Part shown: positions 1 to 64,000 of the stretch, piece by piece
How the letters are laid out: every line of letters begins with the position of its first letter
Position numbering within the stretch: position 1 is the stretch's first letter
Source of the DNA: a virus
DNA length: 64,000 nt
Direction: 5' to 3' (one strand)
Virus record (IMG/VR): IMGVR_UViG_3300008267_012518
The notes under the pieces: model-generated
What the model was told of the DNA's origin: nothing
Databases searched by the model: none
Seen by the model: only the letters and a program-made list of their open reading frames with translations
Made by a program: the position numbers and the translations under genes

Positions 1-335
1 AAATAAGACTGATATAGAATATCACCCGTATCCAAACCTTCATCCATAATGAAAAAAGTTACAGCACTTTCCGTCTCTCCTTGTAAAATTTGATGTTGTA
101 TAGGACTACCACCTCTATATTTGGGTAAAGGTGAGGGGTGGAGACAAATACATCTGAAGTCTTTAATTATTCTGTCTGGAACTATTTCACTCCAACCTAA
201 AAAAAACACAAGTGATGGATTTATTGAATAAAGTAAATCATAATCACCGTGATTTAATAAGTATTTTTCTTTTGGAACAATTTGTGAAAATATCTCAATT
301 GACCAATCTCTATATCCAAAAAATACTATTTTCAT
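1..335 (-). CDS. Formyltransferase (Fmt/sugar N-formyltransferase family), truncated by window start; not in ORF track
   Basis: Hand translation from ATG at 335: MKIVFFGYRDW...LGWSEIVP...CLHPSPLPKYRGGSPIQHQI...MDEGLDTGDIL; HPSxLPxYRG and DxGxDTGDI motifs; ATGA overlap with upstream gene. Confidence 0.9.
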   Translation of the reverse strand, partial: MKIVFFGYRDWSIEIFSQIVPKEKYLLNHGDYDLLYSINPSLVFFLGWSEIVPDRIIKDFRCICLHPSPLPKYRGGSPIQHQILQGETESAVTFFIMDEGLDTGDILYQSY

Positions 336-1228
336 GGGAGTGGTACTTTTTGGGGAGAATCATATCTAGGCATATCCAAAAAATCCACAACATCAAGCTC
401 GGTTAAAGTCATCTGATTGACAGTGTATGATAATATACAATCGATTTCTCCCATAAAACTCTTTATACTATCATTGTACCCACCATTTGGATACGAGAAA
501 TAAAATTTATCCGAAAACCTAGACACGAAATCTTTTGATTTTTTCAAATCTAAAAATGGATCTGGTAGAGATAATAGATTCTCCGAAACGTAACCATGTC
601 CACCTATTATCATACCGTTGTTCGACATCTCTTCTATTTGTTCAACCGTTAAATAGAGGTCTTTAGAAAATCCCTCTTCGTCTTGTGTAATTAATTTTTC
701 AAATAAAGAATCTAAATAATCAAAATTTTCATACATCCTTAAAAAATTGGTAACAAAAATCATTTCCTTACTCCACCAATTATTTTTCCACTTTGTTTGA
801 GAGTATTTATTCCAAATTGAACCATCATCACCAAAATCTGATAATATTTTATCAACTATAATTTTCTCTCCTACTTTAGCAAGTATAAATTGTATTTTGT
901 GAGAATACATGACTTTTTCCTCTACTATTGGTCTAGCTGGGACAAAAAAAGAACCTTTAAGTCTTTTAGATTTTAGAATCTGGTAAACATAAAAATGATC
1001 TGACAGACCATCATCAAAAGTGAGAGTCGCGTAGTTTTTTTTTGATCTGTTCAAATCCAAGTATAATAATTCCTCTGTACTTACAATTTCGTAATTTTTA
1101 TTAATCCAATCCAATTGGTATTCAAATTGTTTCTTAGATAGAAAGGACTTTAGTGTGTATCTCCTAGGAAATTCTGTATCTTCTAAGTTTCTAACATCAT
1201 GAAACATAAATGACCTAACAGTACCCAT
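332..1228 (-). CDS. Polysaccharide deacetylase (NodB/CE4-like)
   Basis: LTFDDGLSDH, IGGHGYVSENL, FSYPNG motifs; start moved to ATG 1228, directly after upstream stop. Confidence 0.85.
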   Translation of the reverse strand: MGTVRSFMFHDVRNLEDTEFPRRYTLKSFLSKKQFEYQLDWINKNYEIVSTEELLYLDLNRSKKNYATLTFDDGLSDHFYVYQILKSKRLKGSFFVPARPIVEEKVMYSHKIQFILAKVGEKIIVDKILSDFGDDGSIWNKYSQTKWKNNWWSKEMIFVTNFLRMYENFDYLDSLFEKLITQDEEGFSKDLYLTVEQIEEMSNNGMIIGGHGYVSENLLSLPDPFLDLKKSKDFVSRFSDKFYFSYPNGGYNDSIKSFMGEIDCILSYTVNQMTLTELDVVDFLDMPRYDSPQKVPLP

Positions 1229-1229
1229 A

Positions 1230-2003
1230 TCATGAAAATAAATTAGTTTGTATCCACTCGGATCTCCAAGGTTGACCACCAGCAAAATGTCTAATTATAA
1301 CATTTTCCTTTTTAGATTTATTTATATTAAATTGGCCTCCAGTTTCTCCCTCAAGTTCTGTAACATTCCAATCAGCTGATAGAATTTCAACATTTTCGTA
1401 GAGATCTTCAAGTGAGTAGTAAGTATCTTCATTTTTGTCACTATGCCAACCGTAGTTCGGTAGTTCGGTAAATGGCATCCAACTGTGTCTTTTAACACCA
1501 GATAAGGAATACCAAGAAGCTTGCTCTCTAAACTCATGCCAAAAAGAACTGAAATGACCAAAAGCCTCATGTTGAGTAACTCTATCATTTAGCTTTTGAT
1601 ATCTATCTTCATCTAAGATTAAATCAATCAATTTTCTCGACCAATCATTTACCTTTATACTATAACTGCCCATACAATGGGTGTTACCGGAGTCAATAGA
1701 ATATGAAAACGACTTATTAGTTTTATATTCCTTTTCAAAATCAACAATCACCATATCAGCATCAAGATGTGTGAAAATATCCCCATCTTGGATCCTACCA
1801 TCTTTCAACATGTCTCTGAGTATGGTAAACTTCCACCAAGTAGGGTTGTTCCTATAAATTGGTAGATCTACATCATTTTTGATTTCAATATACTCAAATC
1901 CCCACTTTTCACAATACTTTTTGTTTAGAGGGGAAATCAAATTTTCAAAAAAATTTTGTCGTTGATCTTTATACCGAGCTATTACTAATAAATATTTTTT
2001 CAT
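1230..2003 (-). CDS. Glycosyltransferase, GT34/MNN10-like
   Basis: YCEKWGFEY, PTWWKF, HLDAD (DxD), EQASW, WNVT, IRHFAG pattern. Confidence 0.7.
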   Translation of the reverse strand: MKKYLLVIARYKDQRQNFFENLISPLNKKYCEKWGFEYIEIKNDVDLPIYRNNPTWWKFTILRDMLKDGRIQDGDIFTHLDADMVIVDFEKEYKTNKSFSYSIDSGNTHCMGSYSIKVNDWSRKLIDLILDEDRYQKLNDRVTQHEAFGHFSSFWHEFREQASWYSLSGVKRHSWMPFTELPNYGWHSDKNEDTYYSLEDLYENVEILSADWNVTELEGETGGQFNINKSKKENVIIRHFAGGQPWRSEWIQTNLFS

Positions 2004-3490
2004 ATCATTTTTAAAATTATTTTGGAGACCGATTCCAATTTAAAGAATTTTTCGTAATATTCTATACACCTTTGACTCATAAGTTTAATTTTATCCTCAT
2101 CAAAAGAGTTTAATATATTTTTAATATTTCCTATTTCAGATTGATGAATCGATATAGAAAACTCAGACCAATCCACCGTTTCCTTAAATGGTCGCCAATC
2201 ATCATCGTAAATATAAATAGGTATACTACCAACTTGCATACACTCAAACATACGGAAAGATGTTTTACCATATCCCCTAGGACAAAGGGTGAATTTACTT
2301 TTTGAACTAGTTTCCAAAAAGTGTAACATATTTTCTTCTGTCACTTTATTTTTCCAACTATCATAAGATAAGTAAAATTTAGGATCATTAGACAAAAAAT
2401 CAACCATTTGTTTCCTTATCGGATGAGTAATTGAACCCACAAAAGAACAGAATATTGTTTTATCTGTTTGTTTGTAAACTTCAACATTAGGTATGGAAGA
2501 ACAAATTAGTGGTAATGGAATTCCACCCATGTTACCACCCGAACAGAATTTCTTAGTATTTGGTGGTAGATATTCTTTTATAGCATCATCGTGTTGACTA
2601 ACTGTAAAATAATATTTCGATTTATCTAAACTCAATAGTTTTTCTTGCAAAAGAACCAAATTAGAATTTTGAATGTAACAAGTCGTCCAACTTACTGGAA
2701 TGAAGAAAACTTCTTTCACCATTTTGTTAGTTTTAAAATACTCAAAGAAATAATCTTCTAGGTATTTACCAGTGTGGTAAGGTGGATAAACAGGATACGT
2801 TGGTTCAGGTCTGAATTCTTTAAAATAATCATTGAGAAAATTTTGATAATTATTTAAGTTATTCTTTACTAACCTTTTCAAATCCATCTTTTGTCTAACA
2901 AAATCTAAAAGTAACTTCTTATTTTGCAAACCCTCTGTCCAATTTGCATGATGCATCAAAATATCATCAGGTATTTCAAAATTTTGATTTTTCCATTGTG
3001 TCTGATAAGCACCAAATGTCCAAAATTTGGAAGACAGAGGTTTGAATTTTACATGATTTAAATTCATATTCAAAGCATGTTGGTCTTCTAAATAAGTAGA
3101 TTCATTTTTCTTCATGTTTTGAAACATTTTCAGTGTTCTTTCATTTCCTCTACAAACAAAAAAACCAGAACACATTCCACCTAAATAATCGTTTTGGAAA
3201 GCGATATCATAATCACCGAGTTCCTCTAATAAAGTTTGTTTAATTGGTCCAAAAAATTGTATATCTACATCAGAATACAAAAAAATATCATTTTGATTTT
3301 CTTCACAAGCTTTTATAAAAATATCAACTTTTTTCATAGTTGTATTTTTCCAACCATCTTGGTAATAACTACCAGTCTTACATTCTTGTTCACCCTTGAA
3401 CGCAACAATTTCAAATCCCTCTAATGTTTTGCTAAAATAGCCATCATAAAAATTTTTGTGACTATCAGTGTAATAAGTATAAACTTTCAT
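2000..3490 (-). CDS. Two-domain glycosyltransferase: nucleotide-diphospho-sugar transferase (GT77-like) plus exostosin (GT47-like)
   Basis: N-half YSDVDI, CSGFF, EDQHALN, HHANW; C-half FVGSITHPIR, SKFTLCPRGYGKTSFRMFECMQVGSIPIYI. Confidence 0.75.
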   Translation of the reverse strand: MKVYTYYTDSHKNFYDGYFSKTLEGFEIVAFKGEQECKTGSYYQDGWKNTTMKKVDIFIKACEENQNDIFLYSDVDIQFFGPIKQTLLEELGDYDIAFQNDYLGGMCSGFFVCRGNERTLKMFQNMKKNESTYLEDQHALNMNLNHVKFKPLSSKFWTFGAYQTQWKNQNFEIPDDILMHHANWTEGLQNKKLLLDFVRQKMDLKRLVKNNLNNYQNFLNDYFKEFRPEPTYPVYPPYHTGKYLEDYFFEYFKTNKMVKEVFFIPVSWTTCYIQNSNLVLLQEKLLSLDKSKYYFTVSQHDDAIKEYLPPNTKKFCSGGNMGGIPLPLICSSIPNVEVYKQTDKTIFCSFVGSITHPIRKQMVDFLSNDPKFYLSYDSWKNKVTEENMLHFLETSSKSKFTLCPRGYGKTSFRMFECMQVGSIPIYIYDDDWRPFKETVDWSEFSISIHQSEIGNIKNILNSFDEDKIKLMSQRCIEYYEKFFKLESVSKIILKMI

Positions 3491-3505
3491 AAAATAATTT
3501 AATTT

Positions 3506-4336
3506 TTACCAATAACAACCACCCTCTACCAAATTACCTCTCAGTGGTTTTTCATCTTGGTCTGGTCTTGTCCAATATTCGTTCATTTCTGATTTAATTT
3601 CATCTCCCTCCCATCTCTTACCAATGATTCCAAAATATAATTGTAATCCTCCGCCGACATAAATAGCGCTTTTATTTAGTTGAGTTTTTATAAAGTCTGT
3701 CAGTGGTAATCCATAAGAACCACACCCAAGAAGTGCAATATCAAAATCTATTTTGGTGATGTCATCACACATTTTATTGAAAGATTCGAACCAATCTTTA
3801 TGTGGTCCTATACCACCTATTGATTGTACCGATTGATAGACTATCCAATCTGCTTCGGGTAAAATATTTTGATTTTTCCAAATTTTTGTTCTATTGATGA
3901 GCTGTTTGTCTATTGTATTCTTGAAAGGATTTATTATGAGGACTTTCTTTTTTTTCAAAAATTCAGTCCAAGGTTCTTTAAATCTAAATGCTTCGAGGGC
4001 GGAAATATCTATAAGTTCTTTGTCTTCTTTAACAAGGAAATCTTCCATCTCAATAAATCCTGGGAAATTCCAATAGGATACACAGTCTGAGTTATCAAGT
4101 GATGCTTTGTATTTAGTTGCGTAATTAAAAAAATCATCAGTCCCATAAAAACCAGCGTTTGTATAAAACCAATTTTTGATGTTATCTGGAATAAATTGAT
4201 TTGATAGTGTCAGTGCCGAAACAGCAGTTTCGCCACCCAAACCAACTCTGGTAATTGAAAATGGTTTATTAGAATTAATCAATTCTTTTATTTTTGAATT
4301 ACTATCTGCGGGCGAAAGTCTTTTATCTACTCTCAT
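3506..4336 (-). CDS. Putative glycosyltransferase (GT-D-fold-like)
   Basis: FSITRVGLGGE, DIALLGCGSYGLPL, AIYVGGGLQLYFGI; position in glycan cluster. Confidence 0.5.
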   Translation of the reverse strand: MRVDKRLSPADSNSKIKELINSNKPFSITRVGLGGETAVSALTLSNQFIPDNIKNWFYTNAGFYGTDDFFNYATKYKASLDNSDCVSYWNFPGFIEMEDFLVKEDKELIDISALEAFRFKEPWTEFLKKKKVLIINPFKNTIDKQLINRTKIWKNQNILPEADWIVYQSVQSIGGIGPHKDWFESFNKMCDDITKIDFDIALLGCGSYGLPLTDFIKTQLNKSAIYVGGGLQLYFGIIGKRWEGDEIKSEMNEYWTRPDQDEKPLRGNLVEGGCYW

Positions 4337-5025
4337 TAGAAATGTGGGATTGTTTTTATTTCACTTTTTGAATTAATTTCATCAGTCGGTGTAATCAATA
4401 AGTAAGGACCTGGTACTAAATCCATATGGTTATATGTTCTGTAGTTTGTTTGATGTAAATGTTTTATAATAACGGATTTACTTGGATTACGAACATCATA
4501 ACCCAATTCATGATAAATTTGTGAAATTCTGTTATCACATCCTGGTTTACCCATCAAAAATTTTGATCTTTTATCAAGTTGGACTGGTGACTTAAAAATC
4601 CAAGTATCTTGTGACATTTGACCAGTTGTAATGTTATCTCTCCAAATATGGTCATAATACTCAATCATCCATTTATCCGCAACTTTGAAAACATCCCATC
4701 TAGTTAAAGCTAAAAAAAGTTTATCAAAATCTATATTTTTTAAATATTGCAAAGTTTCATCAAAAAATATATCAGTATTGGCTATAATATTTACTTGGTG
4801 ATTTAGATTTTTATTGGAATACTCAATTAAATCATAAAATGTTGGTCTATTATCAATATTAATAATTTTTACTTTTGGGTGAGAAATAGATAATTCGGAA
4901 TTGTCAGAAATAAAAACAAAAATATTCTCTATTAAAATATTTTGTATGTTCTGGTTGATGCAAGTCAAATATTCATAATCTCGTTCTTGATTAGAAGATT
5001 TGAAATATTCAATGAGTAAATTCAT
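4336..5025 (-). CDS. Putative GT-A-like glycan biosynthesis protein
   Basis: IIANTDIFFD, LALTRWD, SQDTWIF, GKPGCDNRI, IKHLH; cluster context. Confidence 0.5.
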   Translation of the reverse strand: MNLLIEYFKSSNQERDYEYLTCINQNIQNILIENIFVFISDNSELSISHPKVKIINIDNRPTFYDLIEYSNKNLNHQVNIIANTDIFFDETLQYLKNIDFDKLFLALTRWDVFKVADKWMIEYYDHIWRDNITTGQMSQDTWIFKSPVQLDKRSKFLMGKPGCDNRISQIYHELGYDVRNPSKSVIIKHLHQTNYRTYNHMDLVPGPYLLITPTDEINSKSEIKTIPHF

Positions 5026-5028
5026 AGA

Positions 5029-7140
5029 CTATTGAGGATTATTTTTCTTCCTTCCCTTCTTTTTCAAAATCTCAATCTCAGTCACATCTTTATCTTTGTT
5101 ATATTTCAAGACAAGTTCTTGTGTTGGTTTCAAGTTTTTATCAATAATAAACTCCGTAACATAATCATCAACCCATTTCTGTATTGCTCTTTTTAAAGGT
5201 CTTGCTCCATATTCTTGATCATAACCAACCGTAATAAGATGTTCCTTCAGAGAATCCTCTATTGTCAATTCAAATCCCAAATCTTTTGATCTAGTAAGTG
5301 TTTTGTTTAATTCCAATTCAACAATTTTGGAAATATTATCTTTACTTAAGTCCTTAAAATAAATTATTTCATCCAATCTATTAATAAATTCCGGTGCGAA
5401 TTTTTTCTTAAGTTCTTTCTCAAGAAGATCTTTCATATCTTGATCCTTCGATTCTTCTTTCGACTTAGTTGTGAAACCAATCCCTCCACCAAAATCTTTT
5501 GCTATCTTTGTTCCGACGTTAGAGGTCATAAGAATGACACAGTTTTTGAAACTAACCTTACGACCATGAGAATCGGTCATAAATCCATCATCAAGAACTT
5601 GTAGGAATAAATTGAAGATGTCGGTGTGAGCTTTTTCTATTTCATCAAACAAAACTACGGAATATGGTTTTCTTCTTATCTTATCCAAAAAGTTTGAATC
5701 ATCATAACCAACATAACCTGGTGCCGCACCTTGAATTCGGGAGAGATTAATTTTTTCTTGAAACTCTGACATATCCAACCTAAGTAGGGAATCCTCACTG
5801 TCGAAAAGATATTTAGCCAATTGTTTAGCTAGTTCTGTCTTACCAACACCCGAATTACCAATCAGTATACCCGAAAAAAGAGGTTTATTTGGGTCCTTGA
5901 GGCCAACTCTGGCCCTTTGGATGGCTTTTACTACTTTCGATACTGCATCGTCTTGTCCAATTACTTTACCCCTTATCTCTGACGGCATCTTGGACAACTT
6001 TTCATTTTCCTTTACTCCTACTCTTTGTAATGGTATTCCAGTCATCATAGAGACTACTTCAGCAACATTATCTTCTGTAACTGGTTGTCTATTAACCTTT
6101 TGTTCTTCATCCCATTTGACCCTAGCTTCATCGAGGTTCAAATTTAGTTGTCTTTCTACGTCACGTAATTTAGCAGCTTCCTCATATTTCTGACTTCTTA
6201 CCACTAGGGTTTTTTTATCTTTGATTTCTTGAATTTTATTTTCAATGTCAGTGATTTCTTTTGGGACAAGGATATTAGAAATATGAACTCTTGAACCTGC
6301 TTCATCCAGAGCATCGATGGCTTTGTCGGGTAAAAATCTATCTGACATAAATCTTGATGTTAGTTCAACACAAGCTTTTACCGCATCATCTGAGTAAATA
6401 ACATTGTGGTGGTCTTCATATTTGTCTTTGATGTTATTGATGATTTGAATTGTTTCTTCTTCAGTGGCCGGTTCCACGACCACTTTTTGAAACCTTCGTT
6501 CTAATGCACCATCCTTTTCGATGTGTTTTCGGTATTCATCTAAAGTAGTTGCACCAATTATCTGGAGTTCTCCTCTAGCCAAAGCTGGTTTAAACATATT
6601 GGAAGCATCCAAAGAACCTGAAGAACCACCAGCTCCTATGATAGTGTGTATTTCATCAATAAACAAAATCACATCTGGTTCCTTTTCTAATTCTAACATC
6701 AAAGCTTTTACTCTTTCCTCAAATTGTCCGCGGTATTTAGTACCGGCGACCATAGAACCTATATCCAAAAGGACAATTCGTTTATTGAAAAGTACTCTTG
6801 AAACTTTTTTCTGTATGATCCTAAGTGCAAGACCCTCAGCTATAGAGGATTTACCAACACCTGGTTCACCGATTAACATAGGATTGTTTTTTTTCCTTCT
6901 ACCAAGGATCTGTGAAACTCTTTCGATTTCTTTTTCTCTCCCTATTATAGGATCAATTTTTCCTTCTTCAGCAGATTTTGTAAGGTCTCTACCAAATGTA
7001 TCCAATACCGGTGTTTTGGACTTAGTTTCGGTGACTTTCTTAGAAGATTTGAATTTATCATCTGACTCATCATCATCAGATAACGACGAGGTGATTTTAA
7101 TAAAATCATCGTAATGATTTTGATTGATAATTTTATCCAT
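5029..7140 (-). CDS. clpC: ClpC-type AAA+ unfoldase lacking the N-terminal repeat domain
   Basis: Two NBDs (GEPGVGKS/FIDEIH; GNSGVGKT/FDEIEKAH), short UVR middle domain (KYEEAAKLRD), IGF loop (GGGIGF), GARPLKRAI. Confidence 0.9.
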   Translation of the reverse strand: MDKIINQNHYDDFIKITSSLSDDDESDDKFKSSKKVTETKSKTPVLDTFGRDLTKSAEEGKIDPIIGREKEIERVSQILGRRKKNNPMLIGEPGVGKSSIAEGLALRIIQKKVSRVLFNKRIVLLDIGSMVAGTKYRGQFEERVKALMLELEKEPDVILFIDEIHTIIGAGGSSGSLDASNMFKPALARGELQIIGATTLDEYRKHIEKDGALERRFQKVVVEPATEEETIQIINNIKDKYEDHHNVIYSDDAVKACVELTSRFMSDRFLPDKAIDALDEAGSRVHISNILVPKEITDIENKIQEIKDKKTLVVRSQKYEEAAKLRDVERQLNLNLDEARVKWDEEQKVNRQPVTEDNVAEVVSMMTGIPLQRVGVKENEKLSKMPSEIRGKVIGQDDAVSKVVKAIQRARVGLKDPNKPLFSGILIGNSGVGKTELAKQLAKYLFDSEDSLLRLDMSEFQEKINLSRIQGAAPGYVGYDDSNFLDKIRRKPYSVVLFDEIEKAHTDIFNLFLQVLDDGFMTDSHGRKVSFKNCVILMTSNVGTKIAKDFGGGIGFTTKSKEESKDQDMKDLLEKELKKKFAPEFINRLDEIIYFKDLSKDNISKIVELELNKTLTRSKDLGFELTIEDSLKEHLITVGYDQEYGARPLKRAIQKWVDDYVTEFIIDKNLKPTQELVLKYNKDKDVTEIEILKKKGRKKNNPQ

Positions 7141-7237
7141 TAATTAAATTAATTTTATGGAGTTTATAGAACTAAAATCTGAAAAAGTTTCTTTGTGATT
7201 TCAAGTTCAAATTTCTGAATTAAAAAATAAAAAATAA

Positions 7238-7735
7238 TTAGTTTGAAATAGGAATTAATTTATCTTTGTATAGTACAAATTCCTTGGTATAAACAACCTT
7301 GCCCGAATGAGAATAAAGATTGACTAATAATTTCATCTTATCTTTACGTCCAAATATTGATTTGATTGATAGAAGTTCAGTTTTCATGTAAATACTCTCA
7401 ATCTCATCTTCTTTCAGATAATAATTATCAACATCCAATTCTTTAGAGTAAACTTTTGAAATTTCAAAGTCGTATATTCTCAAGATCTTGAACCACCAAA
7501 AATCATGTAACCAATCCCAAAAAGTTCTTTTTGTTTTGACTTTAGTAATGTCTTTTATTTCTATATGTGAAAGACAATCAGACATCCTTACGTCTATCTC
7601 AAAAAAAATAGTGCCATCATTTGATAAAGCACTATAATTTTCTACGTATATTTTTGGTGGGTGTCTACCTATTTTCTGACCTGATGATGTAAATGATCTA
7701 AGGGTTAGTATTACAAATAGGAGGTAGTATTTCAT
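7238..7735 (-). CDS. Hypothetical protein with signal-peptide-like N-terminus
   Basis: 165 aa; MKYYLLFVILTL...; 4-nt overlap with upstream gene. Confidence 0.55.
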   Translation of the reverse strand: MKYYLLFVILTLRSFTSSGQKIGRHPPKIYVENYSALSNDGTIFFEIDVRMSDCLSHIEIKDITKVKTKRTFWDWLHDFWWFKILRIYDFEISKVYSKELDVDNYYLKEDEIESIYMKTELLSIKSIFGRKDKMKLLVNLYSHSGKVVYTKEFVLYKDKLIPISN

Positions 7736-8214
7736 TCATCTTTTATGACTTTGTCAATTTGTTTATCTCTATATATTTCTGGTGCAATTTCGGATAAATC
7801 ATAATCCCAAATCTGACATGCCTCTTCTAAACCATAAGTAACAAAATTAATTTCCTTACCATCTTTGAACTCATAGAACCCACAATTATATCCCAAATCT
7901 TCATCAGCAAATGTAACCTCAAATATTAAGTCAGGATATCTTTCTGAAAGGGTACACATTAATTCATGTGGTGTTGACCAAGCGGTATCAAAACATATAT
8001 AACCGTTTTCATCTTCGTAAGTTTCATCCACATCCCATTTGGTCCCCCAATTTTCCACAGACCAATCATACCAACCATCACCAATATCTTTTGGTCTTGG
8101 TAGGATTTTTTCAAATGAAATATGTTGACAATCACTCGCAATATCAAGTGTACATTGTTTGACCTTATCCGAAGGTCCATGTATAAATAATTTGTTTCTA
8201 ACCCAGTTTGGCAT
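7732..8214 (-). CDS. DUF1281/YubB ferredoxin-like phage protein
   Basis: MPNWVRNKL, WYDWSVENWGTKWD, FDTAWSTP, FADEDLG. Confidence 0.7.
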   Translation of the reverse strand: MPNWVRNKLFIHGPSDKVKQCTLDIASDCQHISFEKILPRPKDIGDGWYDWSVENWGTKWDVDETYEDENGYICFDTAWSTPHELMCTLSERYPDLIFEVTFADEDLGYNCGFYEFKDGKEINFVTYGLEEACQIWDYDLSEIAPEIYRDKQIDKVIKDE

Positions 8215-8218
8215 AATA

Positions 8219-8731
8219 TTAAAGATTTATGATTTTGTCGAATCCTTCGTCATTTGTTACTGTTTCCCAATTATCCAACATATTCCGTATGACTGATATT
8301 GGTATGTGCTTATTTTCTTTTTCTTTTCTTATGATATTTCTATTGTTATATTCTTCGAGATCTAATTTTGGAAATACAATTGCAATCTTCTCATACTCTG
8401 AAGATGGAAACTTTGATAGGTGTCGATGTCTACTCTTTTTTGTTAGATTGGTCATGTTTATTACTACGAATTTCCTGTCATTTATACACTGGTTTATTTT
8501 ATCATTTAACAGTTTGTCCACCTCTCTTGGATTCACTTCCAAGAATGCCTGTGAGTAGTTATTATTTTTATGTAGAGACATCAATATATCGTCTCTACTT
8601 ATGATTTGGTGGTTAGAATAAATACCGGTCCTAAGGTAAGTGTCCTTTCCACTAAGGGGTGGTCCTATTAATAGTATTACTCTTGGTTTCATATACAAAT
8701 ATAAAAATAAAATCTGAATTATCAAAATCAT
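8219..8731 (-). CDS. P-loop kinase (polynucleotide kinase/AAA_33-like)
   Basis: GPPLSGKDT, IISRDDI, VINMTNL, RNIIR...IPISVI lid; true start probably the MKPRV Met. Confidence 0.75.
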   Translation of the reverse strand: MILIIQILFLYLYMKPRVILLIGPPLSGKDTYLRTGIYSNHQIISRDDILMSLHKNNNYSQAFLEVNPREVDKLLNDKINQCINDRKFVVINMTNLTKKSRHRHLSKFPSSEYEKIAIVFPKLDLEEYNNRNIIRKEKENKHIPISVIRNMLDNWETVTNDEGFDKIINL

Positions 8732-8737
8732 GTAACA

Positions 8738-9904
8738 TCATGATATACTATTATATTTTATTTCTGTCTCGATCCAATCGTTTAAACTTGATATGTATTC
8801 ACTGATTTCTTTTCTTTTTAAGATAATATCTTTATCATTTAGGTTTTTAATTACTAAATTATTCCCATCCCAGTGAATTTCGTCGTAGTCTATTTCAAGG
8901 TCTGTAAGTAGTTTGTCAATTCTTGACTTTTCATTTGCTAATCTTGCAACATGGGGTTTTACTTCTATAATTTCAAAGGTGTTGTAGTTATATTTAACTA
9001 ATGTTTCGTGTCCATAGTATTCCGTGTCAAGTACAGTGGTTTTAACTTCTGTTGGTAAATCAGAACCTAAACTTTCATCTGAGTAAGATTTGTAAATTCT
9101 ATCACTATAAGAGTATCCAGTACCATAGTCAAAATCATCATCCAAATCATAGTAATTATTTTTGGTTATATCTCTATAAACTTTTAGATTATCCCAATCG
9201 ATTTTACAAACTACTTCACATAGTTTTTCAAGGTGTTTAATGTCTTGCTGTTCATATTTGGTATGTTCATTTTGATATCCAACTGATATATTTGTACACT
9301 CAGGATAAATATCTATAAATTGAGCTGAGTCTGTATAGATACCAGTAGAATCGGGTAGGTACTTAAAAGGTTTGTCAAAAATTTTTGATTTGTTGTTCAA
9401 CTCATTTGATAAGTCACTTGCAAAATTGAATGAACAGCTTCTGCCAGACAATTGGTGTGTAATGACTGAGTCATATCCTCTTCTATCAAATGATACTACT
9501 TTATTCACCCCTTCTATTGGGTTGTCTTTATGTAGATTAGCAACTTTTCTTGAACCTACACAACCCCTTTCCTCCCCTACAAAAAAATAATACAAACCTG
9601 GTACGTTTTTCTCTATTAGTGTCAAAAGTACTACAACACCTGCCTTATCATCAGCACCTAAGATAGAAGTACCATCTGAGTAAATCATATCCCCTTTGAT
9701 TAAATGATTTACCTCAACCGAATCATAAGAAGCGGTGTCTAGATGACTTGTAAACATAGTAGTTGGTTTATCTCCAATTTGATGATAAAGATTACCGAAT
9801 TGATCTTGTTTTAGAAAATTAGGTAAGAATTTTGATACTTCTATCTCAACACCATGTGGATATGTTTGTTTGGTGAGTTCAATAAATTTTTCTTTTACGT
9901 TCAT
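8738..9904 (-). CDS. M28/M20-like zinc peptidase with Tyr/Asp-rich tail (paralogue of 62799..63977)
   Basis: HLDT, GADDKAG, GEERG, FDRRG, YTDSA, GYQNEHT. Confidence 0.75.
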   Translation of the reverse strand: MNVKEKFIELTKQTYPHGVEIEVSKFLPNFLKQDQFGNLYHQIGDKPTTMFTSHLDTASYDSVEVNHLIKGDMIYSDGTSILGADDKAGVVVLLTLIEKNVPGLYYFFVGEERGCVGSRKVANLHKDNPIEGVNKVVSFDRRGYDSVITHQLSGRSCSFNFASDLSNELNNKSKIFDKPFKYLPDSTGIYTDSAQFIDIYPECTNISVGYQNEHTKYEQQDIKHLEKLCEVVCKIDWDNLKVYRDITKNNYYDLDDDFDYGTGYSYSDRIYKSYSDESLGSDLPTEVKTTVLDTEYYGHETLVKYNYNTFEIIEVKPHVARLANEKSRIDKLLTDLEIDYDEIHWDGNNLVIKNLNDKDIILKRKEISEYISSLNDWIETEIKYNSIS

Positions 9905-9998
9905 ATTTTTTTTGTTCTACGATGAACACTCTTATTCATCTTTACAAAGATAGTAATAAATATTTTAAATGTCAAGATATATTTAATATATATTTTAT

Positions 9999-12263
9999 AT
10001 GCTTCAAATAATCTCTGATCCTACGGAAGAAACCTTTAAGATTTACGAATCATGGTCACTCACAGCTACAATGAGTGCTGAGCTACCACCAGTTTTTGGA
10101 AGGATAGGTGACCAATATATTGTAGGTGTAACTGACTTAAACAATATCCTAAGTTTCAAAACCTTTAATTTCGATTACACTATGAAAACCGACAATAGGT
10201 TTCTTAAAACTTATTACCGCTTAAGTAGAGATACAGAAAACTGGACTGAATGGTATGATTTACCATCAACCATAAAGGAATTCCCACCTTTTAATGATGG
10301 TGATACACTTTCTTTGGATATAAAATTTGTTAGAGAGGGAAATTCTGAATATGGTTTAATAAAATTACTTAGTTGGTCAATAGATGGTCTTAAACAAAGA
10401 AATCAAACTGATGGGGAATCTAAAATCATATTGACTGAGGAAAACAATCAAGTAATAATCAAACCCCCCTTTATATTTAAAGTTTTCAAAATTGAAGACA
10501 TAGAAATTTTATCCTCTGACAAATCTTTGACCGATGTCTCAATAAAGTATAGATACTCACAGGATTATGGTAGAACTGTCACCAATTGGGAATACTTTAC
10601 CAAAGAAAATATAACAACCACAAAAATAAACCCAATTAGATTTTTTCAAATAGAGTATCTTTTGGAATATACAGGTAAAGGTCAAACAAAAATATTTGAT
10701 ATAAATTTAATAGGAGACTTTCAAAATGTTACCGAAGACTACAAGAAGAGTAATGTATATGGCATAAGGGAAAACTGTAATTGTGAAAGACTTGGAATTG
10801 TTGGAGATACAACATCGAGTACCACAACTCCGACCGGAGGTCAACCAAACCTATTGACACAAACAGAACCAACCAATGTCCTTCCAATATTGTCTAATGA
10901 CCAAATAAACTCATTATATAAACCCTATCAACTACCAAAGGCCACTGAACTTCTAACGAAAATGGTGAATGATGCTAATCAGATGTTTGGACATGAGGTA
11001 GTATACTTTATAACTGATCCTGACAAAAAGGGTATAGATCACACATTCCATGAATATCAATTATTTAACTATGTATGTGAAAGGTTAATTAAAGTGTCTG
11101 TGGAAAATAATCAATTTCCAGACAATCAAATAGTGATGAACCAATTTGATCTATCATTATTTGAAGCTTTTGAGGTCCATGTTCCAAAATTATTTTTTAA
11201 AGAACAATTCGGACCAGAAAAAAGACCGTCAAAAGAAGATTTTCTTTGGTTTTGTGAATTGAATAGAATGTTTATTGTTGAACATGCTCAACAGTTTAGG
11301 TCTTTCAACAATAATGCAGTCTATTACAAGTTACACCTCAAGAAATACGTACAAAAATCCAATGTCATTGGAGTTAATCAAACAATCACTGAGAAAGTTC
11401 AAGAACTTACTAAGAATTCAACAATCAATGAATTGTTTGGTCAAGAAAATACACTTGATAAAAAATCCGTATCCAACAAAGAGGAATTCAGACCGTTGAC
11501 TAGAGATATCACTAGGGTTAGTATAGTTGCTAATATAGTAAAACAATTGGTTGAAAATGCAGAATTAGTGATAAGTAAGTCTCACTATGATTTGTCCACT
11601 GTGACGTTTTCTGTTACACAGTCTTATCCAGCTGTAACTTACAGAAATATCAAAGATTATTTTGCACCAAGTGATAATTTATGTTATACTTGTTGGTTCA
11701 ATTTGAATAATTATATTAACGATGACAAATATAATTTTTTCAATTATTATGACAATTTGAATAATGTTGGATTAAATTTCCAATTGAAGTCAGATGAAAT
11801 ACAAATAAAAATAAACCAAAATAGTTACAGTTTCGAGCTTATGGGTGTAACTGGTGGATCCGAGGGTTTATATGAGGATACTTGGTATGCCTATTTGGTG
11901 AATATAGATCAAAGAAAGAGGGAACTAAGTCAGTATATTTATAAAAGGGATATAGAAGACGAAGACCTTGGGAGTAAAGTTAATTCCACTAAACTTAAAT
12001 TAATAAAGACCAAAACCCAAACTTTGTCTAATTTTGAATTTTCTATTGATAATATTCATGCGTCTATTCTCTCAAGTGATATGAGGATAACCAACATAAG
12101 ACTTCTTTCAGAAGTGATACCTATTAACCAACATTCAATTTTCTTAAACCAATATCACCTAAGAGACGACACAAAATATTTAATTTTTGGGGATAATGCG
12201 AATCAAAGATTAAGTTTACCTTATATGCCATTAAATCAAGTTGGTAGCAATGATGTTGGATAA
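9999..12263 (+). CDS. Virion structural protein; centre resembles T4 gp14-type neck protein, C-terminus LamG-like
   Basis: FGHEVVYF...FHEY...FEVHVPKLFFKEQFGPEKRPSKEDFLW; C-terminal WFNL, DTWYAYLVN, ITNIRL; TAATATATA upstream. Confidence 0.5.
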   Translation: MLQIISDPTEETFKIYESWSLTATMSAELPPVFGRIGDQYIVGVTDLNNILSFKTFNFDYTMKTDNRFLKTYYRLSRDTENWTEWYDLPSTIKEFPPFNDGDTLSLDIKFVREGNSEYGLIKLLSWSIDGLKQRNQTDGESKIILTEENNQVIIKPPFIFKVFKIEDIEILSSDKSLTDVSIKYRYSQDYGRTVTNWEYFTKENITTTKINPIRFFQIEYLLEYTGKGQTKIFDINLIGDFQNVTEDYKKSNVYGIRENCNCERLGIVGDTTSSTTTPTGGQPNLLTQTEPTNVLPILSNDQINSLYKPYQLPKATELLTKMVNDANQMFGHEVVYFITDPDKKGIDHTFHEYQLFNYVCERLIKVSVENNQFPDNQIVMNQFDLSLFEAFEVHVPKLFFKEQFGPEKRPSKEDFLWFCELNRMFIVEHAQQFRSFNNNAVYYKLHLKKYVQKSNVIGVNQTITEKVQELTKNSTINELFGQENTLDKKSVSNKEEFRPLTRDITRVSIVANIVKQLVENAELVISKSHYDLSTVTFSVTQSYPAVTYRNIKDYFAPSDNLCYTCWFNLNNYINDDKYNFFNYYDNLNNVGLNFQLKSDEIQIKINQNSYSFELMGVTGGSEGLYEDTWYAYLVNIDQRKRELSQYIYKRDIEDEDLGSKVNSTKLKLIKTKTQTLSNFEFSIDNIHASILSSDMRITNIRLLSEVIPINQHSIFLNQYHLRDDTKYLIFGDNANQRLSLPYMPLNQVGSNDVG

Positions 12264-12360
12264 TTTTTTTCAAAATTGGAAAAACTTCTGTTTTTTGTTG
12301 TGATATATATTTGAACAGAAATTGATTGGTCAACTCAGATCAATCAAAAAAAAAATTTCT

Positions 12361-13206
12361 ATGTTTAACACACAAACTTATCACACTCTCGTACAGAAGA
12401 TGCGAGAATTTTTTTTGCAAAAAGGTTTCTATGAGGTACCTACACAATCAAGATTATCAATCTTGGCAGCTTGTGAAAATCCTCATTCAATTACAACATA
12501 TAACTATCAAGGTCTAGTTTGGCCACTACCCCAAACAGGCCAAATGTGGTTAGAGTATGAGTTACTAAAAAACCCCGAGTGGAAAGGATGTTTCTGTATC
12601 TCAACTTCCTATCGACAAGAAAAAAACCCAATTCCTGGTCGTCACGAATTAATTTTCCCAATGTTCGAATTTGAATCCAAAGGAACTATGGAAGATATGT
12701 TGAGACTTGAAAGTGAATTACTAACTCATTTGGGTTTTGATAGTCCAGTGGAAGTTAAGTATGACGATGTTTGTCAAGAGTATGGTGGTGTTCCGATCTT
12801 GGAAAATGAACATGAACAAAGGATGTGGGATGAAAAGGGTCCTGTTATATCACTTCAACATTTCCCTTTGAGGACTAATCCGTTTTGGAATATGAGACAT
12901 AACGATAATGGAATTTTCAATAAAGTAGATGTTATTCTATATGGTCAAGAGACCATTGGTTCGGCCGAAAGGAGTTCTGATATTGAAAAAATGAGAGAAA
13001 TGTTCTACACAATCGAAGATGGAAAATATTCTGAAAAACTTTTTGAATTATTTGGAAAAGATAGAGTTGAAAAGGAATTAGAAGATTTTTTCAAACATGA
13101 CTTCTTTCCAAGATTTGGTGGTGGTATAGGAATGACCAGAATGGCTAGAGCCTACGAAATGCTACAAAAAGATAAATTAGTTGAGTCTGTACTCGAAGAA
13201 GCATAA
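12361..13206 (+). CDS. Class IIb aaRS catalytic-domain paralogue with no anticodon domain (archaeal-type asparagine synthetase-like)
   Basis: Motif 2 SYRQE...GRHELIFPMFEFE, ETIGSAER, motif 3 GGGIGMTR; 281 aa from first ATG; no N-terminal OB fold. Confidence 0.75.
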   Translation: MFNTQTYHTLVQKMREFFLQKGFYEVPTQSRLSILAACENPHSITTYNYQGLVWPLPQTGQMWLEYELLKNPEWKGCFCISTSYRQEKNPIPGRHELIFPMFEFESKGTMEDMLRLESELLTHLGFDSPVEVKYDDVCQEYGGVPILENEHEQRMWDEKGPVISLQHFPLRTNPFWNMRHNDNGIFNKVDVILYGQETIGSAERSSDIEKMREMFYTIEDGKYSEKLFELFGKDRVEKELEDFFKHDFFPRFGGGIGMTRMARAYEMLQKDKLVESVLEEA

Positions 13207-13207
13207 T

Positions 13208-13236
13208 AAAAAAGGGGGATAAATTCCCCCTTTTTT
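13208..13236. terminator. Bidirectional intrinsic terminator
   Basis: AAAAAAGGGGGA-TAAAT-TCCCCCTTTTTT between convergent genes. Confidence 0.85.
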
Positions 13237-13999
13237 ATTTTAAGTCGGTTGAGAAATACATCATGTTATGTTTTGCTAAACGAAAACTTCCACCGTTGTA
13301 GTCAACTAATGACAACAACCAAGCCCTTTCGTTATTGTTACCCGAGGTCTTATGTACTTCATATTGTTCTCTTAAGTGATAGGAGGCAACTCTGATATCA
13401 TCAATAAGATGGTGGTTTGTCTTACCTATTTTATTCAAAATATATTTTCTAGTACAAGGCATAATCTGTGGTATACCTTTTGCACCAGAGTTTTTATTGG
13501 TGATATTACAAAAACCAGATTCTTGGTCTAAAAGTCTGAAGAATATACTTGCTGGTATCTTATTTGAGTTTATCTCCGAAACAATTGTGAAAAAAACTTC
13601 ATCCGAAAGTTTCTGTAAATTTACATAGTTTTTTACTTTGTATTTTGAATGAGCTAGATATTCGATATATCTTCTCTCCTCCCTAAGTTTGTCAAAATCC
13701 AAATTGTCGATTGACTTATTAATAAAACTTTTCTTGACTACTACAACTGTTTTTTCTGATGCTGTAATTCTTCCGAATGTAAAAAAAGTCAGACATAATA
13801 ATATTGGAATCAATATTATCGATAAGATAAACTTATTATGTCTGATAACCATTATCAATGAGTTTTGAGATCTATAGTCTGGGTAAATTACCCAACTCAG
13901 TAGAGATATGAATTGTATCTTTATATTTTCCTCGAACCATTTACTTTTGAATGTAGATGTAAGTAACCAATGATGGAATTTAATGAGGTCATAATTCAT
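13235..13999 (-). CDS. Membrane-anchored lytic transglycosylase (SLT domain)
   Basis: LLDQESGF, SGAKGIPQIMP, YNGG; hydrophobic FILSIILIPILLCLTFF; true start may be downstream. Confidence 0.75.
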   Translation of the reverse strand: MNYDLIKFHHWLLTSTFKSKWFEENIKIQFISLLSWVIYPDYRSQNSLIMVIRHNKFILSIILIPILLCLTFFTFGRITASEKTVVVVKKSFINKSIDNLDFDKLREERRYIEYLAHSKYKVKNYVNLQKLSDEVFFTIVSEINSNKIPASIFFRLLDQESGFCNITNKNSGAKGIPQIMPCTRKYILNKIGKTNHHLIDDIRVASYHLREQYEVHKTSGNNNERAWLLSLVDYNGGSFRLAKHNMMYFSTDLK

Positions 14000-14015
14000 A
14001 AGGTTAAATTAATTT

Positions 14016-14750
14016 TTAATAAGGATATAGATGATAAATTTCATTTATATCCAGTAAATGATGGTCAACTTCATTGTGAGTTTCTAATTTACTCTTATGA
14101 AAATGACCATAAAAATGTTTCTTGATTTTATTATTTTCGTATATGTCAAGAAATATATTTGTCATTAGATTTCTTTCAAATGAAAGATCTCCAATTAAAC
14201 CACTATCATGTTTTGACCAATCCTCAACAAAGGAACCAAACCCAAGTTTATTACATGGATCGCACCAATCGGGTGCTGTGTGGGTTATGATAATATCAAT
14301 ATCTTTTAAGTTCTTAGTAATTTCGGGATTATATACGATACCCTCCTTTTCCCAATAACATCTTTTTCTACTTCCGTATTTGATGTTACTATTATTTTCC
14401 TTAATTCTTTGGGTCCTATCAACACTAATAGCACCACCAATAAATAAGAATTTGTAACCTTCTAAATTAAGGGTGGTGTAGTCTGGTAAAAGTTTCAAAT
14501 GACTAAAATCATAGTCACCATTGAAGAAACCTGGACTATCATGGTTTCCTCGAATAGCGAGCAAGGTAACATTAACATCCTTCAAGAAGTCATTAAGATT
14601 CTTCAAAGTTTGTTCATCATTTTCCTTGTAACTAAACCCAATTCCAAAATCACCAACTTGAATAATAGTACAATCAGTAATTTGTTTAGAGTGGATTTGA
14701 TGTTTGAGGAAATTGAAATTTCCGTGTATGTCGCCTAATAATAAAACCAT
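14016..14750 (-). CDS. Calcineurin-like metallophosphoesterase
   Basis: GDIHG, GDFG, GNHD, THT, GHFH. Confidence 0.9.
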   Translation of the reverse strand: MVLLLGDIHGNFNFLKHQIHSKQITDCTIIQVGDFGIGFSYKENDEQTLKNLNDFLKDVNVTLLAIRGNHDSPGFFNGDYDFSHLKLLPDYTTLNLEGYKFLFIGGAISVDRTQRIKENNSNIKYGSRKRCYWEKEGIVYNPEITKNLKDIDIIITHTAPDWCDPCNKLGFGSFVEDWSKHDSGLIGDLSFERNLMTNIFLDIYENNKIKKHFYGHFHKSKLETHNEVDHHLLDINEIYHLYPY

Positions 14751-14754
14751 ATTG

Positions 14755-14762
14755 CGAAGATA
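14755..14762 (-). promoter_or_regulatory. Bacteroidota-type -7 promoter element (one mismatch)
   Basis: TATCTTCG-CAAT-ATG; same 4-nt spacing as five perfect sites. Confidence 0.5.
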
Positions 14763-14830
14763 CGAAATTTATATATCTTTACCAAAACTATAAAAAAAGC
14801 AATACCCTAAATTTTCTGTAAATTTCAAGG

Positions 14831-15802
14831 TTATTGACCCATTATGTAGGAAAACATTAAGGGGGCAACTATAGTGGCATCACTTTCGATTATAAATTTT
14901 GGAGTATTTATATCTAACTTACCCCAAGTAATTTTCTCATTTGGAACTGCACCCGAATATGATCCATAACTTGTGGTTGAGTCGGAAATCTGACAGAAGT
15001 AAGACCAGAAAGGAACATCGGTCCATTCTAAGTCTTGATACATCATTGGGACTACACAAATTGGGAAATCACCAGCAATACCACCACCAATCTGAAAGAA
15101 TCCAACACCTTTACCACCAGAGTTTTTTCTATACCAATCAGAAAGGAAAACCATATAATCAATGCCACATTTAACTGTAGTAGATTTTAATTTACCCTTG
15201 ATTACATTTGAAGCAAAAATATTTCCTAGTGTGGAATCTTCCCAACCTGGAACGATAATAGGTAAGTTTCTCTCACAAGCCGCGATCAACCAACTATCTT
15301 TAGGATTGATTTCATATTCCTTTTCCAAATCTCGATTCCTTATTATTTGGTAAATAAATTCATGGGGAAACATGGGATAATTCTTTCTTTCAGCAGTCTC
15401 CCAATAGAATTCAATTACTTTCTGAATTTTTCTGAAAGCTTCTTCTTCTGGTATACAAGTATCGGTTACTCTATTTAGTCCTCGTTCCAATAAATCCCAT
15501 TCATCTTGTGGTGTTAGGTCTCGATAGTTTGGAACTCTTTTATAATGAGAATGAGCTACTAAATTCATTAAATCTTCTTCTAGGTTTGCTCCTGTACAAG
15601 AAATGATATGGACCTTATTTTGTCTAATCATCTCTGCGAGGGAAATACCAAGTTCAGCTGTACTCATAGCACCTGCTAAAGTGATCATCATTTTACCACC
15701 CTCTTCCAAATGTTTTTGGTAGGCGATGGATGCGTCCCTTAAAGATGCTGCGTTAAAATGTTTAAAATTTTTATCAATAAAAGAGGTGATAGTCTTTTCC
15801 AT
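14831..15802 (-). CDS. Deoxyhypusine synthase-like protein (probable homospermidine synthase)
   Basis: LAGAMSTAELG, TGANLEED, QIGGG, GSYSGA, EKITWGK with catalytic Lys, ESDATIVAPL. Confidence 0.9.
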   Translation of the reverse strand: MEKTITSFIDKNFKHFNAASLRDASIAYQKHLEEGGKMMITLAGAMSTAELGISLAEMIRQNKVHIISCTGANLEEDLMNLVAHSHYKRVPNYRDLTPQDEWDLLERGLNRVTDTCIPEEEAFRKIQKVIEFYWETAERKNYPMFPHEFIYQIIRNRDLEKEYEINPKDSWLIAACERNLPIIVPGWEDSTLGNIFASNVIKGKLKSTTVKCGIDYMVFLSDWYRKNSGGKGVGFFQIGGGIAGDFPICVVPMMYQDLEWTDVPFWSYFCQISDSTTSYGSYSGAVPNEKITWGKLDINTPKFIIESDATIVAPLMFSYIMGQ

Positions 15803-15844
15803 CTAATTTATATTGAAAAAATCAAAAATGTTTATATATAGAAT

Positions 15845-16216
15845 ATGAACAGACCAGAGGTAAGAGTGATAGAAACTCAACACGAAGAAGTAAAACCAAT
15901 TGAGGTAAGTAATTGGGAAAGGGAACAACTTCTAGCTAAGTATGGATATGTCAATCAATCGACTTACAAACAACCAATCCAAGAATTTGATCCAACAAGG
16001 GATTTATCATATCAAGAAATGATGGAAATTGAGGATCGTAAACAACAGATTGAAATGGAAAGGGGTCGTCAACAAATGACGAACAGACCCACCACCTACA
16101 CTATTGACCAAGACCAGGTTAGATACAATGAGACTAGGTGGTCAAATATGGATTTGGGTGGACAAGATTTTGGTATACAAGTTCAGATAGTTTCTGATAT
16201 GAAGTTTACTAGATAA
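15845..16216 (+). CDS. Hypothetical protein
   Basis: 123 aa ORF filling the gap, TATATA motif upstream. Confidence 0.65.
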   Translation: MNRPEVRVIETQHEEVKPIEVSNWEREQLLAKYGYVNQSTYKQPIQEFDPTRDLSYQEMMEIEDRKQQIEMERGRQQMTNRPTTYTIDQDQVRYNETRWSNMDLGGQDFGIQVQIVSDMKFTR

Positions 16217-19200
16217 TCAAGGTGGTGGTATATAAAAATATTGTTTTGTAATGGGATTACTTGAACAAGTACCGTTACATTTAACATTTAAACTATACCA
16301 AGTTCCGTTTACAGGGTCTCCAAAAGGTTGTGGCTTCATTAACAATCTCACATATCCATTATTGAGGTCTGTTATTGATGGTGTGTAAGGATTTGCATTA
16401 TTTATCACGTAAGTTTGAACTGGTGTCAAATTAGGATTATTGGTTGGATCTGATGTATATCTTGACACATCCACTTTATAACTTTGACAATTTATATTTA
16501 GGTTGAATTGTGAAAACCACCTCACTCCACCAGCAGTGGGTCCTTGTGAAACACTCATTTCAGAGATGGCACATTGTTTGTCACCTGATTGTGGGGTAGT
16601 AACGCCTACTAAATTTCCATACCCAACCCCAATACTATTTTTAGCGTAGGCTTTTATATAATAAGTAGTATTTGGATTTAATCCAGTTATACTACTTGTG
16701 AATTGACCAACACCAATACCATTTGATGTCTTGGTAGGGAGGGCGATAGTCAAGTTATCGAATGTGGTTGACCAGATGACACCACGTTGTGTCACTGGTG
16801 CATCACCTTGATTTGTTATCTCACCTCCTGATGAAGCTGTTGTACTAGTGGTCGCAGCACTGTTGGATGTTAATACTACTGGAAATGGTGATGGGGGGGT
16901 GGTAAAAGATAATTCATTCCCATAACCAGTACCTACTGAGTTTGTGGCATAAGATCTGATAAAGTATGTCTGAAGTGGTTCTAATCCGGATAAGTTAGAT
17001 ATGAAGCTGGTTGAATTCGGACCATTGGTGGTCTTTGTAGTCAAGTCTATTGTTGGGTTAGGTGACGTGGACCAACAAACACCAGTTTGTGTAATGTTAG
17101 AAAATCCGTTGGATAGTATGTTCCCCCCAGAGGTAGCGGAATTATAAGTTAAATTCGAAATTGTGGTTGTTGTCAGAGTGGGTGATGTAACAGACGAAGT
17201 AGTAAAACTTTGTACTTCACCTTTACCCTGACCATCGGATGTAGTAGCGTAAGCATAAAAATAATATGTAGTGTTTGGTTGTAAACCAGTGATTATCATG
17301 TTGAATGAGTTGTCAGTTGGTGGTGAATATGTGCGTATAATCGATGGGTTAAAGGAAGGTTGAGTGCTAAAAACAATGCCCATGTTTGTGATAGTTTTAC
17401 CCCATCTGTTCAAGACCTGACCCGAAACAGTCGCAGAATTTTGGGTTATATTTTGGACAATTGGATTAGTAAAAACGACCGGTAGTTGTAATGGTGTAGC
17501 TATGATATACAGTATGGAACCTCCAACAAAATTATTCTGATTTTTAGCAAAGGCGGAAAAAAAGTACGTAGTGCCGGGAGTCAAATTGGTAACACTAACC
17601 CCAAATGAACCCAATTGACCGGGTGTGGTAATTTTTGTGGTGGATGGGTCTGTATAACTCGGAATAGTACCAGATTTATAGAGCACACCTCTTTCAATTA
17701 TCGGAGACCCACCATCACTAACCACAGTTGCACCAAATGACACAGTTGTAGGACTCGAAGCGCTCGCACCATTAGCTTGAACTACAGGTCTGTCTGGGTA
17801 TACAAATGGCATGGCATCTCCATAATTATATTCTCTGAAGTCGTCTATTATAACTGGTCTAACATAAACCGTCTGACCGGGCAATAAATTACTAGGGTTG
17901 AGTGGGATGCTAACGTCCCTTGTGCCAATGAATGGTGTTTGGGGGAATCCATCACCGGTTAGATTGGTGGCGTTTGAATTTACTATAGTTACATTTGGGG
18001 TTGTTTTTGATGCAACGATCCCATTTTGCCAAGGTACTTCATCAGTATCAATGAATGTGGTTGACATAGCTCCAGTTACCGTCGGAACGATACCGGTCAG
18101 ATAAAAAACTAATTTTTTTGTAGTAAAGCTTATTTCATCAGAGTAAAAGACACCTTGTGAATTTTCAGCAAAAATCCTTATAAAATACTGCGTTTGTTGA
18201 CTAAGATCTCTTATTATTCCATTAAATGAACCCATTCCTTGACCAATTTCTAAATATTGATCATTCAGAGTGGGACTAGAATTGGTAGACCAGCAGAAAC
18301 CCCTTCTTATAATTGGAGATCCACCGTCTGACAAAAACGCAAGGGTACTTGTGCCACCTACACCAAACTTAGATTTAGTTGAAAGAATTCGAATTGATTG
18401 AATTGGTTTAAAAATTATTTGTGAAGAGCTTTGAGTTGTTAAACTTCTAACTTGTCCGTATCCTATACCGCCTGATGTTTTAACAAAAGCTCTAAAAAAA
18501 TAATTAGTGGACGGAATCAAATTATCTAAGCTTAGTATAAAATTTGCAGTATTATTATTTGGATCAAAGACCTTCGTAGTCAAATCATATGTGATGTTGT
18601 TTTGTGAGGTTGAATAAATTACACCTCTTTCTAAAACTGAAGAACCATAAGTGTTGATACTGAACCCTCCAGAAATTATTGAAGTGTTTGTTGATTCGTA
18701 GAGAGCTGTTGATATTATTGGTTCTTGGGGTGATGTGGTTGTAAATTGTATAGATTGACCATAAGAAACACCAGCAAGATTGGTAGCGAAAGAACGCACA
18801 TAATAAGTTGAACCTGGTTCCAAATTTTTCATCATTATATTGAATGAACCCAATTGACCGTAGTCAGCTATTTCAAAATCTAAACAATTTTCAATGGTTG
18901 GATCAAGTGTGGTCGACCAAATTAGACCTCTCACTAAAAATGGGGCGTTACCTGTATCAGATACAACACCTCCAGATCCTGCGGTGGTTCTGGTAACATT
19001 AATTACAGTAGGATAAGTCGTCGTTGTAGGTTTTGTTGTGAAATCTACGAAAGGTAACTGATCACTCAGATACAAATTCGATCTTATAGCGTGTCTTGGA
19101 TATTTCCAGAAACCTCTCACCAACATATTTTTAGTACTTCGATAGGTGAAGAATTGGCCTGGTCCATCATAAGAGTATTCCCATTTTGTAGGATCGACTG

Positions 19201-20407
19201 GTGGTAATGTGAATACAGATTTGACGAGGTGACAATAACTCATTATTGATGAATTCCAGGATCCATAAGGTATATTAATATTATCACAACTTTGATTAGC
19301 AATTGTCTCACCATTCGAACAACTATCCAAAACTCCTATGGGATTATTTTGATCGTCTTTCCATCCACACCAATGGGTATGACGGGAACCTAAATTATGT
19401 CCCAACTCATGAACAGCAGCAACTATAGGTAAATTATAGTTCGATGTTCCAACTGGATTTTGACTCAGTTGTAATAAATTTTGAGTCGATCCAATATTTA
19501 AAACACTGTGACAAGTAGTTGGATAAATTTGGGGTGAAGTAGTTTCATATCCATTAGCTGAGTTGTTAGCACCTAGGTTTCCGATACCACCTGCATTTTG
19601 ATTGATGTCTAATAACATTTTGAAGTGACTTTCTGTATTGACTGGTGTGTTAGAGTTACTTCTTTGTCTGAATATCTCCAATGTATTTTGTATAGAAGTG
19701 ATTGTATAAAGATCCTGATTGGTATTTATGTAAACTTTTCTGAGACGAAAATAAATTCCTTCTCTGGCATATAAATTCTTAATCGATAAAAATAGATTTG
19801 AAACATAATTTATAGTTTCGGTTTCATTTGATCCAAATAACTGGTAAGATCTGTAACTTACCTCAATGTACAAATCGCAAATTTTGTTGATTGGTTTTAA
19901 TCTATTGTAAAAATCTGAATTACCAAATTGGATATCTTGTATTGTTCTACTTTTTTTTATTGTAATATTTTTTGTATCTTTTTTTGAGGTATCCAAAACC
20001 TCTACACATGTATTATCGACTGAAAATGTATCTAAATTAACCTTATTTGTCAAAGAATTGATAGAATAGTTTTTTCCATCTTTAGTTTTTGAGTACCCAC
20101 TCCACCCACCCTTACCATTATGTGTGATAACACTCATTGTCTTTCTAGACACATAAGTTTGTGGTTTATAAATATATTGACCCTTGGATGTCACCACCAA
20201 TATAGAGGGTAATTCTATTTTATCATAAATGTCAATAGTGCCATCTGGTAAAGTCGACTCAAACGACTTTGGTAGATTTGACACACTCAAATTTTGTTGA
20301 GTTGTTTTACCCGCCTTCGGTGATTTGTTCCAAACATCCATTCTAACCTGTGAGAATAAGTTGTTTATAATAAGTAGAGAAATTACTAGTCCTATAAATC
20401 TTTTCAT
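16217..20407 (-). CDS. Secreted metzincin (M12B/reprolysin-like) protease with about 8 tandem FN3-like repeats
   Basis: Signal peptide MKRFIGLVISLLIINNLFS (ATG 20407); HELGHNLGSRH plus SIMSY Met-turn; repeats of GG..(S/N).G....RG..WST...L.P.TTY(Y/F).RA(Y/F)A.N..G..YG. Confidence 0.85.
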   Translation of the reverse strand: MKRFIGLVISLLIINNLFSQVRMDVWNKSPKAGKTTQQNLSVSNLPKSFESTLPDGTIDIYDKIELPSILVVTSKGQYIYKPQTYVSRKTMSVITHNGKGGWSGYSKTKDGKNYSINSLTNKVNLDTFSVDNTCVEVLDTSKKDTKNITIKKSRTIQDIQFGNSDFYNRLKPINKICDLYIEVSYRSYQLFGSNETETINYVSNLFLSIKNLYAREGIYFRLRKVYINTNQDLYTITSIQNTLEIFRQRSNSNTPVNTESHFKMLLDINQNAGGIGNLGANNSANGYETTSPQIYPTTCHSVLNIGSTQNLLQLSQNPVGTSNYNLPIVAAVHELGHNLGSRHTHWCGWKDDQNNPIGVLDSCSNGETIANQSCDNINIPYGSWNSSIMSYCHLVKSVFTLPPVDPTKWEYSYDGPGQFFTYRSTKNMLVRGFWKYPRHAIRSNLYLSDQLPFVDFTTKPTTTTYPTVINVTRTTAGSGGVVSDTGNAPFLVRGLIWSTTLDPTIENCLDFEIADYGQLGSFNIMMKNLEPGSTYYVRSFATNLAGVSYGQSIQFTTTSPQEPIISTALYESTNTSIISGGFSINTYGSSVLERGVIYSTSQNNITYDLTTKVFDPNNNTANFILSLDNLIPSTNYFFRAFVKTSGGIGYGQVRSLTTQSSSQIIFKPIQSIRILSTKSKFGVGGTSTLAFLSDGGSPIIRRGFCWSTNSSPTLNDQYLEIGQGMGSFNGIIRDLSQQTQYFIRIFAENSQGVFYSDEISFTTKKLVFYLTGIVPTVTGAMSTTFIDTDEVPWQNGIVASKTTPNVTIVNSNATNLTGDGFPQTPFIGTRDVSIPLNPSNLLPGQTVYVRPVIIDDFREYNYGDAMPFVYPDRPVVQANGASASSPTTVSFGATVVSDGGSPIIERGVLYKSGTIPSYTDPSTTKITTPGQLGSFGVSVTNLTPGTTYFFSAFAKNQNNFVGGSILYIIATPLQLPVVFTNPIVQNITQNSATVSGQVLNRWGKTITNMGIVFSTQPSFNPSIIRTYSPPTDNSFNMIITGLQPNTTYYFYAYATTSDGQGKGEVQSFTTSSVTSPTLTTTTISNLTYNSATSGGNILSNGFSNITQTGVCWSTSPNPTIDLTTKTTNGPNSTSFISNLSGLEPLQTYFIRSYATNSVGTGYGNELSFTTPPSPFPVVLTSNSAATTSTTASSGGEITNQGDAPVTQRGVIWSTTFDNLTIALPTKTSNGIGVGQFTSSITGLNPNTTYYIKAYAKNSIGVGYGNLVGVTTPQSGDKQCAISEMSVSQGPTAGGVRWFSQFNLNINCQSYKVDVSRYTSDPTNNPNLTPVQTYVINNANPYTPSITDLNNGYVRLLMKPQPFGDPVNGTWYSLNVKCNGTCSSNPITKQYFYIPPP

Positions 20408-20444
20408 ATAAAAATAGATTTTATTTTTATATATCAGATAATAT

Positions 20445-20473
20445 AAAAAAAAATCCACCAATTGGTGGATTTT
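20445..20473 (-). terminator. Intrinsic terminator after thioredoxin
   Basis: AAAATCCACC-AATT-GGTGGATTTT hairpin followed by a U9 tract on the minus strand. Confidence 0.75.
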
Positions 20474-20477
20474 AGAG

Positions 20478-20798
20478 TTAAGAATTCTTCTCTATCATTT
20501 CCAAGATATCTTTCTTGGATTTTAGACCCGTTGTTCTATCAACTAATTCCCCATTTTTGAATAATAAAAGAGTTGGGATGTTTCTAACATTATATTCTTT
20601 ACAGAAGTTCATATTTTCATCAGCGTCAACAACACCAACGGATACTTTTCCATATGTTTCAGAACTAATCTCATCGATAATTGGGCTCAGTTGTTTACAA
20701 GGTCCACACCATTCTGCTTTGACGTCGATAAGAGATAGATCATTTTCTAAAAATGGTTTCAAATCCTCTTCTTTAAGTTTCTTTGTATAAATTACCAT
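20478..20798 (-). CDS. trxA: Thioredoxin
   Basis: WCGPC, VRNIPTLLLFKNG. Confidence 0.95.
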   Translation of the reverse strand: MVIYTKKLKEEDLKPFLENDLSLIDVKAEWCGPCKQLSPIIDEISSETYGKVSVGVVDADENMNFCKEYNVRNIPTLLLFKNGELVDRTTGLKSKKDILEMIEKNS

Positions 20799-20835
20799 AA
20801 CTAACTATTAATTTTTAGACAATATATATCTTATC

Positions 20836-21588
20836 ATGAAATTAACCTTTAGTTTGTTTTTTATTTTTCTTGTTACTTTAGTTAGATCTCAGACCAATAA
20901 CTTCTCAATTGGTGGAAATTTAACCACAGGTAATCTATTAAGTTATGGTATAAATATTAGAGCAAATCTGAACACTAATCCTGAAAAATTAAACCAAATT
21001 GTATTTTCGCCAAGTTTTGATTATGGTAAGATTTCGGATCAGTCTGGTGAATTTCAATTAAGGAGAAAAGAAATACTAACTGTTCTAAATTATGAGAGGA
21101 CAAAAAATAGATTTAAGTTTTATGTCTATAATGAATTCGAAAAATCATTTCTGAGGAAGATAAGGATAAGAGGTGCATTTGGTACAGGACTTTCGTATAG
21201 GATAGTAGAAAATGAAACTACCAATTTTGATGTGTCTCAGCTTATTTTGCCAGAATTTTTTCAGTCAAGTTTCACAAATAAAAGAGATAACTGGGCTTTA
21301 AGACTATCGACAAGGATACGATTATCCAAAAAATTTCCCAAGTATAGATATTCCTCACAATTATTGTTTCAACCAGCTGTTTATACAGAACTAAGTGATG
21401 GTACTGAAGTTGCACCAAAAAATAATACGACAGTCAGGATTAATAATTCCTACGAGTTTGTATTATCAAAAAATTTGTCTATAGGGTTCATGGGTGAAAT
21501 GATCGTTCAAACATATACGAGTTATATCAATCCAACCGTTAAACCCTACGATACAAATTTAAATTTATTTATAAAGGGTAATTTCTAA
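20836..21588 (+). CDS. Outer-membrane beta-barrel protein (DUF481-like)
   Basis: Signal peptide, alternating amphipathic strands, GAFGTGLSYRI, C-terminal Phe (NLFIKGNF). Confidence 0.65.
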   Translation: MKLTFSLFFIFLVTLVRSQTNNFSIGGNLTTGNLLSYGINIRANLNTNPEKLNQIVFSPSFDYGKISDQSGEFQLRRKEILTVLNYERTKNRFKFYVYNEFEKSFLRKIRIRGAFGTGLSYRIVENETTNFDVSQLILPEFFQSSFTNKRDNWALRLSTRIRLSKKFPKYRYSSQLLFQPAVYTELSDGTEVAPKNNTTVRINNSYEFVLSKNLSIGFMGEMIVQTYTSYINPTVKPYDTNLNLFIKGNF

Positions 21589-22199
21589 AGATACGTTTCA
21601 TCTAAGAAATCAAATTCCTTTTTGGTTTCGGAAATAAGGATTAATCTACCGTTTCTAATTTGAGATTTGATGGTAGATAGATTTTTACCCAATTCATCAG
21701 CAATGTCTTTATAAGCCATCTTTTTGATTTCTCTCATTTCGATAACCTTCCTATATGGTTCTTTGAGGTTTTGGATATGTTTCTTCATGATCTCGGCTTT
21801 TCGGTCCGAAACGTCATGTTTATTATTTTCCGAAACTTCTTCTTGTATAAAGTCCTTTAGGGTTGTACCCTCCTCGTCGATTTCAATGTCGATGGATACA
21901 TTCTTTTTTGAGAGTTTTATGTCTTGGAGAAGAATATTCCTTGCGATGGTGAATAACCACGTTGAAAATTGTGCCTTTTCTTTTTCATACTTGTCAATTT
22001 TTTCGAACGCTGTGAGGAATGATTCTGTAGTTACGTCTTCAGCTTTTTGGTGGTCTCCACACATTTTAGCCGTATAGTAAATTAACTTTGGATAATACTT
22101 TTTGTAAAAGAAAGTAAAGTCACTACCTGTTCTTTCTTTGAATAGAACTTCTTGTTCTGAGAATGATTTGACTGCCGTTGAATTGTACATATATTTCAT
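21585..22199 (-). CDS. ECF-family sigma factor
   Basis: AEDVTTESFL, FSTWLFTIARN (region 2); AYKDIADELGKNLSTIKSQIRNGR (region 4 HTH). Confidence 0.92.
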   Translation of the reverse strand: MKYMYNSTAVKSFSEQEVLFKERTGSDFTFFYKKYYPKLIYYTAKMCGDHQKAEDVTTESFLTAFEKIDKYEKEKAQFSTWLFTIARNILLQDIKLSKKNVSIDIEIDEEGTTLKDFIQEEVSENNKHDVSDRKAEIMKKHIQNLKEPYRKVIEMREIKKMAYKDIADELGKNLSTIKSQIRNGRLILISETKKEFDFLDETYL

Positions 22200-22327
22200 T
22201 TAATTTTTTTTTAGATTGCCACGAATGTATAACAACAATTATACCATATTTATATCCTATTTATGAATAAAGTTTTGTCATCTCAGTAAATAAACCAAAC
22301 AAATATTCATATAAAATTATAATTTTT

Positions 22328-24220
22328 ATGGTCACACTTAATATAATCACACGTTGTTCACGAACTACAAAGATAAGAGAAATTTTTGAAAGTTTTGATA
22401 AAAAAAATAAAAAATTTTCAATCAAATGGTTTGTGTTATTTGATCTGACATCACTACTCGAAATACCAACTGACATATTGTCTTTTTTGAAAGACAGATC
22501 TGAAATTAGATTTTATGAATCCGATCCAAGTGATTATGGACATGACATGATTAACAAAACACTTGATGAAATACCTAATGGTTTAGTATATGTTTTAGAT
22601 GACGATAATATTATACACCCAAACTTCATTGATCTGATAAATAATTGGATTGAAAATAATTTCTATTTTGATGGAATAATTTTCAGTCAAAAAATTGGAG
22701 GTATTGATTTTACCGGTCAAGACATAAGATTTGCTAACGAAGAAAATATCAAAGTTAGTAAAATTGATATGGCTCAATTTTGTTTAAAGCGGGAATTAAT
22801 TGGTGATAATAGAATTCCACCCAATCAATATGTTGGTGATGGTATTTTCATTGAGAATTTATTTGAAGAAAACAAAGATAAATTTTTAATCATAGATGAA
22901 ATAGGATGTTATTATAATTACTTCAAACAAATTGAGAAAAAAGACTATTTTTTACCCAAAGTTTTAATTATCGGAGAAGAAAATGATATTGAAATAAAAT
23001 CTCATAAATATGCAAATTATGAAGATGATAGGTTGAAATCCATTTCCAACCTTACCGATGAAGGAATCCAAAAAATACTCCATGAGTTCAATCCCGATGG
23101 AATATTGACTACAGGAGATGATTGGCAAAATTATAAGGAATTATCAAACATGAATTTAGATTTTAGAAGAAAATGGATACATATCAAAAGGATTGATGAT
23201 AATTCGGGTGAACTTATTTTTAATTGTCTAATGCAATCAATGTTAGATCCAATTTATGATAAAAATCCACTTATCAGTGTATTTACACCGACTTATAACA
23301 CCAAAGAGGTTCTTTATAGGAGTTATGAATCTTTAAAAAATCAAACTTATAATAATTGGGAATGGGTGGTTGTTGATGATTCCACTGATGGTGGTAAAAC
23401 TCTGAAAATAGCCCAAGAAATTTCGAAAAAAGATCCTAGGGTCAAAGTTTATGAATTCAGAGATAAATCAGGTGGGGTTGTTGGAGAATCGAAGTACCGA
23501 GCAGCTTCATTGTGTTCCGGTAAATACCTAATTGAATTTGATCACGACGATTTGTTATTACCAGATGCGTTACTTTACACAGTAGAGGCTTTTCAAAGGT
23601 ATCCAGATGCTAAATTTGTTTACTCGGACTGTGCTGAAATAGATCAGAATCACAATTCCCTTACTTATGGAGATGATTTTGCCTTTGGATATGGTTCATA
23701 CCGTGATGAAGAATATAATGGTAAAATTTATAAAGCTGTCAATACTCAGAATATAAATCCAAAAACTATAAGACACATAGTTGGTGTACCAAACCATTTA
23801 AGAGCATGGGATAGATTTTTCTATCATTCTATTGGTGGACATAATAGAAATTTATCCATAGCTGATGATTATGAATTATTGGTTAGAACTTTCTTGAAAA
23901 CTCGATTTGTTAGGATACCAAAAATGTTGTATCTCCAATTTTTCCATAGTTCGAATACACAGAATGATTCTAGATCTGATATACAAAGAAGAGTGAGAGT
24001 AATCTCTTCTTTTTATAATGAAAAAATCAAAAATAGGTTTGAGGAGTTGGGTTGCACAGATTGGGCCTACGAAGGTAATCCTCAGTGGCCAACCAACACT
24101 CCGAGTAGGTTCGGTGTAGAAGAGTGTGCGGTCAACTACGTTATGGAAATAGATCCTGTTAAAAATTCGAACCTTGATTACAACTTCGATACTATGACTG
24201 GATTTTCAATATTAAATTGA
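22328..24220 (+). CDS. Tandem GT-A/GT2 glycosyltransferase fusion
   Basis: N-terminal VLDDDNIIH, IDMAQF, GDGIFI; C-terminal ISVFTPTYN, VVVDDS, EFDHDD, ADDYEL. Confidence 0.85.
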   Translation: MVTLNIITRCSRTTKIREIFESFDKKNKKFSIKWFVLFDLTSLLEIPTDILSFLKDRSEIRFYESDPSDYGHDMINKTLDEIPNGLVYVLDDDNIIHPNFIDLINNWIENNFYFDGIIFSQKIGGIDFTGQDIRFANEENIKVSKIDMAQFCLKRELIGDNRIPPNQYVGDGIFIENLFEENKDKFLIIDEIGCYYNYFKQIEKKDYFLPKVLIIGEENDIEIKSHKYANYEDDRLKSISNLTDEGIQKILHEFNPDGILTTGDDWQNYKELSNMNLDFRRKWIHIKRIDDNSGELIFNCLMQSMLDPIYDKNPLISVFTPTYNTKEVLYRSYESLKNQTYNNWEWVVVDDSTDGGKTLKIAQEISKKDPRVKVYEFRDKSGGVVGESKYRAASLCSGKYLIEFDHDDLLLPDALLYTVEAFQRYPDAKFVYSDCAEIDQNHNSLTYGDDFAFGYGSYRDEEYNGKIYKAVNTQNINPKTIRHIVGVPNHLRAWDRFFYHSIGGHNRNLSIADDYELLVRTFLKTRFVRIPKMLYLQFFHSSNTQNDSRSDIQRRVRVISSFYNEKIKNRFEELGCTDWAYEGNPQWPTNTPSRFGVEECAVNYVMEIDPVKNSNLDYNFDTMTGFSILN

Positions 24221-24234
24221 GATATTGATGTATT

Positions 24235-24243
24235 TAATATATA
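24235..24243 (+). promoter_or_regulatory. Putative late promoter TAATATATA
   Basis: Identical 9-mer also at 9984, 37235, 47858, 59160 (+) and 47359, 54452, 61763 (-), each shortly before an ATG. Confidence 0.55.
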
Positions 24244-24263
24244 AATAAAAAAAAATTGCACTT

Positions 24264-27200
24264 ATGGCAATACAAAGTTCCTTTCCAAAAGTAGCTGATC
24301 AAATCATATCATTCAATAAAAATGTAATAGATTCTTTATCCAAAATAAACACACTTGTCACATCTTCGGATCCATCTGTGACTGTTAGTATTATAGATAC
24401 ATCGGGTGTTACCCGTCAATTCAATCTACCTACTGTTGGTTACTTGAAATCCGAAATTGATAGGTTGAATAACAACATCAACTCAATTTATTCGATAAAT
24501 GAAGCTGGTGCTTTGATCCAACCGGTCAACGGGACAAAATTTAAGAAAGTTGTTACTGTTGATTTAAATAAAGAACCAAATGACCTTGGTGATCTAAATT
24601 TAGTTACATTTTTCAAAAGTGGTAAAAACTGGTTTTTTGATTCTATGTTGAATCCACAGATTTTTATTGAACTTGATTTATCTAATAAAGTCGAAAATAA
24701 CGTCAGAAAAATTGTTTGTAGGAGATATATTCCAGAGTTTGAACGTGACGGGAATGGAAATTTGACAACAAATGGTCAAAAGGGATTGGATAGTTTCAAT
24801 CTTTTATTCAGAAATAAAAATGATTTTTCCTTAGAAGCTTATCTCACTTGGCATGAAACAACATCAGGTGTTCTTAAACCATTTAATCCAAATTATGATG
24901 AACAAATGTTTGATTTGGAACCAAACATAGTCGAATATGATGGTACTTTTACTGTTTTAAAAGTTGAGGAGGATACTTTAAATAAAAAACTATTTTATCA
25001 CTTAAATTCTTTGACATACGTCAAAAATCAGATGGGTCAAATGGGTGATATAATACAACAAGAAAAGGAATTAGTTGTTGGTGATGAAATGATAATCAAT
25101 ACACCAGCATCTTATACTAGATATAAAATCTTAGAAATTTCTAAGACAGCACAAAATCCAAGAGTGAGGTTTGAGAGAGTGGAGGGTAATCAACCCATCC
25201 CATCTGGTGTTGTAGGGGTTCTTAAGGTTTATTCTCCGGTTGTCTATAACAAAAGGGTTAGGGTAAGTGTCGGATTTGATGAGAGAAATACCATCTTCAT
25301 TAAAGCTCTAAACATGGATAACTATATTCTATCTAAAAATTGGAGTAGTGGTATCGGATTTTATACAAACGATTTGTATGAATTCGATACTAGACAGAGC
25401 TTACCCGACTATTATAATTCAACAATTAATGATTATGGTGAGGTCCTCAAAGATTTAGTTAAGAAAAAAACCCCTAACACCGCTGCTAGTAAGCCAAATT
25501 TTCCTGTTTTATCTGGTGGTGAATTCAAGGTGGTTCAGATCAATAAACATCAAACCGACTCACCGGATGCTTTGAGATTGAGAGATCTGAGTAATCAACA
25601 AAGGACACTCCAATCGGATATGCAACAATTATTAGCAGCAATCGATGATAAAAAGAAGCAAATAAGGTTGACAGCATTCGCGTCAGACGCTACGAGGTCA
25701 CAGTTTGAGAACGAGATCCAACTTTTGAATGGTAAATATGAAAGTAAGCAAAAATTAGCGACATCAATCAATATTCAAATATTAGCTTTGTCGAATTCAC
25801 TCTCTACTAAAATTGATCCTGTATACAGAATTCGAGGATTTTTCCCCCTTCCTGAACCAGCGATTAGACCAGGTGGAAAAGTTCAAGAAGTGGTACAATT
25901 CAAAGTACAATATAGATATCTTTCTAAAAGTGGACAAGAGTCTCCTATAGAAACGTTCAGATTAGATAGTGGGAACAATAATTCCGATTTAGCCGCCTTT
26001 TCAAACTGGAATGAGTATTTATCACCAGTTCGTAAAAGAACATTCAATAAATCAACAGGTGAATATACTTGGGACACTGAGGAGATTTCGAACCCAGATG
26101 TACCAAATATAAACCAAGTTGATATACCAATTAAGGTTAATGAAAAAGTTGAAATGAGAGTAAAGTCAATTTCTGAGGTTGGATATCCAGAGTCCCCAGT
26201 TGAATCCGATTGGAGTCAGTCCGTCACTGTGGAATTTCCCGACGAACTTGCGACAGTAGCTACTCAAAATGATACCATTCGGTCGGAAGCTCAGAAGGAA
26301 GAACTTCAAGTTGCGGTCAGAGGTGACTTATCAGCTTTGGGTGTGATTCAACACGTATCCGAACAAGTTTCGATTGGAACTACAACATATTATCATACTA
26401 CAGAGGGTATACTTTCTGGATTTAGAGACACAAACAATATTCCTATGGATTTGTTCACTTTCATGCAAAAACTTTTGGATAGAATTAAAGTCCTCGAAGA
26501 CAAAGTTAATAGAGTTGCGGGTGAACTTGAAGTTACTGTTATACGAAATAGTGAGATATTTATTGTTAAAAACGGATCTGAATTATCTTTCAACGTCGAG
26601 TGTGAAGATTATTTAGATTTTTATCAATCACCTGGTGTACCAAGTGGTCGAGTTTATACAAACAGTATATACGTTATAAAAGATTTCTTACTTAAAATAC
26701 GCAATAAATCAGTTGAAAGTAGTTTGGGTCTTTTATCCAATAGGGCTTACAATTCTAGTACAAATGGTGCTGTATATAGTGCTGCTGCTCCTCAAGTATT
26801 TTGGGTTGATCAGCAAGATCAACTTTTAGTTTCCAATATCTCAGGTATTACTAAATCACAATTAGATAACCAATTTATTTGGATGGTTAATTATGATGGA
26901 TTGAACCAGAACACAGTCATGAAATTGGCACAAAGCGTACCAAGTGATCTACTTTTGCAACAGAATAATTCAATAACAAAGGCTTTATCTTCAAATGAAT
27001 ACAATATTGGTTTTTCGGGTGTCTCTATTTTGAATTTTGTCGGTAATAATTTGTCACTTTTCGACAGATCCAAATGGATTGATGCATTCCCATCGAGCAC
27101 TTCGACTACAAAGTTATTGTCTACAATTCACCCAAGGGTCACAAATCTAGAACAGATACAAGAAACCAATGCTGACAAAGTTTATTACCTTGATGGTGGT

Positions 27201-27467
27201 GCCGAGAATGATATAGACATTCCACTCAACATATATTTTAAAATGAACGCTATGGATAATAGTAAGCCTGGTTTAAATTTCGAATATATCAATTTGAATG
27301 GTGTTAAAAGTACAGTGAAACACATTAAAAAAATAAAATTTCTATTGGAAAATGAGAGTGATAATAAACCATTTATTTTCACAATCAAATTTACATTAAA
27401 TAGAGCGAAATTAGTTGTTAAGAAAACAATCGAATCAACTCCATTCGCAACAACTGCTAACAGATAA
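24264..27467 (+). CDS. Large putative virion protein with central coiled coil
   Basis: 1067 aa, head of a structural-type operon, beta-rich; no family recognised. Confidence 0.55.
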   Translation: MAIQSSFPKVADQIISFNKNVIDSLSKINTLVTSSDPSVTVSIIDTSGVTRQFNLPTVGYLKSEIDRLNNNINSIYSINEAGALIQPVNGTKFKKVVTVDLNKEPNDLGDLNLVTFFKSGKNWFFDSMLNPQIFIELDLSNKVENNVRKIVCRRYIPEFERDGNGNLTTNGQKGLDSFNLLFRNKNDFSLEAYLTWHETTSGVLKPFNPNYDEQMFDLEPNIVEYDGTFTVLKVEEDTLNKKLFYHLNSLTYVKNQMGQMGDIIQQEKELVVGDEMIINTPASYTRYKILEISKTAQNPRVRFERVEGNQPIPSGVVGVLKVYSPVVYNKRVRVSVGFDERNTIFIKALNMDNYILSKNWSSGIGFYTNDLYEFDTRQSLPDYYNSTINDYGEVLKDLVKKKTPNTAASKPNFPVLSGGEFKVVQINKHQTDSPDALRLRDLSNQQRTLQSDMQQLLAAIDDKKKQIRLTAFASDATRSQFENEIQLLNGKYESKQKLATSINIQILALSNSLSTKIDPVYRIRGFFPLPEPAIRPGGKVQEVVQFKVQYRYLSKSGQESPIETFRLDSGNNNSDLAAFSNWNEYLSPVRKRTFNKSTGEYTWDTEEISNPDVPNINQVDIPIKVNEKVEMRVKSISEVGYPESPVESDWSQSVTVEFPDELATVATQNDTIRSEAQKEELQVAVRGDLSALGVIQHVSEQVSIGTTTYYHTTEGILSGFRDTNNIPMDLFTFMQKLLDRIKVLEDKVNRVAGELEVTVIRNSEIFIVKNGSELSFNVECEDYLDFYQSPGVPSGRVYTNSIYVIKDFLLKIRNKSVESSLGLLSNRAYNSSTNGAVYSAAAPQVFWVDQQDQLLVSNISGITKSQLDNQFIWMVNYDGLNQNTVMKLAQSVPSDLLLQQNNSITKALSSNEYNIGFSGVSILNFVGNNLSLFDRSKWIDAFPSSTSTTKLLSTIHPRVTNLEQIQETNADKVYYLDGGAENDIDIPLNIYFKMNAMDNSKPGLNFEYINLNGVKSTVKHIKKIKFLLENESDNKPFIFTIKFTLNRAKLVVKKTIESTPFATTANR

Positions 27468-30400
27468 TGAAAAGTAGTGCAATATTAAGAACTAATGTGG
27501 GATTGACTACTAACGTGAAGTTAGTAGTTAGAAGTAACTATGGTCTTTATTTGGATTCTATTGTTTCTTCACCAGAATTATCCGAAAACAGATTCAAGAA
27601 ATTCCAGATAGATAAGGACACATTTTGGGAGGATATAGTTCCAGTCTTTTTTCAAAAGACTCCTGTTGATTTAGCATACAAAATAAAATATGATGGTGAT
27701 GTAGATAAGATGTCTACCGATTTTACTAGCCAATTTGATGACTTATATCAATATGGGGCTAGAAATATTGTAGATAATAAATTTTATAGTGAGGAATTCG
27801 AATATTTTGCTCCACTATACATAAGTAAAAATAGTCTACCTAAAAATTTCATCATATTCCGTGTTGATGGTCCTGGTATTATAAACCTAACCAAGGATAA
27901 TTTTAGATCAGAGATTCTGAATAAATTAAAAGTAGTAAAAAACTACGATTTAACACAAAAAAGTTATTTGGGTCAATGGATTAATAATAACATTACAAAT
28001 AATAGATTTTATCCCAATAATAGTTTATACATTGATTTCAGAAGACTTGAGTTTTCTACTTGGCGTGGTATAGATTATGAAAAGGGTGGGTATACCGAAA
28101 AAAACTTTCTTCTTGATAGTACACTTGAGTTTGAACTACCATATTATGAAATGGAAAAATTAATTTTGGAGGGTTATAAAAATAACAAAATTGTCTTTCC
28201 AAACATCATAAACTTCAGCTTTTTATTCGATGACACACCTGCTACACCCGATTCTCTTAGAAAGTGGTCGTTGAATAGATATTTGGGTTTCTATCTCGAT
28301 GAGATGAAATTGGTAGATTCTTTTTCACCGAATAAGTTACCAACTCTGAAATCGGATGTTAAAATAGATGATGAGAACATCCTTTCTAGTCCTAGTAGTC
28401 AATCCCCATTTCTAAATGAATGGGAAGTCAATGATTACCCATTCATAGAGGTAGATGGTGTTTACTATAGGTTGGAAAAATTCGAACAAGTCACATCGTC
28501 CGTAATTCAAAGAGTACAGAACACAAGAAATACCTACGAAGAACGCAGGGCTAGTAGTAATGTTATAAAATATAAAGTAATTTCAGACATATCACTATCG
28601 GGTAAATCATTTTCCGACATCAATAATAAATTGATAATCATAAATTCAGACAAGACCATAGGTCTCCAAAATGGAAACACATTTATGATTAATGACTTTG
28701 GAAATGCTGATGTGTGGTTGATTGAAATTGATAATTTTTTACACCACTTGGTATTTGAAGATGGTAAATATAGAATATTGACTGATTATGGGTTTAGACA
28801 ATCCGCTGAAAGATTTGATTATTACATAAATGGTATAAATTCTGATACATCTAAGAGCGTAAATTTAGTGACTAGTAAAGATTATGGTCCAGTGGAATTC
28901 AAAATCTACAAATGTAAATTTACTGACATCAAGGATTTTGATACAGATATTGTTGATACTACCTATTCCAAATATGAGTATATAAAGTCGGAAACTCTAA
29001 CTGATACCGATGAGCCAAAAATGTATGTACAGGATTTGGAATCAACTAATCAACCAAAAGATTACGTTCAGTTCAAATTACAAAATAAAGTTGTTACTAT
29101 ACCAACATCTTCCGAATATACTGCAAATTCTGAAACTTTTAGAATAGAAGACAATAACCTCACACAATTATGGAGAAAAAATTCTCAAAGATTGAAATGG
29201 GGGTTTGGGGGTTCTATATCATCCAATGATTATCCTTATTTACTTAATAATAGTATAATCTCCGAAGATTATAATAAATCTCCAAATACAAAAGATGTTA
29301 TACTACAACGAGAAAAAAGAAATCTAGACCACTTTTATACTATTAACTCTGATAGTAATCAATATTCTCATCACACCCTTCACATTGAAGATTGGTCTAA
29401 TGATAAATTGAATATTGATTTCAAATTTGAATTGGATAAATATCTAGGTATAGGATATAATTTGGATTACTTTTCCTACTTTTTTGGTAAAAAGACTTAT
29501 TTTGAGGAAGGTAAAGTTTCAAAGAGGACTGAGAAGTTTTCTTATTTTCAGAGTGGGGATGGATCAACTCCAAATATTACCCTATTCAAAGGATTGAAAT
29601 TCAGTATTTCTGAAATAGATAATATAAATATAGTTGATGGTAAAATTGAAAAGATCAATTTAAGAAATTCAAACAAATTCGAAAGTTGGAGGTTTTCTGT
29701 TTTGTTGTCAAACAATTCTCACTTGATAGTTGGATCTGATACTGATCCAACCAACCCGAACGTTATTAAATCTGAGACCGCACTCAAGTGGAGAGTTATT
29801 GATGAGTGGAAACACGATAAAGATTACTTCACCAACAGTTTGGTGTTGTACGAACAGACTTTGTACAAAAATACTGTTCATTCTAGGATAGTCGATCCGA
29901 TATACAATCCAAAGAATACCACAGATTGGCAACTCTATACAAATCCAACAATATTTTACAGCCCACTTTTTGACGGAACCTCAACAAAAAATAACATGGT
30001 AGGATTTGGAGCTACAATTCCACCACTGATTTACAATGATGGTCAATATTATTTTTCAAACCCTTTTAATAGTAATGATTTTTGGAATAGTTCTTTTACA
30101 TATTCGGATTTTGATGTGGTGACTTACAAAAATAAAAATTGGGTATCCCTTACATCTAGCAATATAACTATTCCAAGTGAAAACTCTGGTATCAATATTG
30201 GTGGTGAATTTTTTAGTACTTGGGAAGAGACAGGTGTGTCTGTGAGATGGAATCCAGTTAGTATTTGGAAATCTGATTTTGAATATGATGTATCTTCTTG
30301 GCAACAGAATTCTTTTGGGTTTGGTAATTATGTAATACACGATGACGTAGTTTATGGCAGCACATCGTCTCCAGTTTACGGTGTTCCACCACCACTTGAC

Positions 30401-31522
30401 AATAATTGGAGAAGAATTTATAGTCTTGAACCAGATACCTCGTATTTTTATGGACCATCAATATCCAATAATAATATTATTGAGATGAATGGTAAATATT
30501 ATGAGTGTGTTGGGAATAATTTTAACGGTAGTTTATCTTCTGATACTTTAATAAATTATTCTATCGATAATGGTATTTACATAGTAATCAATGAAAAATT
30601 CAAAAATGTTCTCATAAATATTTATGTGAATGACAATACTTATTCGGAAGTAAGTGAAATCTCACAAAGTGTGTGGGATGTGACAAGTAACAATGTCAAA
30701 AACACCAATAGGGATGATATTTACACTACTATATTTTCTAAGTTGTCCACGAATAATTTCATGAACTGTCTGAATGATTTGTCTAATAAATTTGGATTTA
30801 GTGACAACGTGAAATATGTTGTCGTGGGAGAAAGTGGTACAAAGTTGTATGATTTCAATAATCTAAAATCAGTTGTAAATTTACCATATCTATTGACATG
30901 CTCTGGACCAGATGAGTTATTAGTAAGAACTCGTTCCAACATATATCAACCAATTACACTAAAGGGATCTGAAATTAAATCTAAAAGAATATTAAATGAT
31001 TCGAATATAGAAAATTTATCCGAATTGAATTATTTTAATGAAATGCACTTAGCTTCCAAAATTTCAAAAAATGTTGAAAGTCCAATAATATTACCCAATT
31101 ATAGTGGATTGAAAAATCAAATTTATTACAGACTTTATAGATTTTCAGGATACTATGGTCCAATTTTGAGAAACATAGAACTCTTTGACTCACCTAGTCT
31201 GACTCAAAGCGAAACAAATTATAGATTTGACACAGAATTAACGAATTTTGGCATCGTCAAGGAAAGAATAGTTTCAAAGGTTAATAGGAAATCTAATTTA
31301 TTGAGATTTGCTAATCAAACTAACTTAAAATCAATATATCCCATGATAGATGAATTTGGGTATCATACTGTTGATTATTTTATGTTTAAGTCTACTTGGG
31401 ACCTTAATTATCACATTGAAACACAAGATTATGTTCCTGAATTACAGACAACACAATTAAAGCCAAATAACCAAGATCTAAGTTCAAAGGAATTCAGAAA
31501 TAATAACTCAAAATTACTATAA
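27467..31522 (+). CDS. Large putative virion protein with CBM5/12-like Trp/Tyr repeats
   Basis: 1351 aa; WKHDKDY...VLYEQTLY, WNSSFTY...VVTYKNKNW, WKSDFEY...VIHDDVVY. Confidence 0.55.
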   Translation: MKSSAILRTNVGLTTNVKLVVRSNYGLYLDSIVSSPELSENRFKKFQIDKDTFWEDIVPVFFQKTPVDLAYKIKYDGDVDKMSTDFTSQFDDLYQYGARNIVDNKFYSEEFEYFAPLYISKNSLPKNFIIFRVDGPGIINLTKDNFRSEILNKLKVVKNYDLTQKSYLGQWINNNITNNRFYPNNSLYIDFRRLEFSTWRGIDYEKGGYTEKNFLLDSTLEFELPYYEMEKLILEGYKNNKIVFPNIINFSFLFDDTPATPDSLRKWSLNRYLGFYLDEMKLVDSFSPNKLPTLKSDVKIDDENILSSPSSQSPFLNEWEVNDYPFIEVDGVYYRLEKFEQVTSSVIQRVQNTRNTYEERRASSNVIKYKVISDISLSGKSFSDINNKLIIINSDKTIGLQNGNTFMINDFGNADVWLIEIDNFLHHLVFEDGKYRILTDYGFRQSAERFDYYINGINSDTSKSVNLVTSKDYGPVEFKIYKCKFTDIKDFDTDIVDTTYSKYEYIKSETLTDTDEPKMYVQDLESTNQPKDYVQFKLQNKVVTIPTSSEYTANSETFRIEDNNLTQLWRKNSQRLKWGFGGSISSNDYPYLLNNSIISEDYNKSPNTKDVILQREKRNLDHFYTINSDSNQYSHHTLHIEDWSNDKLNIDFKFELDKYLGIGYNLDYFSYFFGKKTYFEEGKVSKRTEKFSYFQSGDGSTPNITLFKGLKFSISEIDNINIVDGKIEKINLRNSNKFESWRFSVLLSNNSHLIVGSDTDPTNPNVIKSETALKWRVIDEWKHDKDYFTNSLVLYEQTLYKNTVHSRIVDPIYNPKNTTDWQLYTNPTIFYSPLFDGTSTKNNMVGFGATIPPLIYNDGQYYFSNPFNSNDFWNSSFTYSDFDVVTYKNKNWVSLTSSNITIPSENSGINIGGEFFSTWEETGVSVRWNPVSIWKSDFEYDVSSWQQNSFGFGNYVIHDDVVYGSTSSPVYGVPPPLDNNWRRIYSLEPDTSYFYGPSISNNNIIEMNGKYYECVGNNFNGSLSSDTLINYSIDNGIYIVINEKFKNVLINIYVNDNTYSEVSEISQSVWDVTSNNVKNTNRDDIYTTIFSKLSTNNFMNCLNDLSNKFGFSDNVKYVVVGESGTKLYDFNNLKSVVNLPYLLTCSGPDELLVRTRSNIYQPITLKGSEIKSKRILNDSNIENLSELNYFNEMHLASKISKNVESPIILPNYSGLKNQIYYRLYRFSGYYGPILRNIELFDSPSLTQSETNYRFDTELTNFGIVKERIVSKVNRKSNLLRFANQTNLKSIYPMIDEFGYHTVDYFMFKSTWDLNYHIETQDYVPELQTTQLKPNNQDLSSKEFRNNNSKLL

Positions 31523-31525
31523 TAT

Positions 31526-32215
31526 ATGAGAAGAACTTTTATAAGTCCGGAATTCAAATATGTTTCTGTATACGGAACACTAAATATGGAGGAAGAAAGT
31601 TCTTTTTTTGGATCCAAAATGCTCGAAATAGAAGATTTAATTACCATCGGTAATGAAAGTATATTATTCTATCAAAATGAAAAGGGGGAACAAATAGACT
31701 TTGAAAAGGAATATGATGCACCACCTATCATATATAATTCCAATGCAGACAAACAAAAATTACATACTTTGGTATTGGATGAATTTCAAACACAAATAGA
31801 AAAGAATAATTATACTAAATGGAAACTCACAATAAGTATACGGTCACTTTTGAAAAATTACCTATTCGCTACTTTAAAAAAATATAGAACTTTTGAGGGA
31901 GTATCCAATGAAATGACCTATAACAGAAATGTTGATTTTTCAATAAATGAGTATATACAGAGGAATGTAATAAATAGGTACAAGTTTACAGGTGTGGATT
32001 TATATTTAGTACCCGTTGATTTATTGACTATAGGAAGCCTTAAATATCAGAATATTTGGGACCGAGAAATCTCACAGGATCAATACAAATTTACAAAATT
32101 TTCTACAGTGACTGACTTCAAATTTGAAGACATACAAATTTTCTTTGCTCAAAATTTTTCAGCTAGTCAGTACGCGTTCAGATATTATTTCAATCTTAAA
32201 TTTGAAAAATTATGA
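31526..32215 (+). CDS. Hypothetical (putative structural) protein
   Basis: 229 aa, tightly coupled in operon. Confidence 0.6.
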   Translation: MRRTFISPEFKYVSVYGTLNMEEESSFFGSKMLEIEDLITIGNESILFYQNEKGEQIDFEKEYDAPPIIYNSNADKQKLHTLVLDEFQTQIEKNNYTKWKLTISIRSLLKNYLFATLKKYRTFEGVSNEMTYNRNVDFSINEYIQRNVINRYKFTGVDLYLVPVDLLTIGSLKYQNIWDREISQDQYKFTKFSTVTDFKFEDIQIFFAQNFSASQYAFRYYFNLKFEKL

Positions 32216-32613
32216 TGGAGAAGAAGGATTTATCTAAATATGAAAAAAACTTGGTTTGTTTTCTGAGACTTTTTCAGAATAGACCTTTTCACTTGGCTAA
32301 ATATTTATCAGATAATGATTGTTTTAGAGATGATTTCATAAAAAATATTACTGAAAGTAAAAAGTTAGGTGATTTAAGTCAAAAATACGATTTGGGTGAA
32401 TTGCCAAATGTTTATTTTATGAACTTCAAGGAGATGTTAAAATTTTTTGAAAATATTTCACAAGATTATAAGATAGAAGGTATGGATAATGAGAAAGTCC
32501 AAGAAGAACTTAATTCAAAATTAAATGAATTTATTAAATTGGAGAAGTACGAAGATGCGATTAAGATAAGAGATTTCATGATACAAAATAATATCAAAAG
32601 AAAAGAGTTTTAA
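32212..32613 (+). CDS. Small protein with C-terminal UVR (UvrB/C) coiled coil
   Basis: LNSKLNEFIKLEKYEDAIKIRD. Confidence 0.65.
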   Translation: MMEKKDLSKYEKNLVCFLRLFQNRPFHLAKYLSDNDCFRDDFIKNITESKKLGDLSQKYDLGELPNVYFMNFKEMLKFFENISQDYKIEGMDNEKVQEELNSKLNEFIKLEKYEDAIKIRDFMIQNNIKRKEF

Positions 32614-32667
32614 TTATAAACTTGTTACTATTTTTATAATAAAAAAATAGTTTTAAACAAAAAAATT

Positions 32668-33753
32668 ATGGCAAAAAAAAATTATGGTGATCTCCGAACC
32701 TTACACGGAGACCTTTTCCAAAACACATCAAATGACATACAAACTGATAATGGTTTATTATCAAATGATGAATTAAAAATGTTGTATGATCAATATGATG
32801 TAAATACCCCAACCATCGGAGAAGTTGTAAACGTGACTTATGTCGGATATTCCGCAGCTGGATATAATTTCGATGGTGGTTATAAAGATTTCGTCCGGGT
32901 TGAAGATAGACCCAATGAATCGAAATATCTTCAAAACATCGAAATTGGTGATAGTATAGATATTTTCATAGTCAATATTGATGAGGATAACTACCACATC
33001 AGGGGTAGTCTTGTTGAACTTTATGAAAACAGAGCTAGAGAAATCCTCACCCAATTAGAAGAAGGCACTTCAGTTTTAGCTTATATTAAGGAAATGACAC
33101 CAGCTGGATACAATGTCGACCTACATTTTGAGGGAGTGACTTTGGCTGGATTTATGCCAAACACACTAGCTGGTATAAATAAATTATATAATCCCGAATC
33201 AATTGTCAATACATCCTTTGAAGTAATGATTGAATCATATTCTAATGAGGAAGGTACCTACATCGTTAGTAGAAGAAAATACCTACAATCATTAATTCCA
33301 AATGCCATCAGGTCTTTGGAATCCGGTAAAATTTACCTCGGTAATGTCACTGGTACTACAGAATTTGGTGTTTTTGTAGAGTTTAACGAATGTTTGACTG
33401 GTATGATTCACAAAACAAATATGTCACCAGAGTGGTCAAATAAAATTAGTCAAATCACACCAGGATCGAGAATTGAATTTTATATAAAAGAGATTATTCG
33501 TGATAAAATTATTCTAACCCAAATATTAAGGGAAACCCTTTGGGACACAATAAAAATTGGTCAAACATTTGATGGTAAAATAAAAGATATAAAACCATTT
33601 GGAGCACTTATCAGTTTGGATGATGAAACGAATGGTCTAATACATACTTCTGAAATTGAAAAATCCAATCAAAAGTTGACGGCTGGTAATACAGTAAAAG
33701 TAAAAGTGATTGCTGTCGATAGGATGAATAGAAAAATATTCCTTAGTCTATAA
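32668..33753 (+). CDS. rpsA: Ribosomal protein bS1-like, four S1 domains
   Basis: Four OB repeats incl. GNVTGTTEFGVFVEF..LTGMIH and GKIKDIKPFGALISL..TNGLIHTSEI. Confidence 0.85.
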   Translation: MAKKNYGDLRTLHGDLFQNTSNDIQTDNGLLSNDELKMLYDQYDVNTPTIGEVVNVTYVGYSAAGYNFDGGYKDFVRVEDRPNESKYLQNIEIGDSIDIFIVNIDEDNYHIRGSLVELYENRAREILTQLEEGTSVLAYIKEMTPAGYNVDLHFEGVTLAGFMPNTLAGINKLYNPESIVNTSFEVMIESYSNEEGTYIVSRRKYLQSLIPNAIRSLESGKIYLGNVTGTTEFGVFVEFNECLTGMIHKTNMSPEWSNKISQITPGSRIEFYIKEIIRDKIILTQILRETLWDTIKIGQTFDGKIKDIKPFGALISLDDETNGLIHTSEIEKSNQKLTAGNTVKVKVIAVDRMNRKIFLSL

Positions 33754-33754
33754 T

Positions 33755-33784
33755 AAAAAGGGGGGTCATTGACCCCCCTTTTTT
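33755..33784. terminator. Bidirectional intrinsic terminator
   Basis: AAAAAGGGGGGTC-ATT-GACCCCCCTTTTTT between convergent genes. Confidence 0.85.
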
Positions 33785-34526
33785 ATTTCAATATTTGTAA
33801 GAATTCTTCAATGGTCAGACCAATTACGGATTCAAAGTCCTCACGAACTAATTTATACTGTTTCGCTGATTTGGTGACTGCCCAATCTATAATATCCATT
33901 TGATTTCTGAATCTATCATTGGACGCGGATACAAGAAACTCAAGTAAGAGTTTTTTCTTATCATCATCTTCATAGTAGTCAATCTTTCTTTTGTGTTTAT
34001 TTACTTTCTCGGTATTCGTTGCCTCATCAAATATTTCTTTTAATCCAATATCTCTTGTTTCTTGATTAGTACATCTTCTAAAATTCCAACTAGTGTACCA
34101 ACGTTCAGATCCATCTAATTTTATTTTAATATCTGTCCAAGAAGTATAACCAGTTGAGGATTTGTGGTCATTGAACTTAACCTCCTTAACTTTGTAAGTA
34201 CGGCCTCGGATTAGTGTTTTGAGAGAATCATATAGTGGTATGACATAATCACCACTTTTCAATGTCTTATCAATTTTAGTTTGCTCACGTTCATTGAGTA
34301 GAATTTGATAATCAGGACAGATCCAATTATTATTTGGGAAATCACCCCCATCCTCCATTGAAAAGTTTTGAAGTGGGAATGTTTGGATAGATCTATCGGT
34401 AAGATAAATTCTAATAATTGGTCTGAAGTATGGGGAACTTTTAGAATTTAAATTGTTGTAATTCGCAATTTTATAGTCACCCCCCTTGACTAATTTTGAT
34501 GTTGGTTTTATACAGATTGCCTTCAT
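33783..34526 (-). CDS. Hypothetical protein
   Basis: 247 aa; TATATTTG upstream; internal RDIGLKEIF. Confidence 0.7.
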   Translation of the reverse strand: MKAICIKPTSKLVKGGDYKIANYNNLNSKSSPYFRPIIRIYLTDRSIQTFPLQNFSMEDGGDFPNNNWICPDYQILLNEREQTKIDKTLKSGDYVIPLYDSLKTLIRGRTYKVKEVKFNDHKSSTGYTSWTDIKIKLDGSERWYTSWNFRRCTNQETRDIGLKEIFDEATNTEKVNKHKRKIDYYEDDDKKKLLLEFLVSASNDRFRNQMDIIDWAVTKSAKQYKLVREDFESVIGLTIEEFLQILK

Positions 34527-34603
34527 ATCTTAAATTATATACAAATATAACAAATAAAATGAACAATATATATTTTTATAAATATAAATAAAAAAAAATT
34601 TTT

Positions 34604-34909
34604 ATGAAAACAGAAAAAATTTCTGCAGAGACAAAAGAAGAAACAGTGGGTTCAGTTTCCATGGAGCCAAACAATATACAAGTTGAACTCAGTGAAGAGG
34701 AGCAAGCAAGGATGGATGAGGTTAAGTCTCTAGTTGAGGCCGAGACCCTTGATCCTACCACATCCATGAATATTTTAATAAATGCTGTTCAGTTAGCTTT
34801 TGATTCTGAAGTTTATAACGACTTAGACCGTTACTTAATTGCTAAGTCTCTGAATTGCTTCAAATCCCACGTGGATAAGGGTGAGGATATTTTACTAAAA
34901 GTGGCTTAA
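34604..34909 (+). CDS. Hypothetical acidic protein
   Basis: 101 aa; AATATATA upstream. Confidence 0.65.
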   Translation: MKTEKISAETKEETVGSVSMEPNNIQVELSEEEQARMDEVKSLVEAETLDPTTSMNILINAVQLAFDSEVYNDLDRYLIAKSLNCFKSHVDKGEDILLKVA

Positions 34910-35562
34910 TCCCATTCGATTTTATCGATGTCCGATGGATAGTGTGATTTTAAAACACTATCCATTTTTTTTGCCATAATTTTCTTATGTAGATTAAATA
35001 CTTGGCTCTCGAGACCGACCACAACATCTGATTTGTGGTCCCCATTTTTATTATAATTGTTGATAACAAAGTCCGAATTACTATTTTTTACACTTTCATC
35101 CATTTCATTTGAAAGGATTTTTTCTATTAAACTTTTACTAAAAGATGTCAAATAACCCATATCGTACTTTCTTTGATATCTTGGTCTGTAACAAGATACA
35201 TTGAAATTCATCAGATTATTCATACGGCGTTCAAAAATAAAGTCAAAATAAAATATTGTATAGAAATCATTTTTGTGTTTAATTCTAAAAAGTTCATAGG
35301 ATTTTAATATATCAAGTTCTATGATGTCAAATAGTTTATCGACTTTATCATTCGAATTCAACTTATTGAAATTAAGTAATCCAAGATTATAAATATCATC
35401 GCCGAATTCTGATTTAATTTTTCTAACGTGGTTTGGTGAGAAATTCAAAAGGAATTTTGTAACTAAATTTGCGTCAAAAACTGGTACATCAAAACCTTTT
35501 AAAATTTCAGAGACTTCGACTTGACCAGAATAATAATTTCCTGTGAGACCTACTTTGTACAT
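34906..35562 (-). CDS. coaE: Dephospho-CoA kinase-like protein with degenerate P-loop
   Basis: KVGLTGNYYSGQVEV, VPVFDAN, IKSEFG, SDFVINN match CoaE layout; Walker A Lys replaced by Gln. Confidence 0.65.
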   Translation of the reverse strand: MYKVGLTGNYYSGQVEVSEILKGFDVPVFDANLVTKFLLNFSPNHVRKIKSEFGDDIYNLGLLNFNKLNSNDKVDKLFDIIELDILKSYELFRIKHKNDFYTIFYFDFIFERRMNNLMNFNVSCYRPRYQRKYDMGYLTSFSKSLIEKILSNEMDESVKNSNSDFVINNYNKNGDHKSDVVVGLESQVFNLHKKIMAKKMDSVLKSHYPSDIDKIEWD

Positions 35563-35638
35563 ATATTACAAAAGTAAGTGATTTAGGTTTCATTTACAAA
35601 CTTTAAAAAATATATATACTTTAAATCGAAAAATTTCC

Positions 35639-36112
35639 ATGAAAAGTAGTAAAATATTAGAATCTTATAGGAACGGTTATTTATTGAACGCGGAAGAACT
35701 TGATAAAGTACCCAGAGAATTTAAAATCGTTTTGATCGATTTTTTAAAAGAAAAGTATTTGGATAACAATCTTAAGAATAAAAAAAGTATTGAAAAACTC
35801 TCCGACATTTTTGGAAAAAAGATCATAAATGAACACAACACTATGAAGGTTCCTTACTTTGACGTTCTCGAAAACATAAACCTGTGTATCGAAGTTGAAA
35901 TGTCTGATCAGATTGTTGAAGAGGAGGGTTCACAAAAATTTGGAGAAACTAAATTTTCACAAATTTTAGAAAGTGGTATTTCAACTTCTAATCCGATAAA
36001 TAGATTTGCAATATCTGAAAAAAGTTTCAAATCTTCGTTGGAAGATTTTATTTCTATTTACACTAATGAATTTGAAGTTGTGGGAGATTCTATTAAAATA
36101 GAATTCAATTAA
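35639..36112 (+). CDS. Hypothetical protein
   Basis: 157 aa; AATATATA upstream; coupled to M16 peptidase. Confidence 0.65.
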   Translation: MKSSKILESYRNGYLLNAEELDKVPREFKIVLIDFLKEKYLDNNLKNKKSIEKLSDIFGKKIINEHNTMKVPYFDVLENINLCIEVEMSDQIVEEEGSQKFGETKFSQILESGISTSNPINRFAISEKSFKSSLEDFISIYTNEFEVVGDSIKIEFN

Positions 36113-36113
36113 C

Positions 36114-37220
36114 ATGATAATAAATCTCAAAAGTCAAACCGATTTATCTGGTTTTTATGTGGTTTTTTATGGTTCAACGAACTTTGAAGAAAGGGGTATT
36201 TATGGTATTTCACATTTGATGGAACACCTTATTTGTAAAAATTTTGAACATTTGAGGGATGATTTTGAAAAAGAGGGTATTGAATGGAATGCCTACACAA
36301 CTCAAAATGAAATTGTTTTTTATTTCACCGGATTGGATGAATACTTAATGAAACAAAAATATGAATTAGTTGAGTTGATTACTGATTTCAAAGTTTCGAA
36401 AGAACAATTTGAGAATGAGAGAAAGATTATACTACAAGAATATAAAAACCATTTTTCGGATCAATCAAACTGCCATTTATCAAATCTGAGTAGAAAGTTA
36501 TATAAAGATTATGACGCAATCGGTCTCAAAGAAGATCTCGAAACAATTAGATATATGGATTGTCTTAATTTCTTTGAAAAACAATTCAAAAATCCATCGA
36601 AAATAATAAATGTTTCGAAAGGCCAACCCTTCAAAATTGATGTTGAGTTTTCTAATTCAGAGATCGATAAAAAATTTGAATTTGGTCCGTATAAAGATGT
36701 TATTTTGGAACCCACTCGAAATTATGGAGATAAGGTATCAATATGTTTAACATCCAAAACAATTGAGGATGATTTCAGTTATGTAATTTTCATCAACAAT
36801 ATGTTGACACTTGGTCTATCTTCACCTTTTTACTCGGAGATAAGAGAAAAGAGGGGTTTGGTCTATCATATAGGGTGTCATCAATCAAGGATGAACGATC
36901 AAGGTGTGAATATTATAAGTACTGAAACATCTAATAAGAATGTTGAATTACTTATCGACAGTTTCAAGGATGTGATGAAAAATCCTGATAAATTTATTTC
37001 AAAGAAACGTTTTGATTTAGTTAGAAGGTCTTATCTTATTAAATTCCAAAAAGATAAAATTAATAGATTTCAGAATATAAATAATTGGATTAATCCCACA
37101 GACTGGTCAGTCAAAGAAATAATCAAGACCATCAACTATGATAAAGTTATGGATGTCTATGATAAGTATTTTAAATTTGATGATTTTTATATATCTAACG
37201 ATAGAACAGAATTTAATTAG
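36114..37220 (+). CDS. M16 (insulinase-like) zinc peptidase
   Basis: GISHLMEH (HxxEH), WNAYT, FENERKIILQE, EIREKRGLVY. Confidence 0.9.
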   Translation: MIINLKSQTDLSGFYVVFYGSTNFEERGIYGISHLMEHLICKNFEHLRDDFEKEGIEWNAYTTQNEIVFYFTGLDEYLMKQKYELVELITDFKVSKEQFENERKIILQEYKNHFSDQSNCHLSNLSRKLYKDYDAIGLKEDLETIRYMDCLNFFEKQFKNPSKIINVSKGQPFKIDVEFSNSEIDKKFEFGPYKDVILEPTRNYGDKVSICLTSKTIEDDFSYVIFINNMLTLGLSSPFYSEIREKRGLVYHIGCHQSRMNDQGVNIISTETSNKNVELLIDSFKDVMKNPDKFISKKRFDLVRRSYLIKFQKDKINRFQNINNWINPTDWSVKEIIKTINYDKVMDVYDKYFKFDDFYISNDRTEFN

Positions 37221-37268
37221 AATGATTGGTTAATTAATATATAAGTCAATAATTGTTTTTAATAATTA

Positions 37269-40200
37269 ATGGCTGTATTACAAAGATCTGTTTCTAATAT
37301 TTCTTCTTCAAATCCACAACCGGTAGTTGGTCAGGTTTTGGTATCTTCTCAAATTCCTAACACGACTTTCTACTCATCTAGATTGGTAAATTATGTCGAG
37401 TCTATTGAGGTTGATGGTGTAATGAAGACTGCTTTTTTTTCTGAAGTTAATACCAATCTTAATGTTGGGGACAGAGTTTTTATTGTTAATGGGAATTATG
37501 ATTCAGGATCCCTTATTAAAGATAACAAATACAAAAAATTTTCCGATGGGTACAGAGTACTTGCAATTAACGGTTGTCGAGTAGTGCTCGACGTTGATTA
37601 TACTGGTCTTTTACCATCCGTTGATTACACAAGTAAAAATTTTATTTATGTTCATGTGGTTACAAGTCAAAAAGATTTTGATTATGTGAATTCATTGTCA
37701 ACGTCTTTGGATGGGACTCCCTTTATCAAAAGTGTGTTCAGTGGGAATATAGTTGATGGGGATTTGGTACTGGAGTGTCAAAACATACTTTACACAAATG
37801 GTTCATTCCAAGGTAATCAAACAATCTCAGGCAATTATGGTAAAGTTAGTTCTGAGGGATTTTGGGTAAGAGTTGATGATGGTGTAAATAATGATTGGAT
37901 TGATATTTCATATTATGTCCTGTCGAATAGGATTATTCAAAATCCAATATTTTCTGGTTCTGGTAAATTGAATATACTTGGTGCGGATTTCTCGTATGAT
38001 GGTTCAATTTTCGAAAAGGGTGGTATCTATAAATATGATAACTATGAGTGGATTATAAGTAATGAAGATTATCCATCTTATATTTCAAAACTCAATTTTA
38101 GGTCTGGTAAATTTAGAGGTGTTCATAATGATGGGATTTATGGTTCTTATAAGAATAAGTTAGATTGGAGTAAATCCGTTTGGAATTCTGGCGTTCTATT
38201 GAATGCAAACTGGAAGGATGGATACATGAATTCAAAACATACAGTAGAAGAAACATCCTTCCTGTGTGGTCTTCAAAAAGTCGGTAGTGTTGAGACGATT
38301 GTTCAATCCTTTGATAATACCGATAATCGTGGGTTTGGTTATAATTTTATAGAAAATTCTAATTTTTTCACATATTCTATTGGTAATGGTAATTTTTTCA
38401 ATTGTACATTTCTTACTCAGAGTCAAATGAAGTCAGCTTTGGATATTTACTACGGACTGGACACACCTTACCTGAGTGTATCCAATGGTGGTAGATATGA
38501 ATTCTGTGATATTTATGATTTGAGAGGTAATAACAGTGTTTTTGTAAACAGTTCGATTAGAAACTCAAACTTATTAAGATCGAAAATCGTTAGCTCCGAA
38601 ACAATAAACACATCGATAGAAAAGAGTAATTGGTCTTCTGATGGTGGAATAAAAATTATTGGGGCTGATTTATGGGGATATGACCATGGGCAAAATGCTG
38701 TTTTATCTGGTACACAGGCTAGTATTTTTGGTACAATAAAACTTTATATCTCAGAGGAGGACTACTTTAAATTAAGCAAGGGAGATACTTTTTATATTTC
38801 GAAATTAAATAAAGAATTCATAAATAATATAATCGACGATGAAAACAAAATATTAAATATACTAGAAAATAGATATTTGATAGAAAACTACGACGACCAT
38901 GATATATCCTCGGGTAACCTATCCAAAATGTTTGTCTCATTGAAGAGTACGCAAGAAAATCTTTATAGGAGTTATATCAAAACTTCAAATACTACTGTAA
39001 ATTATTACAAATATTCAATAAATGACACCGATACTTCAGCTTGGTATAAAATTCCAGCAGCGTTTGCTTTTTCTTCTACATACGCTCAAAATATCGGTTA
39101 TATCCTAGGTGACTTTGTTTTTGTTGGTGACCCGATGGATATAAATAAAACTCTTTTTTTCCAATATTGGCCAGTTAATAAAGGTGATGTAGCCGACGGT
39201 AGAGTGGGGTCAAGAGCATTTCTAGGTGATTTTTCAAAAGCGGAACAGTATGGTGAAAATTGGAAGCAATATGGTCCTTTGGATTCTAATGTTCCGTATT
39301 CTGGTGATTGGTTACAGGTTGGTATTTATAATGGTTATATTTTATCTGCCACCATGGCGATATGGGATCCAAGTACGTCTTATTTTGGTTTTACCAATCA
39401 AGAGATACTACTAACTCCTAATAGTAATTATTCACCTGCATATCCATACGGAGATATAATAAGAGATAATGATATTGATAATAACTATTATATATTTGTC
39501 GGATATGATATCGGATTGACGAATTCATCTAAACAAATACTCACTTCTGTAGATTACTTAAGTCAAAATACGGTAACCTATTCAAACTTCAATTATCCAT
39601 CAATCGACATATCATCAAACATATTTGGTTGGTATGAAAATATTGATGGTGAATTGGTTGGTACTTCTCGAAATAGAATATCTCCAATAGACGTTACAAA
39701 TATTAATAATCTTTTTAAGGATACAATTCTAGTAAATGGTGATTTCAAAAGTGGTGTGATGTCAGATTCAAGTTGGGTAAGTGGTGACCATACAAACAAC
39801 TATAGTAATGTAATTCAAAAAATAGCAAACCAACCACTCGATATAAAATTAGATACCTATTTATCCAAAAAGATTTTGGTATTGACACTTATAAATAAAA
39901 ATTTATCATCTTTTGATCTTGAAGGGTATGATTATCGAGTTGGTGATTATGTCTGGTTGAAATCAATTAATTACACAGAATTTACAGGAGCTACTGTGAG
40001 TTCAGTTTCTGGTCGATATAAAATAGTTAGATTTTTTCCCCTCAACTCAGAAGTGTGGTTAGAAAACTTAGACACTGTGAATAAAATTTCAAATTTAAAT
40101 AGTGGTGGTACATTTTTTATCAATTCCGGTGATACTAATAATTACTTGTCTATACACAAAACAAATTTTGTTGACAGTAAAATAGTTTCAGGTAAATTTA

Positions 40201-42389
40201 AAAGGTCGGGTATAGAAAACTGTAAAATCGAAAATGAAAATTTCAAAAAGTATGTTTATCCAGCTAGTGATTTGAAAAATACAGAACTTCTTAGATTAGT
40301 AAATATTATGTTCCAAGATACAAAAAATACCATAAAAAGTGGTTTAGTATACAAATCTCATTTTGTTAATGATATTTTTGATGGGGGTAATTTTTATAAT
40401 TCAATTTGGTTAGGTGGAACATTTTCAGATGGTCTCTTCAAATCAAGTGTTTGGACTGGTGGTAATTTCAATGGTGGAAAATTTGTCGACAGTAGAGAAT
40501 CAACAGTTTTTACATTTGATTTCGATGTAACATCAAATATTAAACTTTGGCAAGGTGGTAATTTCAACGGTGGTGAATTTTATAATTCATTGTGGGTGCG
40601 GGGTAATTTCAATGGTGGTAGATTTTATTTTTCGGATTGGACAGGTGGAACTTGGAACAATGGTGTTTTGGGCAGTAAAAACATAAGAACTAGGGATACT
40701 ACTATGGCTTATTTTGGACCAACCACATCATTTGGAGCGACCCACACAGTTTGGTATAATGGACTAGTTGAGAATGCTACTGTTGGGGGGTTTGGTTCAA
40801 TAGATTGGTACGGCGGTAAAATGAGTGGTGGTGAATTTACAAGTGAGGGTAGGAATAGTTCCAATTATTCTATATGGCATGGTGGTGATTTCTACAGTAG
40901 TGCATTTACCAAACAAGCTTGGTGGTTGACAGGAAACTTTTACAGTGGTAAATTTCTAAGCGAGATCGGATGGGATCAAGTTTCTTTATTATCACATCCA
41001 AGTGCGACTTTCAGTTATGGGTGGGTTAGTGGTAATTTATACGGAGGAGAGTTTGGTAATGGTTCAACAGGAACAAATTCAGTATGGTATGATGGTATAA
41101 TGCATGGTGGTGTTTTTCAGGGTAAATTTTGGAGAGATGGTCTAGCGATCAATGGTAAATTTTATGGAAGTTTGGTAACACAGAGTGACATAAGTCAGTC
41201 TCTCCTATCTTATACTCAGAGTTTTTACGGAATTTGGAATAATGGGTACGTTGATAATATTATTTACAATGTTAAAAAGGATAGATTAGTGACGACTGAA
41301 GACTTAGAAGTCAGTTCCAAAAAAATTAAACCCACCCTCAAGATGTTTGATATGTATAATGTGGTTTGGATAAAGGGAACATTCTCGCATGAGCTTTCAA
41401 CTTTCAACAATTCAGTTTGGTTGAGTGGAGAATTCAATTCTGGAAATTTTAATGATTCATACTTTAATCCTTACGTCGATCTCACGCTTGCCGGAGCTAA
41501 TATAGAAGACTATGTCAGGTTTGAATACACGAAGATGATCTATGATTACGTAGATACTTTATTAAATGATCAAGATTTTGTATTCGAAACAACGACATTC
41601 TTTTTACAAAGAATTATTGATTTCAAAAATACGTTGAATAACGATCCTATTATTAAGGGAGAATTTATTGTTGAATTTGCATTTTTCGATGGTCAAGTAT
41701 CACCATATCCTCCCAATTACGGTGATATAGACTTTCCAGAATCTGATTATAATAATTTTTCAGCAAATGATTTGAATAGTACAGTGGTTGTTCGAATTTA
41801 TGAACCAAAAATATTTGTTAGATTTCCTAATGAATATGTCGGCATAACTCTTTTCAGACCACAGTCACCGGCACCGCCGGGTCCTGGTACGCCAATACCA
41901 TCACTGATCTATACATATTTATATCCGAATTTACAGAATTCTGGTACTTTACCCTATTCATTCAACACTAATGAAGTTTGTATTTGGAAAGGTGGTAATT
42001 TTAACGGAGGTGAATTCAATTATTCAAAATGGTTGGGTGGAAACTTCAATAATGGTGTTATTAACGGATCAATTTGGTTAGATGGTGTTTTCAACTATGG
42101 TGAAATGAACAACTGCTATTGGGAAAATGGAACTTGGAGAAATGGTAATTGGAACGGTAGTCCCTTCGATTATACAAAATTAAAATTTGACACCAGTTCG
42201 AGCCTTTGGATCGTAGATGATAAAAAAACTGATCAGATCTTGAAAAATATTTATAATTATACCTCGAATACAAATTTACATTTGTCAAACGTAATCACAA
42301 AAGAACCGACTACTACAGAAGTAGTTCATACTTTTGATGCGTCTGACTTTGTTAGATGGAAAGTGGATACAGAAAACTCAACACAATAA
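37269..42389 (+). CDS. Very large putative virion/tail protein with aromatic-Gly pentapeptide repeats
   Basis: 1706 aa; runs such as WLGGTFSDGLFKSSVWTGGNFNGGKF; TAATATATA at 37235. Confidence 0.6.
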   Translation: MAVLQRSVSNISSSNPQPVVGQVLVSSQIPNTTFYSSRLVNYVESIEVDGVMKTAFFSEVNTNLNVGDRVFIVNGNYDSGSLIKDNKYKKFSDGYRVLAINGCRVVLDVDYTGLLPSVDYTSKNFIYVHVVTSQKDFDYVNSLSTSLDGTPFIKSVFSGNIVDGDLVLECQNILYTNGSFQGNQTISGNYGKVSSEGFWVRVDDGVNNDWIDISYYVLSNRIIQNPIFSGSGKLNILGADFSYDGSIFEKGGIYKYDNYEWIISNEDYPSYISKLNFRSGKFRGVHNDGIYGSYKNKLDWSKSVWNSGVLLNANWKDGYMNSKHTVEETSFLCGLQKVGSVETIVQSFDNTDNRGFGYNFIENSNFFTYSIGNGNFFNCTFLTQSQMKSALDIYYGLDTPYLSVSNGGRYEFCDIYDLRGNNSVFVNSSIRNSNLLRSKIVSSETINTSIEKSNWSSDGGIKIIGADLWGYDHGQNAVLSGTQASIFGTIKLYISEEDYFKLSKGDTFYISKLNKEFINNIIDDENKILNILENRYLIENYDDHDISSGNLSKMFVSLKSTQENLYRSYIKTSNTTVNYYKYSINDTDTSAWYKIPAAFAFSSTYAQNIGYILGDFVFVGDPMDINKTLFFQYWPVNKGDVADGRVGSRAFLGDFSKAEQYGENWKQYGPLDSNVPYSGDWLQVGIYNGYILSATMAIWDPSTSYFGFTNQEILLTPNSNYSPAYPYGDIIRDNDIDNNYYIFVGYDIGLTNSSKQILTSVDYLSQNTVTYSNFNYPSIDISSNIFGWYENIDGELVGTSRNRISPIDVTNINNLFKDTILVNGDFKSGVMSDSSWVSGDHTNNYSNVIQKIANQPLDIKLDTYLSKKILVLTLINKNLSSFDLEGYDYRVGDYVWLKSINYTEFTGATVSSVSGRYKIVRFFPLNSEVWLENLDTVNKISNLNSGGTFFINSGDTNNYLSIHKTNFVDSKIVSGKFKRSGIENCKIENENFKKYVYPASDLKNTELLRLVNIMFQDTKNTIKSGLVYKSHFVNDIFDGGNFYNSIWLGGTFSDGLFKSSVWTGGNFNGGKFVDSRESTVFTFDFDVTSNIKLWQGGNFNGGEFYNSLWVRGNFNGGRFYFSDWTGGTWNNGVLGSKNIRTRDTTMAYFGPTTSFGATHTVWYNGLVENATVGGFGSIDWYGGKMSGGEFTSEGRNSSNYSIWHGGDFYSSAFTKQAWWLTGNFYSGKFLSEIGWDQVSLLSHPSATFSYGWVSGNLYGGEFGNGSTGTNSVWYDGIMHGGVFQGKFWRDGLAINGKFYGSLVTQSDISQSLLSYTQSFYGIWNNGYVDNIIYNVKKDRLVTTEDLEVSSKKIKPTLKMFDMYNVVWIKGTFSHELSTFNNSVWLSGEFNSGNFNDSYFNPYVDLTLAGANIEDYVRFEYTKMIYDYVDTLLNDQDFVFETTTFFLQRIIDFKNTLNNDPIIKGEFIVEFAFFDGQVSPYPPNYGDIDFPESDYNNFSANDLNSTVVVRIYEPKIFVRFPNEYVGITLFRPQSPAPPGPGTPIPSLIYTYLYPNLQNSGTLPYSFNTNEVCIWKGGNFNGGEFNYSKWLGGNFNNGVINGSIWLDGVFNYGEMNNCYWENGTWRNGNWNGSPFDYTKLKFDTSSSLWIVDDKKTDQILKNIYNYTSNTNLHLSNVITKEPTTTEVVHTFDASDFVRWKVDTENSTQ

Positions 42390-42390
42390 C

Positions 42391-45285
42391 ATGGCAGAAA
42401 TGGAATCATCATCGAACACATCAAATCAACCAACTGAGAGTTTGATAAGTACATTCAAAGCTTCTCCAGGTGGACCAGGACAAGGAGCTCAAGGTTCACC
42501 CGATTGGGTTTTGGGTGAAGAAGATCTGCTAGACTCAGACCTGAATAATTTCAGTAGACCACACTTTTATAATTATGGTGTATTTGGTTCATATAAAATA
42601 TTTCTATGTAATAACTTTGGGTCCAAAGATATATTTACCAATTTTCAGAAAGGATATAAGATAGACATAACTTTAACCGCTAGGGAGTTCTTTAATGGGG
42701 TTTCAAACACATCTTATGGGGGATTCATCGACGTTGAATTCAATATGGGACATCTACCCCCTATCATTAAAAAGTTAAAGGTAACCGGATATGATAAATT
42801 TGTCAAATTTACATTTTTTCATCAACCGACAGATTTTGACCTAAGAAAAACCAATGGTAAAAATTTTTGGATCAGGAAGCTCACTCCTGGTAAACTGAAG
42901 ATAATAGATTCTAGAGTTGAATTGACTGTTGTGTCATATGATAATATTTTAAATAATACATTATATAATAGTTATGATACAAATTATGGATATTTCACAA
43001 TACCATTTTATAGTGACAGTAGAGAAATAATTACCAATTTGGGAAATAAAATAGGTGGTGAAACCTCTATAAAATTTGGAAATGGTCAATTTAAACAGGG
43101 TATTTGGAAAACTGGAGTTTGGAACGATGGGTGGAGGGCTCCTTGGGGTATCGAAGATATATTTTATTTTGAAAAAATAAATAGTAATACTTTTCAACTA
43201 TCACCAAATATGTGGATGTTGAAGCTCGATTGCAATACGAATATAGAAAATGTAATTAACATTAGTGACAATTTAAAAGTTAATGACTTTATTTCTATGG
43301 GTAATGTTGTTGGTATAGATATAAATGAGGAGAGGTATCTATTGAAAGATTATTATAGAATTTCTTCAATTGAAACTTCTGGTGCTGTTATCACTCTCAC
43401 AGTCGAGATACCCATCGCTAAATTTCCCCTTCGAAGATTTGAAATTGATTCCAACTCACATTTGATATATGTTACAAAAAATATTTGGTTAGGTGGAACG
43501 TTTTTGAACGGATTATTCAGAGGTGTTTGGAATTATGGTTTATTTAAGGGGTTTCCTTTTACTACTGTAATGAAAGATTCACATTTTGTTGACGGTATAT
43601 TCGATGGTGGTCGATTCATATCATCTGTTGGTAGTATAACATCAAGTACCTCGGACGTGAAGACATACCAAACTGGACTAGTACAATTTTTTGAATTTTA
43701 TGACAATAATATTTCGGAAACAGAGGGTTTCAGTGATTACATAGACAACACCTACCAATCTTGGATCGATGTAAACTATTCGACACAATCATTTGTAAAT
43801 TTGAATAGTTTGACTAGTATCTATGATGACAACTTTGGTAAAAAGGTACCGATACCAAATTTATATGGATATCCAACAAATGATATTTTATCGAGTTACT
43901 CGAAATTCAAAAATACAAATGATACGGATGTTGATTTTTATAACCTCGGAACAAAGTATAAAGTGTTTACAGATTACTTAGGTGATAATGGATATTTTAG
44001 AAAAGCTTTCAATAGTGAGGGCAGACCAGGAATTGATGAATTTAGAGGTGCTGGGTGGACTGCAAACACTGGTAATTTTTATGGTACACCTACTGTGAGT
44101 TTCATATACAATTCAAATCTTACAAGAAGAAATGTAAATAGGTTTTCCATAATTCTAGCAACGTTTGGATATAATGTACTTAATAATGATAATATCAGAG
44201 CTGAGGACAAAAAATATTCTATAGTAGAATATGATATGGAATACTTTCAAAGGGGATGGAATGAAGATGCACAGCAGTTCACAAATACCTTCTCAAAACC
44301 TCTCAATCTTTTGGGTAGTAATTATCCATCTACTACGAACATTTTCAAGAGTGGTCTTCTCAAAACCGAATACTTCTTCAATAAAAATGCGCTGGATTTG
44401 ATTCTCAGATATAATTCTGAATTTATTCCACCTTCTGATAGTATTGCAATGTACGGATTCAATTATACACATTCTTTAAGCTCACCAACAGGTGAAGTAA
44501 GTGGTAGTTATTCCACAACCTACTCTTTCTTGATGCCACAGACGGCTGATGCATTCATAGGAACCGATGTTGTACCAGAGTTTTTCCTAGAAGATGTTCT
44601 CGCTGGTAATGTGACGTATAATAAGTATGATATTGTAAGAAGAGCTACAGGAGATGCATTTGGTCCATATTTTATTTCACTAGTTGATAATAATCAATCT
44701 CCGTTAGCTGACACCACTGCTTGGGCTAAGACAGTAGTTGGATTTAACAATCCAGTCAAGGAAAATACAATTTTCGAACAATCTGAAGTATTTGATTACT
44801 TCACATCGGTCAGAATTAATTATTTTAAGTTTCTCGAAGTTGACTCGATTCCATTTTTCAAGTATTGGGATTATGAAATAAACTTTTCATCCACGTTCAA
44901 AGATGGTAATAGTAATAAATTGTCACTCGAATTCGCTAAACCACATGGATTGAAAACTGGTGACTTCATAAGTATAAAACTAGATGAGACTAAATTCAAT
45001 CCAGATTATGAACAAAGTAATATAAGAGTTGGTCTTGTCCAAGATGGTCCTGTTCGAATTAGGGGTCGAGCTGGGGATGTTGCTTACACTGTGAAACTAG
45101 ACTTTCCTTATGGGAACACTGTTTCCTATTTGTCTGAGTCAGGTACGGTGACGAAAGATGGAAATAGAATCGATAAAAGAATACAAACAAATTATTACGC
45201 TAGTGCTCCGAAAGTGGACGGACTAGATGAGAATTTCATTTATTTAGGAAATAATCAGATATTTGTAGATAGAGACGCTTTTTGA
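42391..45285 (+). CDS. Large putative virion protein sharing the aromatic-Gly repeats
   Basis: ATG 1 nt after upstream stop; GQFKQGIWKTGVWNDGW, WLGGTFLNGLFRGVWNYGLFKG. Confidence 0.6.
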   Translation: MAEMESSSNTSNQPTESLISTFKASPGGPGQGAQGSPDWVLGEEDLLDSDLNNFSRPHFYNYGVFGSYKIFLCNNFGSKDIFTNFQKGYKIDITLTAREFFNGVSNTSYGGFIDVEFNMGHLPPIIKKLKVTGYDKFVKFTFFHQPTDFDLRKTNGKNFWIRKLTPGKLKIIDSRVELTVVSYDNILNNTLYNSYDTNYGYFTIPFYSDSREIITNLGNKIGGETSIKFGNGQFKQGIWKTGVWNDGWRAPWGIEDIFYFEKINSNTFQLSPNMWMLKLDCNTNIENVINISDNLKVNDFISMGNVVGIDINEERYLLKDYYRISSIETSGAVITLTVEIPIAKFPLRRFEIDSNSHLIYVTKNIWLGGTFLNGLFRGVWNYGLFKGFPFTTVMKDSHFVDGIFDGGRFISSVGSITSSTSDVKTYQTGLVQFFEFYDNNISETEGFSDYIDNTYQSWIDVNYSTQSFVNLNSLTSIYDDNFGKKVPIPNLYGYPTNDILSSYSKFKNTNDTDVDFYNLGTKYKVFTDYLGDNGYFRKAFNSEGRPGIDEFRGAGWTANTGNFYGTPTVSFIYNSNLTRRNVNRFSIILATFGYNVLNNDNIRAEDKKYSIVEYDMEYFQRGWNEDAQQFTNTFSKPLNLLGSNYPSTTNIFKSGLLKTEYFFNKNALDLILRYNSEFIPPSDSIAMYGFNYTHSLSSPTGEVSGSYSTTYSFLMPQTADAFIGTDVVPEFFLEDVLAGNVTYNKYDIVRRATGDAFGPYFISLVDNNQSPLADTTAWAKTVVGFNNPVKENTIFEQSEVFDYFTSVRINYFKFLEVDSIPFFKYWDYEINFSSTFKDGNSNKLSLEFAKPHGLKTGDFISIKLDETKFNPDYEQSNIRVGLVQDGPVRIRGRAGDVAYTVKLDFPYGNTVSYLSESGTVTKDGNRIDKRIQTNYYASAPKVDGLDENFIYLGNNQIFVDRDAF

Positions 45286-45286
45286 T

Positions 45287-46006
45287 TTATTTTTTTACTA
45301 ACCACAAGTGACCAACCATTCCCATTTGGAATTTGTCAAAGTGTCCCATGGATTCAACTTTGTGGGATTTCTCATTTTTTGGAAATTTGATACCGGTTAA
45401 TTTTTGTTTTCCGTAAATTCTTTTATCTCCATTACAGGTTTTACAAGGTGACCATCCAACCTGACCCTCTCCGTTACAGATCGTACAAGTTTTTCCAAAT
45501 GGGTCTTTACCACTACCCTCACAAAAATCACATCCATCAGAACCATCAAATAGTTTCAATATATTTCCGAATTCATCTTTGATTTCTATTTTTGATTTTG
45601 TGTCCTTACCATTCCCCTTACAATCTTTACAGACAACCCATCTATCATATTCTATACTTCCATCAAAGCGATCATCGATTTTCAACAAAATATTCAAATC
45701 ATTCTGATTCCATTGGCTTTCGAATTTCTCATTGTCGTAAGCAACATTTAGATTTTCATACTCATTACTCAATAGTTCTTTAGTTTCGTCATATGAGTTT
45801 CCAAACCTACTTCTGACATCATATTGTTTTCTAGTTTCATCAACTAATACATCATACGATTCGGTAATTTCGGCAAATAATATGGGGTCACCTCCTTTAT
45901 CCGGATGGTGTGTGAATGAAAGCTTGTAATAGGCTTTCTTAATTTCTTTTTCTGATGATGTATTTGGAACACCTAAAATTCCGTAATAATTCTTATTGAA
46001 GTTCAT
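45287..46006 (-). CDS. dnaJ: DnaJ-like co-chaperone (J domain plus zinc finger, short C-terminus)
   Basis: NYYGILGV, HHPDKGGD; CKDCKGNG, CDFCEGSG, CTICNGEG, CKTCNGDK. Confidence 0.9.
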   Translation of the reverse strand: MNFNKNYYGILGVPNTSSEKEIKKAYYKLSFTHHPDKGGDPILFAEITESYDVLVDETRKQYDVRSRFGNSYDETKELLSNEYENLNVAYDNEKFESQWNQNDLNILLKIDDRFDGSIEYDRWVVCKDCKGNGKDTKSKIEIKDEFGNILKLFDGSDGCDFCEGSGKDPFGKTCTICNGEGQVGWSPCKTCNGDKRIYGKQKLTGIKFPKNEKSHKVESMGHFDKFQMGMVGHLWLVKK

Positions 46007-46187
46007 CTAGTTTACTTTGTCGCCACTTAGCTTTTTTAATTTCATTTCTCCTTTCAACAGATGGTTTTGTGAACTCCTTTCTGCGTCTCAGTTCCTTAGT
46101 AATTCCAATTTTATCAAACTTACGTTTGAACTTTTTCAAAGCTTTTTCAAGTCCATCTTTACCGCCTTGTACTTCAATTATAATCAT
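45993..46187 (-). CDS. rpsU: Ribosomal protein bS21
   Basis: LEKALKKFKRKFDKIG...LRRRKEFTKPSVERR. Confidence 0.92.
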   Translation of the reverse strand: MIIIEVQGGKDGLEKALKKFKRKFDKIGITKELRRRKEFTKPSVERRNEIKKAKWRQSKLDELQ

Positions 46188-46504
46188 TTGTCTTCAATTA
46201 ATTTTTTTAGTTTCAAGTCTCTGATAAAACCTTTCTTTTCTTCTTTGGTCATTTCAGTAAACCTTTTATAATCCATATCAATTCCCATAAATTGATAGAA
46301 TATATCTATATATTCGATAATATCTGAATTCATAAAAACCCCATCACTCCAAGATATCGTATTATTCCCAGTAGTGAGGGTGGTTCCGCTAGTTACTGAT
46401 GGATAAACATATCCTCCACTACCTGTAGTTGTCCCCCAATAATGTCCAATATTACTATTCAGTGAAACTGCGGGTAAGGTTGTTTTTAATTTTTTGATAG
46501 CCAC
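46184..46504 (-). CDS. Hypothetical protein with C-terminal RDxK helix
   Basis: Thr/Gly-rich N-half; ends IRDLKLKKLIEDK. Confidence 0.65.
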   Translation of the reverse strand: MAIKKLKTTLPAVSLNSNIGHYWGTTTGSGGYVYPSVTSGTTLTTGNNTISWSDGVFMNSDIIEYIDIFYQFMGIDMDYKRFTEMTKEEKKGFIRDLKLKKLIEDK

Positions 46505-46513
46505 ATAATTACA

Positions 46514-46765
46514 TTATTTTTTATCATGACAATACTCATGTTCACAAGATTTGTGTCTACATTTATATCCAGCCCAAATTGTTGGAACTAAACAACAAAT
46601 GATGTGGTATTTGAATCCATAGAGTATCATGAGACCAAACCAACCCCAAGTCATCATTTTGAAATCAAACCAAAAATATTGATTAAGAATGTATTCTAAA
46701 ATTTCTGTCAGTATAAAACTGATTACAAATATCAGTATAAATTTTAGAATTATTTTTGATTTCAT
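46514..46765 (-). CDS. Small two-TM membrane protein (holin candidate)
   Basis: Two hydrophobic stretches, Cys/His-rich charged tail KCRHKSCEHEYCHDKK; near endolysin. Confidence 0.5.
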   Translation of the reverse strand: MKSKIILKFILIFVISFILTEILEYILNQYFWFDFKMMTWGWFGLMILYGFKYHIICCLVPTIWAGYKCRHKSCEHEYCHDKK

Positions 46766-46794
46766 AATCTTTATATCGAATAAAGGATTATAGT

Positions 46795-47352
46795 TTAAAT
46801 CTTATCAATACAAGCCTTAACAGCCTCTGGTGTTAATCCCATAATCCCATACTCAGAATGAAATGCACCTTCCTCAATTAACATCATAAAATCTTGACTA
46901 GACCATTCATCAGTAACACCGCTATCAGTAAAAGTTATCTTATACCTGTCCTCTAACTCATAATCAAACCCACGACGCAGATGTGTAAATTGTTGGAAAA
47001 CATGAGTATATTTATATTCAATACTTATGGGTATCTGATCTATCTCTAACTCGTCAATCTCTGGACCTTCTCCTAAATCATCCATCTTAGAAACCCAAAA
47101 GGTAGGAAAATCACAATGCCAAATTTTTCCCTTTCTATTAATTTGGTTGATAAAATTATTTATATTGATCAAATTATCCTCCGAAAACTTATTGTAATCC
47201 TTGAAGTTTATATCTTTTATTTCAACAAAAATGTCGTGTTCATTTTTATATTCTTCGATTGTATCGAAGATTTTATCCATCCTTATTTGTAATAATCTAT
47301 CATACTCCTGTGATGAAGAGTACTCATTGATAGTAGTATAAATTCTTTTCAT
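46795..47352 (-). CDS. Hypothetical acidic protein (possible internal head protein)
   Basis: Starts MKRIYTTINEY; TAATATATA upstream. Confidence 0.6.
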   Translation of the reverse strand: MKRIYTTINEYSSSQEYDRLLQIRMDKIFDTIEEYKNEHDIFVEIKDINFKDYNKFSEDNLININNFINQINRKGKIWHCDFPTFWVSKMDDLGEGPEIDELEIDQIPISIEYKYTHVFQQFTHLRRGFDYELEDRYKITFTDSGVTDEWSSQDFMMLIEEGAFHSEYGIMGLTPEAVKACIDKI

Positions 47353-47371
47353 TCGTGATATATATTAATAA

Positions 47372-47827
47372 TTAACTGAAATATAAATCAGCCTCAGCAT
47401 TTCTTCTTGTTACCAAACCCTTTAACACTCTACCACCGGCTTTAGTCCATTTACAAAATTCATTTCTTATGGTTGGATCGTTCGGATTAGCGTTAACCTT
47501 TTTCAATAAGGTAGAATTTTTTAGATTATATGGTCCTAAGTTGAAAGCAAATGATACCAAAGCATCAAATTGATTTTGATTGATATCATCACGACAATAA
47601 GTATCAACGTGCTTCTCAAATGTTTTCAATGTGTGTAGAAGTAGTTCTGTAGCTCTCTCTTCTGTTATAGGTTTATCTATCATCTGAACTTTTTTACCAT
47701 CCTCATAAAAAGTGTTTCCATATCCTATTGTGGGGACTGCAGCAGGGCATAAGTATGGTTTTAATTTTAGACCTTCAAATCGTTTGATTAGATCAAGACC
47801 CTTCTGGCTTACTTTTGTGATTTTCAT
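47372..47827 (-). CDS. GH24 lysozyme / endolysin
   Basis: IKRFEGLKLKPYLCPAAVPTIGYG (E-x8-C-x5-T), ALVSFAFNLG, GLVTRRNAE. Confidence 0.93.
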   Translation of the reverse strand: MKITKVSQKGLDLIKRFEGLKLKPYLCPAAVPTIGYGNTFYEDGKKVQMIDKPITEERATELLLHTLKTFEKHVDTYCRDDINQNQFDALVSFAFNLGPYNLKNSTLLKKVNANPNDPTIRNEFCKWTKAGGRVLKGLVTRRNAEADLYFS

Positions 47828-47871
47828 AGTATCAATTATTTTATAAGTATTTATTATTAATATATATCATT

Positions 47872-48411
47872 ATGAAAAAGTTAATGACTTTCGAACTGTA
47901 TAAATCAACTTATATGTCAGCAGCCAGTGAGTTGGAGAAGGGACATAAAAAAAGAGCTGAGCAACTCAGACAACATGCCGCTGAAAAAGGTATAAGCGCA
48001 TTTATGGGCAAAGAAGGATTTGATAGAATATATCACCACCCATTTGTTTTTGAAAACTATGGAGGTCTTGAAAACATGGAAAGGGCAAAGGGTAAGTTTT
48101 TTATTACAGATTTCAGATATCTTGGTACTGGTAGTTATCAAAGAGGTTATAATGGCGTTAATGTTATTATGAAATCTGACTACGGTAATACAATTACACT
48201 TGAACTTGTTGTTGGTCCAAATAATTTTGTAAGATTGGATTTAGAATTTGAAGGTGGATATACAAATAGAAATTTCCTTTTCAATAATAGAAAAGATGCA
48301 ATTGAATTTAGAAAGTTTGTATTGGAAATTGTAGAAGATGAAATTACAAATGGTGAATTGTATTTCAATTTGGATACATTACCAATTAACAAACTTTACA
48401 CAACAGAGTAA
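47872..48411 (+). CDS. Hypothetical protein (possible internal head protein)
   Basis: Starts MKKLMTFELY; TAATATATA 5 nt before ATG. Confidence 0.6.
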   Translation: MKKLMTFELYKSTYMSAASELEKGHKKRAEQLRQHAAEKGISAFMGKEGFDRIYHHPFVFENYGGLENMERAKGKFFITDFRYLGTGSYQRGYNGVNVIMKSDYGNTITLELVVGPNNFVRLDLEFEGGYTNRNFLFNNRKDAIEFRKFVLEIVEDEITNGELYFNLDTLPINKLYTTE

Positions 48412-50156
48412 TGTCCAACTCGGACCGATTTAGTGTCGACACTATCGTCCATCGATACTTCATTAATACTTGTAAATACATCCTTATTGATCGATAATAT
48501 CCTATCAAAGATTTCTTGATTTAATATTGCGTGGTGTACTACAAAAATGTTAATCTTATAATCATTTGCGAATGATTTCAAAAGATTTAGAATTGATTCA
48601 CAGGATTCGATGTCCATACTTGAAAATACTTCATCCAAAAAAAGAATGTTGATGTGTTTTTTTGTTCTTATGAGTTTCAGATAAGCAATTAGTATACATA
48701 GATTGACTTTTTTAGTTTCACCAGTACTCAAACTATCGTGGTCAATTGTGTTACCAAATTGTTTAATTTCAGCAGTGAATGTTTCATCCAACTTAACTTG
48801 AAATGGTAATAACATCTTTTTGATATTCTCTTGAATGAAGTGGTTTATTGGTTTAATTATACCAGCAATGATTGATTTCTTCACACCATCCTCACCGAAT
48901 ATTTTGGATAACTCCTTATAATACAATTCCTTTTCTTTACAAACAGTTTGGTTGTCAACGCTTGATGATTTCTTTTCTTCTAACTCTGATATAGCTTGTT
49001 CAAACTCTTGAATGTTTACATTTGATTTACCAGTATCATTATCTTTCTGTTGTTGTAACTTGTCTATTTGTGATTTGTAATTTCTAAGAAGATACGTAAT
49101 ATCATCAAAAGATTTTTTAGTTTTATCAGATATTGTTTGAAGTTTTGACTGTTTTTCTCTTATCGACTTGATATTTGTTTCCAAAACCAATTTGATATCA
49201 TCCAGAGACTTCTTTTTATCAATCAATGATTGTTTCAGACCAATAAAATGGTCATTAAGAAAATCAGTTCCACAAGTTGGACATTTACCGGATTCGTATA
49301 AATCAATGTCCTTCTGAGCTGATTTGATATCATGTCCAATTTTAATATATTGTTCTTTCTCCGTTTCAAGTTCTGATTTGAGTTCATCATCTTTTTGTTT
49401 AATCTTATCGACTTTTTCTTTTAACTGTTGATACTCACCTTTTCTTGATTCCATATCATTTTTGATTTCATCAATTTCGGATTGTATATTTAACTTTTCC
49501 TTTTCGATGGCTTTTTCAATAGATTGTTTTATTCTTTCTATTGAAGAATTGAGTGTTGATATTTCTGAATCAAATTTAGCATTTTGTAATTTATTTGTTT
49601 TAACCAAATCCTTCAAAATGCCATTCAATAAGTTGATGACTTCAAGATTGAATAACTTATCAAGTAAAAGTTGTTTTTCTTCATTTGATAGACTAATAAA
49701 ATTTTTGAAATCATTGATTGACATTGATATGAATGATTTGAATGTCTCAATATCCATACCAATATAGTTTTCGATCTTTTCATCTATATTAGCTTTTCCA
49801 GCTCTATCATTTTCCAAACCATTTTCAATCAATTTCAAAACACTTGGACCAATACCTCTGATTACTTCTACTTCAGTACCATTAGATAAAAATTTAATTC
49901 TATTTTGAAGTTCACCATTAATTCTATTTGGTAGGGTTCCAAGTGTAGCCCACTTTTTCTTTTTCATAGATTTGACCTTTCCATAGAGAACATATTCAAA
50001 ACTTTCAATGAAACTACTTTTACCGTTACCATTCGATCCAGTCAAAAGAATTAACTCTCCTTTATCAGAGTTTAGTTTTAACGTTTGTTCGTTGTTTCCA
50101 AAACTTTTAAATCCACGGATCCCAATTTCTGATATTATCATATTAAGTATACTCAA
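48396..50156 (-). CDS. Rad50/SbcC/T4 gp46-like ATPase
   Basis: GFKSFG, GSNGNGKSS, coiled coil with CPTCG hook, LSTGE signature, FLDEVFS. Confidence 0.93.
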   Translation of the reverse strand: MSILNMIISEIGIRGFKSFGNNEQTLKLNSDKGELILLTGSNGNGKSSFIESFEYVLYGKVKSMKKKKWATLGTLPNRINGELQNRIKFLSNGTEVEVIRGIGPSVLKLIENGLENDRAGKANIDEKIENYIGMDIETFKSFISMSINDFKNFISLSNEEKQLLLDKLFNLEVINLLNGILKDLVKTNKLQNAKFDSEISTLNSSIERIKQSIEKAIEKEKLNIQSEIDEIKNDMESRKGEYQQLKEKVDKIKQKDDELKSELETEKEQYIKIGHDIKSAQKDIDLYESGKCPTCGTDFLNDHFIGLKQSLIDKKKSLDDIKLVLETNIKSIREKQSKLQTISDKTKKSFDDITYLLRNYKSQIDKLQQQKDNDTGKSNVNIQEFEQAISELEEKKSSSVDNQTVCKEKELYYKELSKIFGEDGVKKSIIAGIIKPINHFIQENIKKMLLPFQVKLDETFTAEIKQFGNTIDHDSLSTGETKKVNLCILIAYLKLIRTKKHINILFLDEVFSSMDIESCESILNLLKSFANDYKINIFVVHHAILNQEIFDRILSINKDVFTSINEVSMDDSVDTKSVRVGHYSVV

Positions 50157-50217
50157 AATTAATCAAATGTTTGGGGGGATAAGTCTAATTGATATATAAG
50201 AAAATCCTTAAAATTTT

Positions 50218-50907
50218 GTGAATTTCGTTGGTTTAGACCCTTCTCTGATTTCTACTGGTTTAGTTGTTAATGGTAAGTTATTTAACTATTGTAGAGAAAA
50301 AGATGCTATGAATAAAAGTGGATATAGTAAGTGGTTCAAATATTGTGAAGATAAAGTTACGTTTAGATTTATTGATTATAGACAAACAGAAAGTTACTCA
50401 GAAGGTGAATTAATCAAATTGAAAGACTATGATAAAATCACCGACCAGATTATCAAAGATATAGAGGAGAACATTGATAAATCAAAACCCACCAAGGTTG
50501 GTATTGAAGGATATTCATATTCTTCCGATGCGGGTGCTATTATTGACTTAGTAACTTTTTCTACCCTATTGAGAAAAAAACTTTATGATTACATTTCCAA
50601 AGATATTACTGTCTTCTCTCCATCAACTCTGAAACTTGAGTCTTGTAAATTGACTTATCCACCAATTAATGAGGGTAAGAAAAAAGAAAAATGGGTTTAC
50701 AAAAATGCATATGGTATTAGTGGTGGTAACTTGACTAAACACGGTATGTTTATGTGTATAGTCGATAATAATGAAATCAAAGATGATTGGTTGAACTTGT
50801 GTAGAACATTAAAAGATGATATAATGAATGCTAGTAAAGTCCCCAAGCCTTTTGAAGATCTTAACGATTCATTTTTATTGTACCATATTTTAAAGAAAAA
50901 TTTGTAA
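50218..50907 (+). CDS. RuvC-like Holliday junction resolvase/nuclease
   Basis: VGLDPSLISTG, VGIEGYSY, DLNDS (RNase H-fold acidic residues). Confidence 0.75.
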   Translation: MNFVGLDPSLISTGLVVNGKLFNYCREKDAMNKSGYSKWFKYCEDKVTFRFIDYRQTESYSEGELIKLKDYDKITDQIIKDIEENIDKSKPTKVGIEGYSYSSDAGAIIDLVTFSTLLRKKLYDYISKDITVFSPSTLKLESCKLTYPPINEGKKKEKWVYKNAYGISGGNLTKHGMFMCIVDNNEIKDDWLNLCRTLKDDIMNASKVPKPFEDLNDSFLLYHILKKNL

Positions 50908-50924
50908 AGTCACCTAAACTTTCA

Positions 50925-50932
50925 TATCTTTG
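50925..50932 (+). promoter_or_regulatory. Bacteroidota-type -7 element
   Basis: TATCTTTG-TATT-ATG. Confidence 0.7.
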
Positions 50933-50936
50933 TATT

Positions 50937-51341
50937 ATGAAAGTAGGACAGATATCACACAACGTAGCCCCCGATTATATTCTTGGTGGAAAGGCTTTTG
51001 TAACCTTTCAAAACTCACAGACTGGTAATCGTTTCACCTACAAAGTGGTAAAACACAAAGTTGACGATATTTATTTTGTTCACGTATTGACTAACCCAGA
51101 TGTGTATATGTTTTTGGGTACCATTATCAATTATGGTTTCAGGCACTCTAAAAAATCAAAAATTGATCGTGATGCTAGGTCGGTTATAGTTTTTGATTAT
51201 GTATTCCACCATTTAGGTATGGGAACACTCAACACATCTATTGAAATTTTTCACGATGGTCGGTGTGGAAAGTGTGGTCGTCAGCTAACAGATCCAATTT
51301 CAGTAGAAACCGGCCTTGGACCTTATTGTAGAAAAAAATAA
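50937..51341 (+). CDS. DUF6011-like zinc-ribbon protein
   Basis: TGNRFTYKV; CGKCGRQLTDPISVETGLGPYC. Confidence 0.75.
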   Translation: MKVGQISHNVAPDYILGGKAFVTFQNSQTGNRFTYKVVKHKVDDIYFVHVLTNPDVYMFLGTIINYGFRHSKKSKIDRDARSVIVFDYVFHHLGMGTLNTSIEIFHDGRCGKCGRQLTDPISVETGLGPYCRKK

Positions 51342-51342
51342 T

Positions 51343-52107
51343 ATGTATAATAAAATTTATGATTTTTGTAAAGTAAGAAATTACGGCAACATTTATAAAA
51401 ATGATACTAACCAACCTCCACCCAGAGTTGAGTTTCTTTTGAATCTTCTCGAAGAAGAGGGTGTTGATTATGAACTTGACAGATTTGATTCAAACAATGG
51501 GTGGTCTGGTAAAGATTGTATTGGATATAATATCATTTTAAAGGGCAATTCCTCAAAAATGGTGGTTGCTCATCATGATGTAAATAATCATAAAATTGAC
51601 AATGCGAATGATAACTCAGCATCTGTCATAAACGCCATAATGGTAAAGAAACTAAAACCACAAATCAATGTAGTTTTACTTGATGGTGAGGAAGTTGGTG
51701 GCATTGGATCGAAAAGAGTTTCTGAACAAATAAATAGGGGACAGTTTGGACAGATAGATTGGGTTCTAAACTTGGAACTCACAGGCCGTGGGGGAAAGTA
51801 TTTCTTTATTGGGGATTACCCAGGTAAACTCACAGACCATATCAAATCAATCTTTGATTGTCCTGTCTATCAAACACCATATAATGATTCAGTAACATTT
51901 AGAGTTCATGGTATTGATTCTGTTGTTATCAATCCCATCCCTCCATTGAATGAGGGTAGAACATCGACTGTGAAATGGGACGAGAATACATATCTAGATA
52001 ATAGTATGTTGAGAAACTGTCATTCTGAAAGAGATTCTATTGACACAATTGATGTAGATGATATGAAGGAATTCGTTGAGGGGGTTGTACTCAGGATATT
52101 AGAATAA
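51343..52107 (+). CDS. M28-family peptidase
   Basis: AHHD, ANDNSASV, DGEEVG, NLELTG, HSERD; ATG 1 nt after upstream stop. Confidence 0.8.
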   Translation: MYNKIYDFCKVRNYGNIYKNDTNQPPPRVEFLLNLLEEEGVDYELDRFDSNNGWSGKDCIGYNIILKGNSSKMVVAHHDVNNHKIDNANDNSASVINAIMVKKLKPQINVVLLDGEEVGGIGSKRVSEQINRGQFGQIDWVLNLELTGRGGKYFFIGDYPGKLTDHIKSIFDCPVYQTPYNDSVTFRVHGIDSVVINPIPPLNEGRTSTVKWDENTYLDNSMLRNCHSERDSIDTIDVDDMKEFVEGVVLRILE

Positions 52108-52362
52108 CTTCTGTTCAAAACAATCAGTGTCTTTCCAGTAATTCCAAATAGTATCACCAATAGTATCTGTGATTATTATTGGTGATGGATTATCAATTAT
52201 AGGATTTTCTCCACAAGAGACAATTTTGATCTTACTTTTCAAAGGATATCCGGGTATATCCTTATTAGTTGTTATCTCTATCTTTTGATAACAATCATAA
52301 CATTTTTCCTTTTTACAGGCAATACATACCCACAAAACAAATAACACCATAAGAACCCTCAT
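52099..52362 (-). CDS. Putative lipoprotein
   Basis: MRVLMVLFVLWVCIA-C-KKEK lipobox-like; extra Cys residues. Confidence 0.55.
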   Translation of the reverse strand: MRVLMVLFVLWVCIACKKEKCYDCYQKIEITTNKDIPGYPLKSKIKIVSCGENPIIDNPSPIIITDTIGDTIWNYWKDTDCFEQKLF

Positions 52363-52376
52363 GGTGTTATATATTT

Positions 52377-52769
52377 TTATTTATTTTGAAATTTTATCAC
52401 ATTATCTAAATAACCTTGGATATTCATTTTGCCAACAGGATTTTGTGAATGGACTACATAGTCAGGTAATTTTTTATTATTATCGATACAAAAATTACCC
52501 AACCATTTAGCACAATCATATCCAGTTTTTTCCATTGGGATAGCATCTAGAATCCTAGAGAAGTCCATAATATAATGTTCATCAGCTAAGTCGTGATCGA
52601 ATGAAATGAAATCTGGTAATCCATTTTCAGAAATCCAATTAATAAACTCATTATAAGTCCTTACGATAATCCAATCGTTTTCCCAATAAAATTTATTTAA
52701 GTGTGAGGGGACCAGACCATTCGCACAATCTTTTGGATTTCTTATATCGTCCAAGAATAACTTTTTCAT
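52377..52769 (-). CDS. Cyclic-phosphate-processing receiver-like domain protein
   Basis: LFLDDIR, ISFDHDL, TGYDCAKW, VHSQNPVG. Confidence 0.7.
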   Translation of the reverse strand: MKKLFLDDIRNPKDCANGLVPSHLNKFYWENDWIIVRTYNEFINWISENGLPDFISFDHDLADEHYIMDFSRILDAIPMEKTGYDCAKWLGNFCIDNNKKLPDYVVHSQNPVGKMNIQGYLDNVIKFQNK

Positions 52770-52773
52770 TCTA

Positions 52774-52781
52774 CAAAGATA
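52774..52781 (-). promoter_or_regulatory. Bacteroidota-type -7 element
   Basis: TATCTTTG-TAGA-ATG. Confidence 0.7.
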
Positions 52782-52792
52782 ATTAAAAATTA

Positions 52793-54016
52793 TTAATTAA
52801 ACAAATCATCTGCTGATAGATCTTCTCTGAATTCATCATCAGAATTACCCATCAGATCATTGAGGTCCTTTTCAACTTCTTCAATTTCATCTAAAGATTT
52901 ATATCTGAAGTAATCATTGACTATTGGTTCCATCTTCTTAAGAACCTCAGGTGTGAATACTTCCGGTGTGAATAGATTTTTCGTTGTTACGGATTTATCT
53001 AAGTGACTGATGTACCAACGAATACCGCCGGGATTAAAAGTCATTTCACCAGTTTTTTTATCTACTTCAACCTTACCTTGTGCGATGCCGATTTGGTTGA
53101 AATATTCTGGTCTACAAAAAGCATCAAGACCTGTGTATGGATTCATACCATGATTGAATGAAATATCAAATCTGATTTTCTTTGGTTTAGCGAGACGATT
53201 TTTTGCGGTTTTAAATAGTACTGTAATACCTGACTGTCCTAGATCCATATCATCTTCTTCACCAGTTTTTAGTTTTGACTTTGACATCATACCAATTACT
53301 GAAGCAGAGTAAACAAGGGATCTACCACCTTTGAGTACCTCTTGTGGAAACATATCTTGTGTCAGATAGGTATGATTACAAACAATCATAGGGATATCCA
53401 AAAATCCAAGGTCAGTATTGATTGAACGGAATAGTGAACCAATAGCTTTAGCTTTAGTCATATCTTGTTTGATATCGCCTTTTAACAAATCAGCTTTTTC
53501 TTTATTAGAAGCCATCTGTCCAATTGAATCCAAAACAATCATAAGTGGTTGGATTTCATTCCCTTTGAGTTTCTCTTCTTTTAGAGAATCAAGTAATTGT
53601 GTAAGTGTGATATTTATATCTTCTACTTTATTTGATCTCACTAGAATGAATTTCTGTGGGTCTGAATCAATTCCATATTTTGAAATCTCATCCAATTCAA
53701 CTGAATACTCAGTATCAATGTAAACAACACCATAACCTTCTTTTTGAGCATTTTTAGCTACAGAGTAAGCCAAAAATGATTTACCAGTTCCGGATTCACC
53801 TGCAAAACACGTAATTCGGTTTGTTTGTACTCCACCTCCTAAAAGTCTTGAGGAAAGTGCTGCATCAAGTAGATACACACCTGTTGAAATGAATTTTTTT
53901 TCTTTCACTTTATCATCGATGATGATGGGCACAGTCTTAGCAATACTAGACATAAGTGCACCTACTTTACTGAATTCAAACTTTTTAGAGCCATTATCTT
54001 TCTTTTCTTTTGCCAT
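52793..54016 (-). CDS. uvsX: RecA/UvsX-like recombinase
   Basis: GESGTGKS, YIDTE, VLDSIG, IVCNHTY, GGRSLVYSAS, KNR. Confidence 0.9.
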   Translation of the reverse strand: MAKEKKDNGSKKFEFSKVGALMSSIAKTVPIIIDDKVKEKKFISTGVYLLDAALSSRLLGGGVQTNRITCFAGESGTGKSFLAYSVAKNAQKEGYGVVYIDTEYSVELDEISKYGIDSDPQKFILVRSNKVEDINITLTQLLDSLKEEKLKGNEIQPLMIVLDSIGQMASNKEKADLLKGDIKQDMTKAKAIGSLFRSINTDLGFLDIPMIVCNHTYLTQDMFPQEVLKGGRSLVYSASVIGMMSKSKLKTGEEDDMDLGQSGITVLFKTAKNRLAKPKKIRFDISFNHGMNPYTGLDAFCRPEYFNQIGIAQGKVEVDKKTGEMTFNPGGIRWYISHLDKSVTTKNLFTPEVFTPEVLKKMEPIVNDYFRYKSLDEIEEVEKDLNDLMGNSDDEFREDLSADDLFN

Positions 54017-54070
54017 ATAAATAAAAATTAATTTAATATTTATATCAAAATCAAAAGTAAAAGATTTAAA

Positions 54071-54445
54071 TTATTGACCGATTCTAAATGAATTTGTTTG
54101 ACTTGTTCCCCCTATTTTATTTGTTCTTGTAATACCATCGCCACCAGGTACTTTATAAGTCATGTAGTCTATTTCACCACCAATCAATTCGGGATTTCTT
54201 TTGAAATATTTGATAGCTTTATTTCTTAATTCTTCACCATATGCGTCCATGTCATCCGAAGATAAGTCTTTTGGGAATTTTTGACCTATTTTTTTAGCCA
54301 AATCTTCATATCTACCTTTAGTGCATAAACCATCGACATAATCTTGGATTTTAAGATCTAGCACTGGATTGAAATCTGGTATCACTTCCCCACCATCGTC
54401 CACACCAGTTTGGTGAAACATTTCAAATTTTTTAATAAATTTCAT
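54071..54445 (-). CDS. Hypothetical protein (possible internal head protein)
   Basis: Starts MKFIKKFEMF; TAATATATA upstream. Confidence 0.6.
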   Translation of the reverse strand: MKFIKKFEMFHQTGVDDGGEVIPDFNPVLDLKIQDYVDGLCTKGRYEDLAKKIGQKFPKDLSSDDMDAYGEELRNKAIKYFKRNPELIGGEIDYMTYKVPGGDGITRTNKIGGTSQTNSFRIGQ

Positions 54446-54463
54446 ATTAATTATATATTAAAC

Positions 54464-54494
54464 TTTGTTTTTGTAAAAGGTAGTATTACCTTTG
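54464..54494 (+). promoter_or_regulatory. Complete Bacteroidota sigma70-type promoter
   Basis: TTTG (54464), 19-nt spacer, TACCTTTG (54487), then TACT-ATG. Confidence 0.75.
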
Positions 54495-54498
54495 TACT

Positions 54499-55101
54499 AT
54501 GAACATATGGTTTACATCAGATACGCACTTCGGACACACCAACATTGCTGGTCCAAGTATATCTGTTTGGAAAGATGGATTTAGAAACTTCAATTCTGTT
54601 CAAGAAATGAACGATGCTCTTATCCACAATATAAATAAGATAGTTGGTGAAGATGATATCCTTTACCACCTTGGTGATTGGAGCTTTGGTGGAGTTCATA
54701 ATATCTACTATTTTAGGAAATCACTTATCTGTAAAAATATTCACCTAATTCTTGGTAACCACGACCAACATATCACAAATAAAGAAATCAAATTTCTTGA
54801 TAGTTCATTCAACCCAATAGATTTGTTTAGTTCTGTTCAAGATGTTTTCACGGGAAAGATAGGTAAAAACTATTTTCACCTCTCACATTATTCCCACCAA
54901 GTTTGGCCAGGAAGTCATAAAAATTTTATACACCTATTTGGACATAGCCACGGAAGTCTAAAAGGTCTTGGTAAGTCTATGGATGTTGGCGTTGATACTC
55001 ACCCAGAATTCAGACCTTATCATATAAATGAAATTATCAAAATTATGGATAAGATACCTGTAAAATTTATTGATCACCACGATGAAAGCACAAATGTTTG
55101 A
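54499..55101 (+). CDS. Calcineurin-like metallophosphoesterase
   Basis: SDTHFGH, HLGD, GNHD, HLFGHSHG, DVGVD. Confidence 0.9.
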   Translation: MNIWFTSDTHFGHTNIAGPSISVWKDGFRNFNSVQEMNDALIHNINKIVGEDDILYHLGDWSFGGVHNIYYFRKSLICKNIHLILGNHDQHITNKEIKFLDSSFNPIDLFSSVQDVFTGKIGKNYFHLSHYSHQVWPGSHKNFIHLFGHSHGSLKGLGKSMDVGVDTHPEFRPYHINEIIKIMDKIPVKFIDHHDESTNV

Positions 55102-55161
55102 AAATAAGCCAACTTTTATAAACTGATAAATATAACTGAAATTCAAAATAACTTAAATTAT

Positions 55162-55632
55162 ATGGCAAAAATACCTATGACCCGAGAAGGGTTTCAAAAA
55201 TTAGAGCAAGAATTAAAGGATATGCGTGGTCCACAGTTGAGGGAACATATCCAAAATTTGGCAGAAGCAAAAGATAAAGGTGACCTTTCAGAAAATGCTG
55301 AATATGATGTCGCTAAAACAGCTATTGATGATTTAAATAGAAAAATCAATAAACTTTCACAGAAGTTAGCAGATGCTGAAATTATTGAAGGTATTATCGA
55401 TGATGGTACAGTTCAACTACTTACTTGGGTTAAATTCAAAAATACTAAGAGTGGGGTTACGATCGAATATCGAATTGTGCCAGAAAATGAAATTGATATT
55501 AAATCTGGTAAAATCTCGCACCTAAGTCCTATTGGAAGTGCTCTAATGGGTAATCGAGTTGGAGATAAAGTAATTGCAGAAGTACCTATTGGTAAAATGG
55601 AACTTGAGATTTTGGAAATCAGAGTTAAGTAA
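55162..55632 (+). CDS. greA: Transcription elongation factor GreA
   Basis: GDLSENAEY acidic tip, ISHLSPIGSALMG. Confidence 0.95.
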   Translation: MAKIPMTREGFQKLEQELKDMRGPQLREHIQNLAEAKDKGDLSENAEYDVAKTAIDDLNRKINKLSQKLADAEIIEGIIDDGTVQLLTWVKFKNTKSGVTIEYRIVPENEIDIKSGKISHLSPIGSALMGNRVGDKVIAEVPIGKMELEILEIRVK

Positions 55633-55904
55633 TGATTGGTCTTTACAAGGGTCATGTATTTCAAGGATCTAATAAGATGTGGCAAGAGTATAGAATTGTT
55701 CATCTTGGTAAGTGGGATGGGAGTGATGAAGTTTTTTTTACAACCTACCACCACGAATTTCCAAATGAGAGATTACAAATCTATCTTCATAAATACAAAC
55801 CTTTGTCAAGAACATTCAAAGCTAATATTGACCAGTATATGAAAAAAGATCCTTATTTTATTGAATTAAACAGAGAAGAAAAATTAAACGATTTACTATC
55901 ATGA
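55632..55904 (+). CDS. Hypothetical protein with C-terminal REEK helix
   Basis: Ends NREEKLNDLLS. Confidence 0.65.
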   Translation: MIGLYKGHVFQGSNKMWQEYRIVHLGKWDGSDEVFFTTYHHEFPNERLQIYLHKYKPLSRTFKANIDQYMKKDPYFIELNREEKLNDLLS

Positions 55905-56278
55905 TAAAAATAGAAGTTGACTGTATAGACGAAAAAATTGAACTCCTTGATAGGATTAAAATCCTACATAAGAAAATGAAAAAATCCCTAAATAAAGATG
56001 GGGATAAAATGTTTGATGAAGATGAACTTATAGATTTCCCATTCTATATTGATCCCTTTCATATTAAAGTAACAACAGAAGAATCTATTCAAAAAATGAT
56101 TAATAAGTTAATTGATGAATATTGGGAAAATGTTGACTTCGATCTTGGATATGAAAATGAAAAGTATTATGTTTGTCATAAGAAATCAAAACACGTAGTT
56201 GAACTGGACAAGGGTAGTACCTGGGACGACTATAGGGATGAAAGAATTAAATTGAAGAACTTTTTTGAAAGTATTTGA
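55901..56278 (+). CDS. Hypothetical acidic protein
   Basis: 125 aa; 4-nt overlap. Confidence 0.65.
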   Translation: MIKIEVDCIDEKIELLDRIKILHKKMKKSLNKDGDKMFDEDELIDFPFYIDPFHIKVTTEESIQKMINKLIDEYWENVDFDLGYENEKYYVCHKKSKHVVELDKGSTWDDYRDERIKLKNFFESI

Positions 56279-56293
56279 TATAAGAAAACTAAT

Positions 56294-56369
56294 GGTTCCG
56301 TAGCTCAGCCCGGATAGCAGCAACTCACTTCTAATGAGTAGGTCATAGGTTCGAATCCTATCGGAACTA
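56294..56369 (+). tRNA. tRNA-Arg(UCU), CCA not encoded
   Basis: GGTTCCG/CGGAACT acceptor, ACTCA-CTTCTAA-TGAGT anticodon arm, ATAGG-TTCGAAT-CCTAT T arm. Confidence 0.92.
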
Positions 56370-56370
56370 C

Positions 56371-56402
56371 AAAGGAACTCTAAATGAGTTCCTTTTTCTT
56401 TT
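56371..56402 (+). terminator. Intrinsic terminator after tRNA-Arg
   Basis: AAAGGAACTC-TAAAT-GAGTTCCTTT then TTCTTTT. Confidence 0.8.
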
Positions 56403-56535
56403 CATTTATTTAATCCATAAATCTTGGGATTTTTGGTATGATTATCAAAATGATTTACATAGAATAAGAGAAGAAAAGATAAATGAGATATTTGGTATAG
56501 GTAAGGAAACTTTAAAAGATATTTGGCCAGAGTAA
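56401..56535 (+). pseudogene. Start-less coding remnant carrying the REEK motif
   Basis: Frame reads FIYLIHKSWDFWYDYQNDLHRIREEKINEIFGIGKETLKDIWPE*; no in-frame ATG between the tRNA and the stop. Confidence 0.45.
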
Positions 56536-56557
56536 AACTTTATATTACCTTTGTATT

Positions 56558-56722
56558 ATGAATTCTGAACAATACCTCAACTATCTACAAGAATCTCAAC
56601 ATATTGCACTTGAGTCCTATAATTACATAGGTGAAATGTATAATTCTTACATGACTAGTCAACTCTATGACGAATATCTTCAACTTCAGAGGGATGAAAA
56701 GATTGATGAAATACTAAACTAA
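56558..56722 (+). CDS. 54-aa protein with C-terminal RDEK helix; not in ORF track
   Basis: TACCTTTG-TATT-ATG; MNSEQYL...LQLQRDEKIDEILN*; stop abuts tRNA-Cys. Confidence 0.7.
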   Translation: MNSEQYLNYLQESQHIALESYNYIGEMYNSYMTSQLYDEYLQLQRDEKIDEILN

Positions 56723-56793
56723 GGTCCGTTGTCAGAGCGGTTATGTCGAGGACTGCAAATCCTTTTAGCCTGGTTCGACTCCAGGACGGACCT
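56723..56793 (+). tRNA. tRNA-Cys(GCA), CCA not encoded
   Basis: GGTCCGT/ACGGACC acceptor, U73, GAGGA-CTGCAAA-TCCTT, CCTGG-TTCGACT-CCAGG. Confidence 0.92.
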
Positions 56794-56794
56794 C

Positions 56795-57904
56795 TTAATT
56801 TAATCTATCTACTGCAAACTGCAGATTTCCTCTAACCCTATCATAATAATGATGTGGTATTTTATTCTCTGTAAGTAATTGTTCACACGCTTTTTTGGAT
56901 TCCTCGAAATAACCTGAGTAATAAGATATGATTGAAAATTCGTCGAGTATACCGTAATCATAAATCCAATCTTCGGAAAATAAACTATTTGATGGTTTAG
57001 TGATATTCAGAGCTTGTTTTCCGAAAATATATCCCATTTGATGTAGACCATGTATCCTACAATAATGTAATAAATGATAAAGACACTCTGCTCTATTCGG
57101 GCAAGATTCGTGCCCCTTCAAATAATTAAAAATGATCTTTTCTGGTGGGTAATTCAACTCATTCATCAAATTTCCTACGTTAACATAACTTATAAAAACT
57201 TCTTCATTCCAAAAACCCATTTCACCGCGCTTCAAATAGAATTCTAAAGATTCCTCACGTCTTTGAAGATCTCTTAGTGATTGTGCAAGATAAAATGTAT
57301 ATCTCGATTTGAACCACAAATCCTCTGTTTCATCTATGGCTTGTTTCAAAAGTATAACATCTTGTTCGAATTTATTACCACTCCTATTTCTATTGCTGTC
57401 TTGTATTGGTTGATTGTAAAAACCGTTAGCAGTTTTTCTTGTCTCAACTTCACCTGTTAGAAACTCATGAATAACACCCTCATACCGATAATTTTTTTTA
57501 TTAGAACTAATTTGTGGTCTCACATAGGTTATACCACCCATTTTTGTGGTGATATCATATAAATCAACATCCATAGTATTTTTAAATTCTGATACATCAA
57601 AATCCTCATCAAATATTAAAATTTCGTCAGCATCAATCATCAAAGCATAGTCTACATTTTGATGATCTCTCAATTTTTCCAATGCTAAACTTCTGTTGTG
57701 TGCAAAATTTTTCCAAGGTTCTGAATATACAAATCCAGGTATTTGATTTTTGGTTAGCCAGTTATTTATAACTTCGGTTGTTTCATCTGTAGAACCAGTG
57801 TCTTGAATTATTACTGCGTCTATCAATGGCTTCACTGAATTCAAACATCGTTCCATGACGTGTGATTCATTTTTTACAATCATGCATAAAGCTATTGTTT
57901 TCAT
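56795..57904 (-). CDS. GT2 glycosyltransferase with C-terminal TPRs
   Basis: LCMIVKNE, DTGSTD, MIDADE, YEGVIHE; FYLAQSLRD and AECLYHL TPR-like helices. Confidence 0.88.
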   Translation of the reverse strand: MKTIALCMIVKNESHVMERCLNSVKPLIDAVIIQDTGSTDETTEVINNWLTKNQIPGFVYSEPWKNFAHNRSLALEKLRDHQNVDYALMIDADEILIFDEDFDVSEFKNTMDVDLYDITTKMGGITYVRPQISSNKKNYRYEGVIHEFLTGEVETRKTANGFYNQPIQDSNRNRSGNKFEQDVILLKQAIDETEDLWFKSRYTFYLAQSLRDLQRREESLEFYLKRGEMGFWNEEVFISYVNVGNLMNELNYPPEKIIFNYLKGHESCPNRAECLYHLLHYCRIHGLHQMGYIFGKQALNITKPSNSLFSEDWIYDYGILDEFSIISYYSGYFEESKKACEQLLTENKIPHHYYDRVRGNLQFAVDRLN

Positions 57905-57929
57905 TCAGATATTTTTTTATATTTGTAGT

Positions 57930-58556
57930 ATGATTAAATATCAAAGTTTCCAATATATTTATCCACCTAGACCCAAAAACCCCATACCTTCTACTGATTT
58001 GAATATTTGGGATAATGGTATGATGTTGGCTCAACCTAAAATCAATGGATCAAATTGTACCATCTATACAAATGGTAAAGATATTTATGTTTATAATCGT
58101 CATGGACAAAGACTTACTGGTTTTGATATTCCCAAAGAAGAAATATTGAATTTATATCGCGGTAACGGGTGGTGGGTTTTGAATGGTGAGTATACAAATA
58201 AATCTAAACAAAATGAAAATGGAAGTGTTTTTTCACACAAATTCTGTTTGTTTGATATTCTTGTTAAAAATGGTGAGTATTTAATTGGTACAACATTTCA
58301 ACAAAGAGTGGATATGATGTTAGAACTTTATGGTAGTCCCAAAGATTACATTAGTCAAATAACTGAAAATACTTTCGTTATCAAATCTTTCTATAATGAT
58401 TTCACCACAATATTCAATGACTTATCAAAAATTGATATGATTGAGGGTTTAGTTCTAAAAAGAAAGTCAGCTAAACTTGAAACTGGGACGAGTGAAAACA
58501 ATAATTCAAAAAGTCAGATCAAATCTAGGAAAGCTACAAAAAATTATAAGTATTAA
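57930..58556 (+). CDS. Minimal ATP-dependent polynucleotide ligase (RNA-ligase-like)
   Basis: QPKINGSN (I), LNGEY (III), LFDIL (IIIa), EGLVLK (IV); no OB domain; TATATTTG-TAGT-ATG at 57918. Confidence 0.75.
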   Translation: MIKYQSFQYIYPPRPKNPIPSTDLNIWDNGMMLAQPKINGSNCTIYTNGKDIYVYNRHGQRLTGFDIPKEEILNLYRGNGWWVLNGEYTNKSKQNENGSVFSHKFCLFDILVKNGEYLIGTTFQQRVDMMLELYGSPKDYISQITENTFVIKSFYNDFTTIFNDLSKIDMIEGLVLKRKSAKLETGTSENNNSKSQIKSRKATKNYKY

Positions 58557-59128
58557 TTGAATTTAGCTCTGGTTTCCCAAAAATCAAATGGTATGATTTT
58601 ATCAAGTATTTCATCAGAAAATCCATAAAATTTATATACGTTATCCCCAAGATCTTCAAGGAATATATCCAAAACCTCTGGTTGTCCTGGAGTCAAAAAG
58701 AAAACTCTTTCTTCCCTATCATAATACATAAATAGTGGATAGGTTTCATCAAGATAAGTCACATCTAAATCTAAAACCACATAGTCTTGTTGAAAATGTT
58801 TCGACCTGACTAGGACTGTGAACGGTCCTTTCATAAAATTTTTATTCAGATCCATGTCACTAAAGAAATAGTCTGTATCATCTTGTTTGGTTGATAATTT
58901 ATCTAAGTCCAAGGCAAAATAATCATCGATGTCTACTAATTCTTCGTATAATAGTATTTTACTTTCGTCGATTTTAAAATCTTTTATCTTACCCTTTGAA
59001 GATAAAAATTTCAATATATCTAATACTTTGTCTAACTCTATACCAGTTTCTTGTGATATAAATTCCGGGTCTTGAGAAGTATCCATCCACAGAGAATGTA
59101 TTGTGTCTATTTCGTCATTCTTAAACAT
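58553..59128 (-). CDS. Hypothetical acidic protein
   Basis: 191 aa; AATATATA upstream. Confidence 0.65.
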   Translation of the reverse strand: MFKNDEIDTIHSLWMDTSQDPEFISQETGIELDKVLDILKFLSSKGKIKDFKIDESKILLYEELVDIDDYFALDLDKLSTKQDDTDYFFSDMDLNKNFMKGPFTVLVRSKHFQQDYVVLDLDVTYLDETYPLFMYYDREERVFFLTPGQPEVLDIFLEDLGDNVYKFYGFSDEILDKIIPFDFWETRAKFN

Positions 59129-59186
59129 AGATTATATATTATTTTCAGCAGACTAAAAATAATATATAAATAAATCGGAGTAAAAA

Positions 59187-59747
59187 ATGGAAAAGTTTTC
59201 TAAGATAAAACCAAAAGAAAAATTACAAAAAGAAGAAGTCTTATTTAAGGGAGATGATTTCAAGGTCGTTCAGTTTGAAGAGTGGCCTATTATTGAAAAA
59301 AGAGATTTTGTGATTTGTATTCCGTATTTATTAGAAGAAAATAAATTTATAATACGTGAAGAATATATCCCATCATATAAATATAAGGAGGGCCAACAAA
59401 TGCATTTAGCTTGTGTTGGGGGTCGTATCGAAAAGGGTGAAACACCAGAAGAGGCTTTAATAAGAGAATTGCAAGAAGAAGCTGGTATTGTTTTAAGAGA
59501 CGATATCAAAATTGAATTTGACAAACCCCTTTTTGTTGGCAAAGACTCAACTCAGAAATTCTACCCTTGTGTTCTACCCTTAATGTCAAAAGACTATGAT
59601 GAAATCACAATCCATGGTGATGGTAGTTTACTTGAGAAAATGAGTAATACCGCAAAAGTCGATAAAAGATATGTTCAATCTATGATACCATCAGATGTTG
59701 TAACTGAGTTTATGATGATGAAACTCAAGTCTTTCCTAAACCTGTAA
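59187..59747 (+). CDS. Nudix hydrolase
   Basis: GGRIEKGETPEEALIRELQEEAG Nudix box. Confidence 0.93.
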   Translation: MEKFSKIKPKEKLQKEEVLFKGDDFKVVQFEEWPIIEKRDFVICIPYLLEENKFIIREEYIPSYKYKEGQQMHLACVGGRIEKGETPEEALIRELQEEAGIVLRDDIKIEFDKPLFVGKDSTQKFYPCVLPLMSKDYDEITIHGDGSLLEKMSNTAKVDKRYVQSMIPSDVVTEFMMMKLKSFLNL

Positions 59748-61110
59748 TTGGTTCTCTACCCTTTTTTTCAATACCATTGATTGCCATTGACTTAACGTCG
59801 TTATTAAATTGATTATGGTCCGCATCTTCCATATAATCTATATGAACTCGCAATCTATTATCATCAAGGTAATTATTTGAAATGTATTCGTGAATGATAT
59901 ATCCCATCCACTCATCTTCACCTTCATATCTTTCTAACCAATCTATATTAAATTTCATAGTCAAATAAGGCGTTCCATCTTTCCATTCAGTTTTGGTGAC
60001 TTTGGTTTGTAGTTGTTCTTTTATAACATCTTCAAGTGATGACACAATTTCATCTTGGAGTATATCAACTGTTGCACTTACTCCCATATCAGTCCACATA
60101 GACCTGATATCGCTAATATAATCGGAGTCAATCTCATCTAATAGTTTTCCAATATTGACTAATCCCACTTTTTGAACTCTTTCTATTAGTTGTTCTTTTG
60201 TGGTAATACCAACACCTTTTAGTGTTTCATATTCATCCTCATCTACCTCTTTAATTTGTTCAAAATCATCAACTAATAAATCAACTAATAATTTTACTGT
60301 ATCTACATTAAGATGGTATTGGAATAATGTCTCTACGCTTACTTGATCTGAATAATCCCAATATCTTTCCCAGAGAGCATCAAAACCATTTTTATCTGTT
60401 AGTATGTTATAATACTCATCTTTATGAGAAATTAACCACTCAGCGTATTTTTCTGCAGGATAAGTTAAATAAGCTTGTTCTTTATCATCATAAGTTATAT
60501 CCACTTTATCGTCCAAATTATGATATTCGATAATCATTTTATCTGTGAGGTAAACTGGCTTGTACCAAATCAGATTAATGTTCAATTCTGAAATTGTCAT
60601 GATATCATCTGGTTCTAATTCATAATCAAGACCACCTTTTATTGTAATGTCCTTTAGATTTAAAGAACCTTCATCATCATAAAATTCTATATTTTTGAAT
60701 TTAGGTTTAACCCTTTTCACAAATGAAGTAAGCACATAAGTTAAATCCTCATCAGATACTTGGTTTGGTTCAGATCCCCTTGATATTTTTGGGAAAATTT
60801 CCACCCTTATACAAGGTGTCAATTCCCTTTTGTTTCCTGGAACTGCCAAATTTTTAGGACCTTCATCTTTATTTGACTCATCTATGAATGAATAGAATAT
60901 GTTGATATCATATCCACCTTCTTCTAACTCGAATAATAAATCCTCAATTTCTTCTAAGGATATTGGCCAAAATTTTTGATCACTTTCTGGTCCACCTCCC
61001 ACTCTCCTTCCATATTTCAATTCTGGTCGTTCCCATCTAGTACCAGTGAAAAGGTCTAGTTGTTTTTCTTGTAACAAAAAAGTTTTCCAATCTTTGAGAT
61101 GATTTGACAT
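59725..61110 (-). CDS. Hypothetical highly acidic protein (possible internal head protein)
   Basis: 461 aa; starts MSNHLKDWKTFLLQE. Confidence 0.6.
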   Translation of the reverse strand: MSNHLKDWKTFLLQEKQLDLFTGTRWERPELKYGRRVGGGPESDQKFWPISLEEIEDLLFELEEGGYDINIFYSFIDESNKDEGPKNLAVPGNKRELTPCIRVEIFPKISRGSEPNQVSDEDLTYVLTSFVKRVKPKFKNIEFYDDEGSLNLKDITIKGGLDYELEPDDIMTISELNINLIWYKPVYLTDKMIIEYHNLDDKVDITYDDKEQAYLTYPAEKYAEWLISHKDEYYNILTDKNGFDALWERYWDYSDQVSVETLFQYHLNVDTVKLLVDLLVDDFEQIKEVDEDEYETLKGVGITTKEQLIERVQKVGLVNIGKLLDEIDSDYISDIRSMWTDMGVSATVDILQDEIVSSLEDVIKEQLQTKVTKTEWKDGTPYLTMKFNIDWLERYEGEDEWMGYIIHEYISNNYLDDNRLRVHIDYMEDADHNQFNNDVKSMAINGIEKKGREPITGLGKT

Positions 61111-61124
61111 AGAAGAATTTTTTT

Positions 61125-61757
61125 TTATTCAGGACTCCAAGAACCATCCCTACCACTTTTTTGGAAACCGGTTCTTCTTATTATCACTTCAAATTCATTC
61201 ACTTCATATCTGTCTTTCCCTGCTTCTAATTTATTATAAAATCCATTTAACCTTTCTGCTTTGGATAGTGTGGATTTTAGTGGGCTAACATTTAATCTTT
61301 TTACTCTTTCACCCAGTGATTTTGTGTATTTTACAAAACTATCAAGGGTATCATCGTATTTATAGATTTTTATTTTATATTCGTACTGACTACTATAAAC
61401 TATAAATGAATAATCATCATCAATAATATCTAAAAAAATATCTTCTATTTCAGCAACTGTGGGGAAAGCACTTCTTTCCTCTCTTATCATAGTATAAACT
61501 TGGAACATATTGTCTCTGAATTCGAGACTACCTTTATTGACCTCTCCATAAAGTTTCTGTGTGGCTTCCTTATACTCATCATATCCACTTTCATAAAAGT
61601 TAAATAAATTATGAGTTTCTGGATTATTAAAAAAAAGATTTGATATTGATTTTGTTGGTTTGGAATCTTCAGAGAAATAATAAACAATTTCCATTGCCAT
61701 TTCCTCTGTGAACCTACCACCAGTGTTTTCATTAAATTTTTTCCACCCCTTTATCAT
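61125..61757 (-). CDS. Hypothetical protein (possible internal head protein)
   Basis: Starts MIKGWKKFNE; TAATATATA at 61763-61771. Confidence 0.6.
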   Translation of the reverse strand: MIKGWKKFNENTGGRFTEEMAMEIVYYFSEDSKPTKSISNLFFNNPETHNLFNFYESGYDEYKEATQKLYGEVNKGSLEFRDNMFQVYTMIREERSAFPTVAEIEDIFLDIIDDDYSFIVYSSQYEYKIKIYKYDDTLDSFVKYTKSLGERVKRLNVSPLKSTLSKAERLNGFYNKLEAGKDRYEVNEFEVIIRRTGFQKSGRDGSWSPE

Positions 61758-61783
61758 AAGGGTATATATTAAGATGGATAATT

Positions 61784-62212
61784 TTAATTTCTGCCGTCAA
61801 AAATAACCACCATTGAATCGTGCATTCCTGGTTTATCACTTACCCACTCACCCTTAGTATTTACACCAGAAAATTTAACCCTACCTTTAATAAATCTAAT
61901 GTCTGTCTGATTTGGTAATATCCATTCATGAAATAATTTAGTTGATGTAGAAACTGGTAGTAACATTACACAAAGTTTACCTTTCTTAGATTCCTCAATT
62001 GCTTTTACCACAAATGATTCTTTCAATTTCTGTGAATATGGTGGGTTAATAAAATTTCTTTGACCCCAATCAATTTTCAACCCATCCCACTTATTTATAT
62101 CATGTTGGAATGGACAAGGATCAAAATCAAAATTAAATTCTTTATCAAGTTCAGTATAAAAAGATGTGGGTGTTGCCCAATCGTCTTTATGATCAAGATT
62201 TCGGTTCTTCAT
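61784..62212 (-). CDS. Phage DNA N6-adenine methyltransferase
   Basis: DDWATP, FDFDPC, FINPPYS, MLLPVST, FIKGRVKF. Confidence 0.88.
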   Translation of the reverse strand: MKNRNLDHKDDWATPTSFYTELDKEFNFDFDPCPFQHDINKWDGLKIDWGQRNFINPPYSQKLKESFVVKAIEESKKGKLCVMLLPVSTSTKLFHEWILPNQTDIRFIKGRVKFSGVNTKGEWVSDKPGMHDSMVVIFDGRN

Positions 62213-62217
62213 TTAAT

Positions 62218-62631
62218 TTATATGTAAGAAGCATCAAAAGTTACTTCACTTGAAACTCTCGGAAATTCCTTACCTCTCTGAATTAAATTTCTTTCAAATT
62301 TAGTAGGTTTAAATAAGTCAATAATAAACTTTTCAGCTTTTTCAACATCAAATGGTTTACAAGAAAACATATCAATGAATGTATAACCTTTATCTTCGAA
62401 GGAATGTATTGATAGATGACTTTCCGCGATAATTACAATGCCTGTAATCCCTTTATCTTCGGGTACTAAACCGGAATATGGAAAAACGTATGGTTGTGTA
62501 ATTGGTGTCATACCAATCATTTCAGGCAATTCTTTTAATAAATTAAAATGTAAATTATAATCTTGTAATACTTCTTTTGGACATCCAATTAAATCAAGTG
62601 TAAGGTGTGGTCCAAATGGTTCGTTTGTCAT
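62218..62631 (-). CDS. speD: S-adenosylmethionine decarboxylase proenzyme (pyruvoyl, class 1B)
   Basis: GPHLTLDL, IIAE/SHLSIHSF autocleavage site, IDMFSC. Confidence 0.88.
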   Translation of the reverse strand: MTNEPFGPHLTLDLIGCPKEVLQDYNLHFNLLKELPEMIGMTPITQPYVFPYSGLVPEDKGITGIVIIAESHLSIHSFEDKGYTFIDMFSCKPFDVEKAEKFIIDLFKPTKFERNLIQRGKEFPRVSSEVTFDASYI

Positions 62632-62730
62632 CTATTTATGAATTATTTTTAAAAAAGTATATATTCATGTGAGGTTCTTTGTTTGTAAAATTTTTCCAAA
62701 TTAACATTTTTTCAAAAAAACGAAACTTTA

Positions 62731-62762
62731 TTTGGCATTTCATTAATAAAGTATTATCTTTG
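62731..62762 (+). promoter_or_regulatory. Complete Bacteroidota sigma70-type promoter
   Basis: TTTG (62731), 20-nt spacer, TATCTTTG (62755). Confidence 0.7.
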
Positions 62763-62798
62763 TATTAAGAAAAGGAACGCACATTTTAAAACCAAAAT

Positions 62799-63977
62799 AT
62801 GATGGATATAAAAAGAAAATTTTTGAAACTAACTAAACGAACCTACCCTTATGGAACAGAGGGACAATTGGCCTCACATCTGCCACAAGGATATTTTAAG
62901 GATACTCATGGAAACTACTATTATAAAATAGGTAATTCGAGGACCGCTTTCACTTGTCACTTGGATACTGCTTGTAAAACTCAAGTTACTGTTAACCACA
63001 AGTTTGATAAAAACATCATTTCAACTGATGGGAAATCTATTCTTGGTGCTGATGATAAAGCCGGTATGACAGTTATTCTTTATATGATTGAAAAAAGAAT
63101 TCCTGGTTTATATTGTTTCTTCATAGGTGAAGAAGTTGGTTGTATTGGTTCGGGTAAGGCTTGTGATGATGATGTATTTAAAAACTATGATAGGATGGTG
63201 TCCTTCGATAGAAGGGGTACAAAATCAATAATCACATACCAATCTTCAAAAAGGTGTTGTTCTGACGAATTCGCTACTGAACTTTCAAATCAATTGAACA
63301 GACACGGAATGAGTATGGAACCAGATGATACTGGTGTGTATACAGATTCGGCTGAGTTTGTTCACGTAATTCCTGAATGTACTAACATATCGGTTGGATA
63401 TTATAAAGAACATACCTACTTTGAACATCAAGATATTGACCATTTGGTCAAACTGTGTGTCGCAGTAACCAAAATCGATTGGGAAATTCTTCCGACCAAA
63501 AGGGATCCAAATAAAATTGATTATAAATCTTACTCATATAAATCCTATGGATATTCCACATATGATAAGGAGTATAAGAAATCCGAAAGTGGATATAGTA
63601 CTTATGATTCTTGGTCAGGTTGGGATAAGTCACCAGCTAGATCTAGAAGAAAAAAGTATCAAAAGACCTATGGATACTATGATGATTTTTATTTGGAAAA
63701 TGACGACCACTTTGTTCCATCAGTTGATGTGACAAAACCAGGTAAAGTTTATGTGAATGATTTGGATAATGACTTTAGTGAAGAATACTATCATAGAAAT
63801 TATGATCATTATTCAAAAGAATGTGGTAATAAATATGAATCTTTAAAACAAGAATTGTTCAAAGATAATTTTACTCAGCAAGAAAAAAACATAATCAAAG
63901 AACAATACTTGGATACTTCGACAGATTATGACGAAGCTTTCGTATATGAATTTATGAAGGATGATTTTCCTTTCTGA
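62799..63977 (+). CDS. M28/M20-like zinc peptidase with Tyr/Ser/Asp-rich tail (paralogue of 8738..9904)
   Basis: HLDT, GADDKAG, GEEVG, FDRRG, YTDSAE, PECTNISVGY..EH. Confidence 0.78.
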   Translation: MMDIKRKFLKLTKRTYPYGTEGQLASHLPQGYFKDTHGNYYYKIGNSRTAFTCHLDTACKTQVTVNHKFDKNIISTDGKSILGADDKAGMTVILYMIEKRIPGLYCFFIGEEVGCIGSGKACDDDVFKNYDRMVSFDRRGTKSIITYQSSKRCCSDEFATELSNQLNRHGMSMEPDDTGVYTDSAEFVHVIPECTNISVGYYKEHTYFEHQDIDHLVKLCVAVTKIDWEILPTKRDPNKIDYKSYSYKSYGYSTYDKEYKKSESGYSTYDSWSGWDKSPARSRRKKYQKTYGYYDDFYLENDDHFVPSVDVTKPGKVYVNDLDNDFSEEYYHRNYDHYSKECGNKYESLKQELFKDNFTQQEKNIIKEQYLDTSTDYDEAFVYEFMKDDFPF

Positions 63978-64000
63978 AAATAGATATTATGTCAGATTTT

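Follow-up and report, generated by a model that had tools for sequence, protein, structure and literature searches.

A C-terminal peptide tail shared by unrelated small proteins in one clade of huge, AT-rich phages

The window analysed here is a stretch of 64,000 nucleotides contained within a 178-kb IMG/VR phage record that is 78% complete. Four of its genes encode proteins that finish with variants of a ten-residue tail whose consensus is [ILVFY]-R-[DEN]-x-[KRQ]-[IL]-x-x-[ILV]-[LIF], and which is usually located 0-6 residues ahead of the stop codon. The first gene (7732..8214, minus strand) codes for a 160-aa protein in which the tail is joined to a DUF1281_C (Api92-like ferredoxin-like) body and which ends in YRDKQIDKVIKDE. 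The motif itself is RDKQIDKVI (7744-7770), and it ends four residues ahead of the stop codon. Because the homologues found in other phages by tblastn stop at query residue 135-142, the tail of this protein is an add-on. A TAnnTTTG promoter heads the unit to which the gene belongs. The second gene (46184..46504, minus strand) codes for a 106-aa protein of no known family that carries the tail RDLKLKKLI (46196-46222) and ends in IRDLKLKKLIEDK. It sits in a late-type unit, where its stop codon overlaps the start of the gene for bS21 and a mini-DnaJ gene comes next in the operon. The orthologue in the 635-kb phage genome LR745206 (296395-296664, 36% identity) keeps the sequence IRDIKIKRVL and the same gene order.

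The other two genes are on the plus strand. The protein encoded at 55632..55904 has 90 residues, carries the tail REEKLNDLL (55872-55898), and ends in NREEKLNDLLS. Its gene is the second of an operon that begins with a gene for a GreA/GreB-like factor. It has 27 orthologue clusters, residues R81, E83, L88, and L89 are invariant, and an AlphaFold2 model places the tail within a helix that spans residues 74-89. The protein encoded at 56558..56722 has only 54 residues, with the tail RDEKIDEIL (56690-56716) and the ending QRDEKIDEILN. A TTTG-N19-TAnnTTTG promoter is located 4 nt upstream of its ATG, and its orthologue in a 464-kb relative finishes with LQRDEKIEEILK.

An earlier sequence-only reading of this DNA had listed five C-terminal copies of the motif, and the four described above indeed end real ORFs. 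The fifth, reported as IREEKINEIF, is probably not a gene. This tail-like sequence (REEKINEIF, 56467-56493) is present in a plus-strand frame (56401 or 56404..56535) that has no ATG, GTG, or TTG start, and the motif stops 14 residues ahead of the stop codon. Because the frame is flanked by the terminator that follows a tRNA-Arg gene and by the promoter of 56558, it probably represents a decayed tail gene rather than a functional member. The same reading had included TRDIGLKEIF (33783..34526, minus strand) as a weaker internal copy, which was not counted since it is internal and has Gly at the K/Q position. The phage bS21 protein (45993..46187, minus strand; Pfam S21) ends in RQSKLDELQ and was also rejected as a member, given that its LR745206 orthologue ends in IQNIKDSEQD and has no motif. 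Finally, the 125-aa protein encoded at 55901..56278 (plus strand), which is kept in the 464-kb relative, ends in YRDERIKLKNFFESI, and this ending is possibly a variant tail with altered spacing.

The sequence-only reading had proposed that occurrences of the motif near C-termini be counted against internal and shuffled positions. Its regular expression matches seven times among the 194 ORFs (56,810 aa) of the whole 178-kb record. Six of these matches finish 2-4 residues before a stop codon, compared to an expectation of 0.01 when whole proteins are shuffled and 0.04 when the last 20 residues are shuffled. The sole internal match is at the level of chance (expected 1.1), and the C-terminal enrichment is thereby upheld. 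Two of the six C-terminal matches are located outside the window from which the motif was derived, where 0.03 would be expected (P of about 4e-4).

Much larger sets of tails are present in related genomes. The tail is found on 83 of 950 proteins in LR745206 and on 30 of 478 proteins in a 385-kb IMG/VR phage (hereafter G004), with 0.44 and 0.16 expected by shuffling, respectively. C-terminal enrichment over shuffles is at least 150-fold in these two genomes and in the source record, where the six tails stand against 0.02-0.04 expected. In a clade of AT-rich phages with very large genomes, tail proteins constitute 4-9% of the proteome, and their density in the source record is modest (7-10 of 194). 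A motif-free test counted pairs of proteins whose last 13 residues contain 9-mers that score at least 28 with BLOSUM62. It yielded 918 pairs versus 87 after shuffling in LR745206, and 147 versus 15 in G004. About 19% of tail copies are internal or near the N-terminus, where they are followed by N, D, or G. The tail is therefore a portable helix that is independent of the C-terminal carboxylate.

As had been claimed from the window, the proteins that carry the tail are otherwise unrelated. They are mostly small accessory proteins of 60-200 aa, and those of the source record include DUF1281_C, SH3-like, and other bodies. BLAST placed 71 tail proteins in 70 clusters, and BLAST comparison of the bodies found no relationship, so paralogy was rejected as the source of the common tail. 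None of 70 LR745206 tail proteins has a credible match to a Pfam family (there is one marginal match, E 8e-4), and searches against PHROGs gave four PHROGs, each with no assigned function. The tail is kept in 18 of 21 orthologue pairs whose bodies share 30-65% identity, and tail residues are invariant in a set of 18 orthologues. Codon usage at R0, D1, K3, I/L4, and L8 equals the background, and ATA is mildly preferred at I7. The earlier claim of conservation at the peptide level therefore agrees with codon choice at the conserved positions, which follows genome-wide usage. Because the codons are at background, the bodies are unrelated, and the orthologues keep the tail, selection must act on the peptide. 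The tail has been added by selection to many unrelated proteins of one clade and kept on them. Literature searches for a published description of the motif found nothing relevant.

The distribution of the tail is narrow. Tails are absent from relatives and controls that are just as AT-rich, with no examples among the 1029 proteins of LR756501 or among the 264 proteins of MA9V-2, a Chryseobacterium jumbo phage. When the motif was searched as a DNA pattern, counts were 0-1 in LR756501, LR756504, LR756508, Lak-A1, Lak-B4, and T4, compared to 6-26 in tail-bearing records, and controls with the reversed pattern also gave 0-1. In a scan of IMG/VR, 32 of 47 pattern matches are in-frame tails, often with 2-7 per locus. 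By comparison, just 4 of 80 matches in 596 Gbp of prokaryote genomes are in-frame tails. Mimicry of a host peptide was rejected, since the prokaryote matches are almost all out-of-frame chance occurrences. The bearers belong to a single clade of huge phages that are AT-rich and have promoters of the Bacteroidota type. The tail is a real, clade-specific, and modular motif that is kept in orthologues. Proteins of LR756501 have a different tail, DPYGEExW, as opposed to RDxKIxxIL in the clade studied here.

Most tail genes are preceded by host-type promoters with the sequence TAnnTTTG. The same phage also has a second terminal motif, a T4-like N-terminal capsid leader (MK[HY][LI]Kx[FY]xE) found behind late promoters, and the late TATATATA box heads the leader-bearing genes and the major capsid gene alike. 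With promoter classes assigned from consensus boxes, an approach that left about half of the tail genes in no class, LR745206 has 32 host-type and 2 late-type tail genes versus 0 and 36 leader genes (Fisher 6e-18). The corresponding numbers for G004 are 16 and 6 tail genes versus 2 and 18 leader genes (Fisher 4.5e-5). There are no cases of a tail and a leader on one protein. The classes are mixed in the source record, where three tail genes are host-type, one is late, and three have no class, including two that follow an ECF-like box. Overall, tails cluster in genes with host-type promoters, which are considered early by analogy with T4 and with the Bacteroidota sigma consensus.

Structurally, the conserved residues at positions 0, 1, 3, 4, 7, and 8 are predicted to form one face of an amphipathic helix, in agreement with the helical spacing noted in the sequence-only reading. 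The explanation that we favour, and in which we place about half of our confidence, is that the tail is a helical docking motif for a single reader of early accessory proteins. The conserved face would dock into a groove of this reader, which might be a phage protein or a host protein, and early accessory proteins could then be handled as one class by being recruited, held, or removed. The tail exhibits the general features of short linear docking motifs, in that it is short and modular, occurs on unrelated bodies, is kept in orthologues, and has one conserved face. A phyletic filter for non-tail proteins that are present in both LR745206 and G004 and absent from both LR756501 and MA9V-2 retained 164 candidates, including ClpS and a stand-alone UVR protein, and this number is too large for the filter to name a reader. 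The UVR protein is all-helical in its AlphaFold2 model (pTM 0.42), and its co-fold with the tail protein 55632..55904 gave a score of 0.01 (mark 0.32), which weighs neither for nor against an interaction. None of the hubs suggested in the sequence-only reading gained support. A small BRCT protein was discarded as a lead, its single BRCT match falling in a 625-aa ORF.

Several known systems share parts of this design. The C-terminal clamp-binding peptides of the T4 type (gp43, gp33, and gp55 on gp45) and the PIP-box are short terminal peptides that connect unrelated proteins to one hub, as proposed for the tail, and the hydrophobic spacing of the tail (h4-x-x-h7-h8) is similar to that of the PIP-box plug. 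However, the tail lacks the PIP-box sequences Q-x-x-[LIM]-x-x-[FYW]-[FYW] and QL[SD]LF, as it carries R/D/K in place of Q and I/L-L in place of the aromatic residues. Moreover, clamp peptides are borne by replication and transcription factors, whereas the tail is borne by dozens of small orphan early proteins. A second likeness is to the UVR motif (PF02151), whose second helix (A-A-x-[LI]-R-D-x-[IL]) has in common with the tail an [ILV]-R-D core. UVR hairpins mediate protein-protein contacts, and in the phage they are present in ClpC, a nuclease, and the stand-alone protein. However, the tail has S/Q/K at positions -3/-4 rather than A-A, its hydrophobic residues following R-D are out of register by one position, and the [FY]-E-x-A-A first half is missing. 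A UVR motif is a Pfam-detectable helical hairpin of ~36 aa ([FY]-E-x-A-A-x-[LI]-R-D-x-[IL]-x-x-L). The Pfam model detected such motifs in ClpC and in the UVR protein, but it matched neither the window's tail proteins nor the 70 from LR745206.

A docking helix is not the only way to account for these data. There is a small chance that the tails have no common reader and instead serve as self-association or intramolecular stabilising helices, repeatedly added to young and marginally stable small proteins. Most bearers are orphans of 60-150 aa, and in the AlphaFold2 model the tail prolongs a helical C-terminal region with no flexible linker before it. Specifically, a search for a Pro/Gly-rich linker ahead of the tail found none, and for this reason the helix could pack on the body of its own protein. 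However, a single sequence-specific face, with an invariant R, an acidic residue at +1, and K at +3 on dozens of folds, is unexpected for core packing. The helix is also too short for a canonical coiled coil and would place Arg at a core position. In addition, the tail is absent from relatives whose base composition is the same and whose orphan genes are similar.

An unlikely explanation, which is a more specific form of the docking proposal, is that the tail serves as a degron, or as a handle for an adaptor, of the phage ClpC and host ClpP, perhaps acting via ClpS or the UVR protein. Early proteins, or the host targets they hold, would then be cleared when infection passes from the early to the middle phase. 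A ClpC-type unfoldase that has the IGF loop and is missing the N-domain is encoded by the phage, and in LR745206 its gene is located together with that for Hsp70 behind an ECF-like, perhaps middle, promoter. Tails are carried mostly by early genes, and a terminal position is typical of degrons and of adaptor-tethering peptides. The tail-bearing LR745206 and G004 both have ClpS and the UVR protein, whereas the tail-less LR756501 has neither; ClpS is absent from the tail-less LR756508 as well. A variable body combined with one short docking element is also the arrangement seen with the C-terminal ClpX-binding peptide of SspB, the BC-box/SOCS-box, and F-box/PRANC proteins. Such adaptor boxes link target-binding bodies to a degradation machine, and this design is widespread in viruses. 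However, the tail is dissimilar in sequence to adaptor-tethering peptides, and the phage ClpC lacks the domain that usually receives adaptors. The N-less ClpC, which had been suggested as a possible hub, gained no support, since this protein and Hsp70 are likewise encoded by the tail-less LR756508 and LR756501, and their phyletic link to the tail does not discriminate. Furthermore, ClpS reads N-terminal residues rather than helices and was not found in the source record, which is 78% complete, and the helical periodicity of the conserved residues is unlike unfoldase-pore recognition. The final residues and the distance to the stop codon vary, whereas ssrA-like and ClpX C-motif degrons require the last 3-5 residues and a free carboxylate; the tail is followed by 0-6 variable residues or is internal or N-terminal. 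A broader form of this proposal, which we consider a long shot, is that the tail is an early-class label read by a phage proteostasis kit, in which N-less ClpC and host ClpP would act via an adaptor specific to the clade, for example ClpS or the UVR protein. Dozens of takeover proteins, or the host targets they hold, would be destroyed on schedule, and late proteins would be directed to the capsid by the leader.

The bias towards early genes and the preference for C-termini might also reflect a protective cap that shields the ends of early proteins against those host quality-control proteases that act at C-termini. This is improbable given that internal and N-terminal copies exist and that the residues after the motif are variable, indicating that the true C-terminus is not conserved. 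Also, we know of no precedent for a protective cap that needs a specific R-D-x-K helix.

Even less probable is a signal for loading cargo into the virion or capsid, akin to encapsulin or microcompartment targeting peptides. Encapsulation and encapsulin cargo peptides are likewise terminal amphipathic helices of about 10-18 residues with a hydrophobic face on unrelated proteins, and the bearers in LR745206 include a truncated gp23-like capsid paralogue. However, these peptides load protein shells and their cargo is made together with the shell, whereas tail genes are mostly in host-promoter units, an expression class that argues against co-assembly with the capsid. Because tail genes are early-class and late virion-type genes carry the separate N-terminal leader behind the late box, never together with the tail, both capsid cargo and the compartment-scaffold role raised in the sequence-only reading are unlikely. 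The leader matches the T4 capsid targeting sequence (the MKTYQEFIAE-type leader of internal proteins), which is N-terminal, about 10 residues long, has its final Glu at the prohead-protease site, and is found on late virion proteins. The tail resembles that sequence as a proteome-scale terminal peptide with a putative sorting role, in a lineage whose head assembly is T4-like, but it is located at the opposite terminus and in the opposite expression class.

Least credible, and largely refuted, is a signal at the level of RNA or DNA (translational coupling, a promoter, or a recombination site) or a compositional artefact: 31 of 70 tail genes overlap a downstream gene compared to 141 of 501 other small genes, and there is the mild preference for ATA, but five of the six conserved positions have background codon usage, 25 of the 70 lack a gene close downstream, and counts are about zero in shuffles and in AT-rich control genomes.

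Most genes of huge phages are orphans without a known role. A tail that is present on 4-9% of the proteome, belongs to one expression class, and is mirrored by a tag on late proteins offers access to some 80 uncharacterised proteins per genome at once, and naming its reader could name the process in which they take part. Short portable tags of this type could also serve as tools in Bacteroidota. If true, phages would sort their own proteins in time by using proteome-scale short linear motifs, in the way that eukaryotic viruses use host machinery. The presence of RDxKIxxIL in this clade and DPYGEExW in LR756501 suggests that pairs of tags and readers evolve together. If the tail were read by the proteostasis kit, it and the leader would give huge phages a two-tag system for protein sorting, in which the tags are specific to each lineage and co-evolve with the readers.

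The C-terminal tail, defined by the pattern R-[DE]-x-[KQ]-[IL]-x-x-[ILV], is genuine: a helical motif, under strong selection across a whole clade, that is carried mostly by early accessory proteins. Among 194 ORFs (56,810 aa) called mechanically across the whole record, this pattern has seven matches, six of which stop 2-4 residues short of the stop codon. Only 0.01 such terminal matches are expected when whole proteins are shuffled, and 0.04 when the last 20 residues are shuffled, which upholds the C-terminal enrichment proposed in the sequence-only reading. The single internal match compares with 1.1 by chance. Two of the six terminal matches fall in the 114 kb that were unseen when the motif was proposed, where 0.03 are expected (P ~4e-4), and they thus provide out-of-sample confirmation. 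Three additional variants in the record (RENRIKSIL, RDELINDIL, and RNDKIQSIL) were spotted by eye.

Five C-terminal copies had originally been cited from the window, and four of them end real ORFs (7732-8214, 46184-46504, 55632-55904, and 56558-56722). The fifth, at 56401-56535, lacks an ATG, GTG, or TTG start. This segment (56404-56535), which has no canonical start codon in frame, encodes a nine-residue tail-like motif followed by 13 more residues, and is located between a terminator 3ˊ of tRNA-Arg and the next gene's TTTG-N19-TAnnTTTG promoter. This stretch is probably the remnant of a tail gene that has decayed. A weak internal copy cited in 33783-34526 does not match the motif. A T4 Rnl1-like RNA ligase (30926-32020 of the record, plus strand) carries an internal LDEKIDDILS stretch that resembles the tail without its Arg, and this ligase is a weak BLAST match (E ~0.02) for 55632-55904 as well as for 56558-56722.

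The 635-kb uncultured huge phage LR745206 has 83 tails within 6 aa of the stop among its 950 proteins (0.44 expected), along with 18 internal or N-terminal copies (approximately four by chance). Likewise, the 385-kb IMG/VR phage G004 has 30 among 478 proteins (0.16 expected) and 11 internal or N-terminal copies. No terminal copies occur within this distance in LR756501 (735 kb, 32% GC, 1029 proteins; ~0.2 expected) or in Chryseobacterium phage MA9V-2 (218 kb, 264 proteins; ~0.04 expected), which have four internal or N-terminal copies, a chance level, and one, respectively. At the DNA level, a back-translated pattern for R-D-x-K-I-x-x-I-L yields 26, 16, 12, 9, and 6 matches in LR745206, LR756502, and three IMG/VR genomes. 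In LR756501, LR756504, LR756508, Lak-A1, Lak-B4, T4, and a 676-kb IMG/VR record it matches at most once, and the reversed pattern, used as a control, likewise yields zero or one match. A stricter version, in which the stop codon is required, was found at 47 places in IMG/VR, of which 32 are in-frame tails (on contigs of 23-33% GC and at most 483 kb), frequently clustered with two to seven within a few kb. In 596 Gbp of prokaryote genomes, the stop-codon pattern occurs at 111 places, and only four of the 80 examined are in frame. Together, these counts indicate that the tail is specific to this clade of phages, being characteristic neither of cellular proteins nor of AT-rich sequence.

Conservation is at the peptide level, as had been proposed, with codons varying among the copies in the record. 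For 71 LR745206 tails, codon usage at R0, D1, K3, I/L4, and L8 (numbered from Arg as 0) equals the genome background, and I7 alone deviates through a mild preference for ATA. The bearers are also as dissimilar as they first appeared. Those in the record are not paralogues: in one, homologues of the DUF1281_C body from other phages stop short of the tail, and others have SH3-like bodies or belong to no known family. When stripped of their tails, the 71 LR745206 proteins form 70 BLAST clusters. Pfam searches with 70 of these proteins revealed no credible family, and PHROGs matches were obtained for four of the 70, every one of unknown function. Motif positions are kept between orthologues in the record and LR745206 whose bodies are 24-38% identical. 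The 90-aa protein of 55632-55904 has 27 orthologue clusters, with R81, E83, L88, and L89 invariant in 18 aligned sequences, and the tail of the 54-aa protein (56558-56722) is retained in a 464-kb relative. The operon of 55632-55904 is headed by 55162-55632 (plus strand), which Pfam matches on the orthologue in the 464-kb relative identify as a GreA/GreB-like transcript cleavage factor. Tail proteins have a median length of 111-115 aa, and 75 of 83 (LR745206) and 29 of 30 (G004) are 200 aa or shorter. A truncated capsid paralogue is among the bearers in LR745206: this 243-aa protein (207176-207907, plus strand) shows homology to the gp23-like major capsid protein over residues 344-530 of the latter (E 2e-17).

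In extended form, the consensus reads (K)-(S/Q)-x-[ILVY]-R-[DEN]-x-K-[IL]-[NDK]-x-[IL]-L-[DNK], with the stop typically one or two residues further. AlphaFold2 places the tail of 55632-55904 within a helix (residues 74-89). A helical wheel reasoned from position counts puts conserved positions 0, 1, 3, 4, 7, and 8 on one face and variable polar positions 2, 5, 6, and 9 opposite, in agreement with the amphipathic helix suggested earlier. Copies also occur internally or near the N-terminus (at residues 16-32 of proteins 135-160 aa long, for instance), where N, D, or G comes next, in the manner of a helix terminus. These copies look genuine, and the motif is therefore independent of a free carboxylate and of translation termination. 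No Pro/Gly-rich linker was found upstream of the tail.

A different sequence, M-K-[HY]-[LI]-K-x-[FY]-x-E, heads 12 proteins in the record (243-15810 of the record and 54071-54445 of the window), 49 in LR745206, and 25 in G004. This N-terminal leader resembles the T4 capsid-targeting sequence, and no protein in these three genomes has both leader and tail. Nearly all leader genes lie directly behind a TAATATATA box (late-type) 4-10 nt 5ˊ of the ATG, and the gp23-like capsid gene is also preceded by a TATATATA box. Most tail genes belong to units headed by TAnnTTTG (host-type) boxes. When class is assigned by the nearest upstream box, which leaves approximately half of the tail genes without a class, the LR745206 tail genes are 32 host-type and two late-type, versus zero and 36 for leader genes (Fisher 6e-18). 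The corresponding G004 values are 16 and six versus two and 18 (4.5e-5). By analogy with T4 and with the consensus of Bacteroidota promoters, host-type boxes would mark early genes. Classes are mixed in the record itself: 7732-8214 and 56558-56722 have host-type boxes, an ECF-like box precedes 55632-55904, and 46184-46504 shares a late unit with the genes for bS21 and DnaJ. In this late-type operon (window 45287-47352, minus strand), the tail protein, bS21, and mini-DnaJ are encoded together with a Cys-rich protein of 83 aa and a 185-aa protein that has a tail-like stretch at its N-terminus; in LR745206, too, the tail gene is followed by bS21 and then DnaJ.

No description of the tail was found in the searched literature, consistent with the earlier statement that no function was known for it. 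In design, the tail is like clamp-binding C-termini, the targeting peptides of microcompartments and encapsulins, and adaptor-tethering peptides (the ClpX-binding tail of SspB and viral BC-box and F-box modules), but it has the defining sequence features of none of these. The likeliest role of the tail, at roughly even odds, is that of a shared docking handle for one putative reader, meaning a common binding partner. The main rival is that the helix serves self-association or stabilization.

The window spans bases 95,271 to 159,270 of one IMG/VR virus record, 178,052 bp long (GC 32%; 78% complete by CheckV), in which 81 of the 194 ORFs are common to LR745206 and mostly syntenic. TTTG/TAnnTTTG promoters of the Bacteroidota type are common, and the genes include those for a Rad50-like ATPase, a UvsX-type recombinase, a gp32-like SSB, an ECF sigma factor, and ribosomal protein bS21. 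There is also a proteostasis kit: Hsp70/DnaK (34188-36068 of the record, minus strand), the most conserved gene of the phage at 77% identity to LR745206; a mini-DnaJ with J-domain and zinc finger (window 45287-46006, minus strand); a ClpC that has an IGF loop and no N-domain (window 5029-7140, minus strand; 69% identity to LR745206); and M16 and M28 peptidases. The M16 (insulinase-type) peptidase (window 36114-37220, plus strand) lies in a late-type unit and has an intact HLMEH zinc motif; its LR745206 counterpart is 57% identical, and LR756501 has one too. A Ro60/TROVE and vWA protein of LR745206 (241087-242538, plus strand) is a clade-specific conserved gene with 81% identity in G004.

Presence in LR745206 and G004 together with absence from LR756501 and MA9V-2 selects 164 non-tail candidates for the reader. 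These include a stand-alone UVR protein (32212-32613) with a host-type promoter, 52 homologue clusters, and a conserved NRPxHLAKY motif within a predicted all-helical body. A ClpS homologue is also among them (LR745206 180414-180695, minus strand; G004 48848-49132, plus strand; 81% identical); neither LR756501 nor LR756508 has it, and no copy was found in the 78% complete record. The ClpC-like protein and Hsp70, both behind an ECF-like AAC(T/A)T-N14-17-TATAA box in LR745206, are found also in the tail-less LR756508 and LR756501, and the LR756508 ClpC likewise lacks the N-domain. The Hsp70 cleft and the unfoldase pore take extended chains, and we infer that a motif whose conserved residues are spaced as in a helix is a poor fit for direct binding by either. 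A Clp-linked degron or adaptor version of the docking handle is improbable.

Short terminal motifs are not confined to the tail-bearing phages. In a motif-free similarity test, the C-termini of LR756501 gave 1036 pairs versus 113, a signal as strong as that in tail-bearing phages. This signal is due to another motif, D-P-Y-G-E-E-x-W. The pattern D[PS][YFW]G[ED]ExW has 100 copies in this 735-kb genome (loci L213-L232, L253-L269), of which 39 are four or fewer residues from the stop, 18 are just after the leader, and 43 are internal. With the RDxKI tail in one lineage and DPYGEExW in LR756501, lineage-specific short terminal motifs seem to be a general habit of these huge phages.
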